From: a virus
Taxonomy: Duplodnaviria > Caudoviricetes
Direction: 5' to 3' (one strand)
DNA length: 55,599 nt
IMG/VR virus record: IMGVR_UViG_3300038974_000149
Location: 1 to 55,599 of that record
Shown: piece by piece, positions 1 through 55,599 of the stretch
Numbering within the stretch: the stretch's first letter is position 1
How the letters are laid out: each line of letters starts with the position of its first letter
The notes under the pieces: model-generated
Databases searched by the model: none
The model's input: only the letters and a program-made list of their open reading frames with translations
What the model was told of the DNA's origin: nothing
Program-made: the position numbers and the translations under genes

Positions 1-22
1 GACGAGATTGTACAGGACTTGT

Positions 23-217
23 TTACGCGAGAGAAAGAAACACGTCTACTTCCTGCTCGTTGATTTCGAGCTTGTTATCCCACTGGACGATGGAGGCCAG
101 CTGGTCAGGTCGCACGAAGAGCCTCATACCGCAGGCACCCTGAACTTGAAAGTGATTGGAATCACTGTCGTAGACAGCCTCCTGATACTGATTTGAGATC
201 TTGCCGAAGAACTTCAT
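23..217 (-). CDS. small early hypothetical protein
   Basis: 64-aa ORF, start overlaps the stop of the upstream gene; ends just before a promoter repeat. Confidence 0.65.
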   Translation of the reverse strand: MKFFGKISNQYQEAVYDSDSNHFQVQGACGMRLFVRPDQLASIVQWDNKLEINEQEVDVFLSLA

Positions 218-420
218 TGATCCACCTCTTCCACATTTATTTCGACTTGACGCTGATAGTCTTTTTCCAGCTCTTCCATTTCCTGCACGGTGTATACGTT
301 GTCGTCGAAGAGCTCAATGGAGACACCCTCCCAGTTCTCCACTAGCCGCTGAATAGCAGACTTGAGGCACCCAGCAACACCGTACTCGGATCGAACGATG
401 ATTACGATCTTTTCTTCCAT
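214..420 (-). CDS. small acidic hypothetical protein
   Basis: 68-aa ORF preceded by GGAGG RBS; tight packing with neighbours. Confidence 0.7.
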   Translation of the reverse strand: MEEKIVIIVRSEYGVAGCLKSAIQRLVENWEGVSIELFDDNVYTVQEMEELEKDYQRQVEINVEEVDQ

Positions 421-423
421 GAA

Positions 424-588
424 CTATTCCTCCCCTCCCGTGTAGAAGTCGGCGGTTTCGAACCGGTCGTCCACTAGCTGGTCGATGTCGATAGCCGGCT
501 GGTAGTATTCGTCTGTGCCCATGCCAGCGGAACCGAGAGCCGATTCGATTTCGTAGCCTTCATCAAGATAGGGTTCGTAGTCGTCCAT
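424..588 (-). CDS. very acidic 54-aa protein (not in ORF track); DNA-mimic candidate
   Basis: Manual translation MDDYEPYLDEGYEIESALGSAGMGTDEYYQPAIDIDQLVDDRFETADFYTGGEE; AGGAGG RBS; first gene after promoter 614-642. Confidence 0.75.
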   Translation of the reverse strand: MDDYEPYLDEGYEIESALGSAGMGTDEYYQPAIDIDQLVDDRFETADFYTGGEE

Positions 589-613
589 GTTCGTCCTCCT
601 TTATTTCTAGTTC

Positions 614-642
614 ATTATACCAAATGAAGACGAGATTGTAAA
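614..642 (-). promoter_or_regulatory. early sigma70-type promoter repeat
   Basis: TTTACA-17bp-TATAAT with extended -10 TG. Confidence 0.85.
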
Positions 643-644
643 CA

Positions 645-953
645 CTACTTTACGACGTCGGGATACTTTTCCCTGAGAGTATTGATAACCAGTTTCATCT
701 TGTCGATTGCAACTGGATTCGCTGAGTGTACGTTCAGTTCGATCGCATGATCAAGATGGCCAAATACTATGTCCTCCTCTACCATTTTGAGACAGTCGTA
801 TCCTGTCGTTTCAGTTCCCAGGTCGTGATCGAAAGAGATAGCTGTGATGTTCTTTTTGTTTTGCTCGTACATGTACTGGAAGTCCACTGCGTTTCGGGCA
901 ATGGACCATCCAGAACCACGAGGGAATCTGATGTCATCGAGATAGAGCTTCAT
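645..953 (-). CDS. cyclic-phosphate-processing receiver-like domain protein
   Basis: Motifs LYLDDIR, ISFDHDLG, TGYD, VHSANP are typical of this stand-alone receiver-like family. Confidence 0.75.
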   Translation of the reverse strand: MKLYLDDIRFPRGSGWSIARNAVDFQYMYEQNKKNITAISFDHDLGTETTGYDCLKMVEEDIVFGHLDHAIELNVHSANPVAIDKMKLVINTLREKYPDVVK

Positions 954-1162
954 TATCTCTCCTGGTAAATGCGAGCAACATGACCGTGCTTGCCTGTGAG
1001 ATTGTCGTAGAGCTCACCAAGCGAATCCTCGAAGTGAAAGAGAATAGTATCATCCTCTGCTACATGATCAGCTTCAAAATCGATAACCTGAGAGTTACGA
1101 GCCGAGTTTTCGATCTCGTTCGCCAGATCACGGAGGGAATCCACGAAGTCTTTGTAAGTCAT
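953..1162 (-). CDS. small acidic hypothetical protein
   Basis: 69-aa ORF immediately after promoter 1192-1220. Confidence 0.7.
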   Translation of the reverse strand: MTYKDFVDSLRDLANEIENSARNSQVIDFEADHVAEDDTILFHFEDSLGELYDNLTGKHGHVARIYQER

Positions 1163-1191
1163 GTTTTTTCCTTTCCTTATTTGATAAGATC

Positions 1192-1220
1192 ATTATATCC
1201 CGTCATGACGAGATTGTACA
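1192..1220 (-). promoter_or_regulatory. early promoter repeat
   Basis: TGTACA-17bp-TATAAT followed by TTATCAAA. Confidence 0.8.
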
Positions 1221-1235
1221 GGATTATTTTACGAT

Positions 1236-1281
1236 GAAAAGAAAATAGGGCCGAAGTCCACTGCTGTGGATGGCCCTATTT
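1236..1281 (-). terminator. intrinsic terminator
   Basis: 10-bp stem AAATAGGGCC/GGCCCTATTT followed by TCTTTTC on the minus strand. Confidence 0.7.
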
Positions 1282-1406
1282 CGACTCGTGGGAGTGAGTC
1301 GGAGAAGCATCACTTAAAGGAGCATCACGATTAGCTCCAAGTCGAAGGATTGCGAGGACCTTACCAGTCAAGGGGCATTGGTCACTACCTTCGTCCGCCT
1401 ATCAAC
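1236..1406 (-). ncRNA. putative structured small RNA (~165 nt)
   Basis: Own promoter (1413-1441), no credible ORF, several stems (1343-48/1388-93, 1319-23/1334-38, 1282-87/1296-1301), ends in a terminator hairpin plus U-tract. Confidence 0.6.
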
Positions 1407-1412
1407 AAATAC

Positions 1413-1441
1413 ATTCTAACATTTTAGAACACGATTGTAAA
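1413..1441 (-). promoter_or_regulatory. early promoter repeat
   Basis: TTTACA-17bp-TAGAAT. Confidence 0.8.
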
Positions 1442-1442
1442 C

Positions 1443-1838
1443 CTAAAATTTCATTCCGTGCTCACGAAAGTATCCCGCCTGATAGAACGGGCATTCCTCT
1501 ACTTTACAGAACAGCATACACTGTTCATCAGTATACGGAGCATTGAACACAGCACATAGAAAATGTCCACCTGCCGTCTCCCACACGACATCTTTCTTTA
1601 TCGTTCCTGGGTCAATCAGACGTTTCGTACTCGACCGATTCTTTGAAGAAACCTTGAGAGCAGGTTGTTTAGCCTCAGTCAAATAGGGAGACTCTGGAGT
1701 TGGAACTGTCCTCAGTATTTCCTTTTCTGCCGAAGAGAGTTTGCCGCCATCCTTCTTCTTCTTTCGAAGAGCATCACAAACCTCTAACCATTTGTAGTAC
1801 CCACACTCTTCAAGCTCAGCTTTTGATCTTCGACTCAT
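1443..1838 (-). CDS. basic hypothetical protein with C-terminal Cys cluster
   Basis: 131-aa ORF; C-x(11)-C-x3-C-x4-C near the C-terminus. Confidence 0.65.
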   Translation of the reverse strand: MSRRSKAELEECGYYKWLEVCDALRKKKKDGGKLSSAEKEILRTVPTPESPYLTEAKQPALKVSSKNRSSTKRLIDPGTIKKDVVWETAGGHFLCAVFNAPYTDEQCMLFCKVEECPFYQAGYFREHGMKF

Positions 1839-2190
1839 TTTTCCTTCTTTCTCTGTTTACTCTAGACATCGGATTTTTATCCCCTTTTCGAGAACCATCA
1901 GAAAAAATCCTACTCAACTTTTGCCTGAGCTCTTCTCTATGCATAGGATTATTTTCCTTCATTCTCTGTCGACGTCGTTCAATGAACTCAATTCTGGCTT
2001 TTTCATTTTTCCATGTTGCTCTACCACAATACGTATCTGTTTGACTATGACAGTTCGGACATAATAATTTAGCTGTTTCTTTATTATGATCATGAAGTTG
2101 CATCGTCAAAGGTTTGCCATTCCATACAGCCTCAAGTCCACACTCTTCACATTTGTTTCCTCTAAGCCGAATAATCTCTTTTTTAGTCAT
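1816..2190 (-). CDS. HNH homing endonuclease-like protein (shortened HNH loop)
   Basis: CEECG...WNGKPLTMQLH...LLCPNCHSQT plus NPM-type DNA-binding repeats. Confidence 0.75.
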   Translation of the reverse strand: MTKKEIIRLRGNKCEECGLEAVWNGKPLTMQLHDHNKETAKLLCPNCHSQTDTYCGRATWKNEKARIEFIERRRQRMKENNPMHREELRQKLSRIFSDGSRKGDKNPMSRVNRERRKNESKIKS

Positions 2191-2194
2191 ATTT

Positions 2195-2251
2195 AATTCC
2201 TCCTAGCCATTTTAGTTAAATGGCATGCTAATTACTAACTTAGGAGGAATT
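2195..2251 (-). promoter_or_regulatory. RBS-sequestering hairpin upstream of the HNH gene
   Basis: 11-bp inverted repeat AATTCCTCCTA/TAGGAGGAATT that includes the AGGAGG RBS; inner stem GCCATTT/AAATGGC. Confidence 0.7.
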
Positions 2252-2260
2252 CGTTGAATT

Positions 2261-2572
2261 TTATTCGGTGACCTCGAAGATGTTTTCCTTGTCAACCTTC
2301 ACCGTCTTGTCTTTCTTCGAGATGAAGATTTCCTTGATGAGGAACTGAGTACCGGGAACAGCCTTCTCGGTAGCCACCTCAGTACGATAGGCCTTGAGTG
2401 CAGACCCACGACCCAGGAAAGGACCGTATTCCTTACCATCAGTCGTACGGACGGCAAACTGAATGGACTTTACACCGAACTTACCCTTGGGAGCAGTCTT
2501 GTGCCCACCATTTGATGCCTTGAACTCACGGTATTTGAGGCCGAGAGCCTTATCGATTTCACTAATACGCAT
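2261..2572 (-). CDS. basic hypothetical protein
   Basis: 103-aa Lys-rich ORF with GGAGG RBS. Confidence 0.75.
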   Translation of the reverse strand: MRISEIDKALGLKYREFKASNGGHKTAPKGKFGVKSIQFAVRTTDGKEYGPFLGRGSALKAYRTEVATEKAVPGTQFLIKEIFISKKDKTVKVDKENIFEVTE

Positions 2573-2577
2573 GATGC

Positions 2578-2739
2578 CTAATCCTCCGTCATTTCTGTTT
2601 TAAAATCTTTAATAATGCCATTTTCTTGAAGAAAATCAAGAATCTCTTTCGTTTTTAATCGGTGGCCATCGATGACCTGGTCTCCAACCCAAAGTTCTTC
2701 CCAGTCTCCTTCGGGAGACGATTTAAAGATTATTTCCAC
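2578..2739 (-). CDS. small hypothetical protein (not in ORF track)
   Basis: GTG start with AGGAGG RBS; 53 aa MEIIFKSSPEGDWEELWVGDQVIDGHRLKTKEILDFLQENGIIKDFKTEMTED; exactly fills the gap. Confidence 0.65.
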   Translation of the reverse strand: MEIIFKSSPEGDWEELWVGDQVIDGHRLKTKEILDFLQENGIIKDFKTEMTED

Positions 2740-2937
2740 TTAATCCTCCTGGTTATAGTTGTCGACCTTGTTTCTCCAGTTATTTCCGCCGCCTTTTTCC
2801 TTGCGCTCGACCGGCTTCACCCGGGTGCGCATGTCAGTATCCTTGAACGTCCGACGAGAGTTTTCCTTGTTACGAGCCGTGTCGAACTTCCGAAGATCCT
2901 TGAATGTCTTTCCCACTTTCATCTCACCACCCCTCAT
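2740..2937 (-). CDS. small basic hypothetical protein
   Basis: Arg/Lys-rich ORF after promoter 2952-2980; true start may be the second Met. Confidence 0.6.
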   Translation of the reverse strand: MRGGEMKVGKTFKDLRKFDTARNKENSRRTFKDTDMRTRVKPVERKEKGGGNNWRNKVDNYNQED

Positions 2938-2951
2938 TTATTTATAAATAC

Positions 2952-2980
2952 ATTATAACACGTCTAGACGAGAATGTGTA
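2952..2980 (-). promoter_or_regulatory. early promoter repeat (variant)
   Basis: TACACA-17bp-TATAAT with the CTCGTC spacer motif. Confidence 0.65.
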
Positions 2981-3352
2981 TTACTTCTTTTTCTTCCAGC
3001 TGTTCAACCACTTACGATGAGCTATGGCATCTGCGTTTACAATGCTATTCATGTCTCTGAGCTCACGCTTGAGCTCCTTCATGGTAAAGTTCTCGTAGCC
3101 CTCAAGAGCTCTTACGTACTCGAGCATCCTATCTCCAACGCATTCGAGAAGTTCCTTGTTGGCAAAGTTATAAGAGCGCCTGGGTCTGAAACCCTGAGGT
3201 CCAAGCTTCCCTAAATCAGCAGTGGCGCCCGTGATTCCCTGCCAGTGACCATAGGGCCGACTGTTCTCCCAGAAGCCATCGGAAATCTGGCCGCAGAGCT
3301 CCTTATTCCAAAGAGTAACCTGTACGATGTTGCGAAACCCGATGGTATTCAC
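2981..3352 (-). CDS. hypothetical phage protein
   Basis: ORF 2981-3418; GGAGG followed by GTG at 3352 is the more likely start. Confidence 0.7.
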   Translation of the reverse strand: MNTIGFRNIVQVTLWNKELCGQISDGFWENSRPYGHWQGITGATADLGKLGPQGFRPRRSYNFANKELLECVGDRMLEYVRALEGYENFTMKELKRELRDMNSIVNADAIAHRKWLNSWKKKK

Positions 3353-3732
3353 TACTTGCCTCCCAAAGAGTAGATGAAGATGCGAAATGCGCGTGCATCG
3401 CTCTTTCTTGTAGAGCACGCATGAGTCGCCAACATAGTACCAGCATGCAGAGTGCGGCGAGGACCAAGATAGAAAATCCGGTAGTGAGGAACCCCAGATT
3501 TCGTATTGCGCGAAGAGTTGAAAGTCTTGAACCCCAGCACCTTGAGCTCAGCCTTAGCCTTGTCGAGATACTCCATGGGGATCTCGTAAAGCCCAGGATA
3601 GTCGACCGAGAGCGCGAACAGGAAGCTGCTACCATTGTCGATGAAGAACTGAGCAGCTTTCTTGTAGTGCGCGTCGAGGAAGTAGAAATCCTCTATGGCG
3701 AACTCCTTACTGGTGACAACCTTCTTAGCCAT
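3352..3732 (-). CDS. hypothetical phage protein
   Basis: 126-aa ORF, AGGAGG RBS, first gene after promoter 3760-3788. Confidence 0.75.
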   Translation of the reverse strand: MAKKVVTSKEFAIEDFYFLDAHYKKAAQFFIDNGSSFLFALSVDYPGLYEIPMEYLDKAKAELKVLGFKTFNSSRNTKSGVPHYRIFYLGPRRTLHAGTMLATHACSTRKSDARAFRIFIYSLGGK

Positions 3733-3759
3733 TTATTTCCTCCTTGATTTGATAAGTCC

Positions 3760-3788
3760 ATTATAACCCATCATGACGAGATTGTATA
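3760..3788 (-). promoter_or_regulatory. early promoter repeat
   Basis: TATACA-17bp-TATAAT followed by TTATCAAA. Confidence 0.8.
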
Positions 3789-3791
3789 GGA

Positions 3792-4088
3792 CTAATCCTC
3801 GAAATAAAGGCAGTAGTACCGACCAGTTCTCTCCTTGCGAGTGCCACGGCGGCGAGAATACTTGTAAGTAGTTCTGTACGTCGCCATGAAGACGCCATCG
3901 GAATCGAAGTCGAACCTGTAATCATCGCTGTAGAGAGCACCACTTGCAACAGCTCTCTTTATTTTATTGATGATGCGCTGGATGTCTTTTTCATCTTCGT
4001 AGTATTTCCCCAGACAACCGCACATGCAGCCAGCCTTTCCCGAATACGCCCGAACCACGTTCTTGGTATTGAGATGACTGAGATTCAT
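3792..4088 (-). CDS. hypothetical protein with GCMCGC motif
   Basis: YSGKAGCMCGCLGKY; likely start MNLSHL at 4088. Confidence 0.7.
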   Translation of the reverse strand: MNLSHLNTKNVVRAYSGKAGCMCGCLGKYYEDEKDIQRIINKIKRAVASGALYSDDYRFDFDSDGVFMATYRTTYKYSRRRGTRKERTGRYYCLYFED

Positions 4089-4089
4089 T

Positions 4090-4380
4090 TTAGTACTCCC
4101 TCTGAAGTTTTTCCACGATAGCTTTCGTGAGTGCTCTTTCGATTTCACCATGGAGCGTCATACCGAATTCTATTGAGGCGTTCTCGCCCTCGTCAGTATC
4201 AGGAAAGCGAACAAACATTCTTTTCTCGTAGTCGTCGCGAAGATCACCAGCGGCCTCGAAAACTACATCGTCCATGAGAGCATTCACCAGATCGTCTACT
4301 TTCTTGGCGAAAGCTTCCGACCTGATAACATCAGCGCCCGCGAGCTCGGCCAAGTATTCAGGAGAAAATCTCTTGTTCAT
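4090..4380 (-). CDS. acidic hypothetical protein
   Basis: 96-aa ORF after promoter 4411-4439. Confidence 0.75.
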   Translation of the reverse strand: MNKRFSPEYLAELAGADVIRSEAFAKKVDDLVNALMDDVVFEAAGDLRDDYEKRMFVRFPDTDEGENASIEFGMTLHGEIERALTKAIVEKLQREY

Positions 4381-4410
4381 TTTTATTTCTTTTCCTTATT
4401 TGATAAATCC

Positions 4411-4439
4411 ATTATAACCCATCATGACGAGATTGTAAA
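4411..4439 (-). promoter_or_regulatory. early promoter repeat
   Basis: TTTACA-17bp-TATAAT followed by TTATCAAA; nearly identical to 3760-3788. Confidence 0.85.
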
Positions 4440-4446
4440 GGACTAT

Positions 4447-4683
4447 TTACAGCTTCATGTTGTCGATTTCAAATAGCTCTACATGGTCGCCCGTAGACTC
4501 CACTTTGATGTTCCGATAGTTTCCGCGAGCATAATCAGACTTGAGAAAGAGAGCCCATTCGAAGAATTCTTGAAGCGAAGTGAATTCTCGATCTGATTCC
4601 GCCCACACCTCTTCAGTCCAGTTTACGCCATCGTTCGTAGATTCTTCTTGTAAGAAGATCTCATAAGAGACGTAGATTTTCAT
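4447..4683 (-). CDS. acidic hypothetical protein
   Basis: 78-aa Glu-rich ORF, TAATG-coupled to the upstream gene. Confidence 0.7.
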   Translation of the reverse strand: MKIYVSYEIFLQEESTNDGVNWTEEVWAESDREFTSLQEFFEWALFLKSDYARGNYRNIKVESTGDHVELFEIDNMKL

Positions 4684-5051
4684 TAGCAGTCCACCCCCAT
4701 TTCGTACTCGAGACCAGCGTCTCCGCTACGATAGCAAGCGATGAAGAGCGTCACAACCTGAGGATTGTAGCTCTGAAGCTCGGCCTCGAAGCCATTTCCT
4801 CTCACGCACCGGGCGTCATCCAGACGAACGTTCTGCGAAGGAATAGCATCTTGCAGCACCTCGATAAGCGTCACAACCGAAAAGTACTCATCGCTATCAA
4901 TAGGACGATCGAGCCACACCTTGACAGCGCCCTTCGTAGTTTCTCTGTCGGAAACCTTGAATCCCAGTTCCTTAGCGATGTCAATCAACTCATTGCGAAG
5001 CTGGACGGCGGAAAGTTTCTTCTTCTTCATAGCGGAAAATTTCTTCTTCAT
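4683..5051 (-). CDS. hypothetical protein
   Basis: 122-aa ORF, GGAGG RBS, after promoter 5078-5106. Confidence 0.75.
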   Translation of the reverse strand: MKKKFSAMKKKKLSAVQLRNELIDIAKELGFKVSDRETTKGAVKVWLDRPIDSDEYFSVVTLIEVLQDAIPSQNVRLDDARCVRGNGFEAELQSYNPQVVTLFIACYRSGDAGLEYEMGVDC

Positions 5052-5077
5052 TTTGTTCCTCCGTATTTGATGAGTAC

Positions 5078-5106
5078 ATTATACTCAACCGCGACGAGAT
5101 TGTAAA
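5078..5106 (-). promoter_or_regulatory. early promoter repeat
   Basis: TTTACA-17bp-TATAAT. Confidence 0.85.
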
Positions 5107-5293
5107 CAAATAGTTTACGTAATAGTAATACGATGATGAAATAATCTCGTATTCAGACTGCTACGCTGCAAATAACATTGGACTTTCTAGTTTCTCATTG
5201 AAAATGCTATCAACAGTGAAGCAAACTAGTACACGTTGACGTATTTCGTAGCTGTCGCAGATGCTGATGTGCAGAGGCCGTTTTTACGATAGC

Positions 5294-5429
5294 GCTTATT
5301 AGTAATCGTCGATCTGTGCTTATTAGTAATGTGATGAAGACATGTTGAGTTGCTGCAGGGCACAGCCGCTATCTTTTTCGTAACTGTAGCGCCACATCGG
5401 CCGTTTGCGCTTCGCTTGCTTATTAGTAA
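5294..5429. repeat. three direct repeats GCTTATTAGTAA
   Basis: Exact 12-mers at 5294-5305, 5318-5329 and 5418-5429 in non-coding DNA. Confidence 0.85.
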
Positions 5430-5606
5430 CGTTTGAGACCGACCGTGGTTACATTCAGTTCCTACGCTTCTACGCAGTCAGACGTATCCTCCATCGTATA
5501 GAATTGACATTCATTGAATGTTGAATCTGTTATATGGACAGAATTGTAACTGAAGAACGTTGAGGATCGTCTACCCTGTCGCCATGAAGCGCTTCAATGG
5601 TAGCTG

Positions 5607-5635
5607 TTTACAATCTTACGCCTGAGTGATAGAGT
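5607..5635 (+). promoter_or_regulatory. plus-strand copy of the early promoter motif
   Basis: TTTACAATCT...TGA-TAGAGT with a 17-bp spacer; the only copy seen in this orientation. Confidence 0.55.
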
Positions 5636-6063
5636 ATTATAGAATGGTATTGAACGCGCTCTGATGCGCTAGAGCGACAGTATGAGCGCAATGAAGAGAT
5701 GCGGAAGTACTGGATATGTATGGAATTTGATTGCGAAATGCCAGTGCCGCCGAGCGCTGCACAGTGAGCGCTCACAGGAGAACGCTGGAGTTCTGATGAA
5801 GAGAAAATGGAGCGCGAAGGGGTACGAGAAGAACGCCCAGAGCCCTTCAGAGTACCTCAGAGCTAAGAGCCACATCACATAGCATTACATTAGCAGTTAG
5901 TCAAGCTAGTCTATAATAGCATGTGTGTGTGTATATGTAGCATCTTGTCATGTGTGTAGCATTTAGCTGAGTCTGTAGCATCTTATGAGTTGTGTAGCAG
6001 ATTAGTAGCTCTGTTATTATTTGTGGTATAATAGAATAAAGTTTATAGAATGAGCAGCTGGAG

Positions 6064-6525
6064 TTGCTTATGATTATATGTAGCAGATGCAAAAAGTTAT
6101 TCAATAGATCAGGAAAACGCCGTCTAAACCATCAAGTCTATGATGAAATCGATCCATATTATGACTGGTGCGACGAATGTATTTGTGAGAATAAAGAAGA
6201 ACTAACCAATGACTTTGTATATTACGATGAGTTGAAAGCAGATAATAAACTAAGAAAATCAGTTTTCGACAAACTAACAAAGAAGCAAAGCAGCTGTTGT
6301 CTAATATGTGGCAAATCGCAAAAAGATCATATATTTAGCGATGGATTCACTAAGAAGCTCTCTATTGATCATGATCATAAAACCGGTCTTATCAGAGGGC
6401 TTCTATGTCACCGCTGCAACCACATGCTTGGACTAGCTCAAGATAACATTGAACTACTCTATGAAGCCATTGAGTACCTGAAATACTTCAAAGAAAAAGT
6501 TGATCAGCTGAAACGAAGCAGTTGA
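6064..6525 (+). CDS. endonuclease VII-family protein
   Basis: CLICG...LSIDHDHKTGLIRGLLCHRCNHMLG...AIEYL is the endo VII signature. Confidence 0.85.
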   Translation: MLMIICSRCKKLFNRSGKRRLNHQVYDEIDPYYDWCDECICENKEELTNDFVYYDELKADNKLRKSVFDKLTKKQSSCCLICGKSQKDHIFSDGFTKKLSIDHDHKTGLIRGLLCHRCNHMLGLAQDNIELLYEAIEYLKYFKEKVDQLKRSS

Positions 6526-6777
6526 CAGCCATACGGCCGTTTTCTACTAATATCATCGTTGTTTACGTCACCGCCCGTTGTCTAGCATCTTATGATTTAT
6601 CAGGTATTATAGCAGAACATAGCAGAAATAGTCGATACAGTGCGTAGCAGTTCGTATTTCTAGTCGAAGAGGTACGCTCAGAACGACGTCGCCCCATTAT
6701 AAAATCTGATAAACAGTTATTCCAATAGAATCAATAAGTTAGAATAGAATAGTCATTCATTTGAATCAGGCGAGTTC

Positions 6778-7023
6778 TCAATAGCTATCATTCACTTCAT
6801 ACGTATCAACAAACTCTAGTCTATACTCAGCAATGAAGCACTGAGTCTTTCTATAAGGGTTTCTATCCATTTTATTACGTCTGTTATAGAAGTCATTTAC
6901 CATTTTGAGATGACTTTTTACATCTTGTTTTCTATGCCAAATCTTTCCTTCTTTACCCCATTTGACGTCAAGTCCTCCAGAAGAGTATAATCCTTTGCTG
7001 TTTACTATTTGAAAGACTTTCAT
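6778..7023 (-). CDS. hypothetical protein
   Basis: 81-aa ORF; last gene of a coupled operon. Confidence 0.65.
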   Translation of the reverse strand: MKVFQIVNSKGLYSSGGLDVKWGKEGKIWHRKQDVKSHLKMVNDFYNRRNKMDRNPYRKTQCFIAEYRLEFVDTYEVNDSY

Positions 7024-7250
7024 TTATTAGTATCCTCGTTCATCTTGTAGGTCACATCAGGTCTTAAAACTCCTAAAGAAACCAGAGTATTTATTCCCTG
7101 AACAGTGATGTAGTAAAAGCCTTGAGTTGAGTTAACCATTCCGCCTTTTCTAAGCCTTTCGGCGGCATCCTTACTAATGAGATTTCCTATCCATGTTACA
7201 TTTAATAGCTGACATAACTGATTGAATTCTGTGATTGAGTATTCTGGCAT
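7020..7250 (-). CDS. hypothetical protein (possible winged helix)
   Basis: 76-aa ORF; L..GGMV...GFYYIT..G pattern. Confidence 0.6.
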   Translation of the reverse strand: MPEYSITEFNQLCQLLNVTWIGNLISKDAAERLRKGGMVNSTQGFYYITVQGINTLVSLGVLRPDVTYKMNEDTNK

Positions 7251-7251
7251 T

Positions 7252-7443
7252 TTAAAACTCCTCTCGTGCTTTCTTTATAGGTTTGAACCATTGTTTCTTC
7301 TTTCTTTCATTTCGCACAATCTCCATTGAGATTAGAACTGAAATAGTCTGATTTAAAGACACATCAGCCAGCTTAGAAACCTTTTTGATGAATGCAAGAG
7401 TTTCCTTGTCTAAGTCGAGCTCAATCTTTACCTTTTTAGCCAT
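7252..7443 (-). CDS. possible ribbon-helix-helix DNA-binding protein
   Basis: KVKIELDLDKETLAFIKKVSKLADVSLNQTISVLI fits the strand-helix-helix pattern. Confidence 0.5.
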   Translation of the reverse strand: MAKKVKIELDLDKETLAFIKKVSKLADVSLNQTISVLISMEIVRNERKKKQWFKPIKKAREEF

Positions 7444-8386
7444 TGTTTCTCTCCAGAAGAGTAATGTAGTATTCCTTAGCTTTTTCGAATACTAGTTTCT
7501 TTAGAACCTTGAAGTTGATAGTAGGGTCCTTAAACTTCTTGAGAATGTCATTCATGTCTTCAGTGATAATGTCATACCAGACAGTATTGATTACACGAGG
7601 GATGTGTGACATTTCAAGTTCTATTGAATCATTAGTTTTGATTTTATTACAGAGTTTTTCAACCCGATAATAAGTACAGTATTTGTCAACAATAGCGAGT
7701 TCAATAGCATCAGGAGCAAGCTGAATAGCCTGTTTCTTCGTCTTCACTTCATTGAAATGAGTACTAAGAAGCTTAGCATAGGGAGTCCGCCCGTATTTAT
7801 TGATGAATGAGTAGTTTTTGATTACGATTCCCTCACGAATAGCCGACTTGCACATTGAAGGGCTCTTGAGGTATTCCTGAAGCATTTCCTTCGTAGGGTT
7901 ATAAAGTACATCATCACAAGGAATAAGCGTAAACTGGAGCGACATCAAATCATTCCAAACATCGGGCATGATTCCACTAAGAACGTAGGGAATGTAAGTA
8001 TTAGTAGCTCTATTGTAAATGTCGAAGATGTAGAAGTTATTCCAGTATTCATCGCCATAACTGATAGAGTGCTTTACGAGCCATTCGCCCATTAGCGTCA
8101 CATTAGGATAGCTGAGAAAATAGGATTTCAGAGCATCGAAATGCTCCATCACCCATTTAGCGAAACCACGAAACTCATCACACTCAGTAAGTTTAGATTC
8201 CTTAGTGATGTGACCGAGCAGTCTATTCCGACTGAAAAAACAAATCTCTTCATTCTTTTCATCCCAAGAGATTTGAGCATTAGCACCGTCGAGCTTTTCA
8301 AAAACAGCACATGTGCCCGCAAGAATGCCATCACATTCGCTCTTTTCAAGGCGTTCAACTTTTTCGTACGAATGAAAGGTTTTCAT
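7436..8386 (-). CDS. ATP-dependent RNA ligase, Rnl2-like family
   Basis: Motif I EKLDGAN, then FSRN, GEW, FYIFDI, motif IV REGIVIK, motif V YAK. Confidence 0.85.
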   Translation of the reverse strand: MKTFHSYEKVERLEKSECDGILAGTCAVFEKLDGANAQISWDEKNEEICFFSRNRLLGHITKESKLTECDEFRGFAKWVMEHFDALKSYFLSYPNVTLMGEWLVKHSISYGDEYWNNFYIFDIYNRATNTYIPYVLSGIMPDVWNDLMSLQFTLIPCDDVLYNPTKEMLQEYLKSPSMCKSAIREGIVIKNYSFINKYGRTPYAKLLSTHFNEVKTKKQAIQLAPDAIELAIVDKYCTYYRVEKLCNKIKTNDSIELEMSHIPRVINTVWYDIITEDMNDILKKFKDPTINFKVLKKLVFEKAKEYYITLLERNNG

Positions 8387-8574
8387 TTCTTCTTTTTCCT
8401 TTGCGGTTTCAAGCCAAGTTTTTCAGCTTCTTTATTATTTTTCTTGAGAAACTCTAGAATAGGGACGTAAAGAGAGGGGTCACCATCTTGGCCAACCCCT
8501 CCCACGTGAGCACTCATCCGCGCACCGCCCATTTTCTCTAGTATGTTATAATAACGAATTCCAAGTGTCGACAT
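8383..8574 (-). CDS. small hypothetical protein
   Basis: 63-aa ORF coupled to both neighbours. Confidence 0.55.
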   Translation of the reverse strand: MSTLGIRYYNILEKMGGARMSAHVGGVGQDGDPSLYVPILEFLKKNNKEAEKLGLKPQRKKKK

Positions 8575-8876
8575 TACGGAAGGTAGTCGACTACGATAGG
8601 GCCACCAGCGGCGTCCTTGAAGTACTTCGTAGCCCGACCATAGAAGAGAGCATACTCATCGCGGATGGACTGAGGGATTTCAAGAGCATCGCCATTAGCA
8701 TTCTTGTAAGCCCTACCGAAAGCAATCTGGACAGCTCTCTGCTTATCGAACTTATCGAGCTTGGTGTTGCAAAGCGAATAGCCGACACCAAAGCTATCCT
8801 CCCTAAAAGCTGTGGCAATCAACATCCCGACTTTCTTGCCATTCTTCTTAGTGATGTACTTCGTGATTTCACTCAT
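8574..8876 (-). CDS. conserved-type phage hypothetical protein
   Basis: GYSLCNTKLDKFDKQRAVQIAFGRA; likely start MSEITK with AGGAG RBS. Confidence 0.7.
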   Translation of the reverse strand: MSEITKYITKKNGKKVGMLIATAFREDSFGVGYSLCNTKLDKFDKQRAVQIAFGRAYKNANGDALEIPQSIRDEYALFYGRATKYFKDAAGGPIVVDYLP

Positions 8877-8877
8877 G

Positions 8878-9060
8878 CTAGTTCTCCTTTTTGTATTGTT
8901 TTTCAAGCTCTTTCAAGCAGTTAGTATGAAAATCAATTTGATACTGAGTTACTTGAGCACCATACTCGTCATTGTTTTTGAGTAAAGCCTCTTTTTCTTT
9001 ATTGCACTTCTTGATTATCGCTTTCATTTCCTTGATTAGTTGCTTTGTTTTCTTCTGCAT
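8878..9060 (-). CDS. small helical hypothetical protein
   Basis: C-terminal part (MQKKTK...) of track ORF 8878-9465; the upstream part overlaps the phosphoesterase. Confidence 0.55.
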   Translation of the reverse strand: MQKKTKQLIKEMKAIIKKCNKEKEALLKNNDEYGAQVTQYQIDFHTNCLKELEKQYKKEN

Positions 9061-9793
9061 AGAGATACCCTCTATTAGAGATGTGAGTAAAATCCTCCAC
9101 TTGCCTTGTAGTCGTATTGAAGCAGATACGACGGTCGTTGTCGCAACCAAGTGCCCAGCATTCAACATCTCGCCAACCCACATTGATGATTTCTCCAATC
9201 TGAGTCCTCGAGTGACCAAACGCCTGATTGATACCGTAAAGCTTATCAGTGCGGTAATCAGCCCAGAATGGACCAGCGAATCCATTTCTTCCACCGCGAG
9301 TGTGAGAAATGTAGAAGAGCTTATTGTCGACCCTCGCCTCATTAGGCTTACGATTGAACCTACCTTCGAGGTAAGCCTTCCATTCACTATTGATTTTTTC
9401 ACACGCCACGTCAACATTTTTAGTCTTGATGAGACTATTCCCAAAGCCCTCTGAAATCCCACCATGAGTTACTAGCAAACCATCAACTGCAATAGCGGGC
9501 TTCCATCTATCGAGATGCGCTTCGAAGATCTGATTGTAGTCTTTGCTTCTATAATAGTTATAGCCCGAGCAAGTAAAAGGACGTTCACTAAAATAGTGCA
9601 AGTCGTGATTGCCAAGGAGCAGTTCGGCGTCAGATTCGAGAACTGCCTTGAGGGTCAATAGAATCCTTTCCTCAGATTCCTCAAACGAGTCTACGTAATC
9701 TCCGACGAAAACATGTTTTTCCTCAGGCTTATAGTCGAGGAATGCGAGTGCCTTGTCGAGATTACCATGAATGTCACCAAGTAAAAGCGCCAT
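8999..9793 (-). CDS. calcineurin-like metallophosphoesterase
   Basis: GDIHG, GDYVD, GNHD, THGG and FGHS motifs in the expected order. Confidence 0.9.
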   Translation of the reverse strand: MALLLGDIHGNLDKALAFLDYKPEEKHVFVGDYVDSFEESEERILLTLKAVLESDAELLLGNHDLHYFSERPFTCSGYNYYRSKDYNQIFEAHLDRWKPAIAVDGLLVTHGGISEGFGNSLIKTKNVDVACEKINSEWKAYLEGRFNRKPNEARVDNKLFYISHTRGGRNGFAGPFWADYRTDKLYGINQAFGHSRTQIGEIINVGWRDVECWALGCDNDRRICFNTTTRQVEDFTHISNRGYLYAEENKATNQGNESDNQEVQ

Positions 9794-9993
9794 TATCTTT
9801 CTCCTAACCAGATTGAATCGTCGAAAACGTCGACATTTACATCATAAGGATTTTCTTCAGTGGGCAAACGAAGATCCGCCATTTCGGTAGCGTAGCCCAA
9901 GCCAAACCCAGCATAGTATTCTCTTACAACGAGAACGTTCTTATTCTGGTCTTGTGTCTTGAGCCATTCGATAAGCTGAGATACAGTAGTCAT
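9793..9993 (-). CDS. small hypothetical protein
   Basis: MTTVSQLIEWLK-type N-terminus, common in phages; follows promoter 10022-10050. Confidence 0.7.
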   Translation of the reverse strand: MTTVSQLIEWLKTQDQNKNVLVVREYYAGFGLGYATEMADLRLPTEENPYDVNVDVFDDSIWLGER

Positions 9994-10021
9994 CGTAATG
10001 CTCCTTCATTTGAATAAAACC

Positions 10022-10050
10022 ATTCTATCACATCAGACTGAGATTGTAAA
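10022..10050 (-). promoter_or_regulatory. early promoter repeat
   Basis: TTTACA-17bp-TAGAAT. Confidence 0.8.
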
Positions 10051-10052
10051 CG

Positions 10053-10259
10053 CTATTTTAGCTTTTCTAACTGTCTTATCGCCCAGGAAAACTCACGAGG
10101 AGTAGCAGGACGAATGTTCACCTCATGTCCATCTTGAAGAGCTACATTTACATAGCCCCAGTCATAGCGAACCTTATCTTCTACTCGATAAATCGATGAC
10201 ATCATAGTTCCAGATTTATGATAGAACTCATCACCAATGTAGAACAGATTGATTTTCAT
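10053..10259 (-). CDS. small hypothetical protein
   Basis: 68-aa ORF directly downstream of rtcB. Confidence 0.65.
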   Translation of the reverse strand: MKINLFYIGDEFYHKSGTMMSSIYRVEDKVRYDWGYVNVALQDGHEVNIRPATPREFSWAIRQLEKLK

Positions 10260-10263
10260 TTTA

Positions 10264-11367
10264 TTATCCTTTCACATTGATAAGAGGAGCAAGAAAATCT
10301 ACTACTTCAACAACGATGCCCTTCTGAGCGTTCATTACGTATTCGAGATCTTTATACGCATCAGGCGCTTCGTCGAGACGATCAACAGTCACATTGGCGT
10401 AGATGCCATCCATCTGCTTAGCGAAATGATTGAAGTCAATCGACTTCTTAGCGGCGCCACGAGACAACTTACGACCAGCACCGTGAGAAGCAGAGCACAA
10501 GTATTCGTCGTTTCCCAAACCACGAGTGATGTATACGCCAGTTTTCATCGAACCAGGAATCACACCGAGCTCACCGGCGTTCGCAGGAGTCGCACCCTTA
10601 CGATGCAAAACATCTCCGTTAGATAATACCTGGGCATGGTTGTGATTTTCGTTTATAACGTCAAACAGCGTTTCACTTCCAGCGATCAACTTCATAATCG
10701 ACTTCAACATTTCCAATCGATTATCAAGAGCGAACTGTAAAGCGAAGTTCATGTCATCAAGATAGGCTTCTCCCAATGAGTTATCGATAGGGAAAAACTT
10801 ATTGTAGCTGTTAGGATACTGCTTAGCCAAGTTCATGTAGTGATTTCCGATTTCCCAACCAGGGCGACGAGACCCAGAGTGAATAGTAATGAAAACACTG
10901 CCTTTGTCATTATAACCCACTTCGATGAAGTGATTTCCGCCTCCAAGCGTACCGAACTGAGTACGCAACTTAGCGTTCACTTTCTGATTCAAAGTGTTGT
11001 CGCCACAAGCAGAGTAAAAGCTCTTGTGATAAGGACGTTCGTGTTCAGTAAAACCCGTAGGGATCACACGATTGATTTCTTCAAACAAAAACTTGCGGTC
11101 TTTTTCGCTGAAGTATTCTACATTGCTACTAGGGATCTCATAGCAAATCATACCGCAGCCGATGTCATAGCCGACATAAGAAGGAGAAATGTGGTCTTCT
11201 ACAAGCGCAACTCCACCAATAGGAAGATCGTATCCAGCATGCACGTCGGGCATGATAGCGATTTTCTTCACGAAAGGAATGTTCGCATTAGCATAAATCT
11301 GGTTCTGCGCTTCCTGTTCGATTTCGTGAAAAGGAATCAATGAGACGATCTTGTTAGCGTTAGGCAT
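10264..11367 (-). CDS. rtcB: RtcB 3'-phosphate/5'-OH RNA ligase
   Basis: MPDVHAG, VGYDIGCG, GTLGGGNHFIE, HSGSR, NHNH, HRKGA, PGSM, SHGAGR, DEAPDAYK. Confidence 0.95.
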   Translation of the reverse strand: MPNANKIVSLIPFHEIEQEAQNQIYANANIPFVKKIAIMPDVHAGYDLPIGGVALVEDHISPSYVGYDIGCGMICYEIPSSNVEYFSEKDRKFLFEEINRVIPTGFTEHERPYHKSFYSACGDNTLNQKVNAKLRTQFGTLGGGNHFIEVGYNDKGSVFITIHSGSRRPGWEIGNHYMNLAKQYPNSYNKFFPIDNSLGEAYLDDMNFALQFALDNRLEMLKSIMKLIAGSETLFDVINENHNHAQVLSNGDVLHRKGATPANAGELGVIPGSMKTGVYITRGLGNDEYLCSASHGAGRKLSRGAAKKSIDFNHFAKQMDGIYANVTVDRLDEAPDAYKDLEYVMNAQKGIVVEVVDFLAPLINVKG

Positions 11368-11369
11368 GA

Positions 11370-11681
11370 TTAAAACTCCTTCTCGAAATCAATTGCCTTC
11401 CAGTTTCTTACTAAAGCCACGCCACCCTTGATTTTGAGATAGCCGAGATCGCTTTCGATAGATCTGTCAATCTTCACTCGATTGGCGATGTCGACGTATT
11501 TACCGAGCGTCGGATTCTCCTTCAAGAAAAGAAGGACGTTCACGAAACCCGGAGTGTTGTATTCGTTGGCGTTGTTCTTGAGCTCTTTTGCAATGCAGCG
11601 ATTGAACACATCGATCATCTCGAAGTGAAAATCAGCTGCATTGTCAGACTCTATCCAGCTATTCAGCCCCATGAATCCCAT
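11370..11681 (-). CDS. hypothetical protein
   Basis: 103-aa ORF in the rtcB operon. Confidence 0.7.
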   Translation of the reverse strand: MGFMGLNSWIESDNAADFHFEMIDVFNRCIAKELKNNANEYNTPGFVNVLLFLKENPTLGKYVDIANRVKIDRSIESDLGYLKIKGGVALVRNWKAIDFEKEF

Positions 11682-11683
11682 GA

Positions 11684-11833
11684 TTAGAGCTCCTTCGCCA
11701 GCTCGCTGATAAGATAGCGAGCTTCATCAGAAGTAACAGGAAGAGAAGCCACGACCTTGTTCTTATACTTCAGGTCAATAACCTCCAGAGTGCACTTTCC
11801 CTCTTTCCTCACGAACCGAATGGAAACCTTCAT
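11684..11833 (-). CDS. small hypothetical protein (not in ORF track)
   Basis: 49 aa MKVSIRFVRKEGKCTLEVIDLKYKNKVVASLPVTSDEARYLISELAKEL; GGAGG RBS; after promoter 11862-11890. Confidence 0.7.
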   Translation of the reverse strand: MKVSIRFVRKEGKCTLEVIDLKYKNKVVASLPVTSDEARYLISELAKEL

Positions 11834-11861
11834 TTTTGTTCCTCCACCATTTGATAAGACC

Positions 11862-11890
11862 ATTCTATCAAATAGTCAGAAGATTGTAAA
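11862..11890 (-). promoter_or_regulatory. early promoter repeat
   Basis: TTTACA-17bp-TAGAAT followed by TTATCAAA. Confidence 0.85.
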
Positions 11891-11893
11891 GGA

Positions 11894-12505
11894 TTATATG
11901 GCATCAGCATCCCATACAGGATCGGTAAACACCAGCGTGCTGAAGGTTTTTTCCTTCCGAAGCATAATGTTGCGATCGTGAAAATCGCCCCGCCACTTTC
12001 TCAGCAAACGATCGAGGACCTTCGAACAAGCAGCTCTCGCTTCCTGATTCACAGGAGTCAATTTGATCTTCAGTTTATTAGAAATACGTTGCGCAACACG
12101 TTGAGTAAGATGAAGATCAGTCAACAAAGCGTGAGCGTATTGACCAACAGGATCGCTGATGTACTTGTTGTCATCAGTTACATCGAAGCAAAAATCAACC
12201 TTCCTGGGAAGAGGCCTGAGACGCTCCATTTCAAGAACGAAATAATCAGGAGAGCCCTTGTGCTCAAAGATGGTGATAGCAAAGAACTTCGGAAAATAGG
12301 GATTATTCTTCTTTACAGATTTCTTCACGAACTGAAGATAAGACTCGTTATTATCGACATAGCCGATCTTGAGAACCGTCTTAGAGTAGGGCTTTGCCCA
12401 AACAGAAGCGAAAGCACCGTGACCCAGCTGACGATAACCCGCATCAATAAGATCGGACTTATAGCGATAGAAATCTTTCCGAGTGGTCTTGACTTTGAAG
12501 TCCAT
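11894..12505 (-). CDS. Ser/Thr protein kinase, T7 gp0.7-like
   Basis: Gly loop LGHGAFASV, VLKIG, MERL, catalytic DFHDRNIM, FTDPV. Confidence 0.8.
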   Translation of the reverse strand: MDFKVKTTRKDFYRYKSDLIDAGYRQLGHGAFASVWAKPYSKTVLKIGYVDNNESYLQFVKKSVKKNNPYFPKFFAITIFEHKGSPDYFVLEMERLRPLPRKVDFCFDVTDDNKYISDPVGQYAHALLTDLHLTQRVAQRISNKLKIKLTPVNQEARAACSKVLDRLLRKWRGDFHDRNIMLRKEKTFSTLVFTDPVWDADAI

Positions 12506-12532
12506 GCCATTCCTCCATGATTTGATAAGACC

Positions 12533-12561
12533 ATTCTATCAAATGGGGAGCAGATTGTAAA
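12533..12561 (-). promoter_or_regulatory. early promoter repeat
   Basis: TTTACA-17bp-TAGAAT followed by TTATCAAA. Confidence 0.85.
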
Positions 12562-12562
12562 C

Positions 12563-12590
12563 AAAAAGGGAGAGCTTTCGCTCTCCCCTC
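12563..12590 (-). terminator. intrinsic terminator abutting the next promoter
   Basis: GGGAGAGC-GAAA-GCTCTCCC-TTTTT on the minus strand. Confidence 0.9.
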
Positions 12591-12611
12591 TCTGTTTAGC
12601 GATTGTAGTTA

Positions 12612-13595
12612 TCAGGCAGCCAGCTTCACCATCTCGTTGATGACGTCGAAGGTCTTCTGAGTCTTGTCCTGAATGGTTCCGAACCAAGTGCTGGCGACCA
12701 GCTTTTCCTCGGCGGTGATGCCCTTGCCACCCTTGATGTTCGTGAAGTGATCCAGGAACTCAGTGACCGCGTTCAGACCGCCCCACGCAGTTCCCCGAAC
12801 ACCATCGAGATTCGTACCAGCGCCGGTCTGGGAAAGCTCTATCACCTTGTCGGTGATCTTGTCCAGCCGCGTAACCTGGCGCTTGGAGAGATCATCGTCC
12901 TCAACATCCTGACCGAAAATCTTCTTGACCGCCAGCACGAGCTGATCTTCCGTGAACTTCTTGTCCTTCAGGCGATCGAAATGAGTGTCCATCACCTTGA
13001 AGTACTTCAGAGAATCAGCGAACACCTTCTTCGCCTCGGCAATCTTGTCCTCGACATTAGTCGTGTGGCGAATGCGGAACTTGTTCTTGGAGCCACGAAG
13101 GGCAGCATTGAGCGTGTTGTTGCAAACCACGCGGACCGGAGTAGCAGTCACCATCACAGGCGAAGTACCATCGTGAGAAGTCGTGCAGAGCAGATACTTC
13201 TCAACCGGGTCGATTCCACCATTAGAGGGAATAGTTGCCATCACCCAGACGATTCTACCGAACTGGAGCGAACCCGCAGTCTCATACTTGGCGTCACCCG
13301 TCTCGGTAAGAGCATCCACGAAGTTGAGAGCGTCGACGTTCTGAACAGGAACATACGAGGCGCCGACGATGCCAAGAGGACGCTGGTCAATGTTCCTCAC
13401 CGTGGCGTACTTGCCAGGGACCAGATGCTTCTTGCCGTTCTTATCGGTGAAAAACACCTTTTCCTTAGCGACGATCCAGTCCAGACCGCCCTCTTTCAGC
13501 GCCTCATCTGCAGTCATAAGATGGTCAACCTTCGTGCCGAGACCGTGCCAGGGAGCAGCTCCGTAATAGCACATCGTTTCTACATTAGCAGCCAT
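12612..13595 (-). CDS. DUF932-family phage/plasmid protein
   Basis: PWHGLG, YVPVQN, ETAGSL, SHDG, TPVRVVCNNTL, IRHT, GTAWG.LNAVTE..DH. Confidence 0.9.
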   Translation of the reverse strand: MAANVETMCYYGAAPWHGLGTKVDHLMTADEALKEGGLDWIVAKEKVFFTDKNGKKHLVPGKYATVRNIDQRPLGIVGASYVPVQNVDALNFVDALTETGDAKYETAGSLQFGRIVWVMATIPSNGGIDPVEKYLLCTTSHDGTSPVMVTATPVRVVCNNTLNAALRGSKNKFRIRHTTNVEDKIAEAKKVFADSLKYFKVMDTHFDRLKDKKFTEDQLVLAVKKIFGQDVEDDDLSKRQVTRLDKITDKVIELSQTGAGTNLDGVRGTAWGGLNAVTEFLDHFTNIKGGKGITAEEKLVASTWFGTIQDKTQKTFDVINEMVKLAA

Positions 13596-13623
13596 GCTTG
13601 TTGCCTCCTTGATTTTGATAAAT

Positions 13624-13848
13624 CTATTCTACACCATTCAGTCTAGATTGTAAAGGACTCATTTCGTGATTCAAAACAAGCGCTGTGTGACCATTATCGT
13701 CAAAGCGAACAATGAAAGCACTCCTTTCGGGCTTTCCAGTAGCGAGGTTAGATGGAGAGCTATGGAGAAATCGCTCAATCACACCAGTCTTCCCAAATGC
13801 AAGAAGCGCCTTAGAAGTAATGATAACTTTATCACCAGTATTAAACAT
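13624..13848 (-). CDS. small SH3/KOW-like protein
   Basis: MFNTGDKVIIT...GKTGVI...IVRFD; likely start at 13848. Confidence 0.55.
   Translation of the reverse strand: MFNTGDKVIITSKALLAFGKTGVIERFLHSSPSNLATGKPERSAFIVRFDDNGHTALVLNHEMSPLQSRLNGVE
13626..13654 (-). promoter_or_regulatory. early promoter repeat
   Basis: TTTACA-17bp-TAGAAT; overlaps the end of the upstream ORF. Confidence 0.8.
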
Positions 13849-14062
13849 TTTTCTTCCTCTTTTTTCTGCCAGTGATCTTGAGAGTGCCATGCGTCACTTC
13901 CTCTGCTACATCGCAAAGATTGTCGTAATCACCCGACTTCATTCTCGCCATGACTTCAGGAATCTCGTCTCTACGACCGCACTGCTTGAGAATGCTTGAG
14001 ACGGTTCCCATAATGCAAAAAGCATTGCCCTCAGGCGATTTCACGTTGATAGTAATCGGCAT
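13841..14062 (-). CDS. conserved-type phage hypothetical protein
   Basis: EGNAFCIMG...MKSGDYDNL motif. Confidence 0.7.
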   Translation of the reverse strand: MPITINVKSPEGNAFCIMGTVSSILKQCGRRDEIPEVMARMKSGDYDNLCDVAEEVTHGTLKITGRKKRKKNV

Positions 14063-14232
14063 CACTCACCTCCGAGATAGACGAACTTCACCAAATAGTC
14101 ATCATGAGATTTTACAGTAACCTCGACTTTCGCCAAGTTGAAATGGTCGATGAGCTTTTCACTGACTTCAGGAATCCAACCCTGAAACTGACACCAATTC
14201 GAGGTTTCGTGAATCTTGACTTTTTCGTCCAT
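14062..14232 (-). CDS. small hypothetical protein (not in ORF track)
   Basis: 56 aa MDEKVKIHETSNWCQFQGWIPEV...; AGGAG RBS; after promoter 14262-14290. Confidence 0.65.
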   Translation of the reverse strand: MDEKVKIHETSNWCQFQGWIPEVSEKLIDHFNLAKVEVTVKSHDDYLVKFVYLGGE

Positions 14233-14261
14233 TTTCTCGTTCTCCTTGATTTGATGAGTCT

Positions 14262-14290
14262 ATTCTATCAAACAGTCTAGAGATTGTAAA
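14262..14290 (-). promoter_or_regulatory. early promoter repeat
   Basis: TTTACA-17bp-TAGAAT. Confidence 0.85.
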
Positions 14291-14293
14291 GGA

Positions 14294-14506
14294 CTATTTT
14301 CCGTCATCCGATTTCGCAATGATTTCATCGGGAGAGCCAACCGTCTGGACGTACCAGTCAAGCAGCTCGAAGATACGCTCCAGCCTAACTTCATTGGCGA
14401 AGCCAATGTTATAGCGCGTACCGACGATCAGTTCCTTCGTCATCCTATTCTTGTGCCACTTGATCTGATTTCTCGTTTTGATGTCGGGGATTTTTATCGT
14501 GGGCAT
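14294..14506 (-). CDS. small hypothetical protein
   Basis: Start MPTIK with AGGAGG RBS; the longer track ORF runs through a promoter and terminator. Confidence 0.7.
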   Translation of the reverse strand: MPTIKIPDIKTRNQIKWHKNRMTKELIVGTRYNIGFANEVRLERIFELLDWYVQTVGSPDEIIAKSDDGK

Positions 14507-14532
14507 TGTGGCCTCCTTGATTTTATGAGACC

Positions 14533-14561
14533 ATTCTACCACATTCAGGGAAGATTGTAAA
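14533..14561 (-). promoter_or_regulatory. early promoter repeat (most upstream copy)
   Basis: TTTACA-17bp-TAGAAT. Confidence 0.85.
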
Positions 14562-14562
14562 C

Positions 14563-14588
14563 AAAAAGGGGAGCCGAAGCTCCCCTCC
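14563..14588 (-). terminator. intrinsic terminator separating the late block from the early block
   Basis: GGGGAGC-TTCG-GCTCCCC-TTTTT on the minus strand. Confidence 0.9.
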
Positions 14589-14609
14589 AAAATCAAATAG
14601 TTATACTGC

Positions 14610-15284
14610 TTACGGACTAGTCCATGTTTTCGTCACTATTCCAGCGAAATCAGACCATTTTCCATTAGGCGCTACATGAATTCGAGCACTAAAATAATAA
14701 ACCTGTCCCAGCGTTACTGTTACATCTGAAAGAGTAACACTTGTTGCACCATAAGCCGAAGTAGCAATAGGAATGTCTGTATCTGAAAACGCCTCATTCG
14801 TTGATTTCATGTAGACCTGCGTTACAAGATTGTCGAGCGCAGCTTGCTCTATTACAGAATCATCAGAATAATGCGTAGGAAGTATCCACGTTATTGTTAG
14901 TGTCATCACTCCTGTCGTAGGAGGTGGAGGCGGAGGACCTGGAACATCTATATTTACAACCGTAATCTGTAGCTGAATTGAAGAACGACTTATTCCATCT
15001 ACGCTATAAGCAATAAGAGTATAAACTACGTTATCTGTTGGATAAACAACTACGACTCCAGAAGGTGATGTAGCATCGGGAAAGCCTGTTATTTCAACAC
15101 GACTAGCATCTTTCGTAGTCCATGTTATTGTAGCAGCTTCTCCAGCATTGATAGTTGAAGGAGATACTGTTGCTGTTATTTTTGGAACTACCTCTTCTTG
15201 CACTACACCTGAATCATTTCCACAACTACCAAAGCACGCGAACATCACAAAAAACAAAAAACCGATAAAACACTTTTTGTAAAT
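14610..15284 (-). CDS. putative lipoprotein with Ig/PKD-like and FN3-like domains
   Basis: The frame extends upstream of the track start to ATT at 15284, giving YKK + hydrophobic stretch + FGSC lipobox; Pro linker between two beta-rich domains. Confidence 0.6.
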   Translation of the reverse strand: MYKKCFIGFLFFVMFACFGSCGNDSGVVQEEVVPKITATVSPSTINAGEAATITWTTKDASRVEITGFPDATSPSGVVVVYPTDNVVYTLIAYSVDGISRSSIQLQITVVNIDVPGPPPPPPTTGVMTLTITWILPTHYSDDSVIEQAALDNLVTQVYMKSTNEAFSDTDIPIATSAYGATSVTLSDVTVTLGQVYYFSARIHVAPNGKWSDFAGIVTKTWTSP

Positions 15285-15344
15285 AGCACATTCCTCCTAG
15301 TTTATTTATGCTATTTGTTTATTTTTATTTGAAGAGACTTTGTA

Positions 15345-15884
15345 TTATTTTATGTCAAATTCTCGTTTTGCAAACTCAAGTCTAAATTTCGCAGCTTTAA
15401 ATCCGTAGTTATCTATTTGTGTATGACAATTAGGACAAAGAAATTCTAGATTTTCTTTTCTGTTATCTTTTTTGTTTCCATTTTTATGATGAAGTTCTAG
15501 AGTAATTTGTTCACCCTGCCATTCGTTTATTATTCCACATCTGCATTGGTAGGGTATTATTTTTCTCAGCTCTGCATACCTTCTAACAATAGCAAGCCTG
15601 CATTTTCCATTTAAACAAAAAATCTCATCATCTGATTTATAAAACCACCCATTTTTATTTCGATTATAATGATGAACTTTTCTATAATCGTCTGTTTTCC
15701 AGAGTTTTTTTGCTGTTTCGCTTCTTTGCTTTCGTTTTACTGGACAGCTGCTTTCGTGCTGCGAACAACACCATCGATCTCTACGATGAAAATAATACTT
15801 TCCCGTCCGACCGCAGCCGTAATAACACAGTTCTTTTGTTTTATTCTGCTTTGGTTTTCTAGTCTTAGGATCTATCATTGCCAT
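15345..15884 (-). CDS. HNH endonuclease with N-terminal Cys-rich domain
   Basis: LELHHKNGNKKDNRKENLEFLCPNCH; N-terminal CYYGCG...WCCSQH..SCP. Confidence 0.85.
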   Translation of the reverse strand: MAMIDPKTRKPKQNKTKELCYYGCGRTGKYYFHRRDRWCCSQHESSCPVKRKQRSETAKKLWKTDDYRKVHHYNRNKNGWFYKSDDEIFCLNGKCRLAIVRRYAELRKIIPYQCRCGIINEWQGEQITLELHHKNGNKKDNRKENLEFLCPNCHTQIDNYGFKAAKFRLEFAKREFDIK

Positions 15885-15928
15885 AAAGCACCTCTATCAT
15901 CATTTACTTGGAGTATAAATTACAAGCT

Positions 15929-17419
15929 TTATGATGATTTTTTATCTTCTGATGCTTGTCTTACCGCAAACTCTAATAAGATTTCTCTTTTATTTTTATC
16001 TGGCTCTTCTAAGACTAGCTGCAACGCATTATTTAAAATAGCTCCAAACAGGGGTCCTGGTTTCAGCCCAATTCCTATCAGATCAGTACCGTTTATAGCT
16101 AAATCTTTTACACTAAGAGGCTGTTTAGTTGTTTGAATTATTCTTATTCTCTTTAATAACCTCTTAAAAGAATACGTTATTAAGGGCTTTCCTTGTTTGG
16201 CCAGATTGGCTCTTCTATCTGCTAAACGAGCTCTCAAAAGAGATTTATAGTCGGGATTTGCCATAAATCTCTTTATTGCCTTATCGCTACTTTCTTCAGT
16301 ATGATAAAACATGTGATTTCTGATAATGTTATCGACCCGCTCTATGTCATCATTTTTAAACTTTAGCCTTTTTAAAATCTTTGTGGCCATTTTAGCGCCC
16401 ACTGTTTCGTGACCATGAAAAGTATAATCTTGAATTTCTTCGTCGAATTTCATAGTTTTAACCTTACCTACATCATGCAGTAGAAGCGCCAGTCTAAGAA
16501 TTGGATCTTTCTTCTTAATCGCATCGGCTGCTAAAAAATTATGCATCAAAATCGACTCAGCATGATGTCTATTCTGTTCAACTTCGAAGCCCTCATGAAG
16601 CTCAGGAAGAACTTCTTTCATGAATCCAGTCGTGAGCATGAGAGTCAACCCTTTGATGACGCTAAAAGATTCAAACATTTTCATGAGCTCAGCGCTAATG
16701 CGTTCGGGAGCAACCTCCTTGATGAGGCCAATGTTGCGCTGGATAGCCTTGAATGACTCTAGATCTAAGTTCAGATCTTTGCTATTGGCAAATCGAATAG
16801 CGCGTAGCATTCTCATAGGATCCTGACGAATCCTCTTGTCGGGATCACCAACAAACCTGAGTGTTCTAGATTCAATGTCGGAGATACCGCCGACAAAATC
16901 AAACACTTGCTTTGTCTCAGGATCATAAGCCAATGCATTCACAGTGAAGTCTCTACGACGGACATCTTCGCTAAGAGACGATGCAATAGATACTGACGTT
17001 TCCTTAGCAGATCGTGCTTCTTCGTCATCTATTCTGTAAGTTGCAACTTCGTGACCATCTACGATGTTAACTGCAAACTTTGCACCCACAGAACCAGGGA
17101 TTCCGAAGAGCTCATGAATCTGCTTTGGATGAGCCGAAGTCACAATGTCGAAATCCTTTGGAGGTTTACCCATCAGAGCATCTCGCACACATCCGCCAAT
17201 GACATACGATTCATGTCCATTATCTTTCAGCTTCTGAATGATTGCCAAAGTCTTGGGACTAAGGTCGATGTGAAAAGGATACTTTTTCATTTCTTTTTGT
17301 TTATCCTGAAGAGTCGGTTTGCGTTCTTCTGTTTCCTCATAAACGTATTTCTTCTTACCAGTTTTGGTAGAAGTTATTCTCAAGTATTTATGATTAGGTT
17401 TAGTTTGACCTTGCTTCAT
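15929..17419 (-). CDS. cca: class II tRNA nucleotidyltransferase (CCA-adding-like) with HD domain and N-terminal GHKY-type tag
   Basis: GGCVRD..KDFDI, EDVRRRDFTVNAL, DPMRMLRAIRF, ERISAEL, LLHDVGK, LAINGTDL..GLKPGP. Confidence 0.9.
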   Translation of the reverse strand: MKQGQTKPNHKYLRITSTKTGKKKYVYEETEERKPTLQDKQKEMKKYPFHIDLSPKTLAIIQKLKDNGHESYVIGGCVRDALMGKPPKDFDIVTSAHPKQIHELFGIPGSVGAKFAVNIVDGHEVATYRIDDEEARSAKETSVSIASSLSEDVRRRDFTVNALAYDPETKQVFDFVGGISDIESRTLRFVGDPDKRIRQDPMRMLRAIRFANSKDLNLDLESFKAIQRNIGLIKEVAPERISAELMKMFESFSVIKGLTLMLTTGFMKEVLPELHEGFEVEQNRHHAESILMHNFLAADAIKKKDPILRLALLLHDVGKVKTMKFDEEIQDYTFHGHETVGAKMATKILKRLKFKNDDIERVDNIIRNHMFYHTEESSDKAIKRFMANPDYKSLLRARLADRRANLAKQGKPLITYSFKRLLKRIRIIQTTKQPLSVKDLAINGTDLIGIGLKPGPLFGAILNNALQLVLEEPDKNKREILLEFAVRQASEDKKSS

Positions 17420-17449
17420 TATTTTATCCTATTTGAAAGAGATTGTACA

Positions 17450-17821
17450 TTACCAAATAACACCGCCCGATGAAGTTGCAGGAGCAGCAGGAGGAGGTTC
17501 ATCACCATAATCTATCACTGCCATAAATGATACACCTGTAGAAAAATCACTAGGGACTGAATCTACACCTAAGTCAGCTGTTTCAGTTGAAATGATTGAA
17601 CGAATAATGCAAGGTCTTTCTACTTCAGGAGCTTCAGAGTATTCTGTTGGATTTGCAGCATAAAGATAAGTTCCATCTGAGACTATTCCTAGACATTCTA
17701 TAGCGTGAAAAAATACTTCATCAAAAGGAGGGTCTGGAGGAGGCACCGTATAAACAGGATATAGATCAAAAGCGTCTGATGTTTTTTCTCCTGTTGTTTT
17801 ATCTACTTTGTATATAAGCAT
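17450..17821 (-). CDS. beta-propeller repeat fragment, possibly the C-terminal part of the upstream gene
   Basis: GIVSDGTYLY matches the repeats of 17978-19450; ends GGVIW. Confidence 0.55.
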   Translation of the reverse strand: MLIYKVDKTTGEKTSDAFDLYPVYTVPPPDPPFDEVFFHAIECLGIVSDGTYLYAANPTEYSEAPEVERPCIIRSIISTETADLGVDSVPSDFSTGVSFMAVIDYGDEPPPAAPATSSGGVIW

Positions 17822-17851
17822 TTCTTTGTTCCTTATATTACGAATTCATAT

Positions 17852-18153
17852 TCAGATATATAAAGATCATTACTGTCGCATGTTATCGCAGCAATCTTAA
17901 ATACATCTGGGGTTAGTTCGTCAACAAAAACTAGAGGTCCTGATCCTGAATATAGTTCGAATTTTAGAATAGTTTCTTCATCTGGGAGAATGTACAAATA
18001 GCTCAGATATATAAAGATCATTACTGTCGCATGTTATCGCAGCAATCTTAAATACATCTGGGGTTAGTTCGTCAACAAAAACTAGAGGTCCTGATCCTGA
18101 ATATAGTTCGAATTTTAGAATAGTTTCTTCATCTGAAAGAATGTACAAATAGC
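17852..18153. repeat. 151-bp tandem duplication (2 copies, 2 mismatches)
   Basis: 17852-18002 matches 18003-18153; it frameshifts the propeller gene. Confidence 0.95.
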
Positions 18154-19450
18154 TATCATCGCAGCAAGGATGCGTAATGTTGTTGAAACTAGTAGAGCCA
18201 TCATAAACAGTAAAGTCATCAACAAATTCCATCGTATTTGCATCAAGAACAAGAAGTCTATCTTGTGAATCTGACAAAGTAATATAAACATAAGTTCCAT
18301 CTGTTGCGCATCCAACACAAATGCCAATATCATCAAAATAAGTATATTCTGCAATCCAAATGGCGTCTTCTATTTCACTGTTTATCTCAAACTTAGCGAT
18401 TAAAGGATAAGAATCGCCATCATTATAATGATGAGCCACATAAAAATATGTTCCATCTGTACATATTCCAGCAGGCTGAAACAGCGATACGGTCTCATCA
18501 TAAGCATGCGAAAACTTAGAAACATATGATAGATCCGAAACTAGTCTTTCAACGATTCTTAGATTGTATTGATCGAGCATGTATATGCTAGAACCGCTGA
18601 TTATAAGCATGTATGGTTCGTCAAAATTGTCATCGCCAGATCCGGGAGAACCCGCAGATGAAACAAAAGACAAATCAGATTTCAAAAACTTTTTTATCTC
18701 ACATGAGTTAGGATCAAGAGTATATAAATATGTTTCATCAACTTCGAGTCCCGAGACTGCAATTCCGATCGCAGACATCCATGTTCCGTCAAGAGTTAGA
18801 TCTGAACAGTTTATTCGTCTTAGACGTTCATTATATGTTGTATCGTAAAAGTAAACGTGGTTTCCATCTGTTGATATGTGAAATATTCCATAAAAATCGA
18901 CCGAAGGAAAAGGATCACTTACAGCTACTCCTGTCATATCTGACTTCAATAGCTTAGAAAACTGGGGAGAAGTAAACAAATCCATGTTAGACAAGTATAA
19001 ATAATCATCATCTGATCGAATTGCATGAACACCAACATTATAGACTGTCGAATCTACTTCGTATGTAGTAGTTGAGTCAACAAATGAAAGATCGTCGACG
19101 TCGAGTCTTACAATGCTAGCAACATATTCGTCTTCATCTATGTTGCTGATATATAAATAATCGTCATCGGCATGCATAGAAACAAGATAGGGGAATGCCG
19201 ACACCAACCCTTGAACGGCGACATCTTGAACAGCACCGTAGTCAGACAAGAGAACTTTATATAGTCTTCCGCTATAATCATCGTCGTCTATGTAATAGAA
19301 GAGATGCGTAGAATTTATGGCCATCATAGTAATGTTTTTAGTAGAAGATTTTGTATATTCTGTCATTTCTCCAACAGTGGTCAGACCGGGAACACTTTTT
19401 TCGACTATCTTATTATTTTGAGTGTCGCATATGTAGATTGATTTAGCCAT
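17978..19450 (-). CDS. acidic beta-propeller (NHL/YWTD-like) repeat protein, likely virion-associated
   Basis: Repeated (G)I.(T/S)D(G/D).YLY units; GSPGSGDDNFDEP is NHL-like; 3' end disturbed by the duplication. Confidence 0.7.
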   Translation of the reverse strand: MAKSIYICDTQNNKIVEKSVPGLTTVGEMTEYTKSSTKNITMMAINSTHLFYYIDDDDYSGRLYKVLLSDYGAVQDVAVQGLVSAFPYLVSMHADDDYLYISNIDEDEYVASIVRLDVDDLSFVDSTTTYEVDSTVYNVGVHAIRSDDDYLYLSNMDLFTSPQFSKLLKSDMTGVAVSDPFPSVDFYGIFHISTDGNHVYFYDTTYNERLRRINCSDLTLDGTWMSAIGIAVSGLEVDETYLYTLDPNSCEIKKFLKSDLSFVSSAGSPGSGDDNFDEPYMLIISGSSIYMLDQYNLRIVERLVSDLSYVSKFSHAYDETVSLFQPAGICTDGTYFYVAHHYNDGDSYPLIAKFEINSEIEDAIWIAEYTYFDDIGICVGCATDGTYVYITLSDSQDRLLVLDANTMEFVDDFTVYDGSTSFNNITHPCCDDSYLYILSDEETILKFELYSGSGPLVFVDELTPDVFKIAAITCDSNDLYISELFVHSPR

Positions 19451-19459
19451 TTATTTCTC

Positions 19460-20635
19460 CTACCATATTATATTTCCATGAGTCGTTTCGGGAAAAGTGC
19501 TGGGCCAAGGAGCCGCAGAAACCTCATTGCTTGGATCAGATTCTAATCCTAATGCATCTAAATAAGCTACTACAATATAATAATAGTCTACGCCAACCAG
19601 CAAATCGGTATGCTCATAAGGGCTAATCACATCGGCTATCTCTGTGTCTGCCGTCGTTACACCAGGAAAGAAACTCCAATAAATGTTGAATGTTATCGCA
19701 TCTGGATTTATCTCGAGTAGACCGAAAGAATCATAAATAGGTTCGACGGCATTCCAGTTTCTCACAAGAACATTATCAATCCAGACAACCTCGCCAGCTG
19801 CTAAAGACGCAACTATCTCGAAGTTTCCAGAATAACTCCCAGTAGTTTGCATAGGAGTGCTCTGTTTCGCTAAAGATCCCGCAACGTAATAATCATATGT
19901 GTAGGCGGTCCAGTTCCAGTTTCTAAACTCCAGTTCATACCATATTCCCTGATATATATCTAGCCCTGTATCATGAACAGATCCATCATAATATCTTATG
20001 TCTGTATTTTGAATATAGGCATTCATTATTTTAGTGCCATTTCCGTGTCTAAAATAAGGGCCGCCAGTAGTATAATTCTTGAACATTCTACACTGTATTG
20101 CAATATTTTCACTTGCGGGACATAATATTCTCATGTCTGGAGCAACACCAGTATTTTCAAATCTAGCACTTCTAGTTCCTGAATAACAATACGTCGTTGA
20201 AATCGTTACATTCCCAGCAATGCTAAACCAATCACCATCTATTGGACCTCCATTGCTTCCTCGTTCAAAATCATCAAAAACAATAAATGTATCTGCACCG
20301 CTAGAAGCAGAAACAGCAGAATCATTTCCAAAATACATGTAAAATGTAGTAGATGTTGTTGCTATCGAATCAAGCTTTATCCAAACATCAGCTCTTTGAT
20401 TGGGATTTGTTCCCGAAATCAATTCAATCCAATATGGAAGAAGAGTTTCGCCGTCTGAGGTTGTAAATCTCAGGTCAGAAAAATCAGATTTGCAAGCAGA
20501 ATTGCAACTTATTTGTCTTCCTGACGTTGAAGTTGATTGACCGACATAAAGTTTCATCTGATAGTCTGTTAGGATTCCCGACGAATGACTTACAGTGAAC
20601 TCTTTTCTAAAATTCCAGCCCGATAACCATGCCAT
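19460..20635 (-). CDS. DUF2341-domain protein with lectin-like middle and C-terminal half of an FN3 domain
   Basis: MAWLSGW.FRK start, DFSDLRFT.SDG.TLLPYWIE, VWIK, YMYFGN, F.VFDDF; C-terminal YYYIVVA...ESDPSNEVSA. Confidence 0.8.
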   Translation of the reverse strand: MAWLSGWNFRKEFTVSHSSGILTDYQMKLYVGQSTSTSGRQISCNSACKSDFSDLRFTTSDGETLLPYWIELISGTNPNQRADVWIKLDSIATTSTTFYMYFGNDSAVSASSGADTFIVFDDFERGSNGGPIDGDWFSIAGNVTISTTYCYSGTRSARFENTGVAPDMRILCPASENIAIQCRMFKNYTTGGPYFRHGNGTKIMNAYIQNTDIRYYDGSVHDTGLDIYQGIWYELEFRNWNWTAYTYDYYVAGSLAKQSTPMQTTGSYSGNFEIVASLAAGEVVWIDNVLVRNWNAVEPIYDSFGLLEINPDAITFNIYWSFFPGVTTADTEIADVISPYEHTDLLVGVDYYYIVVAYLDALGLESDPSNEVSAAPWPSTFPETTHGNIIW

Positions 20636-21531
20636 TACGAATGAGTCCAAGAAATAATATTTTTCAATCTCTCAGGAGAAGCTGATGCAACAGGAGGATT
20701 TATCGATGAAGGAGAAGGGTCGGCGTCATATAATGTATAAACCGTTGTTCCAGCTAGAGCAAATGTTTTTCCGTTAGAGGTCCAAGCACCGGGATAAATA
20801 CCGGCCGAGGGGATGTTTGTTGTAAGAATATCCCAAGCTGCAACTCCATACCGTTTTCTATATACTGTGCTATTTACTCTAGTATCCGACATATATAAAT
20901 CACCATTAGGATCTTTTCTTATTCTACTATAAGACATTGCACCAGCAGGAGAAAAAGCACATTCAGTAAATACCTTCGTTGTTCTATTGAAAGAAAATAT
21001 TTTCCCTCCAGTATATGGAGCCGAACCATTATATGAAGTACACCATATTATATTATCATCTGCTGGGTCTACATGAATACCTACCATTGAATAAGGAGGA
21101 TTCACCACTGGACTATTGGCTTGCTTTACAAAAGCAGATGTATCTGTAGAACTCTTCGACCATATTCCTCCCGCCGTGGTGAGCGCGTACAACATTCCGT
21201 CATTAGTTATTGTTATACCGTGGCAGTTAGGCAGCGTCGAACCAGAAATGTATGCAGAAACATTTGTTGTTCCATCAATCTTTATAACACCATTAGCCCA
21301 AGTAATAATAAACTTATCATTATTAGATTCTTTCAGGCACATATCGGCATTATAATCACCCGTATTAGATTTTCCAATAAAACGAACGAAATCTACCTGT
21401 CCTGGATTCATACAAAATATTAGACCATTGGAACTATACGCAGAAGCAAAAACGACATCGCTGTTATCTACTAACAGTGTGTTGCAGGACTGCACAAGCG
21501 TGTCATACTCATAAAAATCAAAATCAGCCAC
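20635..21531 (-). CDS. beta-propeller-like virion protein
   Basis: Beta-rich repeats (GITITNDGMLY, IHVDP, KDPNGDLY). Confidence 0.6.
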   Translation of the reverse strand: MADFDFYEYDTLVQSCNTLLVDNSDVVFASAYSSNGLIFCMNPGQVDFVRFIGKSNTGDYNADMCLKESNNDKFIITWANGVIKIDGTTNVSAYISGSTLPNCHGITITNDGMLYALTTAGGIWSKSSTDTSAFVKQANSPVVNPPYSMVGIHVDPADDNIIWCTSYNGSAPYTGGKIFSFNRTTKVFTECAFSPAGAMSYSRIRKDPNGDLYMSDTRVNSTVYRKRYGVAAWDILTTNIPSAGIYPGAWTSNGKTFALAGTTVYTLYDADPSPSSINPPVASASPERLKNIISWTHS

Positions 21532-21896
21532 TAGAACTCCTTTAAGCCAGAACCGCTATAAAGAAAAGCAGGTTTACCCTTTTGTTTCGCTTGAGCGAGC
21601 ATGTTTTTGGTTCCTTTACTTTCATTGATGTTATAGTGAAAACCTACAACAACATCGGGCTTACCTTCTTTGAGCATTTGAGAGTTACGAATAGGACCAG
21701 CAGCTCGGCCGAACTTTTCCCAGTTAGCCGGATACTTTTCAACAGCGATGTTCATTTCTTCACCGACCTCACGAGCAAGAGAATCAGCACTGGGAGCTTC
21801 GCCTTCAATGATTACATTAGGCTGAAACTTTTCCACAACGCGTTTTATAGCAACTTTGTCGTACCAACGCCGGTCACCGCAGATGAGTAATCTCAT
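21531..21896 (-). CDS. YspA-like SLOG-superfamily (DUF2493) protein
   Basis: LLICGDR, IIEGEA.SAD, ANWEKFGRAAGPIRNSQML, SKGTKNM. Confidence 0.85.
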   Translation of the reverse strand: MRLLICGDRRWYDKVAIKRVVEKFQPNVIIEGEAPSADSLAREVGEEMNIAVEKYPANWEKFGRAAGPIRNSQMLKEGKPDVVVGFHYNINESKGTKNMLAQAKQKGKPAFLYSGSGLKEF

Positions 21897-21924
21897 TTAG
21901 CCCTCCTTTATTCGTAAAGTTTTA

Positions 21925-22089
21925 TTATAAATCTTCTCGCCAAGATAGTACATCATTATTTTCGTGCTTATTGAACTTAGTTACTGGCTTCTTGCTTCCA
22001 AAGCGCTTGAAGTGCTTCTTTTTAGTTTTCGTAGAACGTTGAATTTTTTCAATCATTTTCTCATCTTCTTTTTCGTTGAAGAAATCCAT
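21925..22089 (-). CDS. small basic protein (not in ORF track)
   Basis: 54 aa MDFFNEKEDEKMIEKIQRSTKTKKKHFKRF...; AGGAG RBS. Confidence 0.55.
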   Translation of the reverse strand: MDFFNEKEDEKMIEKIQRSTKTKKKHFKRFGSKKPVTKFNKHENNDVLSWREDL

Positions 22090-22099
22090 AGTGTTCTCC

Positions 22100-22597
22100 T
22101 TATGCTATCATTTGATTGTTGAACCTACTAAGTATTTTATCACGGTTTGCGAAATGTTCCATCCCGTTACTAATAATAGCAAAGGGCTGTTGAGGTATTA
22201 GTTTGTCTGTTGAAATCGAGTACATCACATCGTCTTTGCTATAAGAGACTCTACGTTTGAATGATTTACCCGAGAGTGTCTTTACTCGTTTCGTATCGTT
22301 TATAATGATGAGTTTCAAATCAGACGATAAGACCTCGCAGTACTTTATCAAGCCAGCTTTTCTATAGACCACGTTGAGACACAAATAGAGCTCTTCATCA
22401 TAAAGAACCCAATCTACGTGTGCTATTTTTCCAGAGTATTTATCTTTTAGAAGCGGAAGTTTCCAGTTTTGTTCGAACACTGGTGTAAACATTTTCATTT
22501 GTTGTGCGTATTTTTTAGCATTTACAATGTATTTCTTTGTTGAAACTATTTTATTTTTCAAATCCGGGAGAAGCAGAAGTTCAGTCAAAGATTGCAT
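22100..22597 (-). CDS. hypothetical protein
   Basis: 165-aa ORF in the operon. Confidence 0.65.
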   Translation of the reverse strand: MQSLTELLLLPDLKNKIVSTKKYIVNAKKYAQQMKMFTPVFEQNWKLPLLKDKYSGKIAHVDWVLYDEELYLCLNVVYRKAGLIKYCEVLSSDLKLIIINDTKRVKTLSGKSFKRRVSYSKDDVMYSISTDKLIPQQPFAIISNGMEHFANRDKILSRFNNQMIA

Positions 22598-22599
22598 GT

Positions 22600-23115
22600 C
22601 TACCTCGATTTAGAGATTGATAGTGTGCTTTTTATGATGTTTCCCTTGTTTATCTTCATTACTTTAGATTTTCTTATTATAGCTACATTGATTGATTTAT
22701 CTTTTTTATAGTACATTGAAATAGCTTTAGCAAGTCTACGAGCTGTTCTGCTTGTATAGCTAAGAAATAAATCGTCCTTATTTAGCTGGTTGTAAATCAT
22801 GACAGCATAAAGAGCCTTCGTTTCAGGCTTTACAGCCTTCGATTTCTCTATAGCCATACTAAAGCCTTCAATAAAGAAATCATTAGGATGATGAACTTTA
22901 TAGTCTACAAGCTGTTCATAGAGAGTCTTATACTGGTCTAATGAGAGGTTCTTTCCCTTGTAGAGGATAGTATAAAGAGCCTTGAAGATAGCAAAGTTAC
23001 GAAAGTATCCAACAGCTTTGAGAATACTAGTTATGTTTTCCTCATCGGAAGCTAAAACTATGTCGGGATGTAGAAATCGAAGACTTCTAGATTTTATCAG
23101 TTGTTTAGCTATCAT
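22600..23115 (-). CDS. basic hypothetical protein rich in xxK[S/A] sites
   Basis: LIKS, ILKA, IFKA, IEKS, LAKA, IRKS, IIKS, ISKS. Confidence 0.7.
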   Translation of the reverse strand: MIAKQLIKSRSLRFLHPDIVLASDEENITSILKAVGYFRNFAIFKALYTILYKGKNLSLDQYKTLYEQLVDYKVHHPNDFFIEGFSMAIEKSKAVKPETKALYAVMIYNQLNKDDLFLSYTSRTARRLAKAISMYYKKDKSINVAIIRKSKVMKINKGNIIKSTLSISKSR

Positions 23116-25694
23116 TAGTCTTCTTCGTAAGCCTCAGCTTGTCTATCTAGCTCGTCATCACGAATCTTTTGAACTTCCTCAGCCGACAATGTTCGAGGCT
23201 TTATAGATTCCTTAGGAGTAAGTAGACCTGGAACCACAACATACTCTCGTTCATTTGAATAAGCCCAATAATCTTCATTTTCCCACGAATTGGCTAACAG
23301 AATAGCTTTTGCAGGAACCTCGGCTTCTGAGATAACTTTTCCAAATCGTTCAGCGACTATCTTGTCTTCTGTCCACGATGACGCTGCAGACTTTATTTCA
23401 CTATTTCCATTTCCTCTATAAAGAACTCGAGGAGCATCTTGAATGGTGCGCTGAGTATTTTCATACACTCGACTGACTGCATCTGATAATGCTTCTCTAA
23501 CTTTGACGTTTCTCGAGGTTGTTACTCTATTAGATGCCACGTGATAGTTAACGTAAGTTCCTCTGTCTATTCCATTTTCTTCTACAAACTGTTCGATTGC
23601 ATTACTCATAGTAGAGCCATGAGATGCATTTGACCACAGTTTTATGAAAGCAGCTTCTTTAGACACAATGGGAACATCTTTATTGAGAAGAAGCATTGTG
23701 TTCATGGCGGCTTCAAATGTATTAGTCTGCGATGGTGGCAGATAAGAAAGAGACTGCAATGAATCTTCGTCAGAATAAATGTCTACACCGTCTTTAGCTC
23801 TTGTTAGTAGTTCCACGAAGTGCTGATAAGAACCCTTGTTTACATCGTGGCCAGATAGAAATCCACCAATAGCAAAAATAGAATCACGAAAATACTTGTC
23901 CAATCCATGCATGTCGATGTATGCAAATGCTTTTTCGGTCGAATCATAGAAAGAGAGCGAGTTGTTTACATTCATTGATAAAAATGCGAATCCACTATTC
24001 TTAGCGATGTTAGAAAGATGATTTTTCATTATGTTTTCGTCGATAGCTTCTAAGTCTCTTACTTTATCTACGACTTTACCGACCGCATGAGAATAAGTTC
24101 TCATTGCACCATCGTAGATTCCCTTTTCTTTCACGTTCCACTGATTTGCGAATGCTTTCATGTCGTAAGAAACTGCTGAAGCTCTCATTGAGTCGCTGAT
24201 GAATAAACCAAAGCTTTCTATCATCTTGCTTGCGAAATGTATTTCTTCGGCGTCTTTCAGGCTTTCAACTGCAGGGATTAGATGGTCTAAGTAGAATCTA
24301 AATCCGTTCTTTACGAATCTGTCTCGAAGTTTCATCATGGTGTCGACTGATTTATAGATTTCATCCATCATAAAGTCGATTCGAGGGTCTGAACCCTGAA
24401 GCCATGAGTAGTCGCCAACTTCATCGTCGAATCGTTTTATTGCATCTTTTATTTGTTCAACTGTTTCGTTGAACTTGTCGGCAATCTTTATGTTTCCCGC
24501 ATTTGCACTGATTTTTTTCGCCATGTCGACTTGAAAAATCTTTTCAACCTTACCGCTGTTTAAAAATGCATTTATTGCGACAGCTTTTTCATAGACACCT
24601 GAAAGACCTGCTATAGCTTTCCTTACATCATTCTGAGCTACTGGGCTGAGTTTCTTGTCGACGACCGCAATGTCTTCATTTCCACTCTGACTGAAAGTTG
24701 TTATGTTCAGAACCCTAAGTGTTTTATTGACATTATTGATAGTAGGACCATCTACATCAGAACCAAAAATCTGTTGCCCTACTCCTATTCCTGTTTGAGT
24801 GGCTCTGCTTTCAAGCTTTGAAATCCATTGCTCGGCTGTTATTCCTTTTGTAAAGTCGGGGATTCCTTCGGGAACTCGTCTAAACTCCTGGAAGGGCAAC
24901 TGCTTTTTCGGAGCCTTTTCTTCTGAGGGACCTTGCTTCTTTCCAATGAGAGCAGCGAGCTGTTCCATGAGCCCGCCCTTGCCCTTCTTTTCATCCTCTT
25001 TCTTGGGACCCTTTTCTTTAGGTTCCGTGTAGATGTATTTGTATTGACCGGGCGAACCCTCACGACGTAGATACTTATGACCGGGCTTTTCCTCACCCTT
25101 CTTTGATTTGAACAAATCATCTTCCTCTGATTTATTCACATAACCCCAGCAAACTAGAAGCTTAGAAATAGCAGACATCAAATAAGAGTCCATGTCATGT
25201 CTTGGCTCACGAATCATTCTAACTAGCTCGTGAATGGGAACCCAGATGTTCGTAGATTTCTTTTCAAAAATAGAACCATCAGTTGTAGGTTTTCCCTGAT
25301 GAAGTCCCGTCACATCTACGATGCATAGTACGTCTGCGTTTTTATAGAAGCCACCAGCTATGATTTCACCTATCTCCGAGAAATAACGAGGTTCTGCAAG
25401 TATTCCGGCTTCCTCGAGAAGTTCTCTACGAGCAGCTCCTCTCCATCCATCATCATCGGCATCCATTCTACCAGTTATGATTGACAACATTGTGTCGTGA
25501 ATGGGAGTATACTCATCTCTAATAAGAACTTCTCTGCCATTTGTGCCCATTCGATAAGGGATTATTGCAACACCTTTACGATTATCTTCATACACGTACC
25601 CTGTCTTGTCTTCCTGCATAATAGTTTTATGAGGATTATTTAGCAGGGTCTTGTCTTTTCTTACGAATGTTATACCCTTAAGATTTATCAACAT
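23115..25694 (-). CDS. multidomain protein: Nudix hydrolase + GHKY tag + helical region + ADP-ribosyltransferase-like domain
   Basis: Nudix box GRMDADDDGWRGAARRELLEEAGI; C-terminal LYRG...SSWT...EREY R-S-E pattern; likely start MLINLK at 25694. Confidence 0.75.
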   Translation of the reverse strand: MLINLKGITFVRKDKTLLNNPHKTIMQEDKTGYVYEDNRKGVAIIPYRMGTNGREVLIRDEYTPIHDTMLSIITGRMDADDDGWRGAARRELLEEAGILAEPRYFSEIGEIIAGGFYKNADVLCIVDVTGLHQGKPTTDGSIFEKKSTNIWVPIHELVRMIREPRHDMDSYLMSAISKLLVCWGYVNKSEEDDLFKSKKGEEKPGHKYLRREGSPGQYKYIYTEPKEKGPKKEDEKKGKGGLMEQLAALIGKKQGPSEEKAPKKQLPFQEFRRVPEGIPDFTKGITAEQWISKLESRATQTGIGVGQQIFGSDVDGPTINNVNKTLRVLNITTFSQSGNEDIAVVDKKLSPVAQNDVRKAIAGLSGVYEKAVAINAFLNSGKVEKIFQVDMAKKISANAGNIKIADKFNETVEQIKDAIKRFDDEVGDYSWLQGSDPRIDFMMDEIYKSVDTMMKLRDRFVKNGFRFYLDHLIPAVESLKDAEEIHFASKMIESFGLFISDSMRASAVSYDMKAFANQWNVKEKGIYDGAMRTYSHAVGKVVDKVRDLEAIDENIMKNHLSNIAKNSGFAFLSMNVNNSLSFYDSTEKAFAYIDMHGLDKYFRDSIFAIGGFLSGHDVNKGSYQHFVELLTRAKDGVDIYSDEDSLQSLSYLPPSQTNTFEAAMNTMLLLNKDVPIVSKEAAFIKLWSNASHGSTMSNAIEQFVEENGIDRGTYVNYHVASNRVTTSRNVKVREALSDAVSRVYENTQRTIQDAPRVLYRGNGNSEIKSAASSWTEDKIVAERFGKVISEAEVPAKAILLANSWENEDYWAYSNEREYVVVPGLLTPKESIKPRTLSAEEVQKIRDDELDRQAEAYEED

Positions 25695-25902
25695 CAGTTC
25701 TTTCCTTACCTGTGTCTTTTTCATCGGCATCGCCATCTGGCCATTCAATTTTCACATACTCATTCATGTCTTTATAGCCAAACTTCTTTTTAGGCTGCTC
25801 TTCTTTTTCTCTAGACTCTGAGAATAGAGTTGAAGTGCTTACATCGGCACGCTGCCGAGAATCCATCTGCTTGAATCTTTTCCAGTCATAGTATTTAGTC
25901 AT
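25678..25902 (-). CDS. small charged hypothetical protein
   Basis: Likely start MTKYYDW overlapping the upstream stop. Confidence 0.55.
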   Translation of the reverse strand: MTKYYDWKRFKQMDSRQRADVSTSTLFSESREKEEQPKKKFGYKDMNEYVKIEWPDGDADEKDTGKERTDVDKS

Positions 25903-26341
25903 TTTTTCTTTTCTTCCATTCTTTCCAGCTTTGATACGACTTATAGAATGCTTTCGACTTGTTAGTTGCACGAAGGAGCTTTTTCTTTTTAGATTCCTGC
26001 TTCAGATTTTCCTTGCCTTGTCTTTCCATTTCATCTAGTCGTTTATAATAGTCGGGAAGCTCGGCTAGATGATCCATGGCAATGTCGGCAGCCGCCACTT
26101 TCTTTTCGTCTTCATCCATTTCTTTATGCTTTCCGACATGTTCCATTTCAACATCGATGCCAGATTCAAGTTCCTTTTGGTCAACATCTTTGTAATCTAG
26201 ATCGTCTCCTTCGCCACCATCGATAGGATTAGGTCTTTTTGACCGAGTTATTTCAGCACCGCCTGGTAGGTACGCATCTCGATTTTTTATAGGATTCGTT
26301 GTCGGATACTTCTTTGTTATCTCAACTGGTTTTTCAACTTT
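25895..26341 (-). CDS. DUF5661-like domain; probably the frameshifted 3' part of 26317-27627
   Basis: Frame open from 26341 with no start codon before 26146, yet it encodes GGEGD...KELESGIDVEMEH...IAMDHLAELPDYYKRL. Confidence 0.6.
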   Translation of the reverse strand, partial: KVEKPVEITKKYPTTNPIKNRDAYLPGGAEITRSKRPNPIDGGEGDDLDYKDVDQKELESGIDVEMEHVGKHKEMDEDEKKVAAADIAMDHLAELPDYYKRLDEMERQGKENLKQESKKKKLLRATNKSKAFYKSYQSWKEWKKRKND

Positions 26342-27627
26342 TTATCTAGTTCAACCCGAATCTCGTTTATGTTTTTAGCATCTTTTATATCTTTTTGCAG
26401 AGATAAGAGCTGAGATGATTTTTTAGCACTAGGGTCTGGATCATTGTCTAGAGCTGCTTTGCGAGCTCTTGCCATTGTTTCATCTATTTCTCTATTGCGA
26501 GCAGCATCTCTAATGCGAGTGTCTATTTTGCTTCTTCCTGGAACTTCAAGAGGGTCTTTTCCTTTAGCTTCCTGTTGCTTTATCCACAAATCTTTGAAAG
26601 CACCTTTGCTTATTTTCATCGACTTTTTATTGAATCCTCTAGCCCATTTATCAAAACCAGGATGTATTTCACCAGCATCGTCATGAGCATTTACATCTGA
26701 AGTATCAGATTCGCCTGCTCTGAGATTAGGACCTTCTGGCTTTCTAGTAGTTCTACGAATCTTTTCATGAACTTCTTCGGTCGTCATCGGTCTACGAGGA
26801 GGACGATCCGCAGAAGGTTCACCCGACATAGCCTTACCAACATGTTTCTTATTGAAAGTTGTAACCTTTAGTGAGTTGTCTTCTTCGTTTTCATCGTTGG
26901 TTCCAGTAAGAATAGCCACCAGAGGCTTGAAACAAGGAGCCAGCGGTTGATTTTGAGTATACTGAAGAACCAGATTCTTTATGCTTTTATCTGCTCTTTT
27001 AGCTTTTACGTCTCTACCTTCTTCAGTAAGATGAACAAAAACTTTCGAAGCCTTCTTATTAGGGTCAATAGGCTGATTGAATGTCACAGTTGCACCGGGA
27101 TACTTTTTAGTGTATTCGCCGATTGGTTTTTCAGACTTCACCATGACTTTTCTGCCAGCTATGATGAGAGATTTCTTAGCAAGTCTCTTTCTAACCTTAG
27201 CAGGAACATGGTCTGTTCCCTTATACTGAGTGTCTGGACCGTGCTCGCCCTTGAAGTTCCCTGGATGATACGAAGGGACGCCTTGAGGAGCCTGATTGCC
27301 TACAGTTTGAAACGCTTGAGCATAGGCCTCGCCAGTTCCGGGGGTCGAAGGAAAGTCTTGCTGCTTTGTGTCTCTAAGCCTAAATGGGTCAGTCGCAGCA
27401 GAAGGAAAATCGAGCTTTTCACCTTGCTCGTCACTCTTTTTACCAGCAGTTCTGAACACTAGCGGAGTGTAGTGCTCAGCCTTGACGAGCTCAGGAGACA
27501 CCTCACACTTGTGATAAATGTAGTTAGCCAAAGCCCAGCGAGTCTTGCCACCTTTAGTCTTACCAGCAGCTTCTTTAGCTTTATCCCACTTAGCTTCGTC
27601 TTCTGGTGTTTTTACGAATCCTGGCAT
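26317..27627 (-). CDS. low-complexity Lys/Pro-rich protein, putative internal head protein
   Basis: 436 aa; many xxK[S/A] sites; N-terminal MPGFVKTPEDEAKWDKAK...WALANYIY. Confidence 0.65.
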   Translation of the reverse strand: MPGFVKTPEDEAKWDKAKEAAGKTKGGKTRWALANYIYHKCEVSPELVKAEHYTPLVFRTAGKKSDEQGEKLDFPSAATDPFRLRDTKQQDFPSTPGTGEAYAQAFQTVGNQAPQGVPSYHPGNFKGEHGPDTQYKGTDHVPAKVRKRLAKKSLIIAGRKVMVKSEKPIGEYTKKYPGATVTFNQPIDPNKKASKVFVHLTEEGRDVKAKRADKSIKNLVLQYTQNQPLAPCFKPLVAILTGTNDENEEDNSLKVTTFNKKHVGKAMSGEPSADRPPRRPMTTEEVHEKIRRTTRKPEGPNLRAGESDTSDVNAHDDAGEIHPGFDKWARGFNKKSMKISKGAFKDLWIKQQEAKGKDPLEVPGRSKIDTRIRDAARNREIDETMARARKAALDNDPDPSAKKSSQLLSLQKDIKDAKNINEIRVELDKKLKNQLR

Positions 27628-27743
27628 GATTGTTCTCCTTCAACTGATTCAACTTCCTGACTTTTATTTGTAGTTTCTTCTTTTTCCGCGATTGCCGTAT
27701 AGTGAATTCCTTGCTCAAGCCCGCCTAAAATCTCGTATTGCAT
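27612..27743 (-). CDS. small acidic protein (not in ORF track)
   Basis: 43 aa MQYEILGGLEQGIHYTAIAEKEET...; fills the gap. Confidence 0.4.
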   Translation of the reverse strand: MQYEILGGLEQGIHYTAIAEKEETTNKSQEVESVEGEQSCQDS

Positions 27744-27749
27744 GTTCTA

Positions 27750-30209
27750 TTACTTCCTATTCTTTCCAAAATAACTTTCGAAATGATCATAGACTTCTTT
27801 TTCTTTCTTTTCAAGCAGCTCAGGTGTAATGAAATACCTTGAGAATGCTTCTGCAAAATGTTCTTCTGCGCTTATTGACGCATACGTGCTGACCATGTAC
27901 ATCTTTATTGAATCTTGAAGCATTGTTTCTTTATCTTGACCTTTAGCGCCAGAAAGCTCTACTTCTTGCTCTGCCTTTTCTCTGATTTCCTTGTCTATTT
28001 TTCCGAATGAATCGACAAACTTTATTGAATCTTTTGTCTGTTTTTCCAGAGCCTTCTGAGCTTCTTTCTTTTCCTTTTTCATCGGATCGTCTTTTGCTAT
28101 TTCATCACGTGAAGTGAGGGGTTGCTTATGTTTGAATCTAAGAGCACCATAGAAAAATGCATGCCCTACTTCGTGAAGCATAACAGCCTTTTTATCGATT
28201 TCCGACATTCCACTTGGAAAGTTTGAAATAGAAAATGCCATTTTTCCTTTAGAGACATTGAATGAGCCAGAAGCATTAGTAAAAGCAGGAGTATTTCGCA
28301 GTTTGTCTGGAGCCTCTAATGAATCTAAGAATACCTCATGATCATCTGTTATTCTAATGTAGTTGCAGGCCGCGTTGATGTTTTCAAAGTGAACATCATC
28401 GATTCCTTTCAATGAATCGACTAACAACGTTTCGTAGTTTTCATCAGATGAATCAATGAGTGAAATAAATGAGTCTCGTCTATCCGAAGGAATCTCTTCC
28501 TCTTTCTTTTTACGAGGATTAGTTTCTTTATAGATGTATCGAACATTTCCAGACTCTGTGAGCTCTTTCCTGATGTACTTCGCGCTCGCCTTTTTACGTT
28601 CAGTAGTTTGAACGGCTTTTTCTAAATCTGAAATAAATGATTTCGCATACCCTCTTGAAGCTAGTTCTCTATCAAGAGCATCGAGTTCGTTATTTCCCCT
28701 TACGAAGTTCATCATAAACTTTTCGTCGAGCATTGTATAGACTTTACCCATGTCGCGACGAAATCTAAGAGTACCTATTTTTAGGCCATTCTTTGCGATT
28801 ATGTCTACATCTGAGAAAATATTGGTTTCTTTTCCCATTATTTTTCTTTTACCCATACTCCTCATCTGAATAGAAAAGTTTCCTGGTGTAAGCTGCTTTT
28901 TCAGTTGCTTTTTCAGTTTACTTTCGCGCACGACATAGAGCTCATTATCATTAGTCTTCTGATTATAGAATGGCATCACCATTACCATTTCAGAAACCGA
29001 CGAATCAGAAAAAGCTCCTGAAAAAACCTCATACAAATCATCTGTAAATCCTTTTGCGAAAACATTATCATTCAATGCGTCAAAAATAACTTGTTCTACT
29101 TTTCTAGAACGATAAGTGTTTATTGCACTTGCGATTTCCTTAGTCAGCTCTCTAAACTCACGATAAATAGCAATCTGGTCTTTTGTAAGAGTTTCAGCTT
29201 CTGGCATCTTTTTCTTTATGTACTTCTGATAAGTCGTTGCACCCTGTTTCTTTAGTTCGTCTATCCTTTGCTGCTGTTTAACGAAATGTTTTTTTGCCAA
29301 TGACTGAGCTTCTACCAATGAGTCGTCCCATGCTCTCTTCATTTTAACTGCATGACTTCGCACAACATGAGCGGTTTTTGAATCTCCAGATTGAAGAAGT
29401 CTATCGGCAACTGAAGTATAGTTTTCTATCGCTGTTCCCATACTATTGTTCTTTAGAGTAATGGGCGACGTCCCCTGAAAAGCTTTTGATGAAATACCAA
29501 TCGCACCTGGAATTCCCGTGTTCAAGTCGATTAGGAGCAATCCCAAATCATTATTTTTATCAACTTGTCGGGCATCCATAATCATCAAATCAGAAACAAT
29601 GTCTTTTCTCTGAATGTGAGCCGTAGAAACCAAACGAAGGTCTTCGAAATCAATGTTGTACATTTCACCAGATGTTTGTCGAAAATAATCCCACATCTTT
29701 TTATTATCTCCGACCAATCTAGCAAGATGAAAGTCATTTTTAGTTTCTTTTAGAGCAAATAATCTATCAGTCAGGTCTTTTAGAATCTTTTGATGATGAC
29801 TGTCTGTGTATGAGTCGAGATAATAGCGTACTTTCATCACAGCATCATCAATGTCCTGGACTTGAGGCAACGCTGCAAAGATTTCCCATGTTCTACCATA
29901 GAAAGCCGTAAAGTTTGTCTCTATGTCTTTTTTATACGTCTTTACAGCAAAATCGCTTTTCGCAAAACTCAAGAAGTCTTCTATCGATGATTTTTCCTCT
30001 TTTACAAAAGACTCATCCTGGCTGAATCGTTTATTTTCTTCATCTGTAAAATCTTGGCTGCTTGTTCCTTGTTTAGGATTATGATAGAAATAACGGTATC
30101 CACCTCCAGGTAGAGGAACACGATAGAGATACTTATGGCCAGGTTTTTCCCAGCCCTTTTTAGATTTCAGCAAGTCAAATAGAGCCGCAACGCTTATTTT
30201 ACGTAGCAT
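27750..30209 (-). CDS. polyvalent-type protein: GHKY tag + putative PD-(D/E)xK-like nuclease + second tag + zincin metallopeptidase
   Basis: SDLMI...GISSK (nuclease-like, tentative); LHEVGH...YAS..AEEHFAEAF..Y is an anthrax-LF-type zincin pattern. Confidence 0.7.
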   Translation of the reverse strand: MLRKISVAALFDLLKSKKGWEKPGHKYLYRVPLPGGGYRYFYHNPKQGTSSQDFTDEENKRFSQDESFVKEEKSSIEDFLSFAKSDFAVKTYKKDIETNFTAFYGRTWEIFAALPQVQDIDDAVMKVRYYLDSYTDSHHQKILKDLTDRLFALKETKNDFHLARLVGDNKKMWDYFRQTSGEMYNIDFEDLRLVSTAHIQRKDIVSDLMIMDARQVDKNNDLGLLLIDLNTGIPGAIGISSKAFQGTSPITLKNNSMGTAIENYTSVADRLLQSGDSKTAHVVRSHAVKMKRAWDDSLVEAQSLAKKHFVKQQQRIDELKKQGATTYQKYIKKKMPEAETLTKDQIAIYREFRELTKEIASAINTYRSRKVEQVIFDALNDNVFAKGFTDDLYEVFSGAFSDSSVSEMVMVMPFYNQKTNDNELYVVRESKLKKQLKKQLTPGNFSIQMRSMGKRKIMGKETNIFSDVDIIAKNGLKIGTLRFRRDMGKVYTMLDEKFMMNFVRGNNELDALDRELASRGYAKSFISDLEKAVQTTERKKASAKYIRKELTESGNVRYIYKETNPRKKKEEEIPSDRRDSFISLIDSSDENYETLLVDSLKGIDDVHFENINAACNYIRITDDHEVFLDSLEAPDKLRNTPAFTNASGSFNVSKGKMAFSISNFPSGMSEIDKKAVMLHEVGHAFFYGALRFKHKQPLTSRDEIAKDDPMKKEKKEAQKALEKQTKDSIKFVDSFGKIDKEIREKAEQEVELSGAKGQDKETMLQDSIKMYMVSTYASISAEEHFAEAFSRYFITPELLEKKEKEVYDHFESYFGKNRK

Positions 30210-30732
30210 TCTGTTCTCCAGTTGAAGCCTGTATTTTTTGATTGTACTCTGTTGTGCGATTCAAAGCCATGTTGAACATTTTCTTGTATTCTTTAGCAGC
30301 GACAGCAGCGGGAAGATACTCAGAGACCTTAGTTCCAAGATTAGTCGTCATCAAATCGAGTTCTGAAATGATAGATTCGGGAAGAACCTCTTCACCTCTG
30401 TCGAGCATCGCCTTTGCGGCACCGTTGTAATCAGATGAATCGAAGTGTTTTGAGTATCGTCGATACTTTTTATCTTGAGAGACAGCATTTTGAAAATCTT
30501 CAACCATTTGAAGCATGTCTTTATCTGACGGTGCCTTATTTCCTTTAGCTTCGTCATAGATGTATCGATACGTACCATCACCCGCATTTTCGCGCTTGAT
30601 GTATTTGTGCCCTTTCCTTTCGAGCCCTAACTGCGAGTTGGAGCTCTTTGGCTTTACTTGTTTTCCCTTGGGAACCCCGTAAGTATTAGCCTTTCGTAGA
30701 AAAGTTACATTATTTATAAGTATCTTAGACAT
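30199..30732 (-). CDS. GHKY-tag protein with unknown C-terminal domain
   Basis: GLERKGHKYIKRENAGDGTYRYIYDE. Confidence 0.75.
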   Translation of the reverse strand: MSKILINNVTFLRKANTYGVPKGKQVKPKSSNSQLGLERKGHKYIKRENAGDGTYRYIYDEAKGNKAPSDKDMLQMVEDFQNAVSQDKKYRRYSKHFDSSDYNGAAKAMLDRGEEVLPESIISELDLMTTNLGTKVSEYLPAAVAAKEYKKMFNMALNRTTEYNQKIQASTGEQNAT

Positions 30733-31075
30733 GTTTATCTTCCTTGTAGATTAGAGCATTTGAGATTTTCGCCAACATAAATATCTTCTCGATGTATTCT
30801 GCAACTGTTTTGCTTTTCTTCATTACACCAGTAAGATGAGCCATTTTCAAGCTATTTCGTTCCTTCTGATTCAGCTCGTGCTCGTAATCGAAAACACTTA
30901 CTACTCGAGCAAACGACAAAAATGCTTTTTTATCCATTATCTTTAGTCCAAAAAGTCCTCTATAGACAATCTGCTCGTTGAGATTCAAGTCGATGCAGAA
31001 CGCCATTCTGCCCTTGAACAGAATAGAGTTGAAAATGATAATCTTACCGCACTTTAGTTCGTCGATTATTGGCAT
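30725..31075 (-). CDS. hypothetical protein
   Basis: 116-aa ORF coupled to both neighbours. Confidence 0.6.
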   Translation of the reverse strand: MPIIDELKCGKIIIFNSILFKGRMAFCIDLNLNEQIVYRGLFGLKIMDKKAFLSFARVVSVFDYEHELNQKERNSLKMAHLTGVMKKSKTVAEYIEKIFMLAKISNALIYKEDKHV

Positions 31076-32937
31076 TAGTTTGGAAACCTCGACTGTCGTT
31101 TTCGTTGCTGCTTTACTTCATCATCTAGTTCTGTAACTTTTCCTTTATCTGAAGCCACACTACTGAGTCCTCCAGCTGCGGGTTGGCCACAAGAAACCGA
31201 ACCGAAGTCCTTGAATAATGTCATCTCAGTGTAAGAACGTTCGAGTTCGTTGAGCTTCTCTCCCATCCAGGCATCTGTCTTTAGAGCTTTGATTGTCAGC
31301 TGCATGAGTTTCTTGTTGTAGCCTTCAATGAACTTATCGTCTTTTGTTATTCTAGCGCTCATTAGATAGTTCACTGCGATTCTGAAATCCTCTTTTGTCA
31401 CTTTAGATGGATTGATTATTCCCGAACGAACAGCATTGTCGTATTCATAACTGAAGTTGTTTATCGTTTGGGCTTTTTCTTCTGTCCCGTACTTGTCCCA
31501 CTGAGACTCCGCAAGAATCTTGTCGGCAAAATCTAACAAGAAAGAATCAATGACATCGCTTTCTTTTAGTATGTCGGCTCTATACTTGTCGGCAACGCTG
31601 AAAAGTTCTTCAGACTTTATCTTTTCGTATTTGAATAGATTCCAATCTTCATTATTTAGTATTGCATCTCCAACAGCTTTATAAGATAAAGACCTTAGCC
31701 CTTTTAGTTTCCTAAAATAAGATTCCGTTTTGGCTTTTATCATTGAACCGTCTTTGAATCGAATGACAAAGCCTTCTAAATCTTCTTTCGCATTTTTCTG
31801 AAAATCTGAAAGCTCGTCAAAACTGTGAAACTCATGAGTTTTCGGAGATTCTATTCCAAAACTATCAGCTAGTCTTTGAGTTTCAAGAAAATCTTGCATC
31901 TTAGAGGTTTTCAGGTCTCTTACGCCGTGAAGAAACAACGCGCTTTTCTTTCCATAGCCAACTACAACTCTATACTTAGGGTCAATCAGTTCCAAAACCA
32001 TAGACCTGCCGTCTTTTAGATAGTCTTTCATTCTGTCGTATTGACCACCCTTGCGCACAATCTTTTCAGCTGTGTCTAGAAATCCTTTTTCATCTGTTTC
32101 TGGATCGAGCTGAGCCCTGGTTCCAAAACGAATCTTATCTGTATACTTGTCGTAGAATGCCTGAATAAGAATACCACCAACTTTTTCTGAAGCAAGAAAT
32201 GGCTGTTCTGACATTTTCTTTGCCAGATTTGCAAGATTTCCGTCTATGTATTCATCCATGTTGAAGAACTTCTCGTATGGAAATGAAACCATCTCACCTG
32301 TTTCTTTATCGAAAGTTATTCCACGAACCATTCTCATCTGCATAGACCACTTAGGTCGTTTACTCTCAGCAATCTCTCTATTTATAGACTTGAAGAAAAA
32401 GTTATCTGCATAGTTTAGAGTAATGTATTTACCATCTTTTGAAAATGAAACATCAACATAGTTTGATAGTTTGTCGCCTGATTCGGATTCGAAGTCTTTA
32501 TTGGTCAATCCAAAGAATCTTGAAAGCACTTCTCTACCAGATGAACTAACATACTCTTTTAGCTCGGCTCGGCTGCCTATTCCTCGTTCTCTTATAAATG
32601 CGACGAAGTCTTGAAGCTTTTGTTTTCCTTCGTTCAGTGCCTTTGCTCTATCTTCTTCAGAAAGCCCAAAGAATCTATCAGATAGTGTAGTCGCAACAGT
32701 AGAATGCTTAGGCTTTTTTTCTTCCGGCTTGAACTGGACCTTTGGAGCAACTTCAGGAACATACTCTATCTTTTCTGGTCGGCGTCGAACAGGAATCACT
32801 TTTTTCTGACGAGGTTCTGACTCCTTATAAACATACACTCGTTTTCCCGTCTTAGGGTCGATGTATTTACGTATGTACTTGTGACCAGGTTTTTCCTCGC
32901 CAATCATATCTTTTGTTAGAACTATGTTCATTGACAT
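31075..32937 (-). CDS. T4 Rnl1-like RNA ligase with N-terminal GHKY tag
   Basis: RGITFD...FPYEKFFN, motif I EKVGG (sic), GTR, ELI.P..RVVV.Y, EGFVIRF, IKAKT..Y. Confidence 0.8.
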   Translation of the reverse strand: MSMNIVLTKDMIGEEKPGHKYIRKYIDPKTGKRVYVYKESEPRQKKVIPVRRRPEKIEYVPEVAPKVQFKPEEKKPKHSTVATTLSDRFFGLSEEDRAKALNEGKQKLQDFVAFIRERGIGSRAELKEYVSSSGREVLSRFFGLTNKDFESESGDKLSNYVDVSFSKDGKYITLNYADNFFFKSINREIAESKRPKWSMQMRMVRGITFDKETGEMVSFPYEKFFNMDEYIDGNLANLAKKMSEQPFLASEKVGGILIQAFYDKYTDKIRFGTRAQLDPETDEKGFLDTAEKIVRKGGQYDRMKDYLKDGRSMVLELIDPKYRVVVGYGKKSALFLHGVRDLKTSKMQDFLETQRLADSFGIESPKTHEFHSFDELSDFQKNAKEDLEGFVIRFKDGSMIKAKTESYFRKLKGLRSLSYKAVGDAILNNEDWNLFKYEKIKSEELFSVADKYRADILKESDVIDSFLLDFADKILAESQWDKYGTEEKAQTINNFSYEYDNAVRSGIINPSKVTKEDFRIAVNYLMSARITKDDKFIEGYNKKLMQLTIKALKTDAWMGEKLNELERSYTEMTLFKDFGSVSCGQPAAGGLSSVASDKGKVTELDDEVKQQRKRQSRFPN

Positions 32938-33161
32938 TTCCCGTATCTTTTAGATTTCTTCTGAGACACAAACAGCGAAGAACCCTGAGTTGATTCGAAA
33001 ACACTATCTCTACGTAAAGACATGAAAATCTTTCTCGTAAGCGATGAAATAAGCTGCGAGACACTAAATGAATAGAAGATTCCTATTTCGTATCTATCCC
33101 ACCTGTCTATTCTTCCATCAGGAGCAGGAAGAACAAACACTCTACGCTGTCGAGGTAGCAT
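32928..33161 (-). CDS. small hypothetical protein
   Basis: 77-aa ORF with LPAPDGRID..DR motif, coupled to both neighbours. Confidence 0.55.
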   Translation of the reverse strand: MLPRQRRVFVLPAPDGRIDRWDRYEIGIFYSFSVSQLISSLTRKIFMSLRRDSVFESTQGSSLFVSQKKSKRYGKCQ

Positions 33162-33631
33162 TATTCCACCTTGTTTTTAGTAAATAGAATGCCATTATCT
33201 GACAACGTAGCTGTTCCGAGTGCTGTTGTGCCATCGTTTTTATGCATAGTTTCTAGAGTGCTAGTCGCAGTTCGCTTGAAAGCCAGATACTGATAGATGA
33301 ACTCGATTTTCTCCTGAAGGCTTGAAGACGAGCTAGGGAGAACATTTAGCTCGCCCATTACATTATCATCGAATGCTATCACTACACCGTCAGAAACATG
33401 GACAGCTTCTTCAATCCAAGGTCCACCAGAGGGAATAGGAGATTCAGCCATGTAAAGACTTTCCAAAGGGTCGCTATCAGGATTTTCAGTCAACATGAGT
33501 TTTGTATTAGCGCTCTCAGATGCGACCCATGACAACGAGACAAAATCCCAGTATTGACCCGAGGTGTTCTTCAATCTAGCATAGACTCCAGCATTTCCAA
33601 GTCCCTTAGTGGTTCTAACAAAAAATAGCAT
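33161..33631 (-). CDS. putative virion protein; paralog of 47175-47990
   Basis: Shared N-terminal ~90 aa (KGLG..G.Y.RL...SG..WDFV.L.W...DP.ESLY...GGPWIEEAV). Confidence 0.7.
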   Translation of the reverse strand: MLFFVRTTKGLGNAGVYARLKNTSGQYWDFVSLSWVASESANTKLMLTENPDSDPLESLYMAESPIPSGGPWIEEAVHVSDGVVIAFDDNVMGELNVLPSSSSSLQEKIEFIYQYLAFKRTATSTLETMHKNDGTTALGTATLSDNGILFTKNKVE

Positions 33632-33632
33632 C

Positions 33633-34088
33633 TTACCCTCTTACTTCTTTGATAACGTATTCGGCAGGGACAAACACTTCTTTATCATGAGGTACTTCAT
33701 CCCAAACCTGAAACTGGTATTTCCTTAGATAGCTCCGAGATTTCAATAGATTTCTATTTGTTTTATAGCCAAAAATGTTCGGGTCTGATTGTCCCCACAG
33801 TACGATTCCCTTTTTACCTGTCGGGAACAACAAGTGTTGAAGAAAGTTATCAACAGCAATCCAAGTCTCACATCTATCATCAAGAACAAGCTCTTTTATT
33901 TCTTTCAAGCTCATGTTTTTCCTGAAATCATCTACTAGCTGTTCTTCTCCGTCGACGCCTATCTGGACAATGGAGTACTCGACTTTTAGAGCATCTATTA
34001 CTTCTTTCCAATAAGGATAGTTCTTTGCGTTGTATTTACCGTTGCGAAGCTGCTTAGACCAAGGGCTTATTACAATGTATTTCATCAT
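33633..34088 (-). CDS. glycosyltransferase family 9-like C-terminal half
   Basis: YIVISP...KNYPYWKEVI...IVQIG...SLKE...IAVDNFLQHL...GIVLWG. Confidence 0.75.
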   Translation of the reverse strand: MMKYIVISPWSKQLRNGKYNAKNYPYWKEVIDALKVEYSIVQIGVDGEEQLVDDFRKNMSLKEIKELVLDDRCETWIAVDNFLQHLLFPTGKKGIVLWGQSDPNIFGYKTNRNLLKSRSYLRKYQFQVWDEVPHDKEVFVPAEYVIKEVRG

Positions 34089-35782
34089 AGCTGACCTTCC
34101 AGATGTATTTTCTTGAATGCTTCTAATAGACTTTTCTTCCAGTTATATCGGGTCATAAATTCGTAGACACCTGTCTCTTTACATCCAAATGTTCCAGCTT
34201 CACCTAACGGCCTGACAATAACATTTTCAATGTCAAAAAATGGCTCTGGATAAACGCAGAAAATAACTAGCTTTTTGCACGTTTTTAGCAAATCAGGTAT
34301 TAGATTAGCAAACGATAAATGGTCGCCTAAACCATGCGAGATTGCAATGAATCTATAACCCCATTTTGAAAGTTCTTTTCTAAAAATCTCTTCATCATGC
34401 TCCCACAATGACTTATCGGTTTCAGTTCGAATGCCACCTTCGGGATTTCGATAGTGCCATGTTACAGCAGACCTGTCAACTAGAAGTTTGTAGCCAGCCT
34501 GAAACAGTCTGTGCGTGAAAATAGTCTCCTCACGATGTGCTACTTTTGAAAGAGACAAATCGTAGTCTACAATGTTGGTTCTATAAAGAAACGAGCTATA
34601 GAGGTGCTCAACCTCGATTACGCCTTTTCCTCTCTTCCACTGGATGTTGGGTAAACGATTTACATCCAATAAATTAGTCGCAAAATGTGAACTATTTGCT
34701 TCTCCTCCTGGAACGACTACAGAGCCCGCAACAGCTCCGATTCCGTCTTTCATGTGCGAAAAAAGTTTTTCTAAAACATCTGGTTCAGCAATAACGTCGT
34801 CATCTAGACGCCATACAAACTCGTATTCAGATGTGTTAGCCATCTGATGAGCAAAGTGCTGCCCTTGATTTCTCGTGAAAGCCACTTCCCATTCTATTCC
34901 AACCGATGAAAGATGCGTGAACAAGTATTTGTACGTTGGATTCTCACGAAGGTCTAGATGCTCACCATCATCAAAGATGATTAGCTTGTCGGGCTTCATG
35001 GTTTGAGATGCTACTGAAGCAATCGTTAGAGGCAACGTTGTAAAGTATCTATTTTTCGTAGGAATGCAGCACAGAATAGACTTCTTTTTGTTCTTTTTGT
35101 ATCGTTCTTCAACTGTTTTCATGTTTCGATAGAAGATTGAATCCCAGTCCTCTATGATTGATTTGTCGTGAACAGTTGCTTCGCCCTTATGAAGAATAGG
35201 AACAGTACCTATGATGGTTCCGTCACCTCGTCCTGTCATTTCACCCGCGACTTCTAACTCGTAACCAGCTTCTTCAGCTCTAATGCAGAAATCTATGTCT
35301 TCACCAGAACCTTTTCCAAAAGATTCATCAAGATAGCCTATTTTGTCAAAGACCTCTCGTTTTATCATCGCACAGAAGAAGATTATGAAGTCTCTATCTA
35401 GTGCTTTATTATGCGATTTGATTGGGCCCACTATTCCAACGTTGGGATTTTCGAACTTGTCTAAATGCATTTTTATTACTGTATCTTTAGGCTGTTCCTT
35501 CAGAAATGCGTCGTTGTTGAGAAGTAGAATGTATTCACCTTGAGATGCTTTTATTCCTTCGTTATTTGCCTTGGCATATCCAAGAGGCTCGTCGAACCAG
35601 AGAAGTTTGAATGGAGCGCCAAGAGATTCGACATAGTCTTTTGTTCCATCTGTGCAACCATTAGCTACAATGATGATTTCTTTGTCATCAAGATTGCAGT
35701 ATTTTTGAATAGCCTCACAGCACGGTTTCAAACAATCATCGAGATGATTCAACGTGCCGATTACAATAGATACTTTTATCAT
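34085..35782 (-). CDS. tandem GT2 glycosyltransferase with C-terminal GT9-like N-half
   Basis: VSIVI, IIIVANG, GYAKANNEG, LLNND, GYLDESF..EDIDF; second GT2 (IPTKNR, IIFDD, RLDDD); GLGDH. Confidence 0.9.
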   Translation of the reverse strand: MIKVSIVIGTLNHLDDCLKPCCEAIQKYCNLDDKEIIIVANGCTDGTKDYVESLGAPFKLLWFDEPLGYAKANNEGIKASQGEYILLLNNDAFLKEQPKDTVIKMHLDKFENPNVGIVGPIKSHNKALDRDFIIFFCAMIKREVFDKIGYLDESFGKGSGEDIDFCIRAEEAGYELEVAGEMTGRGDGTIIGTVPILHKGEATVHDKSIIEDWDSIFYRNMKTVEERYKKNKKKSILCCIPTKNRYFTTLPLTIASVASQTMKPDKLIIFDDGEHLDLRENPTYKYLFTHLSSVGIEWEVAFTRNQGQHFAHQMANTSEYEFVWRLDDDVIAEPDVLEKLFSHMKDGIGAVAGSVVVPGGEANSSHFATNLLDVNRLPNIQWKRGKGVIEVEHLYSSFLYRTNIVDYDLSLSKVAHREETIFTHRLFQAGYKLLVDRSAVTWHYRNPEGGIRTETDKSLWEHDEEIFRKELSKWGYRFIAISHGLGDHLSFANLIPDLLKTCKKLVIFCVYPEPFFDIENVIVRPLGEAGTFGCKETGVYEFMTRYNWKKSLLEAFKKIHLEGQL

Positions 35783-35791
35783 ACAAACTCC

Positions 35792-36979
35792 TTATGTTTG
35801 TTCGTTATACATTATGTCTGGTCTGAATGTAGGCGTCAGTCCTTTTATGACAAGATTTGTCGCGTTTTTTGCTTCAAAGTTTTTGAATCGACGGTCTATA
35901 GGAGTGCTAATAGTATTATTCAGGTGAACAATAAATCTAAAGTGATCTGGAAATGTTGAAACATCTGCATCTAATCTGGCAATGAACGAATTATCGACCC
36001 ACCCCCAAACATAATGAAGTTCTTCATCCCATAAGAGCTTTAGAGTATGAAAAACTGTTGATTCGTTTCCAAATAGGGCCACTGGGTCTGAAACAGAACC
36101 CGAAGGCTGCAAACCATTTTCAACCTTTTCAACTCTATAACCATCAGCCTGACATGAAATCTCGACAAAGTTTATGTTGTCTGATTCAACTCTAAACAGT
36201 ATTTCACTTCCAACGCCAAATCCAAGAGTAGGAAGCCTGAACTGAATCTCATGATACCATCCGCAGCGTTTGCTAACGTATCGAGTGTGAATTGCGACAT
36301 AACCTCCCACCGACGGAGTACCACTGTACGTCAATTCCGAACTAGATTCCGAAAATAAAACACCTGTGATTCCGCCGTACGCTATAGTCCAATTCGAACC
36401 TATTGATGAATTGTTGAATGCATCATCTTTTATTCTATTCAGAGTAAAATCGTTCACTATAAGAACCAAATCATCGAATTCATTTATCGAACCAGAATTA
36501 GCATTGAAGACGATAAGCGGGCCCGATAAAACACTAAGAGTATCGTAGTGAACTTCTGTGTCGTCGATTCGAACCACTACGCTTGCATCTTGACACACTA
36601 TTTCGACATCATGAAACGAGGTGCCATACGTAAAATCAACACCAGTGCGCTCATAAATAACATTGTTTACTTTTTCATAAATGTCGATTCTATCATTAGA
36701 ATAAATACATCCGACAGAAACTCTATTTTCATTGCTACCATCTCTTCTAATCTGAACTTGCCACCGATTGAATGTTCCCGAAACAAATTTGACTCTGAAT
36801 CTAAGTATAAAATTGTCATAATTCGTCAAAGGAAGATTCCATGTGAGATTTCCATCGCCCGAGTTTTTAACCACTTTACCCGAATCATTTTGAACCGACC
36901 AGACACTTTCTGAATCTGTAAATCCTACAGGATCAGTGCCAATAGCGTCATTTTCGAATGTTGCAGAGTATGTGCTCAT
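35792..36979 (-). CDS. concanavalin-A/lectin-like beta-sandwich virion protein
   Basis: Two beta-rich ConA-like repeats (FHDVEI...FDDL; FHTLKL...FKNF). Confidence 0.55.
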   Translation of the reverse strand: MSTYSATFENDAIGTDPVGFTDSESVWSVQNDSGKVVKNSGDGNLTWNLPLTNYDNFILRFRVKFVSGTFNRWQVQIRRDGSNENRVSVGCIYSNDRIDIYEKVNNVIYERTGVDFTYGTSFHDVEIVCQDASVVVRIDDTEVHYDTLSVLSGPLIVFNANSGSINEFDDLVLIVNDFTLNRIKDDAFNNSSIGSNWTIAYGGITGVLFSESSSELTYSGTPSVGGYVAIHTRYVSKRCGWYHEIQFRLPTLGFGVGSEILFRVESDNINFVEISCQADGYRVEKVENGLQPSGSVSDPVALFGNESTVFHTLKLLWDEELHYVWGWVDNSFIARLDADVSTFPDHFRFIVHLNNTISTPIDRRFKNFEAKNATNLVIKGLTPTFRPDIMYNEQT

Positions 36980-36996
36980 AACTAGTATTATACCAT

Positions 36997-37377
36997 TTAT
37001 TTCAATAAAAGTGCTTTAGCTTCATCAAAAGTTATGTTTAGTTTATAGTTTGTCGATAAAGCATTCGCAAATTTGTTGAGTCTTTCTGGAACGTATTTGA
37101 GCTGCTCGCGATATGCTTCGACTTCAAACTTGAGACGCCATTTCTTCGAGCAGAGATAGAGTATTCCGTTTATTCCAATCCATCTATAAGACTGACGAGA
37201 ATGCACAAGTTCGTGTTCAATGAGAGCTCGTTCAATTACAGCCTGACGAGTATCTGGACGAATAAAAATAATAGGTCCTATTGCAACACCATCAGATTGT
37301 TTAGAAAACATTCTAAAAACAATCTCGTTATAAAAAATAAACACCGGAAGACATTTATAAACCCATCTAAGCTGCAT
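36997..37377 (-). CDS. small zincin-like metallopeptidase (HExxH)
   Basis: IGPIIFI...HELVHSRQ...FEVEAY. Confidence 0.7.
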   Translation of the reverse strand: MQLRWVYKCLPVFIFYNEIVFRMFSKQSDGVAIGPIIFIRPDTRQAVIERALIEHELVHSRQSYRWIGINGILYLCSKKWRLKFEVEAYREQLKYVPERLNKFANALSTNYKLNITFDEAKALLLK

Positions 37378-37634
37378 TATTTTTCTCTTTCTAGTGCAGG
37401 AGCCTGTTTCGTTCTGTAAGCGTCAACAGTCTCAACATCGTGAAATGCCTGAGCAGCCTTGACGACTCTCGCATCTTCGCTCTGATAATCATCACCGGGA
37501 GCGATACAGTGACGATGATAAGTCTGAGCGATGAGAACTCCGTCTTTTAGTATGCGAGTTGCTTTGCGGACTTGTATTGTACCATCTTCTAACACTTCAA
37601 TTTTGTCAACTACTTGTTCTTCTGTGAGTGCCAT
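37377..37634 (-). CDS. tail-fibre-associated small protein (chaperone-like)
   Basis: VDKIEV...IQVR...DG...YHRH..APGDD; usual partner of DDYEEG-type fibre genes. Confidence 0.65.
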   Translation of the reverse strand: MALTEEQVVDKIEVLEDGTIQVRKATRILKDGVLIAQTYHRHCIAPGDDYQSEDARVVKAAQAFHDVETVDAYRTKQAPALEREK

Positions 37635-37645
37635 ATAGTCTCCTC

Positions 37646-38563
37646 TTATACGTTATAAGTCATATTTATATAGACTCGAGATGTATTAGCAAAATTTGCT
37701 TCTGTTAAATTTGACGCCGCGCCGGCTTCATTTCTTTGCTGAAGATCAATAACTGTTGTTTCAGCATATGCTCCCGTCATTCCAGTGTATGAGACAGTGT
37801 GCAAGTGAGTGCTGACCGAAACATTTGAGTATATCGTAAAAGGAAGACCAGTAACTGTAGCTATTCCAGAAGATGATCCTTTTGCTGACAAAATTATTGT
37901 TCCATCTATAGTGACGCTTCTTCCTATTTTAGTATAATATCCTCTTTGCGCCGTATACGTCATTCCAACAGAATTTCCACCAAATTTGAGTGCAGGAGTC
38001 CAGTTGCCTTCTTCATAATCGTCTAGAGTGTTGGCATCAGATGAAGCATTTTGAGTTGCAGGAAACTTGAGTTGACCTAAGTTTAAGTTTGCCGAACCAT
38101 CTTTTAGCTCTAGATACTGAAGATGATAACCAGATCTGCCGCTATTAGGGGTGCAGAATCGTACGCCATTTCTAAAGAAGACTTCTGTTCCATTACCTGT
38201 AAAAGCACCATCGGTTATGTCAGAAACATCTTCGCAGAAACAGGGAGTGACAGCGCCAGAAACGTCAGCTGTCGTTGTTCCTGTTGAACCTATTACTAAA
38301 GTCTTATAGGAGCCTGTACTATAGCCGAAGTAGCTTTCCTTCAATGCGTATCTACTTACACCAGAGTTGCCAGCACTTAGAACGCCAGAAAATGTTGGAT
38401 TCTCAGTAAAAACACCCGAATAGCCACTTATTCCGCTATAACCTGAAACACCAGAATATCCCGACTCACCTAAACCAGAATAGCCTGAAAGTCCGCTGTA
38501 GCCAGAAGCGCCATAGCCCGTGTATTGCCATTCACTGCTTTCATATATCTTTAGTCTAGCCAT
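37646..38563 (-). CDS. tail fibre-like protein with short SGYSG stalk
   Basis: FPATQ...ANTLDDYEEG.WTP...G.YTKIGR...GLPFT C-terminal module. Confidence 0.75.
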   Translation of the reverse strand: MARLKIYESSEWQYTGYGASGYSGLSGYSGLGESGYSGVSGYSGISGYSGVFTENPTFSGVLSAGNSGVSRYALKESYFGYSTGSYKTLVIGSTGTTTADVSGAVTPCFCEDVSDITDGAFTGNGTEVFFRNGVRFCTPNSGRSGYHLQYLELKDGSANLNLGQLKFPATQNASSDANTLDDYEEGNWTPALKFGGNSVGMTYTAQRGYYTKIGRSVTIDGTIILSAKGSSSGIATVTGLPFTIYSNVSVSTHLHTVSYTGMTGAYAETTVIDLQQRNEAGAASNLTEANFANTSRVYINMTYNV

Positions 38564-38590
38564 TTTAAAACCTTCATTTTCTAATGTGAG

Positions 38591-40555
38591 TTATCTTACA
38601 ATTAAAACATTAATGAATTGAGCATCATATTTTTGAAATGCAGTGTGGTCGCCGAATCCAGTATAAACAGTGCATCCCGAAACAGTGTTGCTGTTACCTG
38701 CTTTGCCCATAATCGCGTTATCAGCTGAAGTATCCATTGCGGTGACCAAAACTACATAATTTGCATCAGAAATATTGCTTGTAAAATTTATAGTATAAGT
38801 ACCCGCGCCTACATCTGTTATTGATGAAACATTATAACTTGATCTAATTGAAGGCGTTCCGCTTCCATTAAAGTTTACCCATGCTTTGATGCTAGTATTT
38901 CCACTATATCCCGAAGTACCAGAACCACTATATCCACTAAAGCCGCTGTAACCCGATGTGCTGTCTCCAGAATAACCAGATTCACCAGAGTAGCCGCTTA
39001 TTCCTGAGTAACCTGAAATACCGGAGTATCCAGAGTCACCTTCGGGTCCAGGAGCGCCTGAAAGAGAAACGCTCCATGAGCTAAATGTTCCTGTTCCTGT
39101 TGTTGAAGTTACATCTACTATTAACTCTCCCGTTCCTTCGTTATAGGAAGTAATAGTGCCTTCCATGCTGTGAGTACTGTCATTTGAAATAATGACAGTT
39201 TGTCCAGTGGATAATGCTAAACCAGTTTCAACAGTGAGAGTTTTGGAGCCTGTTCCTATTGTCAATTCTGTCGATGAAGTTGTTGAGTATTTGTCTCCAG
39301 CTAAACCACTATAACCGCTTATTCCTGAATAGCCTGAAATACCACTTGTGCCAGAATAGCCTGACTCACCTGAACCAGAATAGCCTGACTCACCTGAATA
39401 ACCTGAAAATCCGCTCACTCCTGAATAGCCTGAATCACCCGAATAACCGCTATCTCCATCTATTCCAGAATAACCACTTATTCCTGAATAGCCGGAAATA
39501 CCAGAGTCACCTGAGTAACCTGAGTAACCACTATAACCCGAGTAGCCGGAGATACCCGAATAACCCGAAACACCATCAATTCCAGAATAACCACTTATTC
39601 CTGAATAGCCAGAATCACCTTCAGAGCCTGAATAACCACTTATTCCAGAATATCCAGAGATGCCTGAGTAACCCGAAAAGCCCGAATAGCCAGAATCACC
39701 TTTAGAACCCGAATAACCACTTATTCCAGAATATCCAGAGATACCAGAATCACCTTCAGAGCCATCGATGCCCGAATAGCCCGAATAGCCCGAATAGCCC
39801 GAGACGCCAGAGTATCCCGATGTTCCATCTTGACCTGAATAGCCGCTCGTTCCAGAGTAGCCAGAGATTCCGTCAGCGCCAGAATCGCCTGAAATACCGC
39901 TGTAACCACTGAAGCCTGAATAACCTGAAACACCAGAGCCACTATAGCCTGAAAGACCAGAATAGCCGCTATCTCCATCTGTTCCTAAATATCCACTATA
40001 GCCGGAAATACCAGAGTCACCTGAGTAACCCGAATAACCTGAAGTACCATCAGAACCAATCGTACCATCTTGACCGGAATAACCAGAAATACCAGAGTAG
40101 CCAGAACGTCCGCTGTATCCCGAGATTCCTGAATAACCAGAAGCTCCAGACGAAGACCATTGAGTCCAGTATTCTATTTGCGTTGTAGGGTCTTGTCCTG
40201 AATTGTCTTGAAGACTTACATAGGCGTTTCCTTCGTGCGTCACAACATCATAAGTGTTGTATGCGGTGTCTATGTCCCACTCACCCTCAAATGCAAATCC
40301 CACACCGCTATAGCCTGATAATCCTACACCAGAATAACCTGAGACGCCTGAGCCAGAATAGCCACTTATTCCAGAATAACCGCTTATTCCTGAATCACCA
40401 GAGTAGCCAGAGATACCGGAATAGCCAGAATAGCCCGAACCTCCTACTGCGTCTGCGTTTTCTAGAACTCCACTGCTTGTCCAGCGTAGATACTTTCCAG
40501 ATTCTGCCGATGGAGCATCGAGAAGTTCTTTAAATCTCTTGTAGATTCTTTGCAT
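38591..40555 (-). CDS. Gly-x-Ser (SGYSG) repeat fibre protein
   Basis: Long (G-x-S)n tracts, one W.G.W...Y...DVV..G..Y module, C-terminal AWVNFNG...SYNVSSITD.G.G.Y.INF fibre-tip domain. Confidence 0.85.
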   Translation of the reverse strand: MQRIYKRFKELLDAPSAESGKYLRWTSSGVLENADAVGGSGYSGYSGISGYSGDSGISGYSGISGYSGSGVSGYSGVGLSGYSGVGFAFEGEWDIDTAYNTYDVVTHEGNAYVSLQDNSGQDPTTQIEYWTQWSSSGASGYSGISGYSGRSGYSGISGYSGQDGTIGSDGTSGYSGYSGDSGISGYSGYLGTDGDSGYSGLSGYSGSGVSGYSGFSGYSGISGDSGADGISGYSGTSGYSGQDGTSGYSGVSGYSGYSGYSGIDGSEGDSGISGYSGISGYSGSKGDSGYSGFSGYSGISGYSGISGYSGSEGDSGYSGISGYSGIDGVSGYSGISGYSGYSGYSGYSGDSGISGYSGISGYSGIDGDSGYSGDSGYSGVSGFSGYSGESGYSGSGESGYSGTSGISGYSGISGYSGLAGDKYSTTSSTELTIGTGSKTLTVETGLALSTGQTVIISNDSTHSMEGTITSYNEGTGELIVDVTSTTGTGTFSSWSVSLSGAPGPEGDSGYSGISGYSGISGYSGESGYSGDSTSGYSGFSGYSGSGTSGYSGNTSIKAWVNFNGSGTPSIRSSYNVSSITDVGAGTYTINFTSNISDANYVVLVTAMDTSADNAIMGKAGNSNTVSGCTVYTGFGDHTAFQKYDAQFINVLIVR

Positions 40556-40556
40556 A

Positions 40557-40811
40557 CTAGTTATCTTCCGACTTGAAAATGTTTATCTTGCTGAGAGACA
40601 TGAAGGCACTAAGCTTGCTCTGTGCAATAAATAAATCTGTTTTATACGGAGCATTGAAGAAGAAACTCTGAACATCAATCGACTTGAATACGCTTGTTTT
40701 TTTTAGAGACATAAAGACTACTTCAATGTCTCTTTTATTGACTACTATTACTGTAGACCATCTTACAGCGTCGCCATAAGGCAGTATTCCGTATTCTAGA
40801 TTGCCGTACAT
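40557..40811 (-). CDS. small hypothetical virion-module protein
   Basis: MYG...YG..PYG N-terminus. Confidence 0.55.
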   Translation of the reverse strand: MYGNLEYGILPYGDAVRWSTVIVVNKRDIEVVFMSLKKTSVFKSIDVQSFFFNAPYKTDLFIAQSKLSAFMSLSKINIFKSEDN

Positions 40812-41612
40812 TTATGCCTCGAGTGTCTTGTCTATAATGTAAGAACTTATAACACTTTCATTAGCTATAGTTCTGCTACGACCATTAGAAATAATGTAAT
40901 CTACTCCAGCAGAAGATAGACAATAACGTCTTTTGCAGATTTTAGTTCTTGAAAGATTTGATAAGCTTTTTTTGAACCTATCGATTACATCATCTTGATG
41001 AACATAGAATTGAGCAGAGTTATTTTCTTTATTGAGAACATTCACTTGTGAAGTTATACTATAATCGGCTGTTCTTCCAAGTTGATACTCGAGAAGATTT
41101 GTATAGTCAACGGTGACTAAATGCAATCCTGAAGCTGTATCGTACTCGTGATCACTAAACGACAATAGAGAAGAGTTACAGTTCCAAAATCTTGAAGACG
41201 TAACTATCTTGTAAACACCTATGTCGAATTCGATAGTCTCTCCAACGAGCGCTATGTTTGTGCCATTCCATTCTGCAATGAACTTACTTATTTTATCAAG
41301 AAATAGAGAAGTAATAGCTCCTGCCTTTGAAGCTCCAGAGTTTGTCGTATAGAGCGCTAATCTCCATGAATCGTTTGATTTGTCGGCACTAATGACATTA
41401 TAGTCGATTTCTTGATACCATTCGCTCATGTATTTTTTGATTGCATCTGCAACTGACATTTCTGTAATAGTCAAAGAAACAAAAGGTGTATTCGAAGAGC
41501 ATTTAGTAGAATCATTTTCAAATACCTCCACTACATAACCTTTTTTATAACTAACAGCTAAATCATTTTGCAGTGCTGTATCGTCTCTATCATAAATCAT
41601 TAGTTTTGCCAC
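40812..41612 (-). CDS. hypothetical protein
   Basis: 266-aa ORF, GTG start. Confidence 0.65.
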   Translation of the reverse strand: MAKLMIYDRDDTALQNDLAVSYKKGYVVEVFENDSTKCSSNTPFVSLTITEMSVADAIKKYMSEWYQEIDYNVISADKSNDSWRLALYTTNSGASKAGAITSLFLDKISKFIAEWNGTNIALVGETIEFDIGVYKIVTSSRFWNCNSSLLSFSDHEYDTASGLHLVTVDYTNLLEYQLGRTADYSITSQVNVLNKENNSAQFYVHQDDVIDRFKKSLSNLSRTKICKRRYCLSSAGVDYIISNGRSRTIANESVISSYIIDKTLEA

Positions 41613-41621
41613 AATAATCTC

Positions 41622-42290
41622 CTAAGAAGAAATGACACATGTTACTACGTTTACAGGAACTGCAGAAAAGCATACTCCTTGAGTCACAACATCGTCTGCT
41701 GACAATGTCCATGTCGGGTTTGCGTTTGAAGCACCACAGATTAGATAATAGCTCTCAGAAATGTAAGCGCCGTGATCATTTTGATACACTTCAACGTTTC
41801 CTGTCCACGAAATAGTTAGACTTCCCGTAGCAGCTTCACCGCATCCTGCTCTTATGTATTTGAAGTCGCCTTGATTCAACTGATTGAATGTAGCGCCTAT
41901 ACTAGAAGTAGATGTTGAGTTATTTCCACCTGTAGAATAATACTGAGAAATAAATCCTGTTCCAGCATCTGCTGTAACAACTTCAAGATGTATAGTTCTA
42001 GTATTTGTATTGGGTACAGAAACTGTAAACTCAGAACCTGAAAAAATCTTGCAAACATACCATACTTCTATAAACTGCTCGTATCCCGTTCCTCCTCTAT
42101 TTGTGCCAGCTTGAGTCGCTGTTACTCCATCGATTGTAGGAGCTCCACCTGTTCTTGCCGTAGTTCCTGCGATAATCAGACTAAGAACAGCAACAGTAGC
42201 TCTAGCTCCTGGAGTGTGAGCATGAGTAGAAGGATTTGCTTTCAAACCATTTGCTTGAGATTTGTTTCTATAAGTATGAACGTATGCCAT
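41622..42290 (-). CDS. Ser/Thr/Gly-rich beta protein, putative adhesin
   Basis: 222-aa beta-rich ORF directly downstream of a fibre gene. Confidence 0.65.
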   Translation of the reverse strand: MAYVHTYRNKSQANGLKANPSTHAHTPGARATVAVLSLIIAGTTARTGGAPTIDGVTATQAGTNRGGTGYEQFIEVWYVCKIFSGSEFTVSVPNTNTRTIHLEVVTADAGTGFISQYYSTGGNNSTSTSSIGATFNQLNQGDFKYIRAGCGEAATGSLTISWTGNVEVYQNDHGAYISESYYLICGASNANPTWTLSADDVVTQGVCFSAVPVNVVTCVISS

Positions 42291-42291
42291 T

Positions 42292-45200
42292 TTACACCGT
42301 GCAAGTTAGAGTTATGACTACTTGTCCGGGAGTTCCCGATACAGCTGAAATGTCAATCCATAACCAGTTATCAGCAGCAAGACTAGAATCTGAAAAAGAT
42401 GTAGTAGAGGCGCCCGTCACTGTAGCAACTTGATCTGAGCCTAACAGATTCGTGCCCGCTGAGCCAATAGTTGAACGCTCTTCTATATTGAATGTCACTG
42501 AAGTTGCTGCTGTGACATAAGAATCTATTCTAACAGCAGTATGAGCCTGATAAAGACGTGGTCCGGGAAATCCACCAACCGCCGGATTAGAAATCACCCA
42601 GGAGAACGTTCTAACATTAGAGCCTAATCCACTTATTCCAGAATAACCACTTCGGCCTGAGTAGCCCGAAAGTCCACTTATTCCAGAATAACCTGAGATG
42701 CCAGAATAACCTGAGATGCCAGAATAACCTGAAATACCTGAGTAGCCTGAATCTCCAATGCCTCCTACATCATCAGTATCTTTCCCTACACGACGCTCTT
42801 CCGATCTCCAAAGGTCGCCTTCCGAAAATGAAACAGGAGGTTCAGCTCCAACATAGATATTAGCGCCACTTGTTCCTGAATAGCCTGAAAGTCCAGAGTA
42901 TCCAGATACACCCGAGCCAGAATAACCACTAAAACCAGAAATACCGCTATAACCTGAAATACCGGAACCGCTGTATCCGCTTATTCCACTATAACCGGAA
43001 GTGCTAGCACCCGAAAAACCACTTATTCCTGAATAACCCGAAGATCCTAATCCGCTGTAGCCAGAAGCACAGAAAAGATTCCAATATGCAGTTTCAGTGG
43101 CAGGATTCTGGTTTGTTCCCGATTGAACACAGATGTACGCAGAGCCATTATATTCAACGCAGTCATTTGGTTGATATGCTGTTCCAGAATCCCAAGAACC
43201 TTCCCATGGATATTGTGTGCCAGAGATGCCAGAGTATCCCGAGACTCCACTAGAGCCAGAATAGCCGCTAGTTCCTGAATAACCCGAAATTCCAGAGTAA
43301 CCGCTTATTCCTGAATAGCCAGATTCTCCATCAAAACCAGAGATACCAGAGTAGCCACTATAACCCGAGATGCCAGAGTAGCCTGATTCACCGGAGTAAC
43401 CGCTATATCCCGAAATTCCAGAGTAACCACTGTAGCCAGAAAGTCCCGAATAGCCCGAAATACCAGAATCTCCACTGTAGCCACTTATTCCAGAGTAACC
43501 ACTGTAGCCACTTATTCCAGAGTAACCACTGTAACCCGAAATTCCAGAGTAACCTGAGCCGCTATAACCTGAGATTCCAGAGTAGCCTGAAATGCCAGAA
43601 TCACCACTATAGCCAGAAAGTCCTGAATAGCCCGAGGTTCCGCTAATGCCAGAATATCCTGAGACACCAGAATAGCCTGAATCGCCCGAAATACCACTAT
43701 AACCACTGAAGCCTGAATAACCGGAAACGCCAGAACCACTATAGCCTGAAATGCCACTATAGCCACTGATTCCAGAGTAGCCTGAATAACCAGAAATACC
43801 TGAGTCTCCAGAGTAGCCACTGAAACCGCTTGTTCCTGAGTATCCAGATTCTCCAGAATAACCAGAGTAACCTGAGTCTCCATCTGAACCTATTACACCA
43901 TCTTGACCAGAATAGCCTGAAATGCCTGAGTATCCAGAAATACCGGAATCGCCAGAATAACCAGATTCACCAGAGTAGCCAGAGATTCCTGAATAACCGG
44001 AATCACCTGTTGCTCCGCTAAAGCCTGAAATGCCTGAATAACCCGAGATTCCACTATCTCCGGAGTAACCACTTATTCCAGAATAGCCTGAGATGCCAGA
44101 GTAGCCCGAGTCACCATCGGTTCCAGAAATACCAGAGTAACCTGAAATGCCACTAGAACCAGAATAGCCAGAAATGCCAGAATAACCACTTATACCAGAA
44201 TCACCAGAGTAGCCCGAAATGCCACTGTAACCAGAATCGCCTTCTGAGCCATCAACGCCTGAGTAACCAGAGTAGCCACTTATTCCTGAATAGCCCGAAG
44301 TTCCTTCAGAACCTTCGACGCCAGAATAACCCGAAGCGCCATCGATACCAGAGTATCCACTTATTCCAGAGTATCCTGAAATGCCCGAGTAACCGCTGAT
44401 TCCAGAATAACCCGATGAACCAGGATTGTCGCCACTAAAACCGCTATAGCCTGAGTAGCCCGAGACTCCATCGGCGCCAGAATAACCCTCTCCTGAGTAG
44501 CCTGAATAACCCGAAGCACCATTTGATCCAGAATAGCCTGATTCTCCAGAATAACCACTTATTCCTGAATCGCCAGAATAGCCCGAGATGCCAGAGATAC
44601 CGCTGTAACCAGATGTGCTATCACCAGAATAGCCAGAGATGCCAGAATAACCAGATTCACCAAAGTTTCCTTGCTCACCAGAAAAACCACTGTACCCCGA
44701 AACTCCAGAGCCACTATAGCCAGATAGTCCACTATCTCCTTCTGCGCCTGAATAGCCTGAGTAACCCGACATCTGAGCATCTTGTCCTGAATAGCCCGAA
44801 ATACCAGAATAACCGCTAAAGCCAGAAACTCCTGAATAACCTGAAGTTCCTGAATAGCCTGAGATGCCAGAGCCGGAATAACCGCTAATACCTGAGCCCG
44901 AATAACCACTTATTCCAGAATAACCTGAAATACCTGAATAACCACTTATTCCTGAATAACCTGAGCTGCCAGAGAAACCACTGAATCCGCTAACGCCTGA
45001 ATAACCACTTATTCCTGAGTAGCCAGAATCTCCTGTCGCTCCGCTAAATCCAGAAATACCAGAGTATCCTGAGATGCCAGAGCCAGAATAACCAGAGATG
45101 CCAGAATAACCTGAAATACCGCTGAAACCACTGGCACCTGAGTAACCAGAATCTCCTATTCCACTGTATCCAGAAAAGCCAGATTTTCCAGAATAACCTG

Positions 45201-46113
45201 AAATGCCCGAACCCGAAAATCCACTTCTTCCAGAATAACCCGAGATACCAGAATCACCACTATAACCAGAAACACCTGAGTAACCAGAATCTCCACTGAA
45301 GCCACTGAATCCGCTAAAGCCCGAACGTCCACTAAAGCCTGAAATGCCAGAGTAACCAGAATGACCTGAAAATCCTGAGACGCCAGAGCCACTGTAGCCG
45401 CTTATTCCTGAGTAGCCAGAAATGCCAGAGTAACCCGAAATACCAGAATCTCCAGAATAACCACTTATTCCTGAATCACCTTTGTATCCTGAAATGCCAG
45501 AAAATCCGCTTATTCCTGAAAATCCACTGTATCCACTTGTTCCAGAGTATCCAGAGATGCCGCTATCTCCAGAGTAACCGCTTATTCCAGAATCACCTGA
45601 GTAGCCGGAGTCTCCAGAATAACCCGAGAATCCAGAAGCAGTTGCTAAACCATCGAGACCGCTGTAGCCCGAAATACCACTGTAGCCGCTGATTCCAGAG
45701 TAGCCAGAGTAACCCGAAAGACCACTATAACCACTGATTCCAGAGTAGCCTGAGATACCCGAATAGCCTGAGTTATTTATAATGTTATCTTCTAGCTCTT
45801 CTATCTTTCCTGCTGTGATCGTGTGAGCAATCTTGTCTCCAACAACCCAGTTTCTCGCAGTCGTCCCCTCTTGAGCTCGAACGACATCAAAAATGTCTCC
45901 AAATCCAGGAAGAGGTGTTACGTGAACGATTTCTCGATTAGGGTCATCAGAAGGGTTGTTGAATCTAGCTGCCCAGATAACTGCAATGAACACTCCATCC
46001 TGTGGAAAGCGCACTCCAGTTCCGGAAGCAACCGTCAGACTAGTTGCAGGAATAGATAAAGAAGAAGCAAGTGTTGAAACTGAAAAGTTTTTATTCTTAT
46101 AGATGATAGCCAT
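42292..46113 (-). CDS. giant Gly-x-Ser (SGYSG) repeat fibre protein
   Basis: N-terminal anchor (LAS.L...ATSLTVASG.G.RFP...V.RAQEGT.A..W..GD), about 850 aa of G-x-S, one CBM-like module; contains an adapter artefact. Confidence 0.85.
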   Translation of the reverse strand: MAIIYKNKNFSVSTLASSLSIPATSLTVASGTGVRFPQDGVFIAVIWAARFNNPSDDPNREIVHVTPLPGFGDIFDVVRAQEGTTARNWVVGDKIAHTITAGKIEELEDNIINNSGYSGISGYSGISGYSGLSGYSGYSGISGYSGISGYSGLDGLATASGFSGYSGDSGYSGDSGISGYSGDSGISGYSGTSGYSGFSGISGFSGISGYKGDSGISGYSGDSGISGYSGISGYSGISGYSGSGVSGFSGHSGYSGISGFSGRSGFSGFSGFSGDSGYSGVSGYSGDSGISGYSGRSGFSGSGISGYSGKSGFSGYSGIGDSGYSGASGFSGISGYSGISGYSGSGISGYSGISGFSGATGDSGYSGISGYSGVSGFSGFSGSSGYSGISGYSGISGYSGISGYSGSGISGYSGSGISGYSGTSGYSGVSGFSGYSGISGYSGQDAQMSGYSGYSGAEGDSGLSGYSGSGVSGYSGFSGEQGNFGESGYSGISGYSGDSTSGYSGISGISGYSGDSGISGYSGESGYSGSNGASGYSGYSGEGYSGADGVSGYSGYSGFSGDNPGSSGYSGISGYSGISGYSGISGYSGIDGASGYSGVEGSEGTSGYSGISGYSGYSGVDGSEGDSGYSGISGYSGDSGISGYSGISGYSGSSGISGYSGISGTDGDSGYSGISGYSGISGYSGDSGISGYSGISGFSGATGDSGYSGISGYSGESGYSGDSGISGYSGISGYSGQDGVIGSDGDSGYSGYSGESGYSGTSGFSGYSGDSGISGYSGYSGISGYSGISGYSGSGVSGYSGFSGYSGISGDSGYSGVSGYSGISGTSGYSGLSGYSGDSGISGYSGISGYSGSGYSGISGYSGYSGISGYSGYSGISGYSGDSGISGYSGLSGYSGYSGISGYSGYSGESGYSGISGYSGYSGISGFDGESGYSGISGYSGISGYSGTSGYSGSSGVSGYSGISGTQYPWEGSWDSGTAYQPNDCVEYNGSAYICVQSGTNQNPATETAYWNLFCASGYSGLGSSGYSGISGFSGASTSGYSGISGYSGSGISGYSGISGFSGYSGSGVSGYSGLSGYSGTSGANIYVGAEPPVSFSEGDLWRSEERRVGKDTDDVGGIGDSGYSGISGYSGISGYSGISGYSGISGLSGYSGRSGYSGISGLGSNVRTFSWVISNPAVGGFPGPRLYQAHTAVRIDSYVTAATSVTFNIEERSTIGSAGTNLLGSDQVATVTGASTTSFSDSSLAADNWLWIDISAVSGTPGQVVITLTCTV
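42779..42807 (+). other. Illumina adapter contamination
   Basis: TCTTTCCCTACACGACGCTCTTCCGATCT is an exact part of the TruSeq adapter; translates as RSEERRVGK. Confidence 0.97.
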
Positions 46114-46771
46114 TATTTTCCTTCAACTTCAGTTTTTTCTTTTCAATCCACTTTTCTTTTGCTATTTTACTCAAAATCTTTTTTGTTTCTTCAGAATGCT
46201 TTCTTTGCTTCGCTTTTTGCCTCATTTTCTCTCTAGTCTCTTCAGAGATAACTCTATTTCTCATCTTTTTCTTCGTCTCATCAGAAAACTTCATTCCAAG
46301 TCTAGCTCTACTTATGTTTCTTTTATGCTCTTCTGTTCTTGGCTGACACATTTTCCTTCTAACTTCTTCTGGAATAATCTTACCTAAATGACTAGTGCTA
46401 AATCGTTTTCTAGTTTCATCGGTTATGTTTCTATGAGATTCTCTCATTTTTTGAATAGACTCTTCTGAAAATCTTCTACCTAAACAGTTACCTGCCACTT
46501 TACAAACATTGTATTCTGGCTCTAATGTATCTAGATAGTGTTGTTCACGCTCAAGAAGCCTAGATTTGTCGATAATCTCTTCAATGACTTCGAATGAAAA
46601 ACTTTCTTCACTGTATTTGTTCCACGCTCTTTGAAGAAGAATAGAATGATGGCATTGTTTCTTTAAGGCATCTACATGCCCTTTCCATCTTTTACAAAAA
46701 TCTATAGTGCTACCAATGTATTTTTTACCATTTGTTTTATTTACTATAGTATAGATTCCTGATTTATTCAT
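46097..46771 (-). CDS. GIY-YIG homing endonuclease with NUMOD3-like repeats
   Basis: SGIYTI...KYIGS...R...H...EQHYLD...PEYN; repeated SEET..KM. Confidence 0.9.
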   Translation of the reverse strand: MNKSGIYTIVNKTNGKKYIGSTIDFCKRWKGHVDALKKQCHHSILLQRAWNKYSEESFSFEVIEEIIDKSRLLEREQHYLDTLEPEYNVCKVAGNCLGRRFSEESIQKMRESHRNITDETRKRFSTSHLGKIIPEEVRRKMCQPRTEEHKRNISRARLGMKFSDETKKKMRNRVISEETREKMRQKAKQRKHSEETKKILSKIAKEKWIEKKKLKLKENNGYHL

Positions 46772-46774
46772 TGG

Positions 46775-47161
46775 TTAGTTCTTCTCTCTTATAATGACCC
46801 AGACATCTTCCTCCTTCACTTGAGAGTCAGAAAGTGTAACCTTGAAAGATAGCTTGTATTTGAACTCAGCAACACCCTCAGAAATCATAACAGCAAGAAT
46901 ACGTTCTCTACCTGCTGTTCCTGTCAAAACAGGAGTATCAAGCACAAGGTGGCTTGCATAATCGCTCGGCGAAGCACCTGTCGATAGAGACTCTGTAGCT
47001 TCAACTGAAACATAAGTAACACCAGGAGCAACAGCTACTATTGTCACACCTGCAGGGACACGCCTTGAAAAGTCAACACCGATTATTTCTTTTTCAGCAG
47101 GTTGTTTTGTGTACTCAAAAACTCCTGAAGATGAGCAGGGATTACAGTTCGTTGAAGCCAT
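46775..47161 (-). CDS. putative fibre/tail adaptor protein
   Basis: KQPAEK...VDFS...G...YKL...T......E.D pattern. Confidence 0.55.
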   Translation of the reverse strand: MASTNCNPCSSSGVFEYTKQPAEKEIIGVDFSRRVPAGVTIVAVAPGVTYVSVEATESLSTGASPSDYASHLVLDTPVLTGTAGRERILAVMISEGVAEFKYKLSFKVTLSDSQVKEEDVWVIIREKN

Positions 47162-47174
47162 TATCTATCTCCGA

Positions 47175-47990
47175 TTAGACTATTGTTGTGGTTGTAGTGA
47201 GCTGGACTGGTTGACTGATTCTTGTCCAGTCAACATTAGAAATCATTGAGAGGTTTTTACCGTATACAGTTTCTCCCAAGTAAATCAAGCTATTGTTGTT
47301 AGCAATCATTAGACCGCTATTGATAGTAGGATAGTAAGCATCAATAGCAGAAGAATAAGCTAGTCCCGCAGGGATGTAAACTCTTGTGTTCGCTGTTGTC
47401 GTGGCGTTATAGATGTTGAAGACTATGTTATACGTTGTTCCAGTTGCAAAATCTGATGACAGTTTGAAGAACAAAACATCACCATTTGTATCTATGTCAT
47501 CATAATCGCTAGCTACACCAGCAGAGCTAAGAGTTACGAGAAGAGTTGCGTTTGCTGGGTCTGCAGCATTCGCAATGAGGTCTTCATAAGAACATACGTA
47601 AAAGCTTATTGAACCGGCTGTAATCGAACCGCACAACTTTGAGAACACATTGTCGGCGTCTCCGATGTATCCAAAGAGAAGCTGCTTCAATGTCATTTCT
47701 ACATTCTGGTCTATTGTTTCTGAATCTCCATAACCTATAACTCTATCGTCTGATTCTCTGACAGCTTCTTCAATCCAAGGGCCGCCGGGAGCGGTAGATT
47801 CAGTAGAAGCATAAAGAGATTCTATAGGATCATCATCGGGATACTCTATCAAATAGACTTTGCAATCAGCATCAAGAGTATCCGTCCACTCTAAAGCGAC
47901 AAAATCCCAGAAGTTTCCTGAAGCATCTCGGAGTCTAGTGTAGATTCCTGTATCACCGAGTCCTTTTATGTATCGTATGTAGAACTTCAT
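47175..47990 (-). CDS. putative virion protein; paralog of 33161-33631
   Basis: Shared N-terminal domain, different C-terminus. Confidence 0.7.
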   Translation of the reverse strand: MKFYIRYIKGLGDTGIYTRLRDASGNFWDFVALEWTDTLDADCKVYLIEYPDDDPIESLYASTESTAPGGPWIEEAVRESDDRVIGYGDSETIDQNVEMTLKQLLFGYIGDADNVFSKLCGSITAGSISFYVCSYEDLIANAADPANATLLVTLSSAGVASDYDDIDTNGDVLFFKLSSDFATGTTYNIVFNIYNATTTANTRVYIPAGLAYSSAIDAYYPTINSGLMIANNNSLIYLGETVYGKNLSMISNVDWTRISQPVQLTTTTTIV

Positions 47991-48000
47991 TTATTTCTCC

Positions 48001-51000
48001 TTATGGACTTTGTTTAGTAACTGTATAGAACCACACGGTTCCTGAATAACCAGCTGGATGGTACGCTATGAAGCCACTTGTTCCTGTTATCGCAGGATAA
48101 ACTCCACTTGCGGAGTCAGCAGCTTGAGCGGCAGCTGCTGCTGCAGTAGATGGAGCCAGCATAACAACATCGGATGCCTCCATGGTTACTCCAGTTCCCT
48201 TGTATCCAGAAGTCGTTGAAAGATTTCCAAGAGTGACAGTTCCCGCTCCCTTTACAACTTGAATACCAGAATAACCACTTATTCCTGAGTAACCTGAAAG
48301 TCCTGAGTATCCCGAGATGCCAGAACCAGAATAACCACTCACACCAGAGCCAGAATAACCAGAAACACCGGAGTATCCTGAAGTGCTAGCACCAGAATAA
48401 CCACTTATTCCTGAATAACCCGAGGTTCCTGAATCTCCTACTGCTCCTGCAAATCCAGAGTAACCTGATTTTCCTGAGTAACCCGAAATGCCACTATAAC
48501 CTGAGTATCCTGAGATGCCAGAGTAGCCTGAATAACCTCTTGCTCCTGAGTAACCAGAGTAGCCAGAATCACCACCCGGTTCACCTGAAGAGCCACTAAA
48601 TCCAGAGTAGCCTGAGTAACCTGAATCTCCACCGGGTTCACCCGAGTAACCAGAAGGTCCTTCTACGCCAGAATAGCCTGAAGCGCCATCGATACCAGAG
48701 TATCCTGATTCGCCACTGTATCCGCTATCTCCGGAATAACCAGAACGTCCAGAATAGCCACTGGTTCCTGAATAACCCGAGAATCCCGAAGCAGTTGCTA
48801 AACCGTCAAGACCACTGAAACCACTGAAACCTGAAACACCTGAGTATCCAGAGATACCAGAGTAACCGCTGAAACCTGAATAGCCTGAATCTCCACCTGG
48901 CTCGCCTGAAGTACCACTGAATCCTGAATAGCCAGAATAACCTGAGTCGCCACCTGGTTCACCGGAATAACCTGAAGTTCCCACAGCACCAGAATAACCT
49001 GAAGTTCCAACAGTGCCTGAGTAGCCGGAGTAACCTGAAGTTCCCAAGCGGCCACTGTAGCCTGAAGTACCTGAATAACCCGAAGTACCACTTCCTGAAT
49101 AACCCGAGAAGCCACTAAATCCCGAACGACCTGAGTAACCGCTGATTCCCGAGTAACCAGAGAATCCAGATTCTGTTGCTAAACCATCGAGACCACTGTA
49201 TCCTGAAAGTCCAGAGTATCCAGAGATACCAGATTCTCCTGATTCACCAAGTCCAGAGTAACCAGAGTAACCTGAAGAACCTATAAATGCTGCTCCAGAA
49301 AATCCGGAAAGTCCTGAGTATCCCGAGTTTCCAGCTCGACCGGAAAATCCAGAAAGCCCTGATACACCAGAATAACCGGAAACACCTTGCGTTCCAGAAT
49401 AGCCAGAGTAGCCCGACATTTGAGCATCTTGACCGGAATAGCCCGAGACACCAGAGTAACCAGAAAATCCTCTTACACCGATACCAGAAACACCTGAGTA
49501 ACCAGAAACACCAGAACCCGAATAACCCGAAATGCCTGAGTATCCTGAGATTCCAGAATAACCACTATAGCCAGAAATGCCCGAGTACCCACTTATTCCA
49601 GAGTAACCAGAGATACCTGAGTAACCGGAAACACCAGAGTATCCAGATACTCCAGAATCAACCATTACATCCCAATAAAGAGAAGCTCCTGAGGGTACAT
49701 CTCCACCCAAACTAGATTGAATGCAAATGTAGCTAACGCCATTATAGGCTATGACATCGTTTATAGAATAAGTTACAGGAAGATCTTCCCAATCACCTCT
49801 CCAAATAATCGAATAGCCAGAGTAACCAGAGATGCCACTGTAACCGCTTATTCCTGAGAAACCACTTATTCCTGAATAGCCGGAGATACCAGAGTAACCT
49901 GAAGTGCTATCTCCTGAGTAACCAGAAACACCTGAGTATCCAGAAATACCGGAATAGCCAGAGTCACCAGAAATGCCAGAGTAACCAGAGATTCCACTAT
50001 CGCCAGAATAACCACTTATTCCTGAATCACCTGAATAACCGGAGATGCCAGAATCACCGGAATAGCCCGAGATGCCACTGTAACCAGATGTGCTATCGCC
50101 CGAATAACCTGAGATACCACTGTAGCCCGATTCACCGGAATAACCAGATTCACCAGAGCCGGAATAGCCTGAGAAACCTGAATAGCCTGAATCTCCACCT
50201 GGGTCACCCGATGTACCACTGAAACCAGAATAACCTGAGTAACCAGAATCACTTCCTGGCTCGCCCGAGTAACCACTTGTACCAGAGTAGCCCGATTCAC
50301 CGGAATAACCAGATTCACCAGAGCCGGAATAGCCGGAATAACCCGACTCACCTAAACCCGAATAGCCAGAGATGCCAGAATAACCAGATTCACCAGAACC
50401 ACTGTAGCCAGAAAGTCCTGAATAACCAGAATCTCCCGTTTCGCCCTTGTAACCAGAAATGCCAGAGTAACCGCTTATTCCAGAGTAACCGCTTATTCCA
50501 GAGTAACCAGAATCTCCTTTGTATCCTGAAATGCCCGAGAAACCTGAAAATCCAGAAACACCAGAACCACTATAGCCTGAACGTCCAGAATAGCCTGAGA
50601 TTCCGCTGTAACCTGAAGTTCCTATTTTACCACTGTAGCCACTTATTCCAGAATAACCACTGAATCCAGAATAGCCAGAGTATCCACTAAATCCAGAATA
50701 GCCTGAGATTCCTGAGAAGCCACTGTAACCACTTATTCCTGAGTAACCTGAGTAGCCTGAGCTTGTAAATAGATTCCAGTATAGAGGCGAAGAATCAGGT
50801 TCGTCATCTTGACTTGGTTGAATACAAACATACGTTGAACCATTATAATGAACTACATCGTATTCGACATAGATTGTCGTATCGTTCCACTCGTCTCTCC
50901 AGTTGAATCCAACACCTTGGTCTCCCTGAGCAGCCATCAAAGCCCAGTATTCTTCCCATGGTTCTGTTCCAGATGGAAGAACAGGCGGAATGTATTCTGG

Positions 51001-51765
51001 CTCAGTTCCTGAAGAGCTTGTATGGCTCTGAATACAGATAAATGTTGAGCCAGCATCAACGTCTCTAACTACGTCATCTTTATAATACTCAGTATCTAGA
51101 GTCCAGATTCCTCTCCAAATAAACGAATAACCAGAGTATCCTGAATAGCCACTGGTTCCTGAATAACCTGAAATGCCGGAAAATCCTGAAAATCCACTGT
51201 AACCACTTCTTCCAGAGTATCCAGAATCACCCTTATCGCCTTCGTAGCCACTTATTCCAGAATAACCAGAAGTTCCTCTTGCTCCCACATAGCCACTTAT
51301 TCCTGAGTAGCCAGAGATACCAGAATAGCCAGAGATACCGGAGTATCCTGAAGTGCTAGCTCCACTCAGTCCAGAATAGCCTGAGTAACCCGAAGAACCT
51401 ACAAACTCAGAACCACTAAAACCAGAAAGTCCCGAGTAGCCAGAGATACCAGAATAGCCTGAAATACCTGAGCCAGAATAACCTGAAATACCTGAGCCAC
51501 TTCGACCTGAAAAACCAGATTTTCCAGAATAACCAGAATAGCCACTTTCGCCTACCTCTCCAGAGTAGCCTGAGCGACCAGAGTATCCTGAATCACCATC
51601 GGTGCCTGAGTAACCAGAGTAACCACTGATTCCAGAATAGCCTGAGTAAGCTGTTCCAGATGAGTATTCTATTTCTGTACGATCAGCATTCCATTTGATG
51701 AACTGGCCAGATCCACCCGCTGGTACATCATAAAGGTCGCCAAACTCTGAAAAGATTCTTTTCAT
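48001..51765 (-). CDS. giant Gly-x-Ser (SGYSG) repeat fibre protein with three CBM5/12-like modules
   Basis: 1254 aa; three WRG.W...Y...DV(V/I)...G.(T/S)(Y/F)(I/V)CIQ modules; N-terminus resembles that of 38591-40555. Confidence 0.85.
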   Translation of the reverse strand: MKRIFSEFGDLYDVPAGGSGQFIKWNADRTEIEYSSGTAYSGYSGISGYSGYSGTDGDSGYSGRSGYSGEVGESGYSGYSGKSGFSGRSGSGISGYSGSGISGYSGISGYSGLSGFSGSEFVGSSGYSGYSGLSGASTSGYSGISGYSGISGYSGISGYVGARGTSGYSGISGYEGDKGDSGYSGRSGYSGFSGFSGISGYSGTSGYSGYSGYSFIWRGIWTLDTEYYKDDVVRDVDAGSTFICIQSHTSSSGTEPEYIPPVLPSGTEPWEEYWALMAAQGDQGVGFNWRDEWNDTTIYVEYDVVHYNGSTYVCIQPSQDDEPDSSPLYWNLFTSSGYSGYSGISGYSGFSGISGYSGFSGYSGYSGFSGYSGISGYSGKIGTSGYSGISGYSGRSGYSGSGVSGFSGFSGISGYKGDSGYSGISGYSGISGYSGISGYKGETGDSGYSGLSGYSGSGESGYSGISGYSGLGESGYSGYSGSGESGYSGESGYSGTSGYSGEPGSDSGYSGYSGFSGTSGDPGGDSGYSGFSGYSGSGESGYSGESGYSGISGYSGDSTSGYSGISGYSGDSGISGYSGDSGISGYSGDSGISGYSGISGDSGYSGISGYSGVSGYSGDSTSGYSGISGYSGISGFSGISGYSGISGYSGYSIIWRGDWEDLPVTYSINDVIAYNGVSYICIQSSLGGDVPSGASLYWDVMVDSGVSGYSGVSGYSGISGYSGISGYSGISGYSGYSGISGYSGISGYSGSGVSGYSGVSGIGVRGFSGYSGVSGYSGQDAQMSGYSGYSGTQGVSGYSGVSGLSGFSGRAGNSGYSGLSGFSGAAFIGSSGYSGYSGLGESGESGISGYSGLSGYSGLDGLATESGFSGYSGISGYSGRSGFSGFSGYSGSGTSGYSGTSGYSGRLGTSGYSGYSGTVGTSGYSGAVGTSGYSGEPGGDSGYSGYSGFSGTSGEPGGDSGYSGFSGYSGISGYSGVSGFSGFSGLDGLATASGFSGYSGTSGYSGRSGYSGDSGYSGESGYSGIDGASGYSGVEGPSGYSGEPGGDSGYSGYSGFSGSSGEPGGDSGYSGYSGARGYSGYSGISGYSGYSGISGYSGKSGYSGFAGAVGDSGTSGYSGISGYSGASTSGYSGVSGYSGSGVSGYSGSGISGYSGLSGYSGISGYSGIQVVKGAGTVTLGNLSTTSGYKGTGVTMEASDVVMLAPSTAAAAAAQAADSASGVYPAITGTSGFIAYHPAGYSGTVWFYTVTKQSP

Positions 51766-51776
51766 TCTATTATTCC

Positions 51777-52115
51777 TTAGTAAATGTCTCTAGTACTTAT
51801 GATTTCTGTTCGAAGATCAATGTCGAAATTCTGAAGTGTTTGATAGGAGCCTTCTACGGTAAGCCTGACGAGTTCTCCATAATACTTGCTTATGCAAAGC
51901 TCTGAAGTCATGTCGTTGGTGATTGTGAGCTCGAAGAGCCCATGGCATGCATCGGTTATTGTGCACTCTGTGGGTTCGATGCAGTAGTAATCGTTGTTTC
52001 GATCGCTTTTCATCGCAAAAAAGATTCGATCTCCTGTGATGTCACGGTGAAGATCAAAAGTCAATATTATTGTCCTGTCTCTAATAAAGATTAGCTTTGT
52101 TTCATTTGAAGACAT
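51777..52115 (-). CDS. BppU-N-like baseplate/adaptor protein
   Basis: DITG..IFFAMK...ITDA..G.FELTIT...T...YYGEL pattern. Confidence 0.55.
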   Translation of the reverse strand: MSSNETKLIFIRDRTIILTFDLHRDITGDRIFFAMKSDRNNDYYCIEPTECTITDACHGLFELTITNDMTSELCISKYYGELVRLTVEGSYQTLQNFDIDLRTEIISTRDIY

Positions 52116-52780
52116 TGAAATTCTCCCATTCTTCTGCGTTCTCTATTAGATTTACTCATTGGATTGTTTTGGCCTCGTTGTCTTTCAGAAATTTCTAAAC
52201 ATCTTTGACCTTTGTTCCATGCTATTTTACCTTTATTCTTCCCTTTCATTGCTATCGATCTTTTCTTATTAGCCTCTTCTGACTGCTTTTTACCCCAATT
52301 CGGGCTATTTTTTCCTGCCATTCTACCATCAGACAAAGTCTTAGACCTTTTCATTCGAACTTCAATAGATTGTTCTCTACCCTTATTTATGCCCTTCAGT
52401 CTACCATCAGATAATGCTTTAGAAATACATTGTCTATGATTATCTGAAAGATGAATATCTTTATGAGATTTAGACATCCTCGAACAAGTTTCTTTTGTAT
52501 GTCGACCTCTAAATCCTTCTCCTCCATCAACTATGTTGTAAAGCATTTCTTTACCATAGAAATCTTTAAAAAGCGCAATCCAATAAATCTCTTTTTTAGC
52601 AAGTTCTTCGAAAGTATCACATTCTTCTATAATTATCCTATGAAAATTTTCTTTTCCGTATTTCGCTATAGCTCTCTTCAACCATGTTCCAGATCCTAAA
52701 TAGCCATCATTAACACTACCAACATGCATGCCAATATAAAACATGTCATTTAGTTTATTTATAGTTTTATAGACAAACAT
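52091..52780 (-). CDS. GIY-YIG (Seg-like) homing endonuclease
   Basis: VYKT.N...YIG.H...DGYLGSG...AI.KYGKENF...E...YN...GGEG plus NUMOD3-like repeats. Confidence 0.9.
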   Translation of the reverse strand: MFVYKTINKLNDMFYIGMHVGSVNDGYLGSGTWLKRAIAKYGKENFHRIIIEECDTFEELAKKEIYWIALFKDFYGKEMLYNIVDGGEGFRGRHTKETCSRMSKSHKDIHLSDNHRQCISKALSDGRLKGINKGREQSIEVRMKRSKTLSDGRMAGKNSPNWGKKQSEEANKKRSIAMKGKNKGKIAWNKGQRCLEISERQRGQNNPMSKSNRERRRMGEFQCLQMKQS

Positions 52781-52853
52781 AGAATCTCCGTATAGCGTGT
52801 ATAGAGCGTTGTAATTTATTTATAAATTAGCAAAATTGAGCCAATTATTTGCG

Positions 52854-53411
52854 CTAAAGTGTTATCTGTGATGAATTATTTCGTTGTTTGGCTAAAGAGA
52901 TTCTTTTCTTATGCTCTTCTGAAAGATGTTTTCCAAACCAGGGACAGTTATCTTTGTTTTTATATATCTCTTTTAATTTTTCGCTAATTTTTCTTTTAGT
53001 TTCTTCTGAATTCTTTCTATTCAAGCTTATCCTGGCAGTTCTAGCAGCGGCTATATGTTCTGCAGATTGTTTTCGTCCTTTAAGATCACTGCTATGTTTT
53101 CTTGCAATGGCATCGCGATGGGGATGATGAGAAATTGTATCTCCGCCAAACGCACCCACAGCGATATTATACCCAGAAGGATTAAAGCAACCATAAAACA
53201 ATTGCCAAAATTTTTCTTTTTCATCGGCTTCGTCTTGATTTAGCGCAAAATCTATGTTTATTCTATAAAAATTTTCTCGACCATATTTTCTTATCGCTTT
53301 CAACATCAGCTTTCCAGATCCTAAATATTTATCATTATCACATCTATCTAAGCGCTGACCAACATACTTCTTTCCATTTATTTTATTTGTCGTTAAATAG
53401 ATCGTATGCAT
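52854..53411 (-). CDS. GIY-YIG (Seg-like) homing endonuclease
   Basis: IYLTTN..NGKKYVG...YLGSG...KYGRENF...GYN; SEETKRKIS repeats. Confidence 0.9.
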   Translation of the reverse strand: MHTIYLTTNKINGKKYVGQRLDRCDNDKYLGSGKLMLKAIRKYGRENFYRINIDFALNQDEADEKEKFWQLFYGCFNPSGYNIAVGAFGGDTISHHPHRDAIARKHSSDLKGRKQSAEHIAAARTARISLNRKNSEETKRKISEKLKEIYKNKDNCPWFGKHLSEEHKKRISLAKQRNNSSQITL

Positions 53412-53423
53412 AAAACAGCTCTC

Positions 53424-53828
53424 CTATGGTATTAAAACAATAACAAACACTAAAGCAGTTCCCAATGCAACAATATAAGGTTTTTTGTACCAAACATCTA
53501 GTTCTGCGATTCTTTCCTCTAGTTTCTCTTCAACTGCTTCAGATTCTTGCGTTTTCATTTCTAGCTTTTGTTCGGCGAGTTCCTTCTGTTTGAGTGTGAG
53601 CTCGTACAGTTGAGTACGTAGCTGGTAAGCCTCTTTCGTACTTTGAAGGTCTGCGATAGCGACGATAACTTTTTCGAATCTGGAAGGAGCCACAATATAT
53701 CCCGTAAATGGTACAATTTCTCCCTTTAAAACATACTTCGTGTCATCAATTTCAGCAGCGGGAACTATAGATACAAAAATAAAACACAAGAAAATCAAAG
53801 CATTCAAAAAACCACAAATTATTTTCAT
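53424..53828 (-). CDS. exported coiled-coil protein with C-terminal TM helix (spanin-like)
   Basis: N-terminal signal peptide, coiled coil, WYKKPY followed by a hydrophobic tail. Confidence 0.5.
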   Translation of the reverse strand: MKIICGFLNALIFLCFIFVSIVPAAEIDDTKYVLKGEIVPFTGYIVAPSRFEKVIVAIADLQSTKEAYQLRTQLYELTLKQKELAEQKLEMKTQESEAVEEKLEERIAELDVWYKKPYIVALGTALVFVIVLIP

Positions 53829-54478
53829 ATAAGAAGATCCTTTTGTTCATTACTTTTTTTCATGCAATATTTAGCCTTTAATGATTCTGATATTTTACGT
53901 TTAGTTTCTTCTGGAATCACTCTGCCCATTTTAGAAACTGAAATCTTATCTCTGGTCTCTTTTGAAAATACTCGTCCTTTTTGTCCATCACTAATAGCTC
54001 TTCTATGACTAGCCTTTAAAGGCTTATCAACATGAGACATGGAACATATTTTTTTAAATTCTTCGCTCATTTTCATTCCTTTATTCCATGACTGTCTGCC
54101 TTTAAGAGATTCAGACATGTTCCTCACATGCTCTTCAGACAAGACTCTTCCCATTAATGATTTCGAAATTCCTAATTTTGTCTTAAAATCATGTCTAAAT
54201 GAACCTCTTCCTCCACCTCCATCAGCAATGTTATAAAATCTTCCCTTGTAAATCTCTTTATAAATTGAAACATAAAGTTTTTCAAGCTCTTTAGCTTCAT
54301 CACTTGTTTTGCAAAATTCTATTATTTCTCGTTTAAAATTCGCTCGGCCGTATTTCTTCATAGCTTTCTTTAAAGCGACACCCGAACCTAAATAACTATC
54401 TTTCATTGTATTTTTACTACAAGCTTTACCTATATAAATCTTGCCATTTATATCGTTTGTGGTTTTATAAATAAACAT
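53825..54478 (-). CDS. GIY-YIG (Seg-like) homing endonuclease
   Basis: MFIYKTTN..NGKIYIG...YLGSG...KYG..NF.REI...YN; likely start MFIYK. Confidence 0.9.
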   Translation of the reverse strand: MFIYKTTNDINGKIYIGKACSKNTMKDSYLGSGVALKKAMKKYGRANFKREIIEFCKTSDEAKELEKLYVSIYKEIYKGRFYNIADGGGGRGSFRHDFKTKLGISKSLMGRVLSEEHVRNMSESLKGRQSWNKGMKMSEEFKKICSMSHVDKPLKASHRRAISDGQKGRVFSKETRDKISVSKMGRVIPEETKRKISESLKAKYCMKKSNEQKDLLI

Positions 54479-54479
54479 T

Positions 54480-54869
54480 CTATTTCCCAAAATCCTTAGG
54501 AATTTCATATTGATCTATCAAATTGTCGAAAAGACCCGCCATTTTCTTTGGATCGCCTTCTTTGATGACATTATCAACATGTTGTTCTCTTTCTTTCTTT
54601 AGTTTTGCGATTGCTTTGCTCTGTTCGTTGTATTTACTCTCGAGTTCTTGAAGCTTGTACGCATTTAGAAGTACAGTATCGTACATCGCCTGATTTTCAA
54701 GGCGCCACTGTTCATGAAGAGATTGAGAGAATTCACTGGCTTTCTTTTTGGCATACCATTGACCTGCAAAGACAGCAGCTATAAGTATCGCCAAAACAAG
54801 CAGCACAGCAAAAAAGTATTTCTTATTCTCATAATAAAAGCTTTTTATGTTCATTATCTTATACTCCAA
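54480..54869 (-). CDS. N-terminal TM + coiled-coil protein (i-spanin/Rz-like)
   Basis: FFAVLLVLAILIAAVFAG followed by a periplasmic-type coiled coil. Confidence 0.5.
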   Translation of the reverse strand: MEYKIMNIKSFYYENKKYFFAVLLVLAILIAAVFAGQWYAKKKASEFSQSLHEQWRLENQAMYDTVLLNAYKLQELESKYNEQSKAIAKLKKEREQHVDNVIKEGDPKKMAGLFDNLIDQYEIPKDFGK

Positions 54870-55509
54870 AAACTCTGACCATCAGCCATCCAAGAGCTTG
54901 TTGATTCACTGTTTCGACATAAAACGTTCGACTAGATGCTGGCCAAGAACCATGATAAAGTATTTTAGCACTGACTGTATTTTGAATACGTGAGTCTTCG
55001 TCGACATCTTGATGTGATGAACCGATAAATGTAAAAGTCGTTGCAGCAAGAGCGGGTGTCGACGGAGTAGTTGGAGAAATAGATGCAGAAAAACCCTTTT
55101 GATTAAAGGGCGCTGGACCAACAAAGACTCCCGCCTTCCACGTTCTTCCTAGCGCTCTAGCATCTAAATAGAAGTCAACTTCTAAATAATAAAACTGCGA
55201 ATAAGTTCCTGCGGGAACTGAAATCGTCCATGGAATAGCAGGGGAAATTCCACCACTTGCAGGAAAGAGGCTGCCAGAAGCAGAAGAAAGATTCCTATAA
55301 GTTTCTTTCATAGAAGAACTACTAAGAGACGTTATTGAAGACTCTAAACTTGCTATGTCGCTTTGTACTTCATCAATTCCTGCTTTTAGAGCTACATCAT
55401 TCGCTAAAAGTCTCTGGTGAGGAGTATTATGATTACTATAGTTGTGAACAGTTTCTGCTGTAAACTGTAGTAAACTAGAGTTAGTGGGATAAGGTAATGT
55501 AATAGCCAT
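54859..55509 (-). CDS. putative tail/baseplate fibre protein
   Basis: N.PH.RLLAND..LK followed by a coiled coil and a beta domain. Confidence 0.55.
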   Translation of the reverse strand: MAITLPYPTNSSLLQFTAETVHNYSNHNTPHQRLLANDVALKAGIDEVQSDIASLESSITSLSSSSMKETYRNLSSASGSLFPASGGISPAIPWTISVPAGTYSQFYYLEVDFYLDARALGRTWKAGVFVGPAPFNQKGFSASISPTTPSTPALAATTFTFIGSSHQDVDEDSRIQNTVSAKILYHGSWPASSRTFYVETVNQQALGWLMVRVFGV

Positions 55510-55518
55510 TTATAGCTC

Positions 55519-55599
55519 CTAAAATATTATTTTCCAATCAATCGTCAATGCTTTTCCTTCGCTGACGACTATAGAGTTTAGCGTTGTTTTCAGTCTTGC
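55519..55599 (-). CDS. partial CDS (C-terminus), baseplate/tail-collar-like
   Basis: ...ARLKTTLNSIVVSEGKALTIDWKIIF*; truncated by the window edge. Confidence 0.5.
   Translation of the reverse strand, partial: ARLKTTLNSIVVSEGKALTIDWKIIF

What the first reader, a model, noticed from the sequence alone, without database searches (positions are those of the whole stretch)
15929..32937. A shared ~30-aa 'GHKY' tag is grafted onto unrelated enzymes: candidate virion cargo-loading and injection system
SEEN: six copies of one motif in five otherwise unrelated proteins. CCA enzyme N-terminus GQTKPNHKYLRITSTKTGKKKYVYEE (~17330-17416). Nudix/ART protein, internal, GEEKPGHKYLRREGSPGQYKYIYTE (~25021-25100). 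819-aa protein N-terminus GWEKPGHKYLYRVPLPGGGYRYFYHN (~30080-30160) and internal ERKKASAKYIRKELTESGNVRYIYKE (~28520-28610). 177-aa protein GLERKGHKYIKRENAGDGTYRYIYDE (~30550-30627). Rnl1-like ligase GEEKPGHKYIRKYIDPKTGKRVYVYKE (~32815-32905). Each copy sits directly N-terminal to a separate globular domain and is followed by a charged linker. The genes lie in the structural-gene block, away from the early promoters. KNOWN: cellular CCA enzymes and T4 Rnl1 lack such a leader; T4 loads internal proteins through a capsid-targeting sequence and injects the ADP-ribosyltransferase Alt. INFERENCE: the motif is a portable, basic/aromatic beta-hairpin address tag (DNA- or scaffold-binding) that packages tRNA-repair, ADP-ribosylating, nuclease and protease cargo into the head for delivery before phage gene expression.
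Basis: partly seen in the sequence, partly recalled or inferred. Interest (0 to 1): 0.93.

Follow-up and report, generated by a model that had tools for sequence, protein, structure and literature searches.

The report
Shared hairpin tag on phage effector enzymes
Five unrelated proteins of this large uncultured phage carry the same short beta-hairpin module, which also punctuates the giant multi-enzyme "polyvalent" proteins that other phages are thought to inject, so it may be a delivery label; its function is untested.

Summary
Six copies of a ~30-residue motif (G-x-E-K/R-P-G-H-K-Y-I/L-R-R … G-x-Y-R-Y-I-Y-x-E) lie at the stated places in five otherwise unrelated proteins. These are a CCA enzyme, a Nudix plus R-S-ExE ADP-ribosyltransferase protein, an 819-aa protein ending in a zincin peptidase (two copies), a 177-aa helical protein and an Rnl1-type ligase.

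An HMM built from any five copies finds the sixth at 25-42 bits; the best non-member piece scores 12.4 or less. AlphaFold2 places it as a beta-hairpin between disordered linkers.

A profile search finds 228 cluster representatives, many 1000-3135 aa long with up to four matched stretches. Their other domains are those of the phage-type "polyvalent proteins" of Iyer et al. 2017: ddrB-ParB, ART-PolyVal, MuF, InPase, SNF2 and others.

In four of five other phage genomes the tagged genes lie within about 9 kb of the portal gene. No Pfam or NCBIfam model covers the motif at threshold, and no cultured phage tested holds it.

Best reading (confidence 0.45): a per-module address for loading into the head and delivery. 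Rivals are a processing mark, a nucleic-acid clamp and a host-factor adaptor. The window looks like a polyvalent protein split into separate tagged genes.

The parts
15929..17419 (-). CCA-adding tRNA nucleotidyltransferase (496 aa) with an N-terminal hairpin leader
   Evidence: Pfam PolyA_pol 72-188, PolyA_pol_RNAbd, HD and tRNA_NucTran2_2. phrog_2244. NCBIfam CCA models align from residue 50-71.
17324..17416 (-). Hairpin copy 1 (CCA enzyme, residues ~2-32)
   Evidence: HMM 52.2 bits. Leave-one-out 31.4 bits.
23115..25748 (-). 877-aa protein: Nudix (aa 57-178), hairpin, ~500-aa region, C-terminal R-S-ExE-type ADP-ribosyltransferase (aa ~762-843)
   Evidence: Pfam NUDIX 1.5e-7 and a weak DRAT match at 790-841. 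Invariant YRG, SSW and E-x-E columns in 8 homologues. The Nudix part is nearest to ADP-ribose pyrophosphatases in the PDB.
25014..25103 (-). Hairpin copy 2 (internal, between the Nudix domain and the rest)
   Evidence: HMM 49.0 bits. Leave-one-out 41.7 bits.
27750..30209 (-). 819-aa protein: hairpin, ~480-aa region of unknown fold, second hairpin, C-terminal zincin metallopeptidase (aa ~575-819; window 27753-28487)
   Evidence: HExxH invariant in 25 homologues. AF2 pLDDT above 90 for the domain. Foldseek best hits are Pro-Pro endopeptidases and a lethal-factor-type catalytic domain, probability ~1, E 0.04. Weak Peptidase_M90 match.
30069..30161 (-). Hairpin copy 3 (819-aa protein, N-terminal)
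   Evidence: HMM 56.3 bits. Leave-one-out 28.8 bits.
28515..28607 (-). Hairpin copy 4 (819-aa protein, just ahead of the peptidase; variant without H and PG)
   Evidence: HMM 51.9 bits. Leave-one-out 25.4 bits. The variant is conserved in the aligned homologues (consensus of A6). AF2 strands 26-31 and 37-41 of the fragment lie between linkers with pLDDT below 50.
30199..30732 (-). 177-aa protein: conserved disordered leader, hairpin, helical bundle of unknown function
   Evidence: 19 homologues aligned. AF2 gives strands 43-49 and 55-61 and helices 70-176 at pLDDT about 90. No Pfam, PHROG or NCBIfam family. No PDB fold match.
30541..30633 (-). Hairpin copy 5 (177-aa protein)
   Evidence: HMM 55.9 bits. 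Leave-one-out 28.8 bits.
31075..32937 (-). Rnl1-type (T4 RnlA/gp63-like) RNA ligase, 620 aa, with an N-terminal hairpin and a K/P-rich linker
   Evidence: Pfam RNA_lig_T4_1 204-412. phrog_562. The G005 orthologue (545 aa) lacks the first ~80-100 residues and has no hairpin.
32812..32907 (-). Hairpin copy 6 (Rnl1)
   Evidence: HMM 52.6 bits. Leave-one-out 27.8 bits.
25898..27627 (-). Untagged neighbour inside the cluster: DUF5661-family gene, split in the window. DUF5661 often accompanies the hairpin elsewhere.
   Evidence: One 586-aa ORF with DUF5661 in G005. In the window it is a 436-aa ORF plus an overlapping 148-aa open piece. DUF5661 occurs in 7 of the 140 hairpin proteins scanned.

Best explanation
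The motif is an autonomous ~30-residue beta-hairpin module on flexible linkers. It marks the modules of phage-type polyvalent (virion-delivered effector) proteins. In this phage the modules are separate genes, each keeping its own hairpin: CCA enzyme, Rnl1 ligase, Nudix plus ADP-ribosyltransferase, zincin peptidase and a helical protein.

Most likely the hairpin is a per-module address. It would bind a component of the procapsid interior (scaffold, capsid shell or portal) or the packaged DNA, so that each module is loaded into the head, stays there after any proteolytic separation, and leaves with the DNA at infection.

Shown here: the motif, its predicted hairpin form, its spread, its domain partners, its gene contexts, and its absence from orthologues. 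Inferred: the binding, the loading and the injection.
For: 1. The six copies are real and selected at the protein level.

2. AF2 predicts a hairpin that does not pack on the neighbouring domain (pLDDT 56-72, between linkers below 50).

3. A profile of the six copies finds 228 representatives at E<=1e-3 among 1.84 billion proteins. In the 240 proteins collected, 153 have two or more copies and 54 are 1000 aa or longer. The first hairpin starts within 60 residues of the N-terminus in 168 of 240.

4. Pfam on 140 of the best 150 hits (the 10 shorter than 130 aa were left out) gives the phage-type polyvalent repertoire: Gln_amidase 15, ddrB-ParB 12, SNF2 7, LPD1 7, DUF5661 7, ART-PolyVal 5, 2H phosphoesterase 5, InPase 3, RelA_SpoT 3, NUDIX 3, Phage_Mu_F 2, MuF_C 1, Zeta_toxin 1. 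One CCA enzyme sits inside a 1566-aa polyvalent protein (P0068) and one Rnl1 is tagged (P0089). No ArdC, relaxase or MPTase-PolyVal match was listed. Iyer et al. name RelA/SpoT, 2H, InPase and DdrB-ParB as phage-only polyvalent domains and predict capsid packaging (PMC5512222, passages).

Hairpin ORFs abut the portal gene in G001 and G003. They lie about 4-9 kb from it on the same strand in G004 and G002. The G003 polyvalent protein also holds DarA_C. In G005, the window's complete syntenic relative, the cluster continues the same-strand run protease, capsid, baseplate, fibres.

6. The tag is dispensable for catalysis: G005 Rnl1 lacks it, as do cellular CCA enzymes and cultured-phage Rnl1.

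7. The exact DNA pattern for GHKYIRRE gives a full hairpin in 17 of 18 viral-contig matches, against 3 of 26 matches in 596 Gb of prokaryote genomes.

8. [quoted passage not shown]
Against: - No virion proteome or other experiment exists for any hairpin protein.
- All tests on cultured phages were negative: 0 of 5 Herelleviridae-like or Bacteroides phage records and 0 of 1 (P1) with the HMM, and three tblastn searches.
- Several copies per polypeptide are more than simple targeting needs. Proteins that already carry the portal-associated MuF domain have hairpins too (P0019, P0144).
- In the window's own lineage the cluster is about 57 kb from the portal and head genes.
- The 14 ART-PolyVal loci fetched with P0005 hold no hairpin, so polyvalent proteins do without it in many phages.
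- Timing of expression is unknown.
Confidence: 0.45

Rival explanations
1. Processing mark. The hairpin with its semi-conserved upstream G-x-E-K/R is the docking or cleavage signal at which a protease cuts polyvalent proteins into units and removes the short leaders of the stand-alone proteins. The protease would be the tagged zincin of this cluster or the prohead protease. This could coexist with an address function, as in T4, where the targeting leader is also cleaved.
For: - Hairpins sit at domain boundaries and never inside a listed Pfam match. Examples: P0002, P0005, P0019, P0035, P0082, P0107.
- Upstream positions are partly conserved: G at -7 in 46%, E at -5 in 37%, K/R at -4 in 59% of 391 instances. 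In the window the residue at -5 is E in 4 of 6 copies.
- A zincin peptidase lies in the cluster and carries its own conserved hairpin variant.
- The p177 leader ahead of the hairpin is conserved.
- Iyer et al. propose peptidase processing of polyvalent proteins (PMC5512222, passages).
Against: - The best-conserved part is the hairpin, not an extended cleavable stretch.
- E at -5 is missing in 63% of instances.
- Single-domain proteins need no separation.
- None of the 140 hits showed MPTase-PolyVal. Weak matches to other peptidase families (Peptidase_M90 in P0004 and P0079, Peptidase_M91 in P0020) were seen in 3 of them.
- The prohead protease of G005 is of the S78 (HK97) type, not the Glu-specific T4 gp21 type (the Glu specificity is recalled).
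Confidence: 0.2
2. Nucleic-acid clamp. The basic, aromatic hairpin binds DNA or RNA non-specifically, raising the local concentration of the fused enzymes on their substrates or on the phage genome, independent of the capsid.
For: - Composition: H, K, R/K and three Tyr on two strands.
- Many partner domains act on nucleic acids: CCA, Rnl1, ParB nucleases, SNF2, methylase, 2H.
Against: - It is also fused to Gln_amidase (15 proteins), Zeta toxin, kinases and a peptidase.
- The window's other RNA-repair enzymes (RtcB, Rnl2-type ligase, phosphoesterase) have no tag.
- No domain typical of conjugative-element polyvalent proteins was listed among the partners.
Confidence: 0.2
3. Host-factor adaptor. 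The hairpin docks all the effectors on one abundant host structure (ribosome, RNA polymerase, membrane) after entry or synthesis.
For: One tag is shared by functionally diverse effectors. It is restricted to phages.
Against: The hits listed with a source name come from very different host phyla (MAGs labelled Aenigmatarchaeota, Ignavibacteriota, Omnitrophota), and a Gln_amidase-linked subtype differs in sequence. Yet the core residues are the same, which is hard to match with one host target. The gene context points to head genes.
Confidence: 0.08

Closest known systems
Phage-type polyvalent proteins (Iyer, Burroughs, Anand, de Souza, Aravind 2017, J Bacteriol; PMC5512222)
   Same: Same domain repertoire and same head-gene contexts. 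The hairpin is found inside such proteins, up to 3135 aa long with up to 4 matched stretches each. The window's Nudix plus ART protein and its peptidase protein fit the type.
   Different: Here the modules are mostly separate genes (CCA, Rnl1, p177), each with its own hairpin. In the passages I read the paper catalogues globular domains (LPD1-40), and no Pfam LPD model matched the hairpin. I did not see the paper's FTP supplements, which might mention the motif.
T4 capsid-targeting sequence of internal proteins and Alt
   Same: A short shared N-terminal element on otherwise diverse proteins that are loaded into the prohead and injected (PMC3012670, passages). The window also has an R-S-ExE ADP-ribosyltransferase, like Alt (the Alt class is recalled).
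   Different: The T4 element is about 10 residues, strictly N-terminal and removed by the gp21 protease (recalled). This one is a ~30-residue hairpin, often internal and repeated. The relative's prohead protease is S78-type. No sequence comparison with the T4 element was made.
P1 DarB N-terminal packaging signal (first 30 residues)
   Same: An N-terminal signal on a 250-kDa polyvalent protein that is sufficient to load a reporter (PMC9024508, abstract and passages). darB lies next to the portal gene, as the hairpin ORFs do in G001 and G003.
   Different: The hairpin HMM finds nothing in the whole P1 genome at E<=1. In P1, darB and the portal gene are divergent.
Pfam WDGH domain (PF25311)
   Same: Profile positions ~39-80 align to the Gln_amidase-linked hairpin subtype (HKYIAKV…GKYRYFYD) in 6 proteins.
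   Different: All six are below the curated cut-off (17-26.6 bits against 27). The window gives no match at E<=1. What the family does is not known to me.

Membership tests
Polyvalent proteins (Iyer et al. 2017) | Two or more effector domains in one polypeptide | tested here: inconclusive
   Met by the 877-aa protein (Nudix plus ART) and arguably by the 819-aa protein (unknown region plus zincin). Not met by the CCA enzyme, Rnl1 and p177, which each have one module.
Polyvalent proteins (Iyer et al. 2017) | Domains drawn from the polyvalent repertoire | tested here: met
   Nudix, ART and zincin are in the window. A CCA enzyme occurs inside the 1566-aa P0068, flanked by hairpins, and the tagged Rnl1 P0089 also exists.
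Polyvalent proteins (Iyer et al. 2017) | Encoded among phage packaging or late structural genes | tested here: met
   The window cluster follows the fibre genes on the same strand. In G005 it follows the same-strand run from protease to fibres. In G001 and G003 the hairpin ORFs abut the portal.
Polyvalent proteins (Iyer et al. 2017) | Carried in the virion and delivered at infection | not testable with these tools
   No proteome exists, and no cultured carrier was found.
T4-type capsid-targeting sequence | Short extreme N-terminal leader removed by a gp21-type prohead protease | tested here: not met
   Two of the six window copies are internal. 72 of 240 proteins have their first copy beyond residue 60. 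The G005 protease matches Peptidase_S78 (25 bits, cut-off 21). Cleavage itself is not testable here.
P1 DarB packaging signal | Sequence relationship to the DarB N-terminus | tested here: not met
   0 matches in NC_005856 at E<=1 with alignment A2. The same search rang in 5 of 5 IMG/VR records.
Pfam WDGH (PF25311) | Score at or above the gathering cut-off (27 bits) | tested here: not met
   No match in the window at E<=1 or in the six peptides at E<=10. The best elsewhere is 26.6 bits (P0024).
R-S-ExE ADP-ribosyltransferases (C-terminus of the 877-aa protein) | Arg in strand 1, an S-x-S-type motif and an E-x-E catalytic motif | tested here: met
   YRG, SSW and E-x-E are invariant in 8 of 8 homologues. 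The motif definition is recalled. The Pfam DRAT match is only 16.7 bits against a cut-off of 25. No PDB sequence match covers this part.

The most novel reading that the evidence does not exclude
The hairpin is a universal, transferable 'zip code' used by a broad set of uncultured large phages to turn any enzyme into a head-packaged, injected effector. The window catches the system in unbundled form, one tagged gene per module, including tRNA-repair enzymes pre-delivered to counter host anticodon nucleases before any phage gene is expressed.
Probability: 0.35. Interest if true: 0.82.

Novelty: new variant of a known kind. Interest (0 to 1): 0.62.

Why it matters
Polyvalent proteins are predicted to be injected with the genome, but the only loading signals known to me are those of T4 internal proteins and P1 DarB. 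A short, sequence-defined module that recurs at the front of each effector unit gives a direct handle in at least 228 protein clusters and in several complete phage genomes. It can be searched for, deleted, fused to reporters and used to list candidate injected proteins in metagenomes.

If it is an address tag, three things follow:
- It explains how enzymes as ordinary as a CCA-adding enzyme and an RNA ligase become early-acting counter-defence cargo.
- It shows that polyvalent proteins and sets of single tagged genes are two states of one system.
- It offers a portable tag for loading proteins into phage heads.

If it is instead a processing mark or a nucleic-acid clamp, it is still an uncatalogued, widespread phage module.

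Tried and rejected
- **Curated libraries.** Pfam at E<=10 on the six peptides gave only a chance SSSPR-51 match. PHROGs and NCBIfam had no model for the hairpin.
- **ESM Atlas.** For residues 30-66 of p177 there was no usable feature hit. The structural rows mean little for such a short piece, though a viral Zeta-toxin cluster ranked first.
- **Literature.** 'GHKY' plus 'phage', 'WDGH' and 'polyvalent protein' plus virion plus mass spectrometry returned nothing on this motif.
- **Cultured phages.** No DNA match for 27750-32937. No tblastn match for p177 or for a 32-aa hairpin peptide, even at E<=10; the low-complexity filter may have masked that query. P0024 matched only through its amidase domain.
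- **Fold search of p177.** Nothing at E<=0.001.
- **ART-PolyVal relatives as a route to contexts.** The 14 loci fetched hold no hairpin.
- **Recombination-junction idea** (DNA-level conservation of the copies): rejected, since the copies differ at synonymous sites.
- **T4-like Glu-specific cleavage idea:** weakened by the S78-type protease and by E at -5 in only 37% of instances.
- **Complex prediction.** The acidic 320-aa putative scaffold of G005 was tested against residues 1-60 of its p171 hairpin protein. The verdict was 'no answer', score 0.00, controls not run. This is no evidence either way.

Full report
**What is in the window.** All sizeable genes run on the minus strand. The region 15.9-32.9 kb encodes:
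- a CCA-adding enzyme (15929-17419);
- an 877-aa Nudix protein (23115-25748);
- an 819-aa protein (27750-30209);
- a 177-aa protein (30199-30732);
- an Rnl1-type RNA ligase (31075-32937).

Around them lie collagen-like tail fibres (38.6-51.8 kb), four GIY-YIG homing endonucleases and glycosyltransferases. A second RNA-repair set sits at 7.4-13.6 kb: RtcB, an Rnl2-type ligase, a phosphoesterase and DUF932. The record is a 55.6-kb fragment, estimated 34% complete.

**The observation.** Alignment A1 has K, Y, G, Y and Y invariant. An HMM of the six trivially finds them, so I ran leave-one-out. Each copy scores 25.4-41.7 bits against an HMM of the other five, while the best of the 1139 other six-frame pieces scores 12.4 or less. 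No further copy exists in the window. At the DNA level the copies share 63% of columns and differ at synonymous sites. Their mean protein identity is 38%. They are therefore ancient and kept by selection on the peptide.

**Form.** AlphaFold2 with 20 homologues models p177 as follows:
- a disordered leader, residues 1-37;
- two strands, 43-49 and 55-61, at pLDDT about 70;
- a short linker;
- a confident helical bundle, residues 70-176.

The C-terminal 300 residues of the 819-aa protein, modelled with 25 homologues, give strands 26-31 and 37-41 at pLDDT 56-64. These lie between linkers below 50, ahead of a domain with pLDDT above 90. So the motif is a free-standing beta-hairpin on flexible tethers and not part of the neighbouring folds.

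**The fused domains.**
- The CCA and Rnl1 cores begin only after the leader.
- The 819-aa C-terminus has an invariant HExxH. Its best fold matches are Pro-Pro endopeptidases and a lethal-factor-type zincin domain (probability about 1, E 0.04, TM by target 0.55-0.63).
- The 877-aa C-terminus has YRG, SSW and E-x-E invariant in 8 of 8 homologues. I recall this pattern as the R-S-ExE ADP-ribosyltransferase signature. Its Nudix part is nearest to ADP-ribose pyrophosphatases.
- I found no tagged nuclease.

**Spread.** A profile of the six copies, run over 1.84 billion cluster representatives, gave 228 proteins at E<=1e-3 and 12 at E<=1e-10. Many are 1000-3135 aa long with up to four matched stretches. 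A second, word-indexed search gave 261 proteins, nearly all unnamed metagenomic sequences. In the 240 proteins held:
- there are 391 distinct hairpin instances;
- 153 proteins have two or more copies;
- the first copy starts within 60 residues of the N-terminus in 168;
- the median spacing between copies is 198 residues.

Core conservation is H 84%, K (the anchor residue), Y 98%, I/L/V 90% and R/K 100%. Upstream conservation is G(-7) 46%, E(-5) 37% and K/R(-4) 59%.

**Company.** Pfam on 140 of the best 150 hits (the 10 under 130 aa were left out) shows the phage-type polyvalent repertoire:

| Family | Proteins |
|---|---|
| Gln_amidase | 15 |
| ddrB-ParB | 12 |
| SNF2 | 7 |
| LPD1 | 7 |
| DUF5661 | 7 |
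| ART-PolyVal | 5 |
| 2H phosphoesterase | 5 |
| InPase | 3 |
| RelA_SpoT | 3 |
| NUDIX | 3 |
| Kinase-PolyVal | 2 |
| Phage_Mu_F | 2 |
| MuF_C | 1 |
| Zeta_toxin | 1 |

A CCA enzyme lies inside the 1566-aa P0068 between two hairpins, and P0089 is a tagged Rnl1. No ArdC, relaxase or MPTase-PolyVal match was listed. Hairpins lie between the listed domains and never inside them. Iyer et al. (PMC5512222; abstract and passages) define these proteins, predict that the phage-type ones are packaged in the capsid, and name RelA/SpoT, 2H, InPase and DdrB-ParB as phage-only. In the passages I read the hairpin is not mentioned. I could not see their FTP supplements.

**Is it catalogued?** No Pfam model reaches its cut-off on a hairpin. 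Only WDGH (PF25311) aligns, below threshold (17-26.6 bits against 27), to a Gln_amidase-linked subtype in 6 proteins. It gives nothing in the window. NCBIfam and PHROGs have nothing. Three literature searches found nothing.

**Phage specificity.** The exact DNA pattern for GHKYIRRE matched 18 stretches in IMG/VR, 17 with a full hairpin. It matched 26 stretches in 596 Gb of prokaryote genomes, only 3 with a full hairpin.

**Genome context.** I searched five IMG/VR records, picked by length from the pattern hits. All hold hairpins: G001 six matches, G002 one, G003 thirteen, G004 three, G005 five.

G005 (163 kb, terminal repeats, 100% complete) is a syntenic relative of the window, which corresponds to its 97.5-160 kb. 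There one same-strand run goes prohead protease (68.4 kb), capsid protein, baseplate and tail, fibres, glycosyltransferase, and then the hairpin cluster at 122-138 kb. The portal is at 63.8-65.2 kb. G005 keeps the tag on its p171, a stand-alone 273-aa peptidase, the Nudix-ART protein and the CCA enzyme. Its Rnl1 (545 aa) has none.

In the other four records:
- **G003:** hairpin ORFs (657, 435, about 1432 and 1750 aa) run straight into the portal gene, downstream of the terminase. They include Zeta toxin, DUF5661, InPase, SAM lyase and DarA_C.
- **G001:** a 989-aa hairpin ORF abuts the portal, and a 2912-aa polyvalent protein lies near the capsid gene.
- **G004 and G002:** hairpins lie about 4-9 kb from the portal on the same strand.

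That makes 4 of 5 close to the portal. The exception is the window's own lineage.

**Cultured relatives.** The G005 capsid protein is about 40% identical to those of SPO1-like Herelleviridae. Yet 0 of 5 cultured records tested (YungSlug, phi18, Brochothrix A9, Staph1N, Bacteroides DAC20) and 0 of 1 (P1) hold a hairpin. The same search rang in 5 of 5 IMG/VR records.

**How it most likely works.** The facts to explain are these:
- the module is independent and tethered;
- it stands ahead of each effector unit;
- it is confined to phages and to the phage-type polyvalent repertoire;
- it is often next to head genes;
- it is dispensable for catalysis;
- it is biased to N-termini.

The reading that covers most of them is a per-module address for the head interior, comparable in logic to the T4 capsid-targeting sequence and the DarB N-terminal signal (PMC3012670 and PMC9024508, passages). 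Each unit would be loaded, and would stay loaded even after the polypeptide is cut. The window then shows the same system with the units encoded separately.

I put this at 0.45. Nothing shows binding or virion presence, repeated copies and MuF co-occurrence are not required by it, and this lineage keeps the cluster far from the head genes. The rivals are a processing mark (0.20, and compatible with the first), a nucleic-acid clamp (0.20) and a host-factor adaptor (0.08).

Copies within one protein are more alike (56%) than copies from different proteins (43%). That fits either local duplication or co-evolution with a lineage-specific partner, and it does not discriminate between the readings.

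**Verdict.** The module appears to be an uncatalogued element of a known class, so I file it as a new variant of a known kind, with interest 0.62.

Noticed in passing
window 25898-27627 (-): The DUF5661-family gene is one 586-aa ORF in the relative G005. In the window it is split: the 436-aa ORF ends at 26317, and an overlapping 148-aa open piece (25898-26341) carries the DUF5661-like part. This could be a frameshift, a sequencing error or a genuine split.
   Followed up: partly
window 7436-13595 (-): A second, untagged RNA-repair set: Rnl2-type ligase (7436-8386), calcineurin-like phosphoesterase (8999-9793), RtcB (10264-11367) and DUF932 (12612-13595). With the tagged CCA enzyme and Rnl1, the phage carries an unusually full tRNA-repair kit.
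   Followed up: no
window 46097-46771, 52091-52780, 52854-53411, 53825-54508 (-): Four GIY-YIG/NUMOD3 homing-endonuclease genes sit among the tail-fibre genes. G005 has a single related ORF at 23104-23748, the best match of three of the four.
   Followed up: no
window 38591-40555, 42292-46113, 48001-51765 (-): Three very large collagen-repeat tail-fibre proteins, two of them with CBM_5_12 carbohydrate-binding modules.
   Followed up: no
window 21531-21896 (-): A YAcAr/SLOG-family protein lies inside the tagged cluster, conserved in G005 (61% identity). It has no hairpin.
   Followed up: no
window 27753-28487 (-): The zincin domain of the 819-aa protein is nearest in fold to Pro-Pro endopeptidases (PPEP-1/3) and a lethal-factor-type catalytic domain. 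In G005 it is a stand-alone 273-aa protein that keeps only the second hairpin, so the N-terminal 540 residues are an add-on in the window's lineage.
   Followed up: partly
L070-L071 (G003, 39.9-52.8 kb and 64.7-66.0 kb): One complete 104-kb phage has 13 hairpin matches spread over five ORFs, four of them between terminase and portal. This is the densest case seen, and one polyvalent protein combines a DRAT-like ART, SAM lyase, DarA_C and InPase.
   Followed up: partly
L045 (contig of a MAG labelled Aenigmatarchaeota): A 627-aa ORF with an N-terminal hairpin, whose hairpin is nearly identical to that of the tagged Rnl1 P0089, sits on a 13.6-kb contig binned with an archaeal MAG. It is possibly a phage or virus contig mis-binned, or an archaeal virus.
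   Followed up: no
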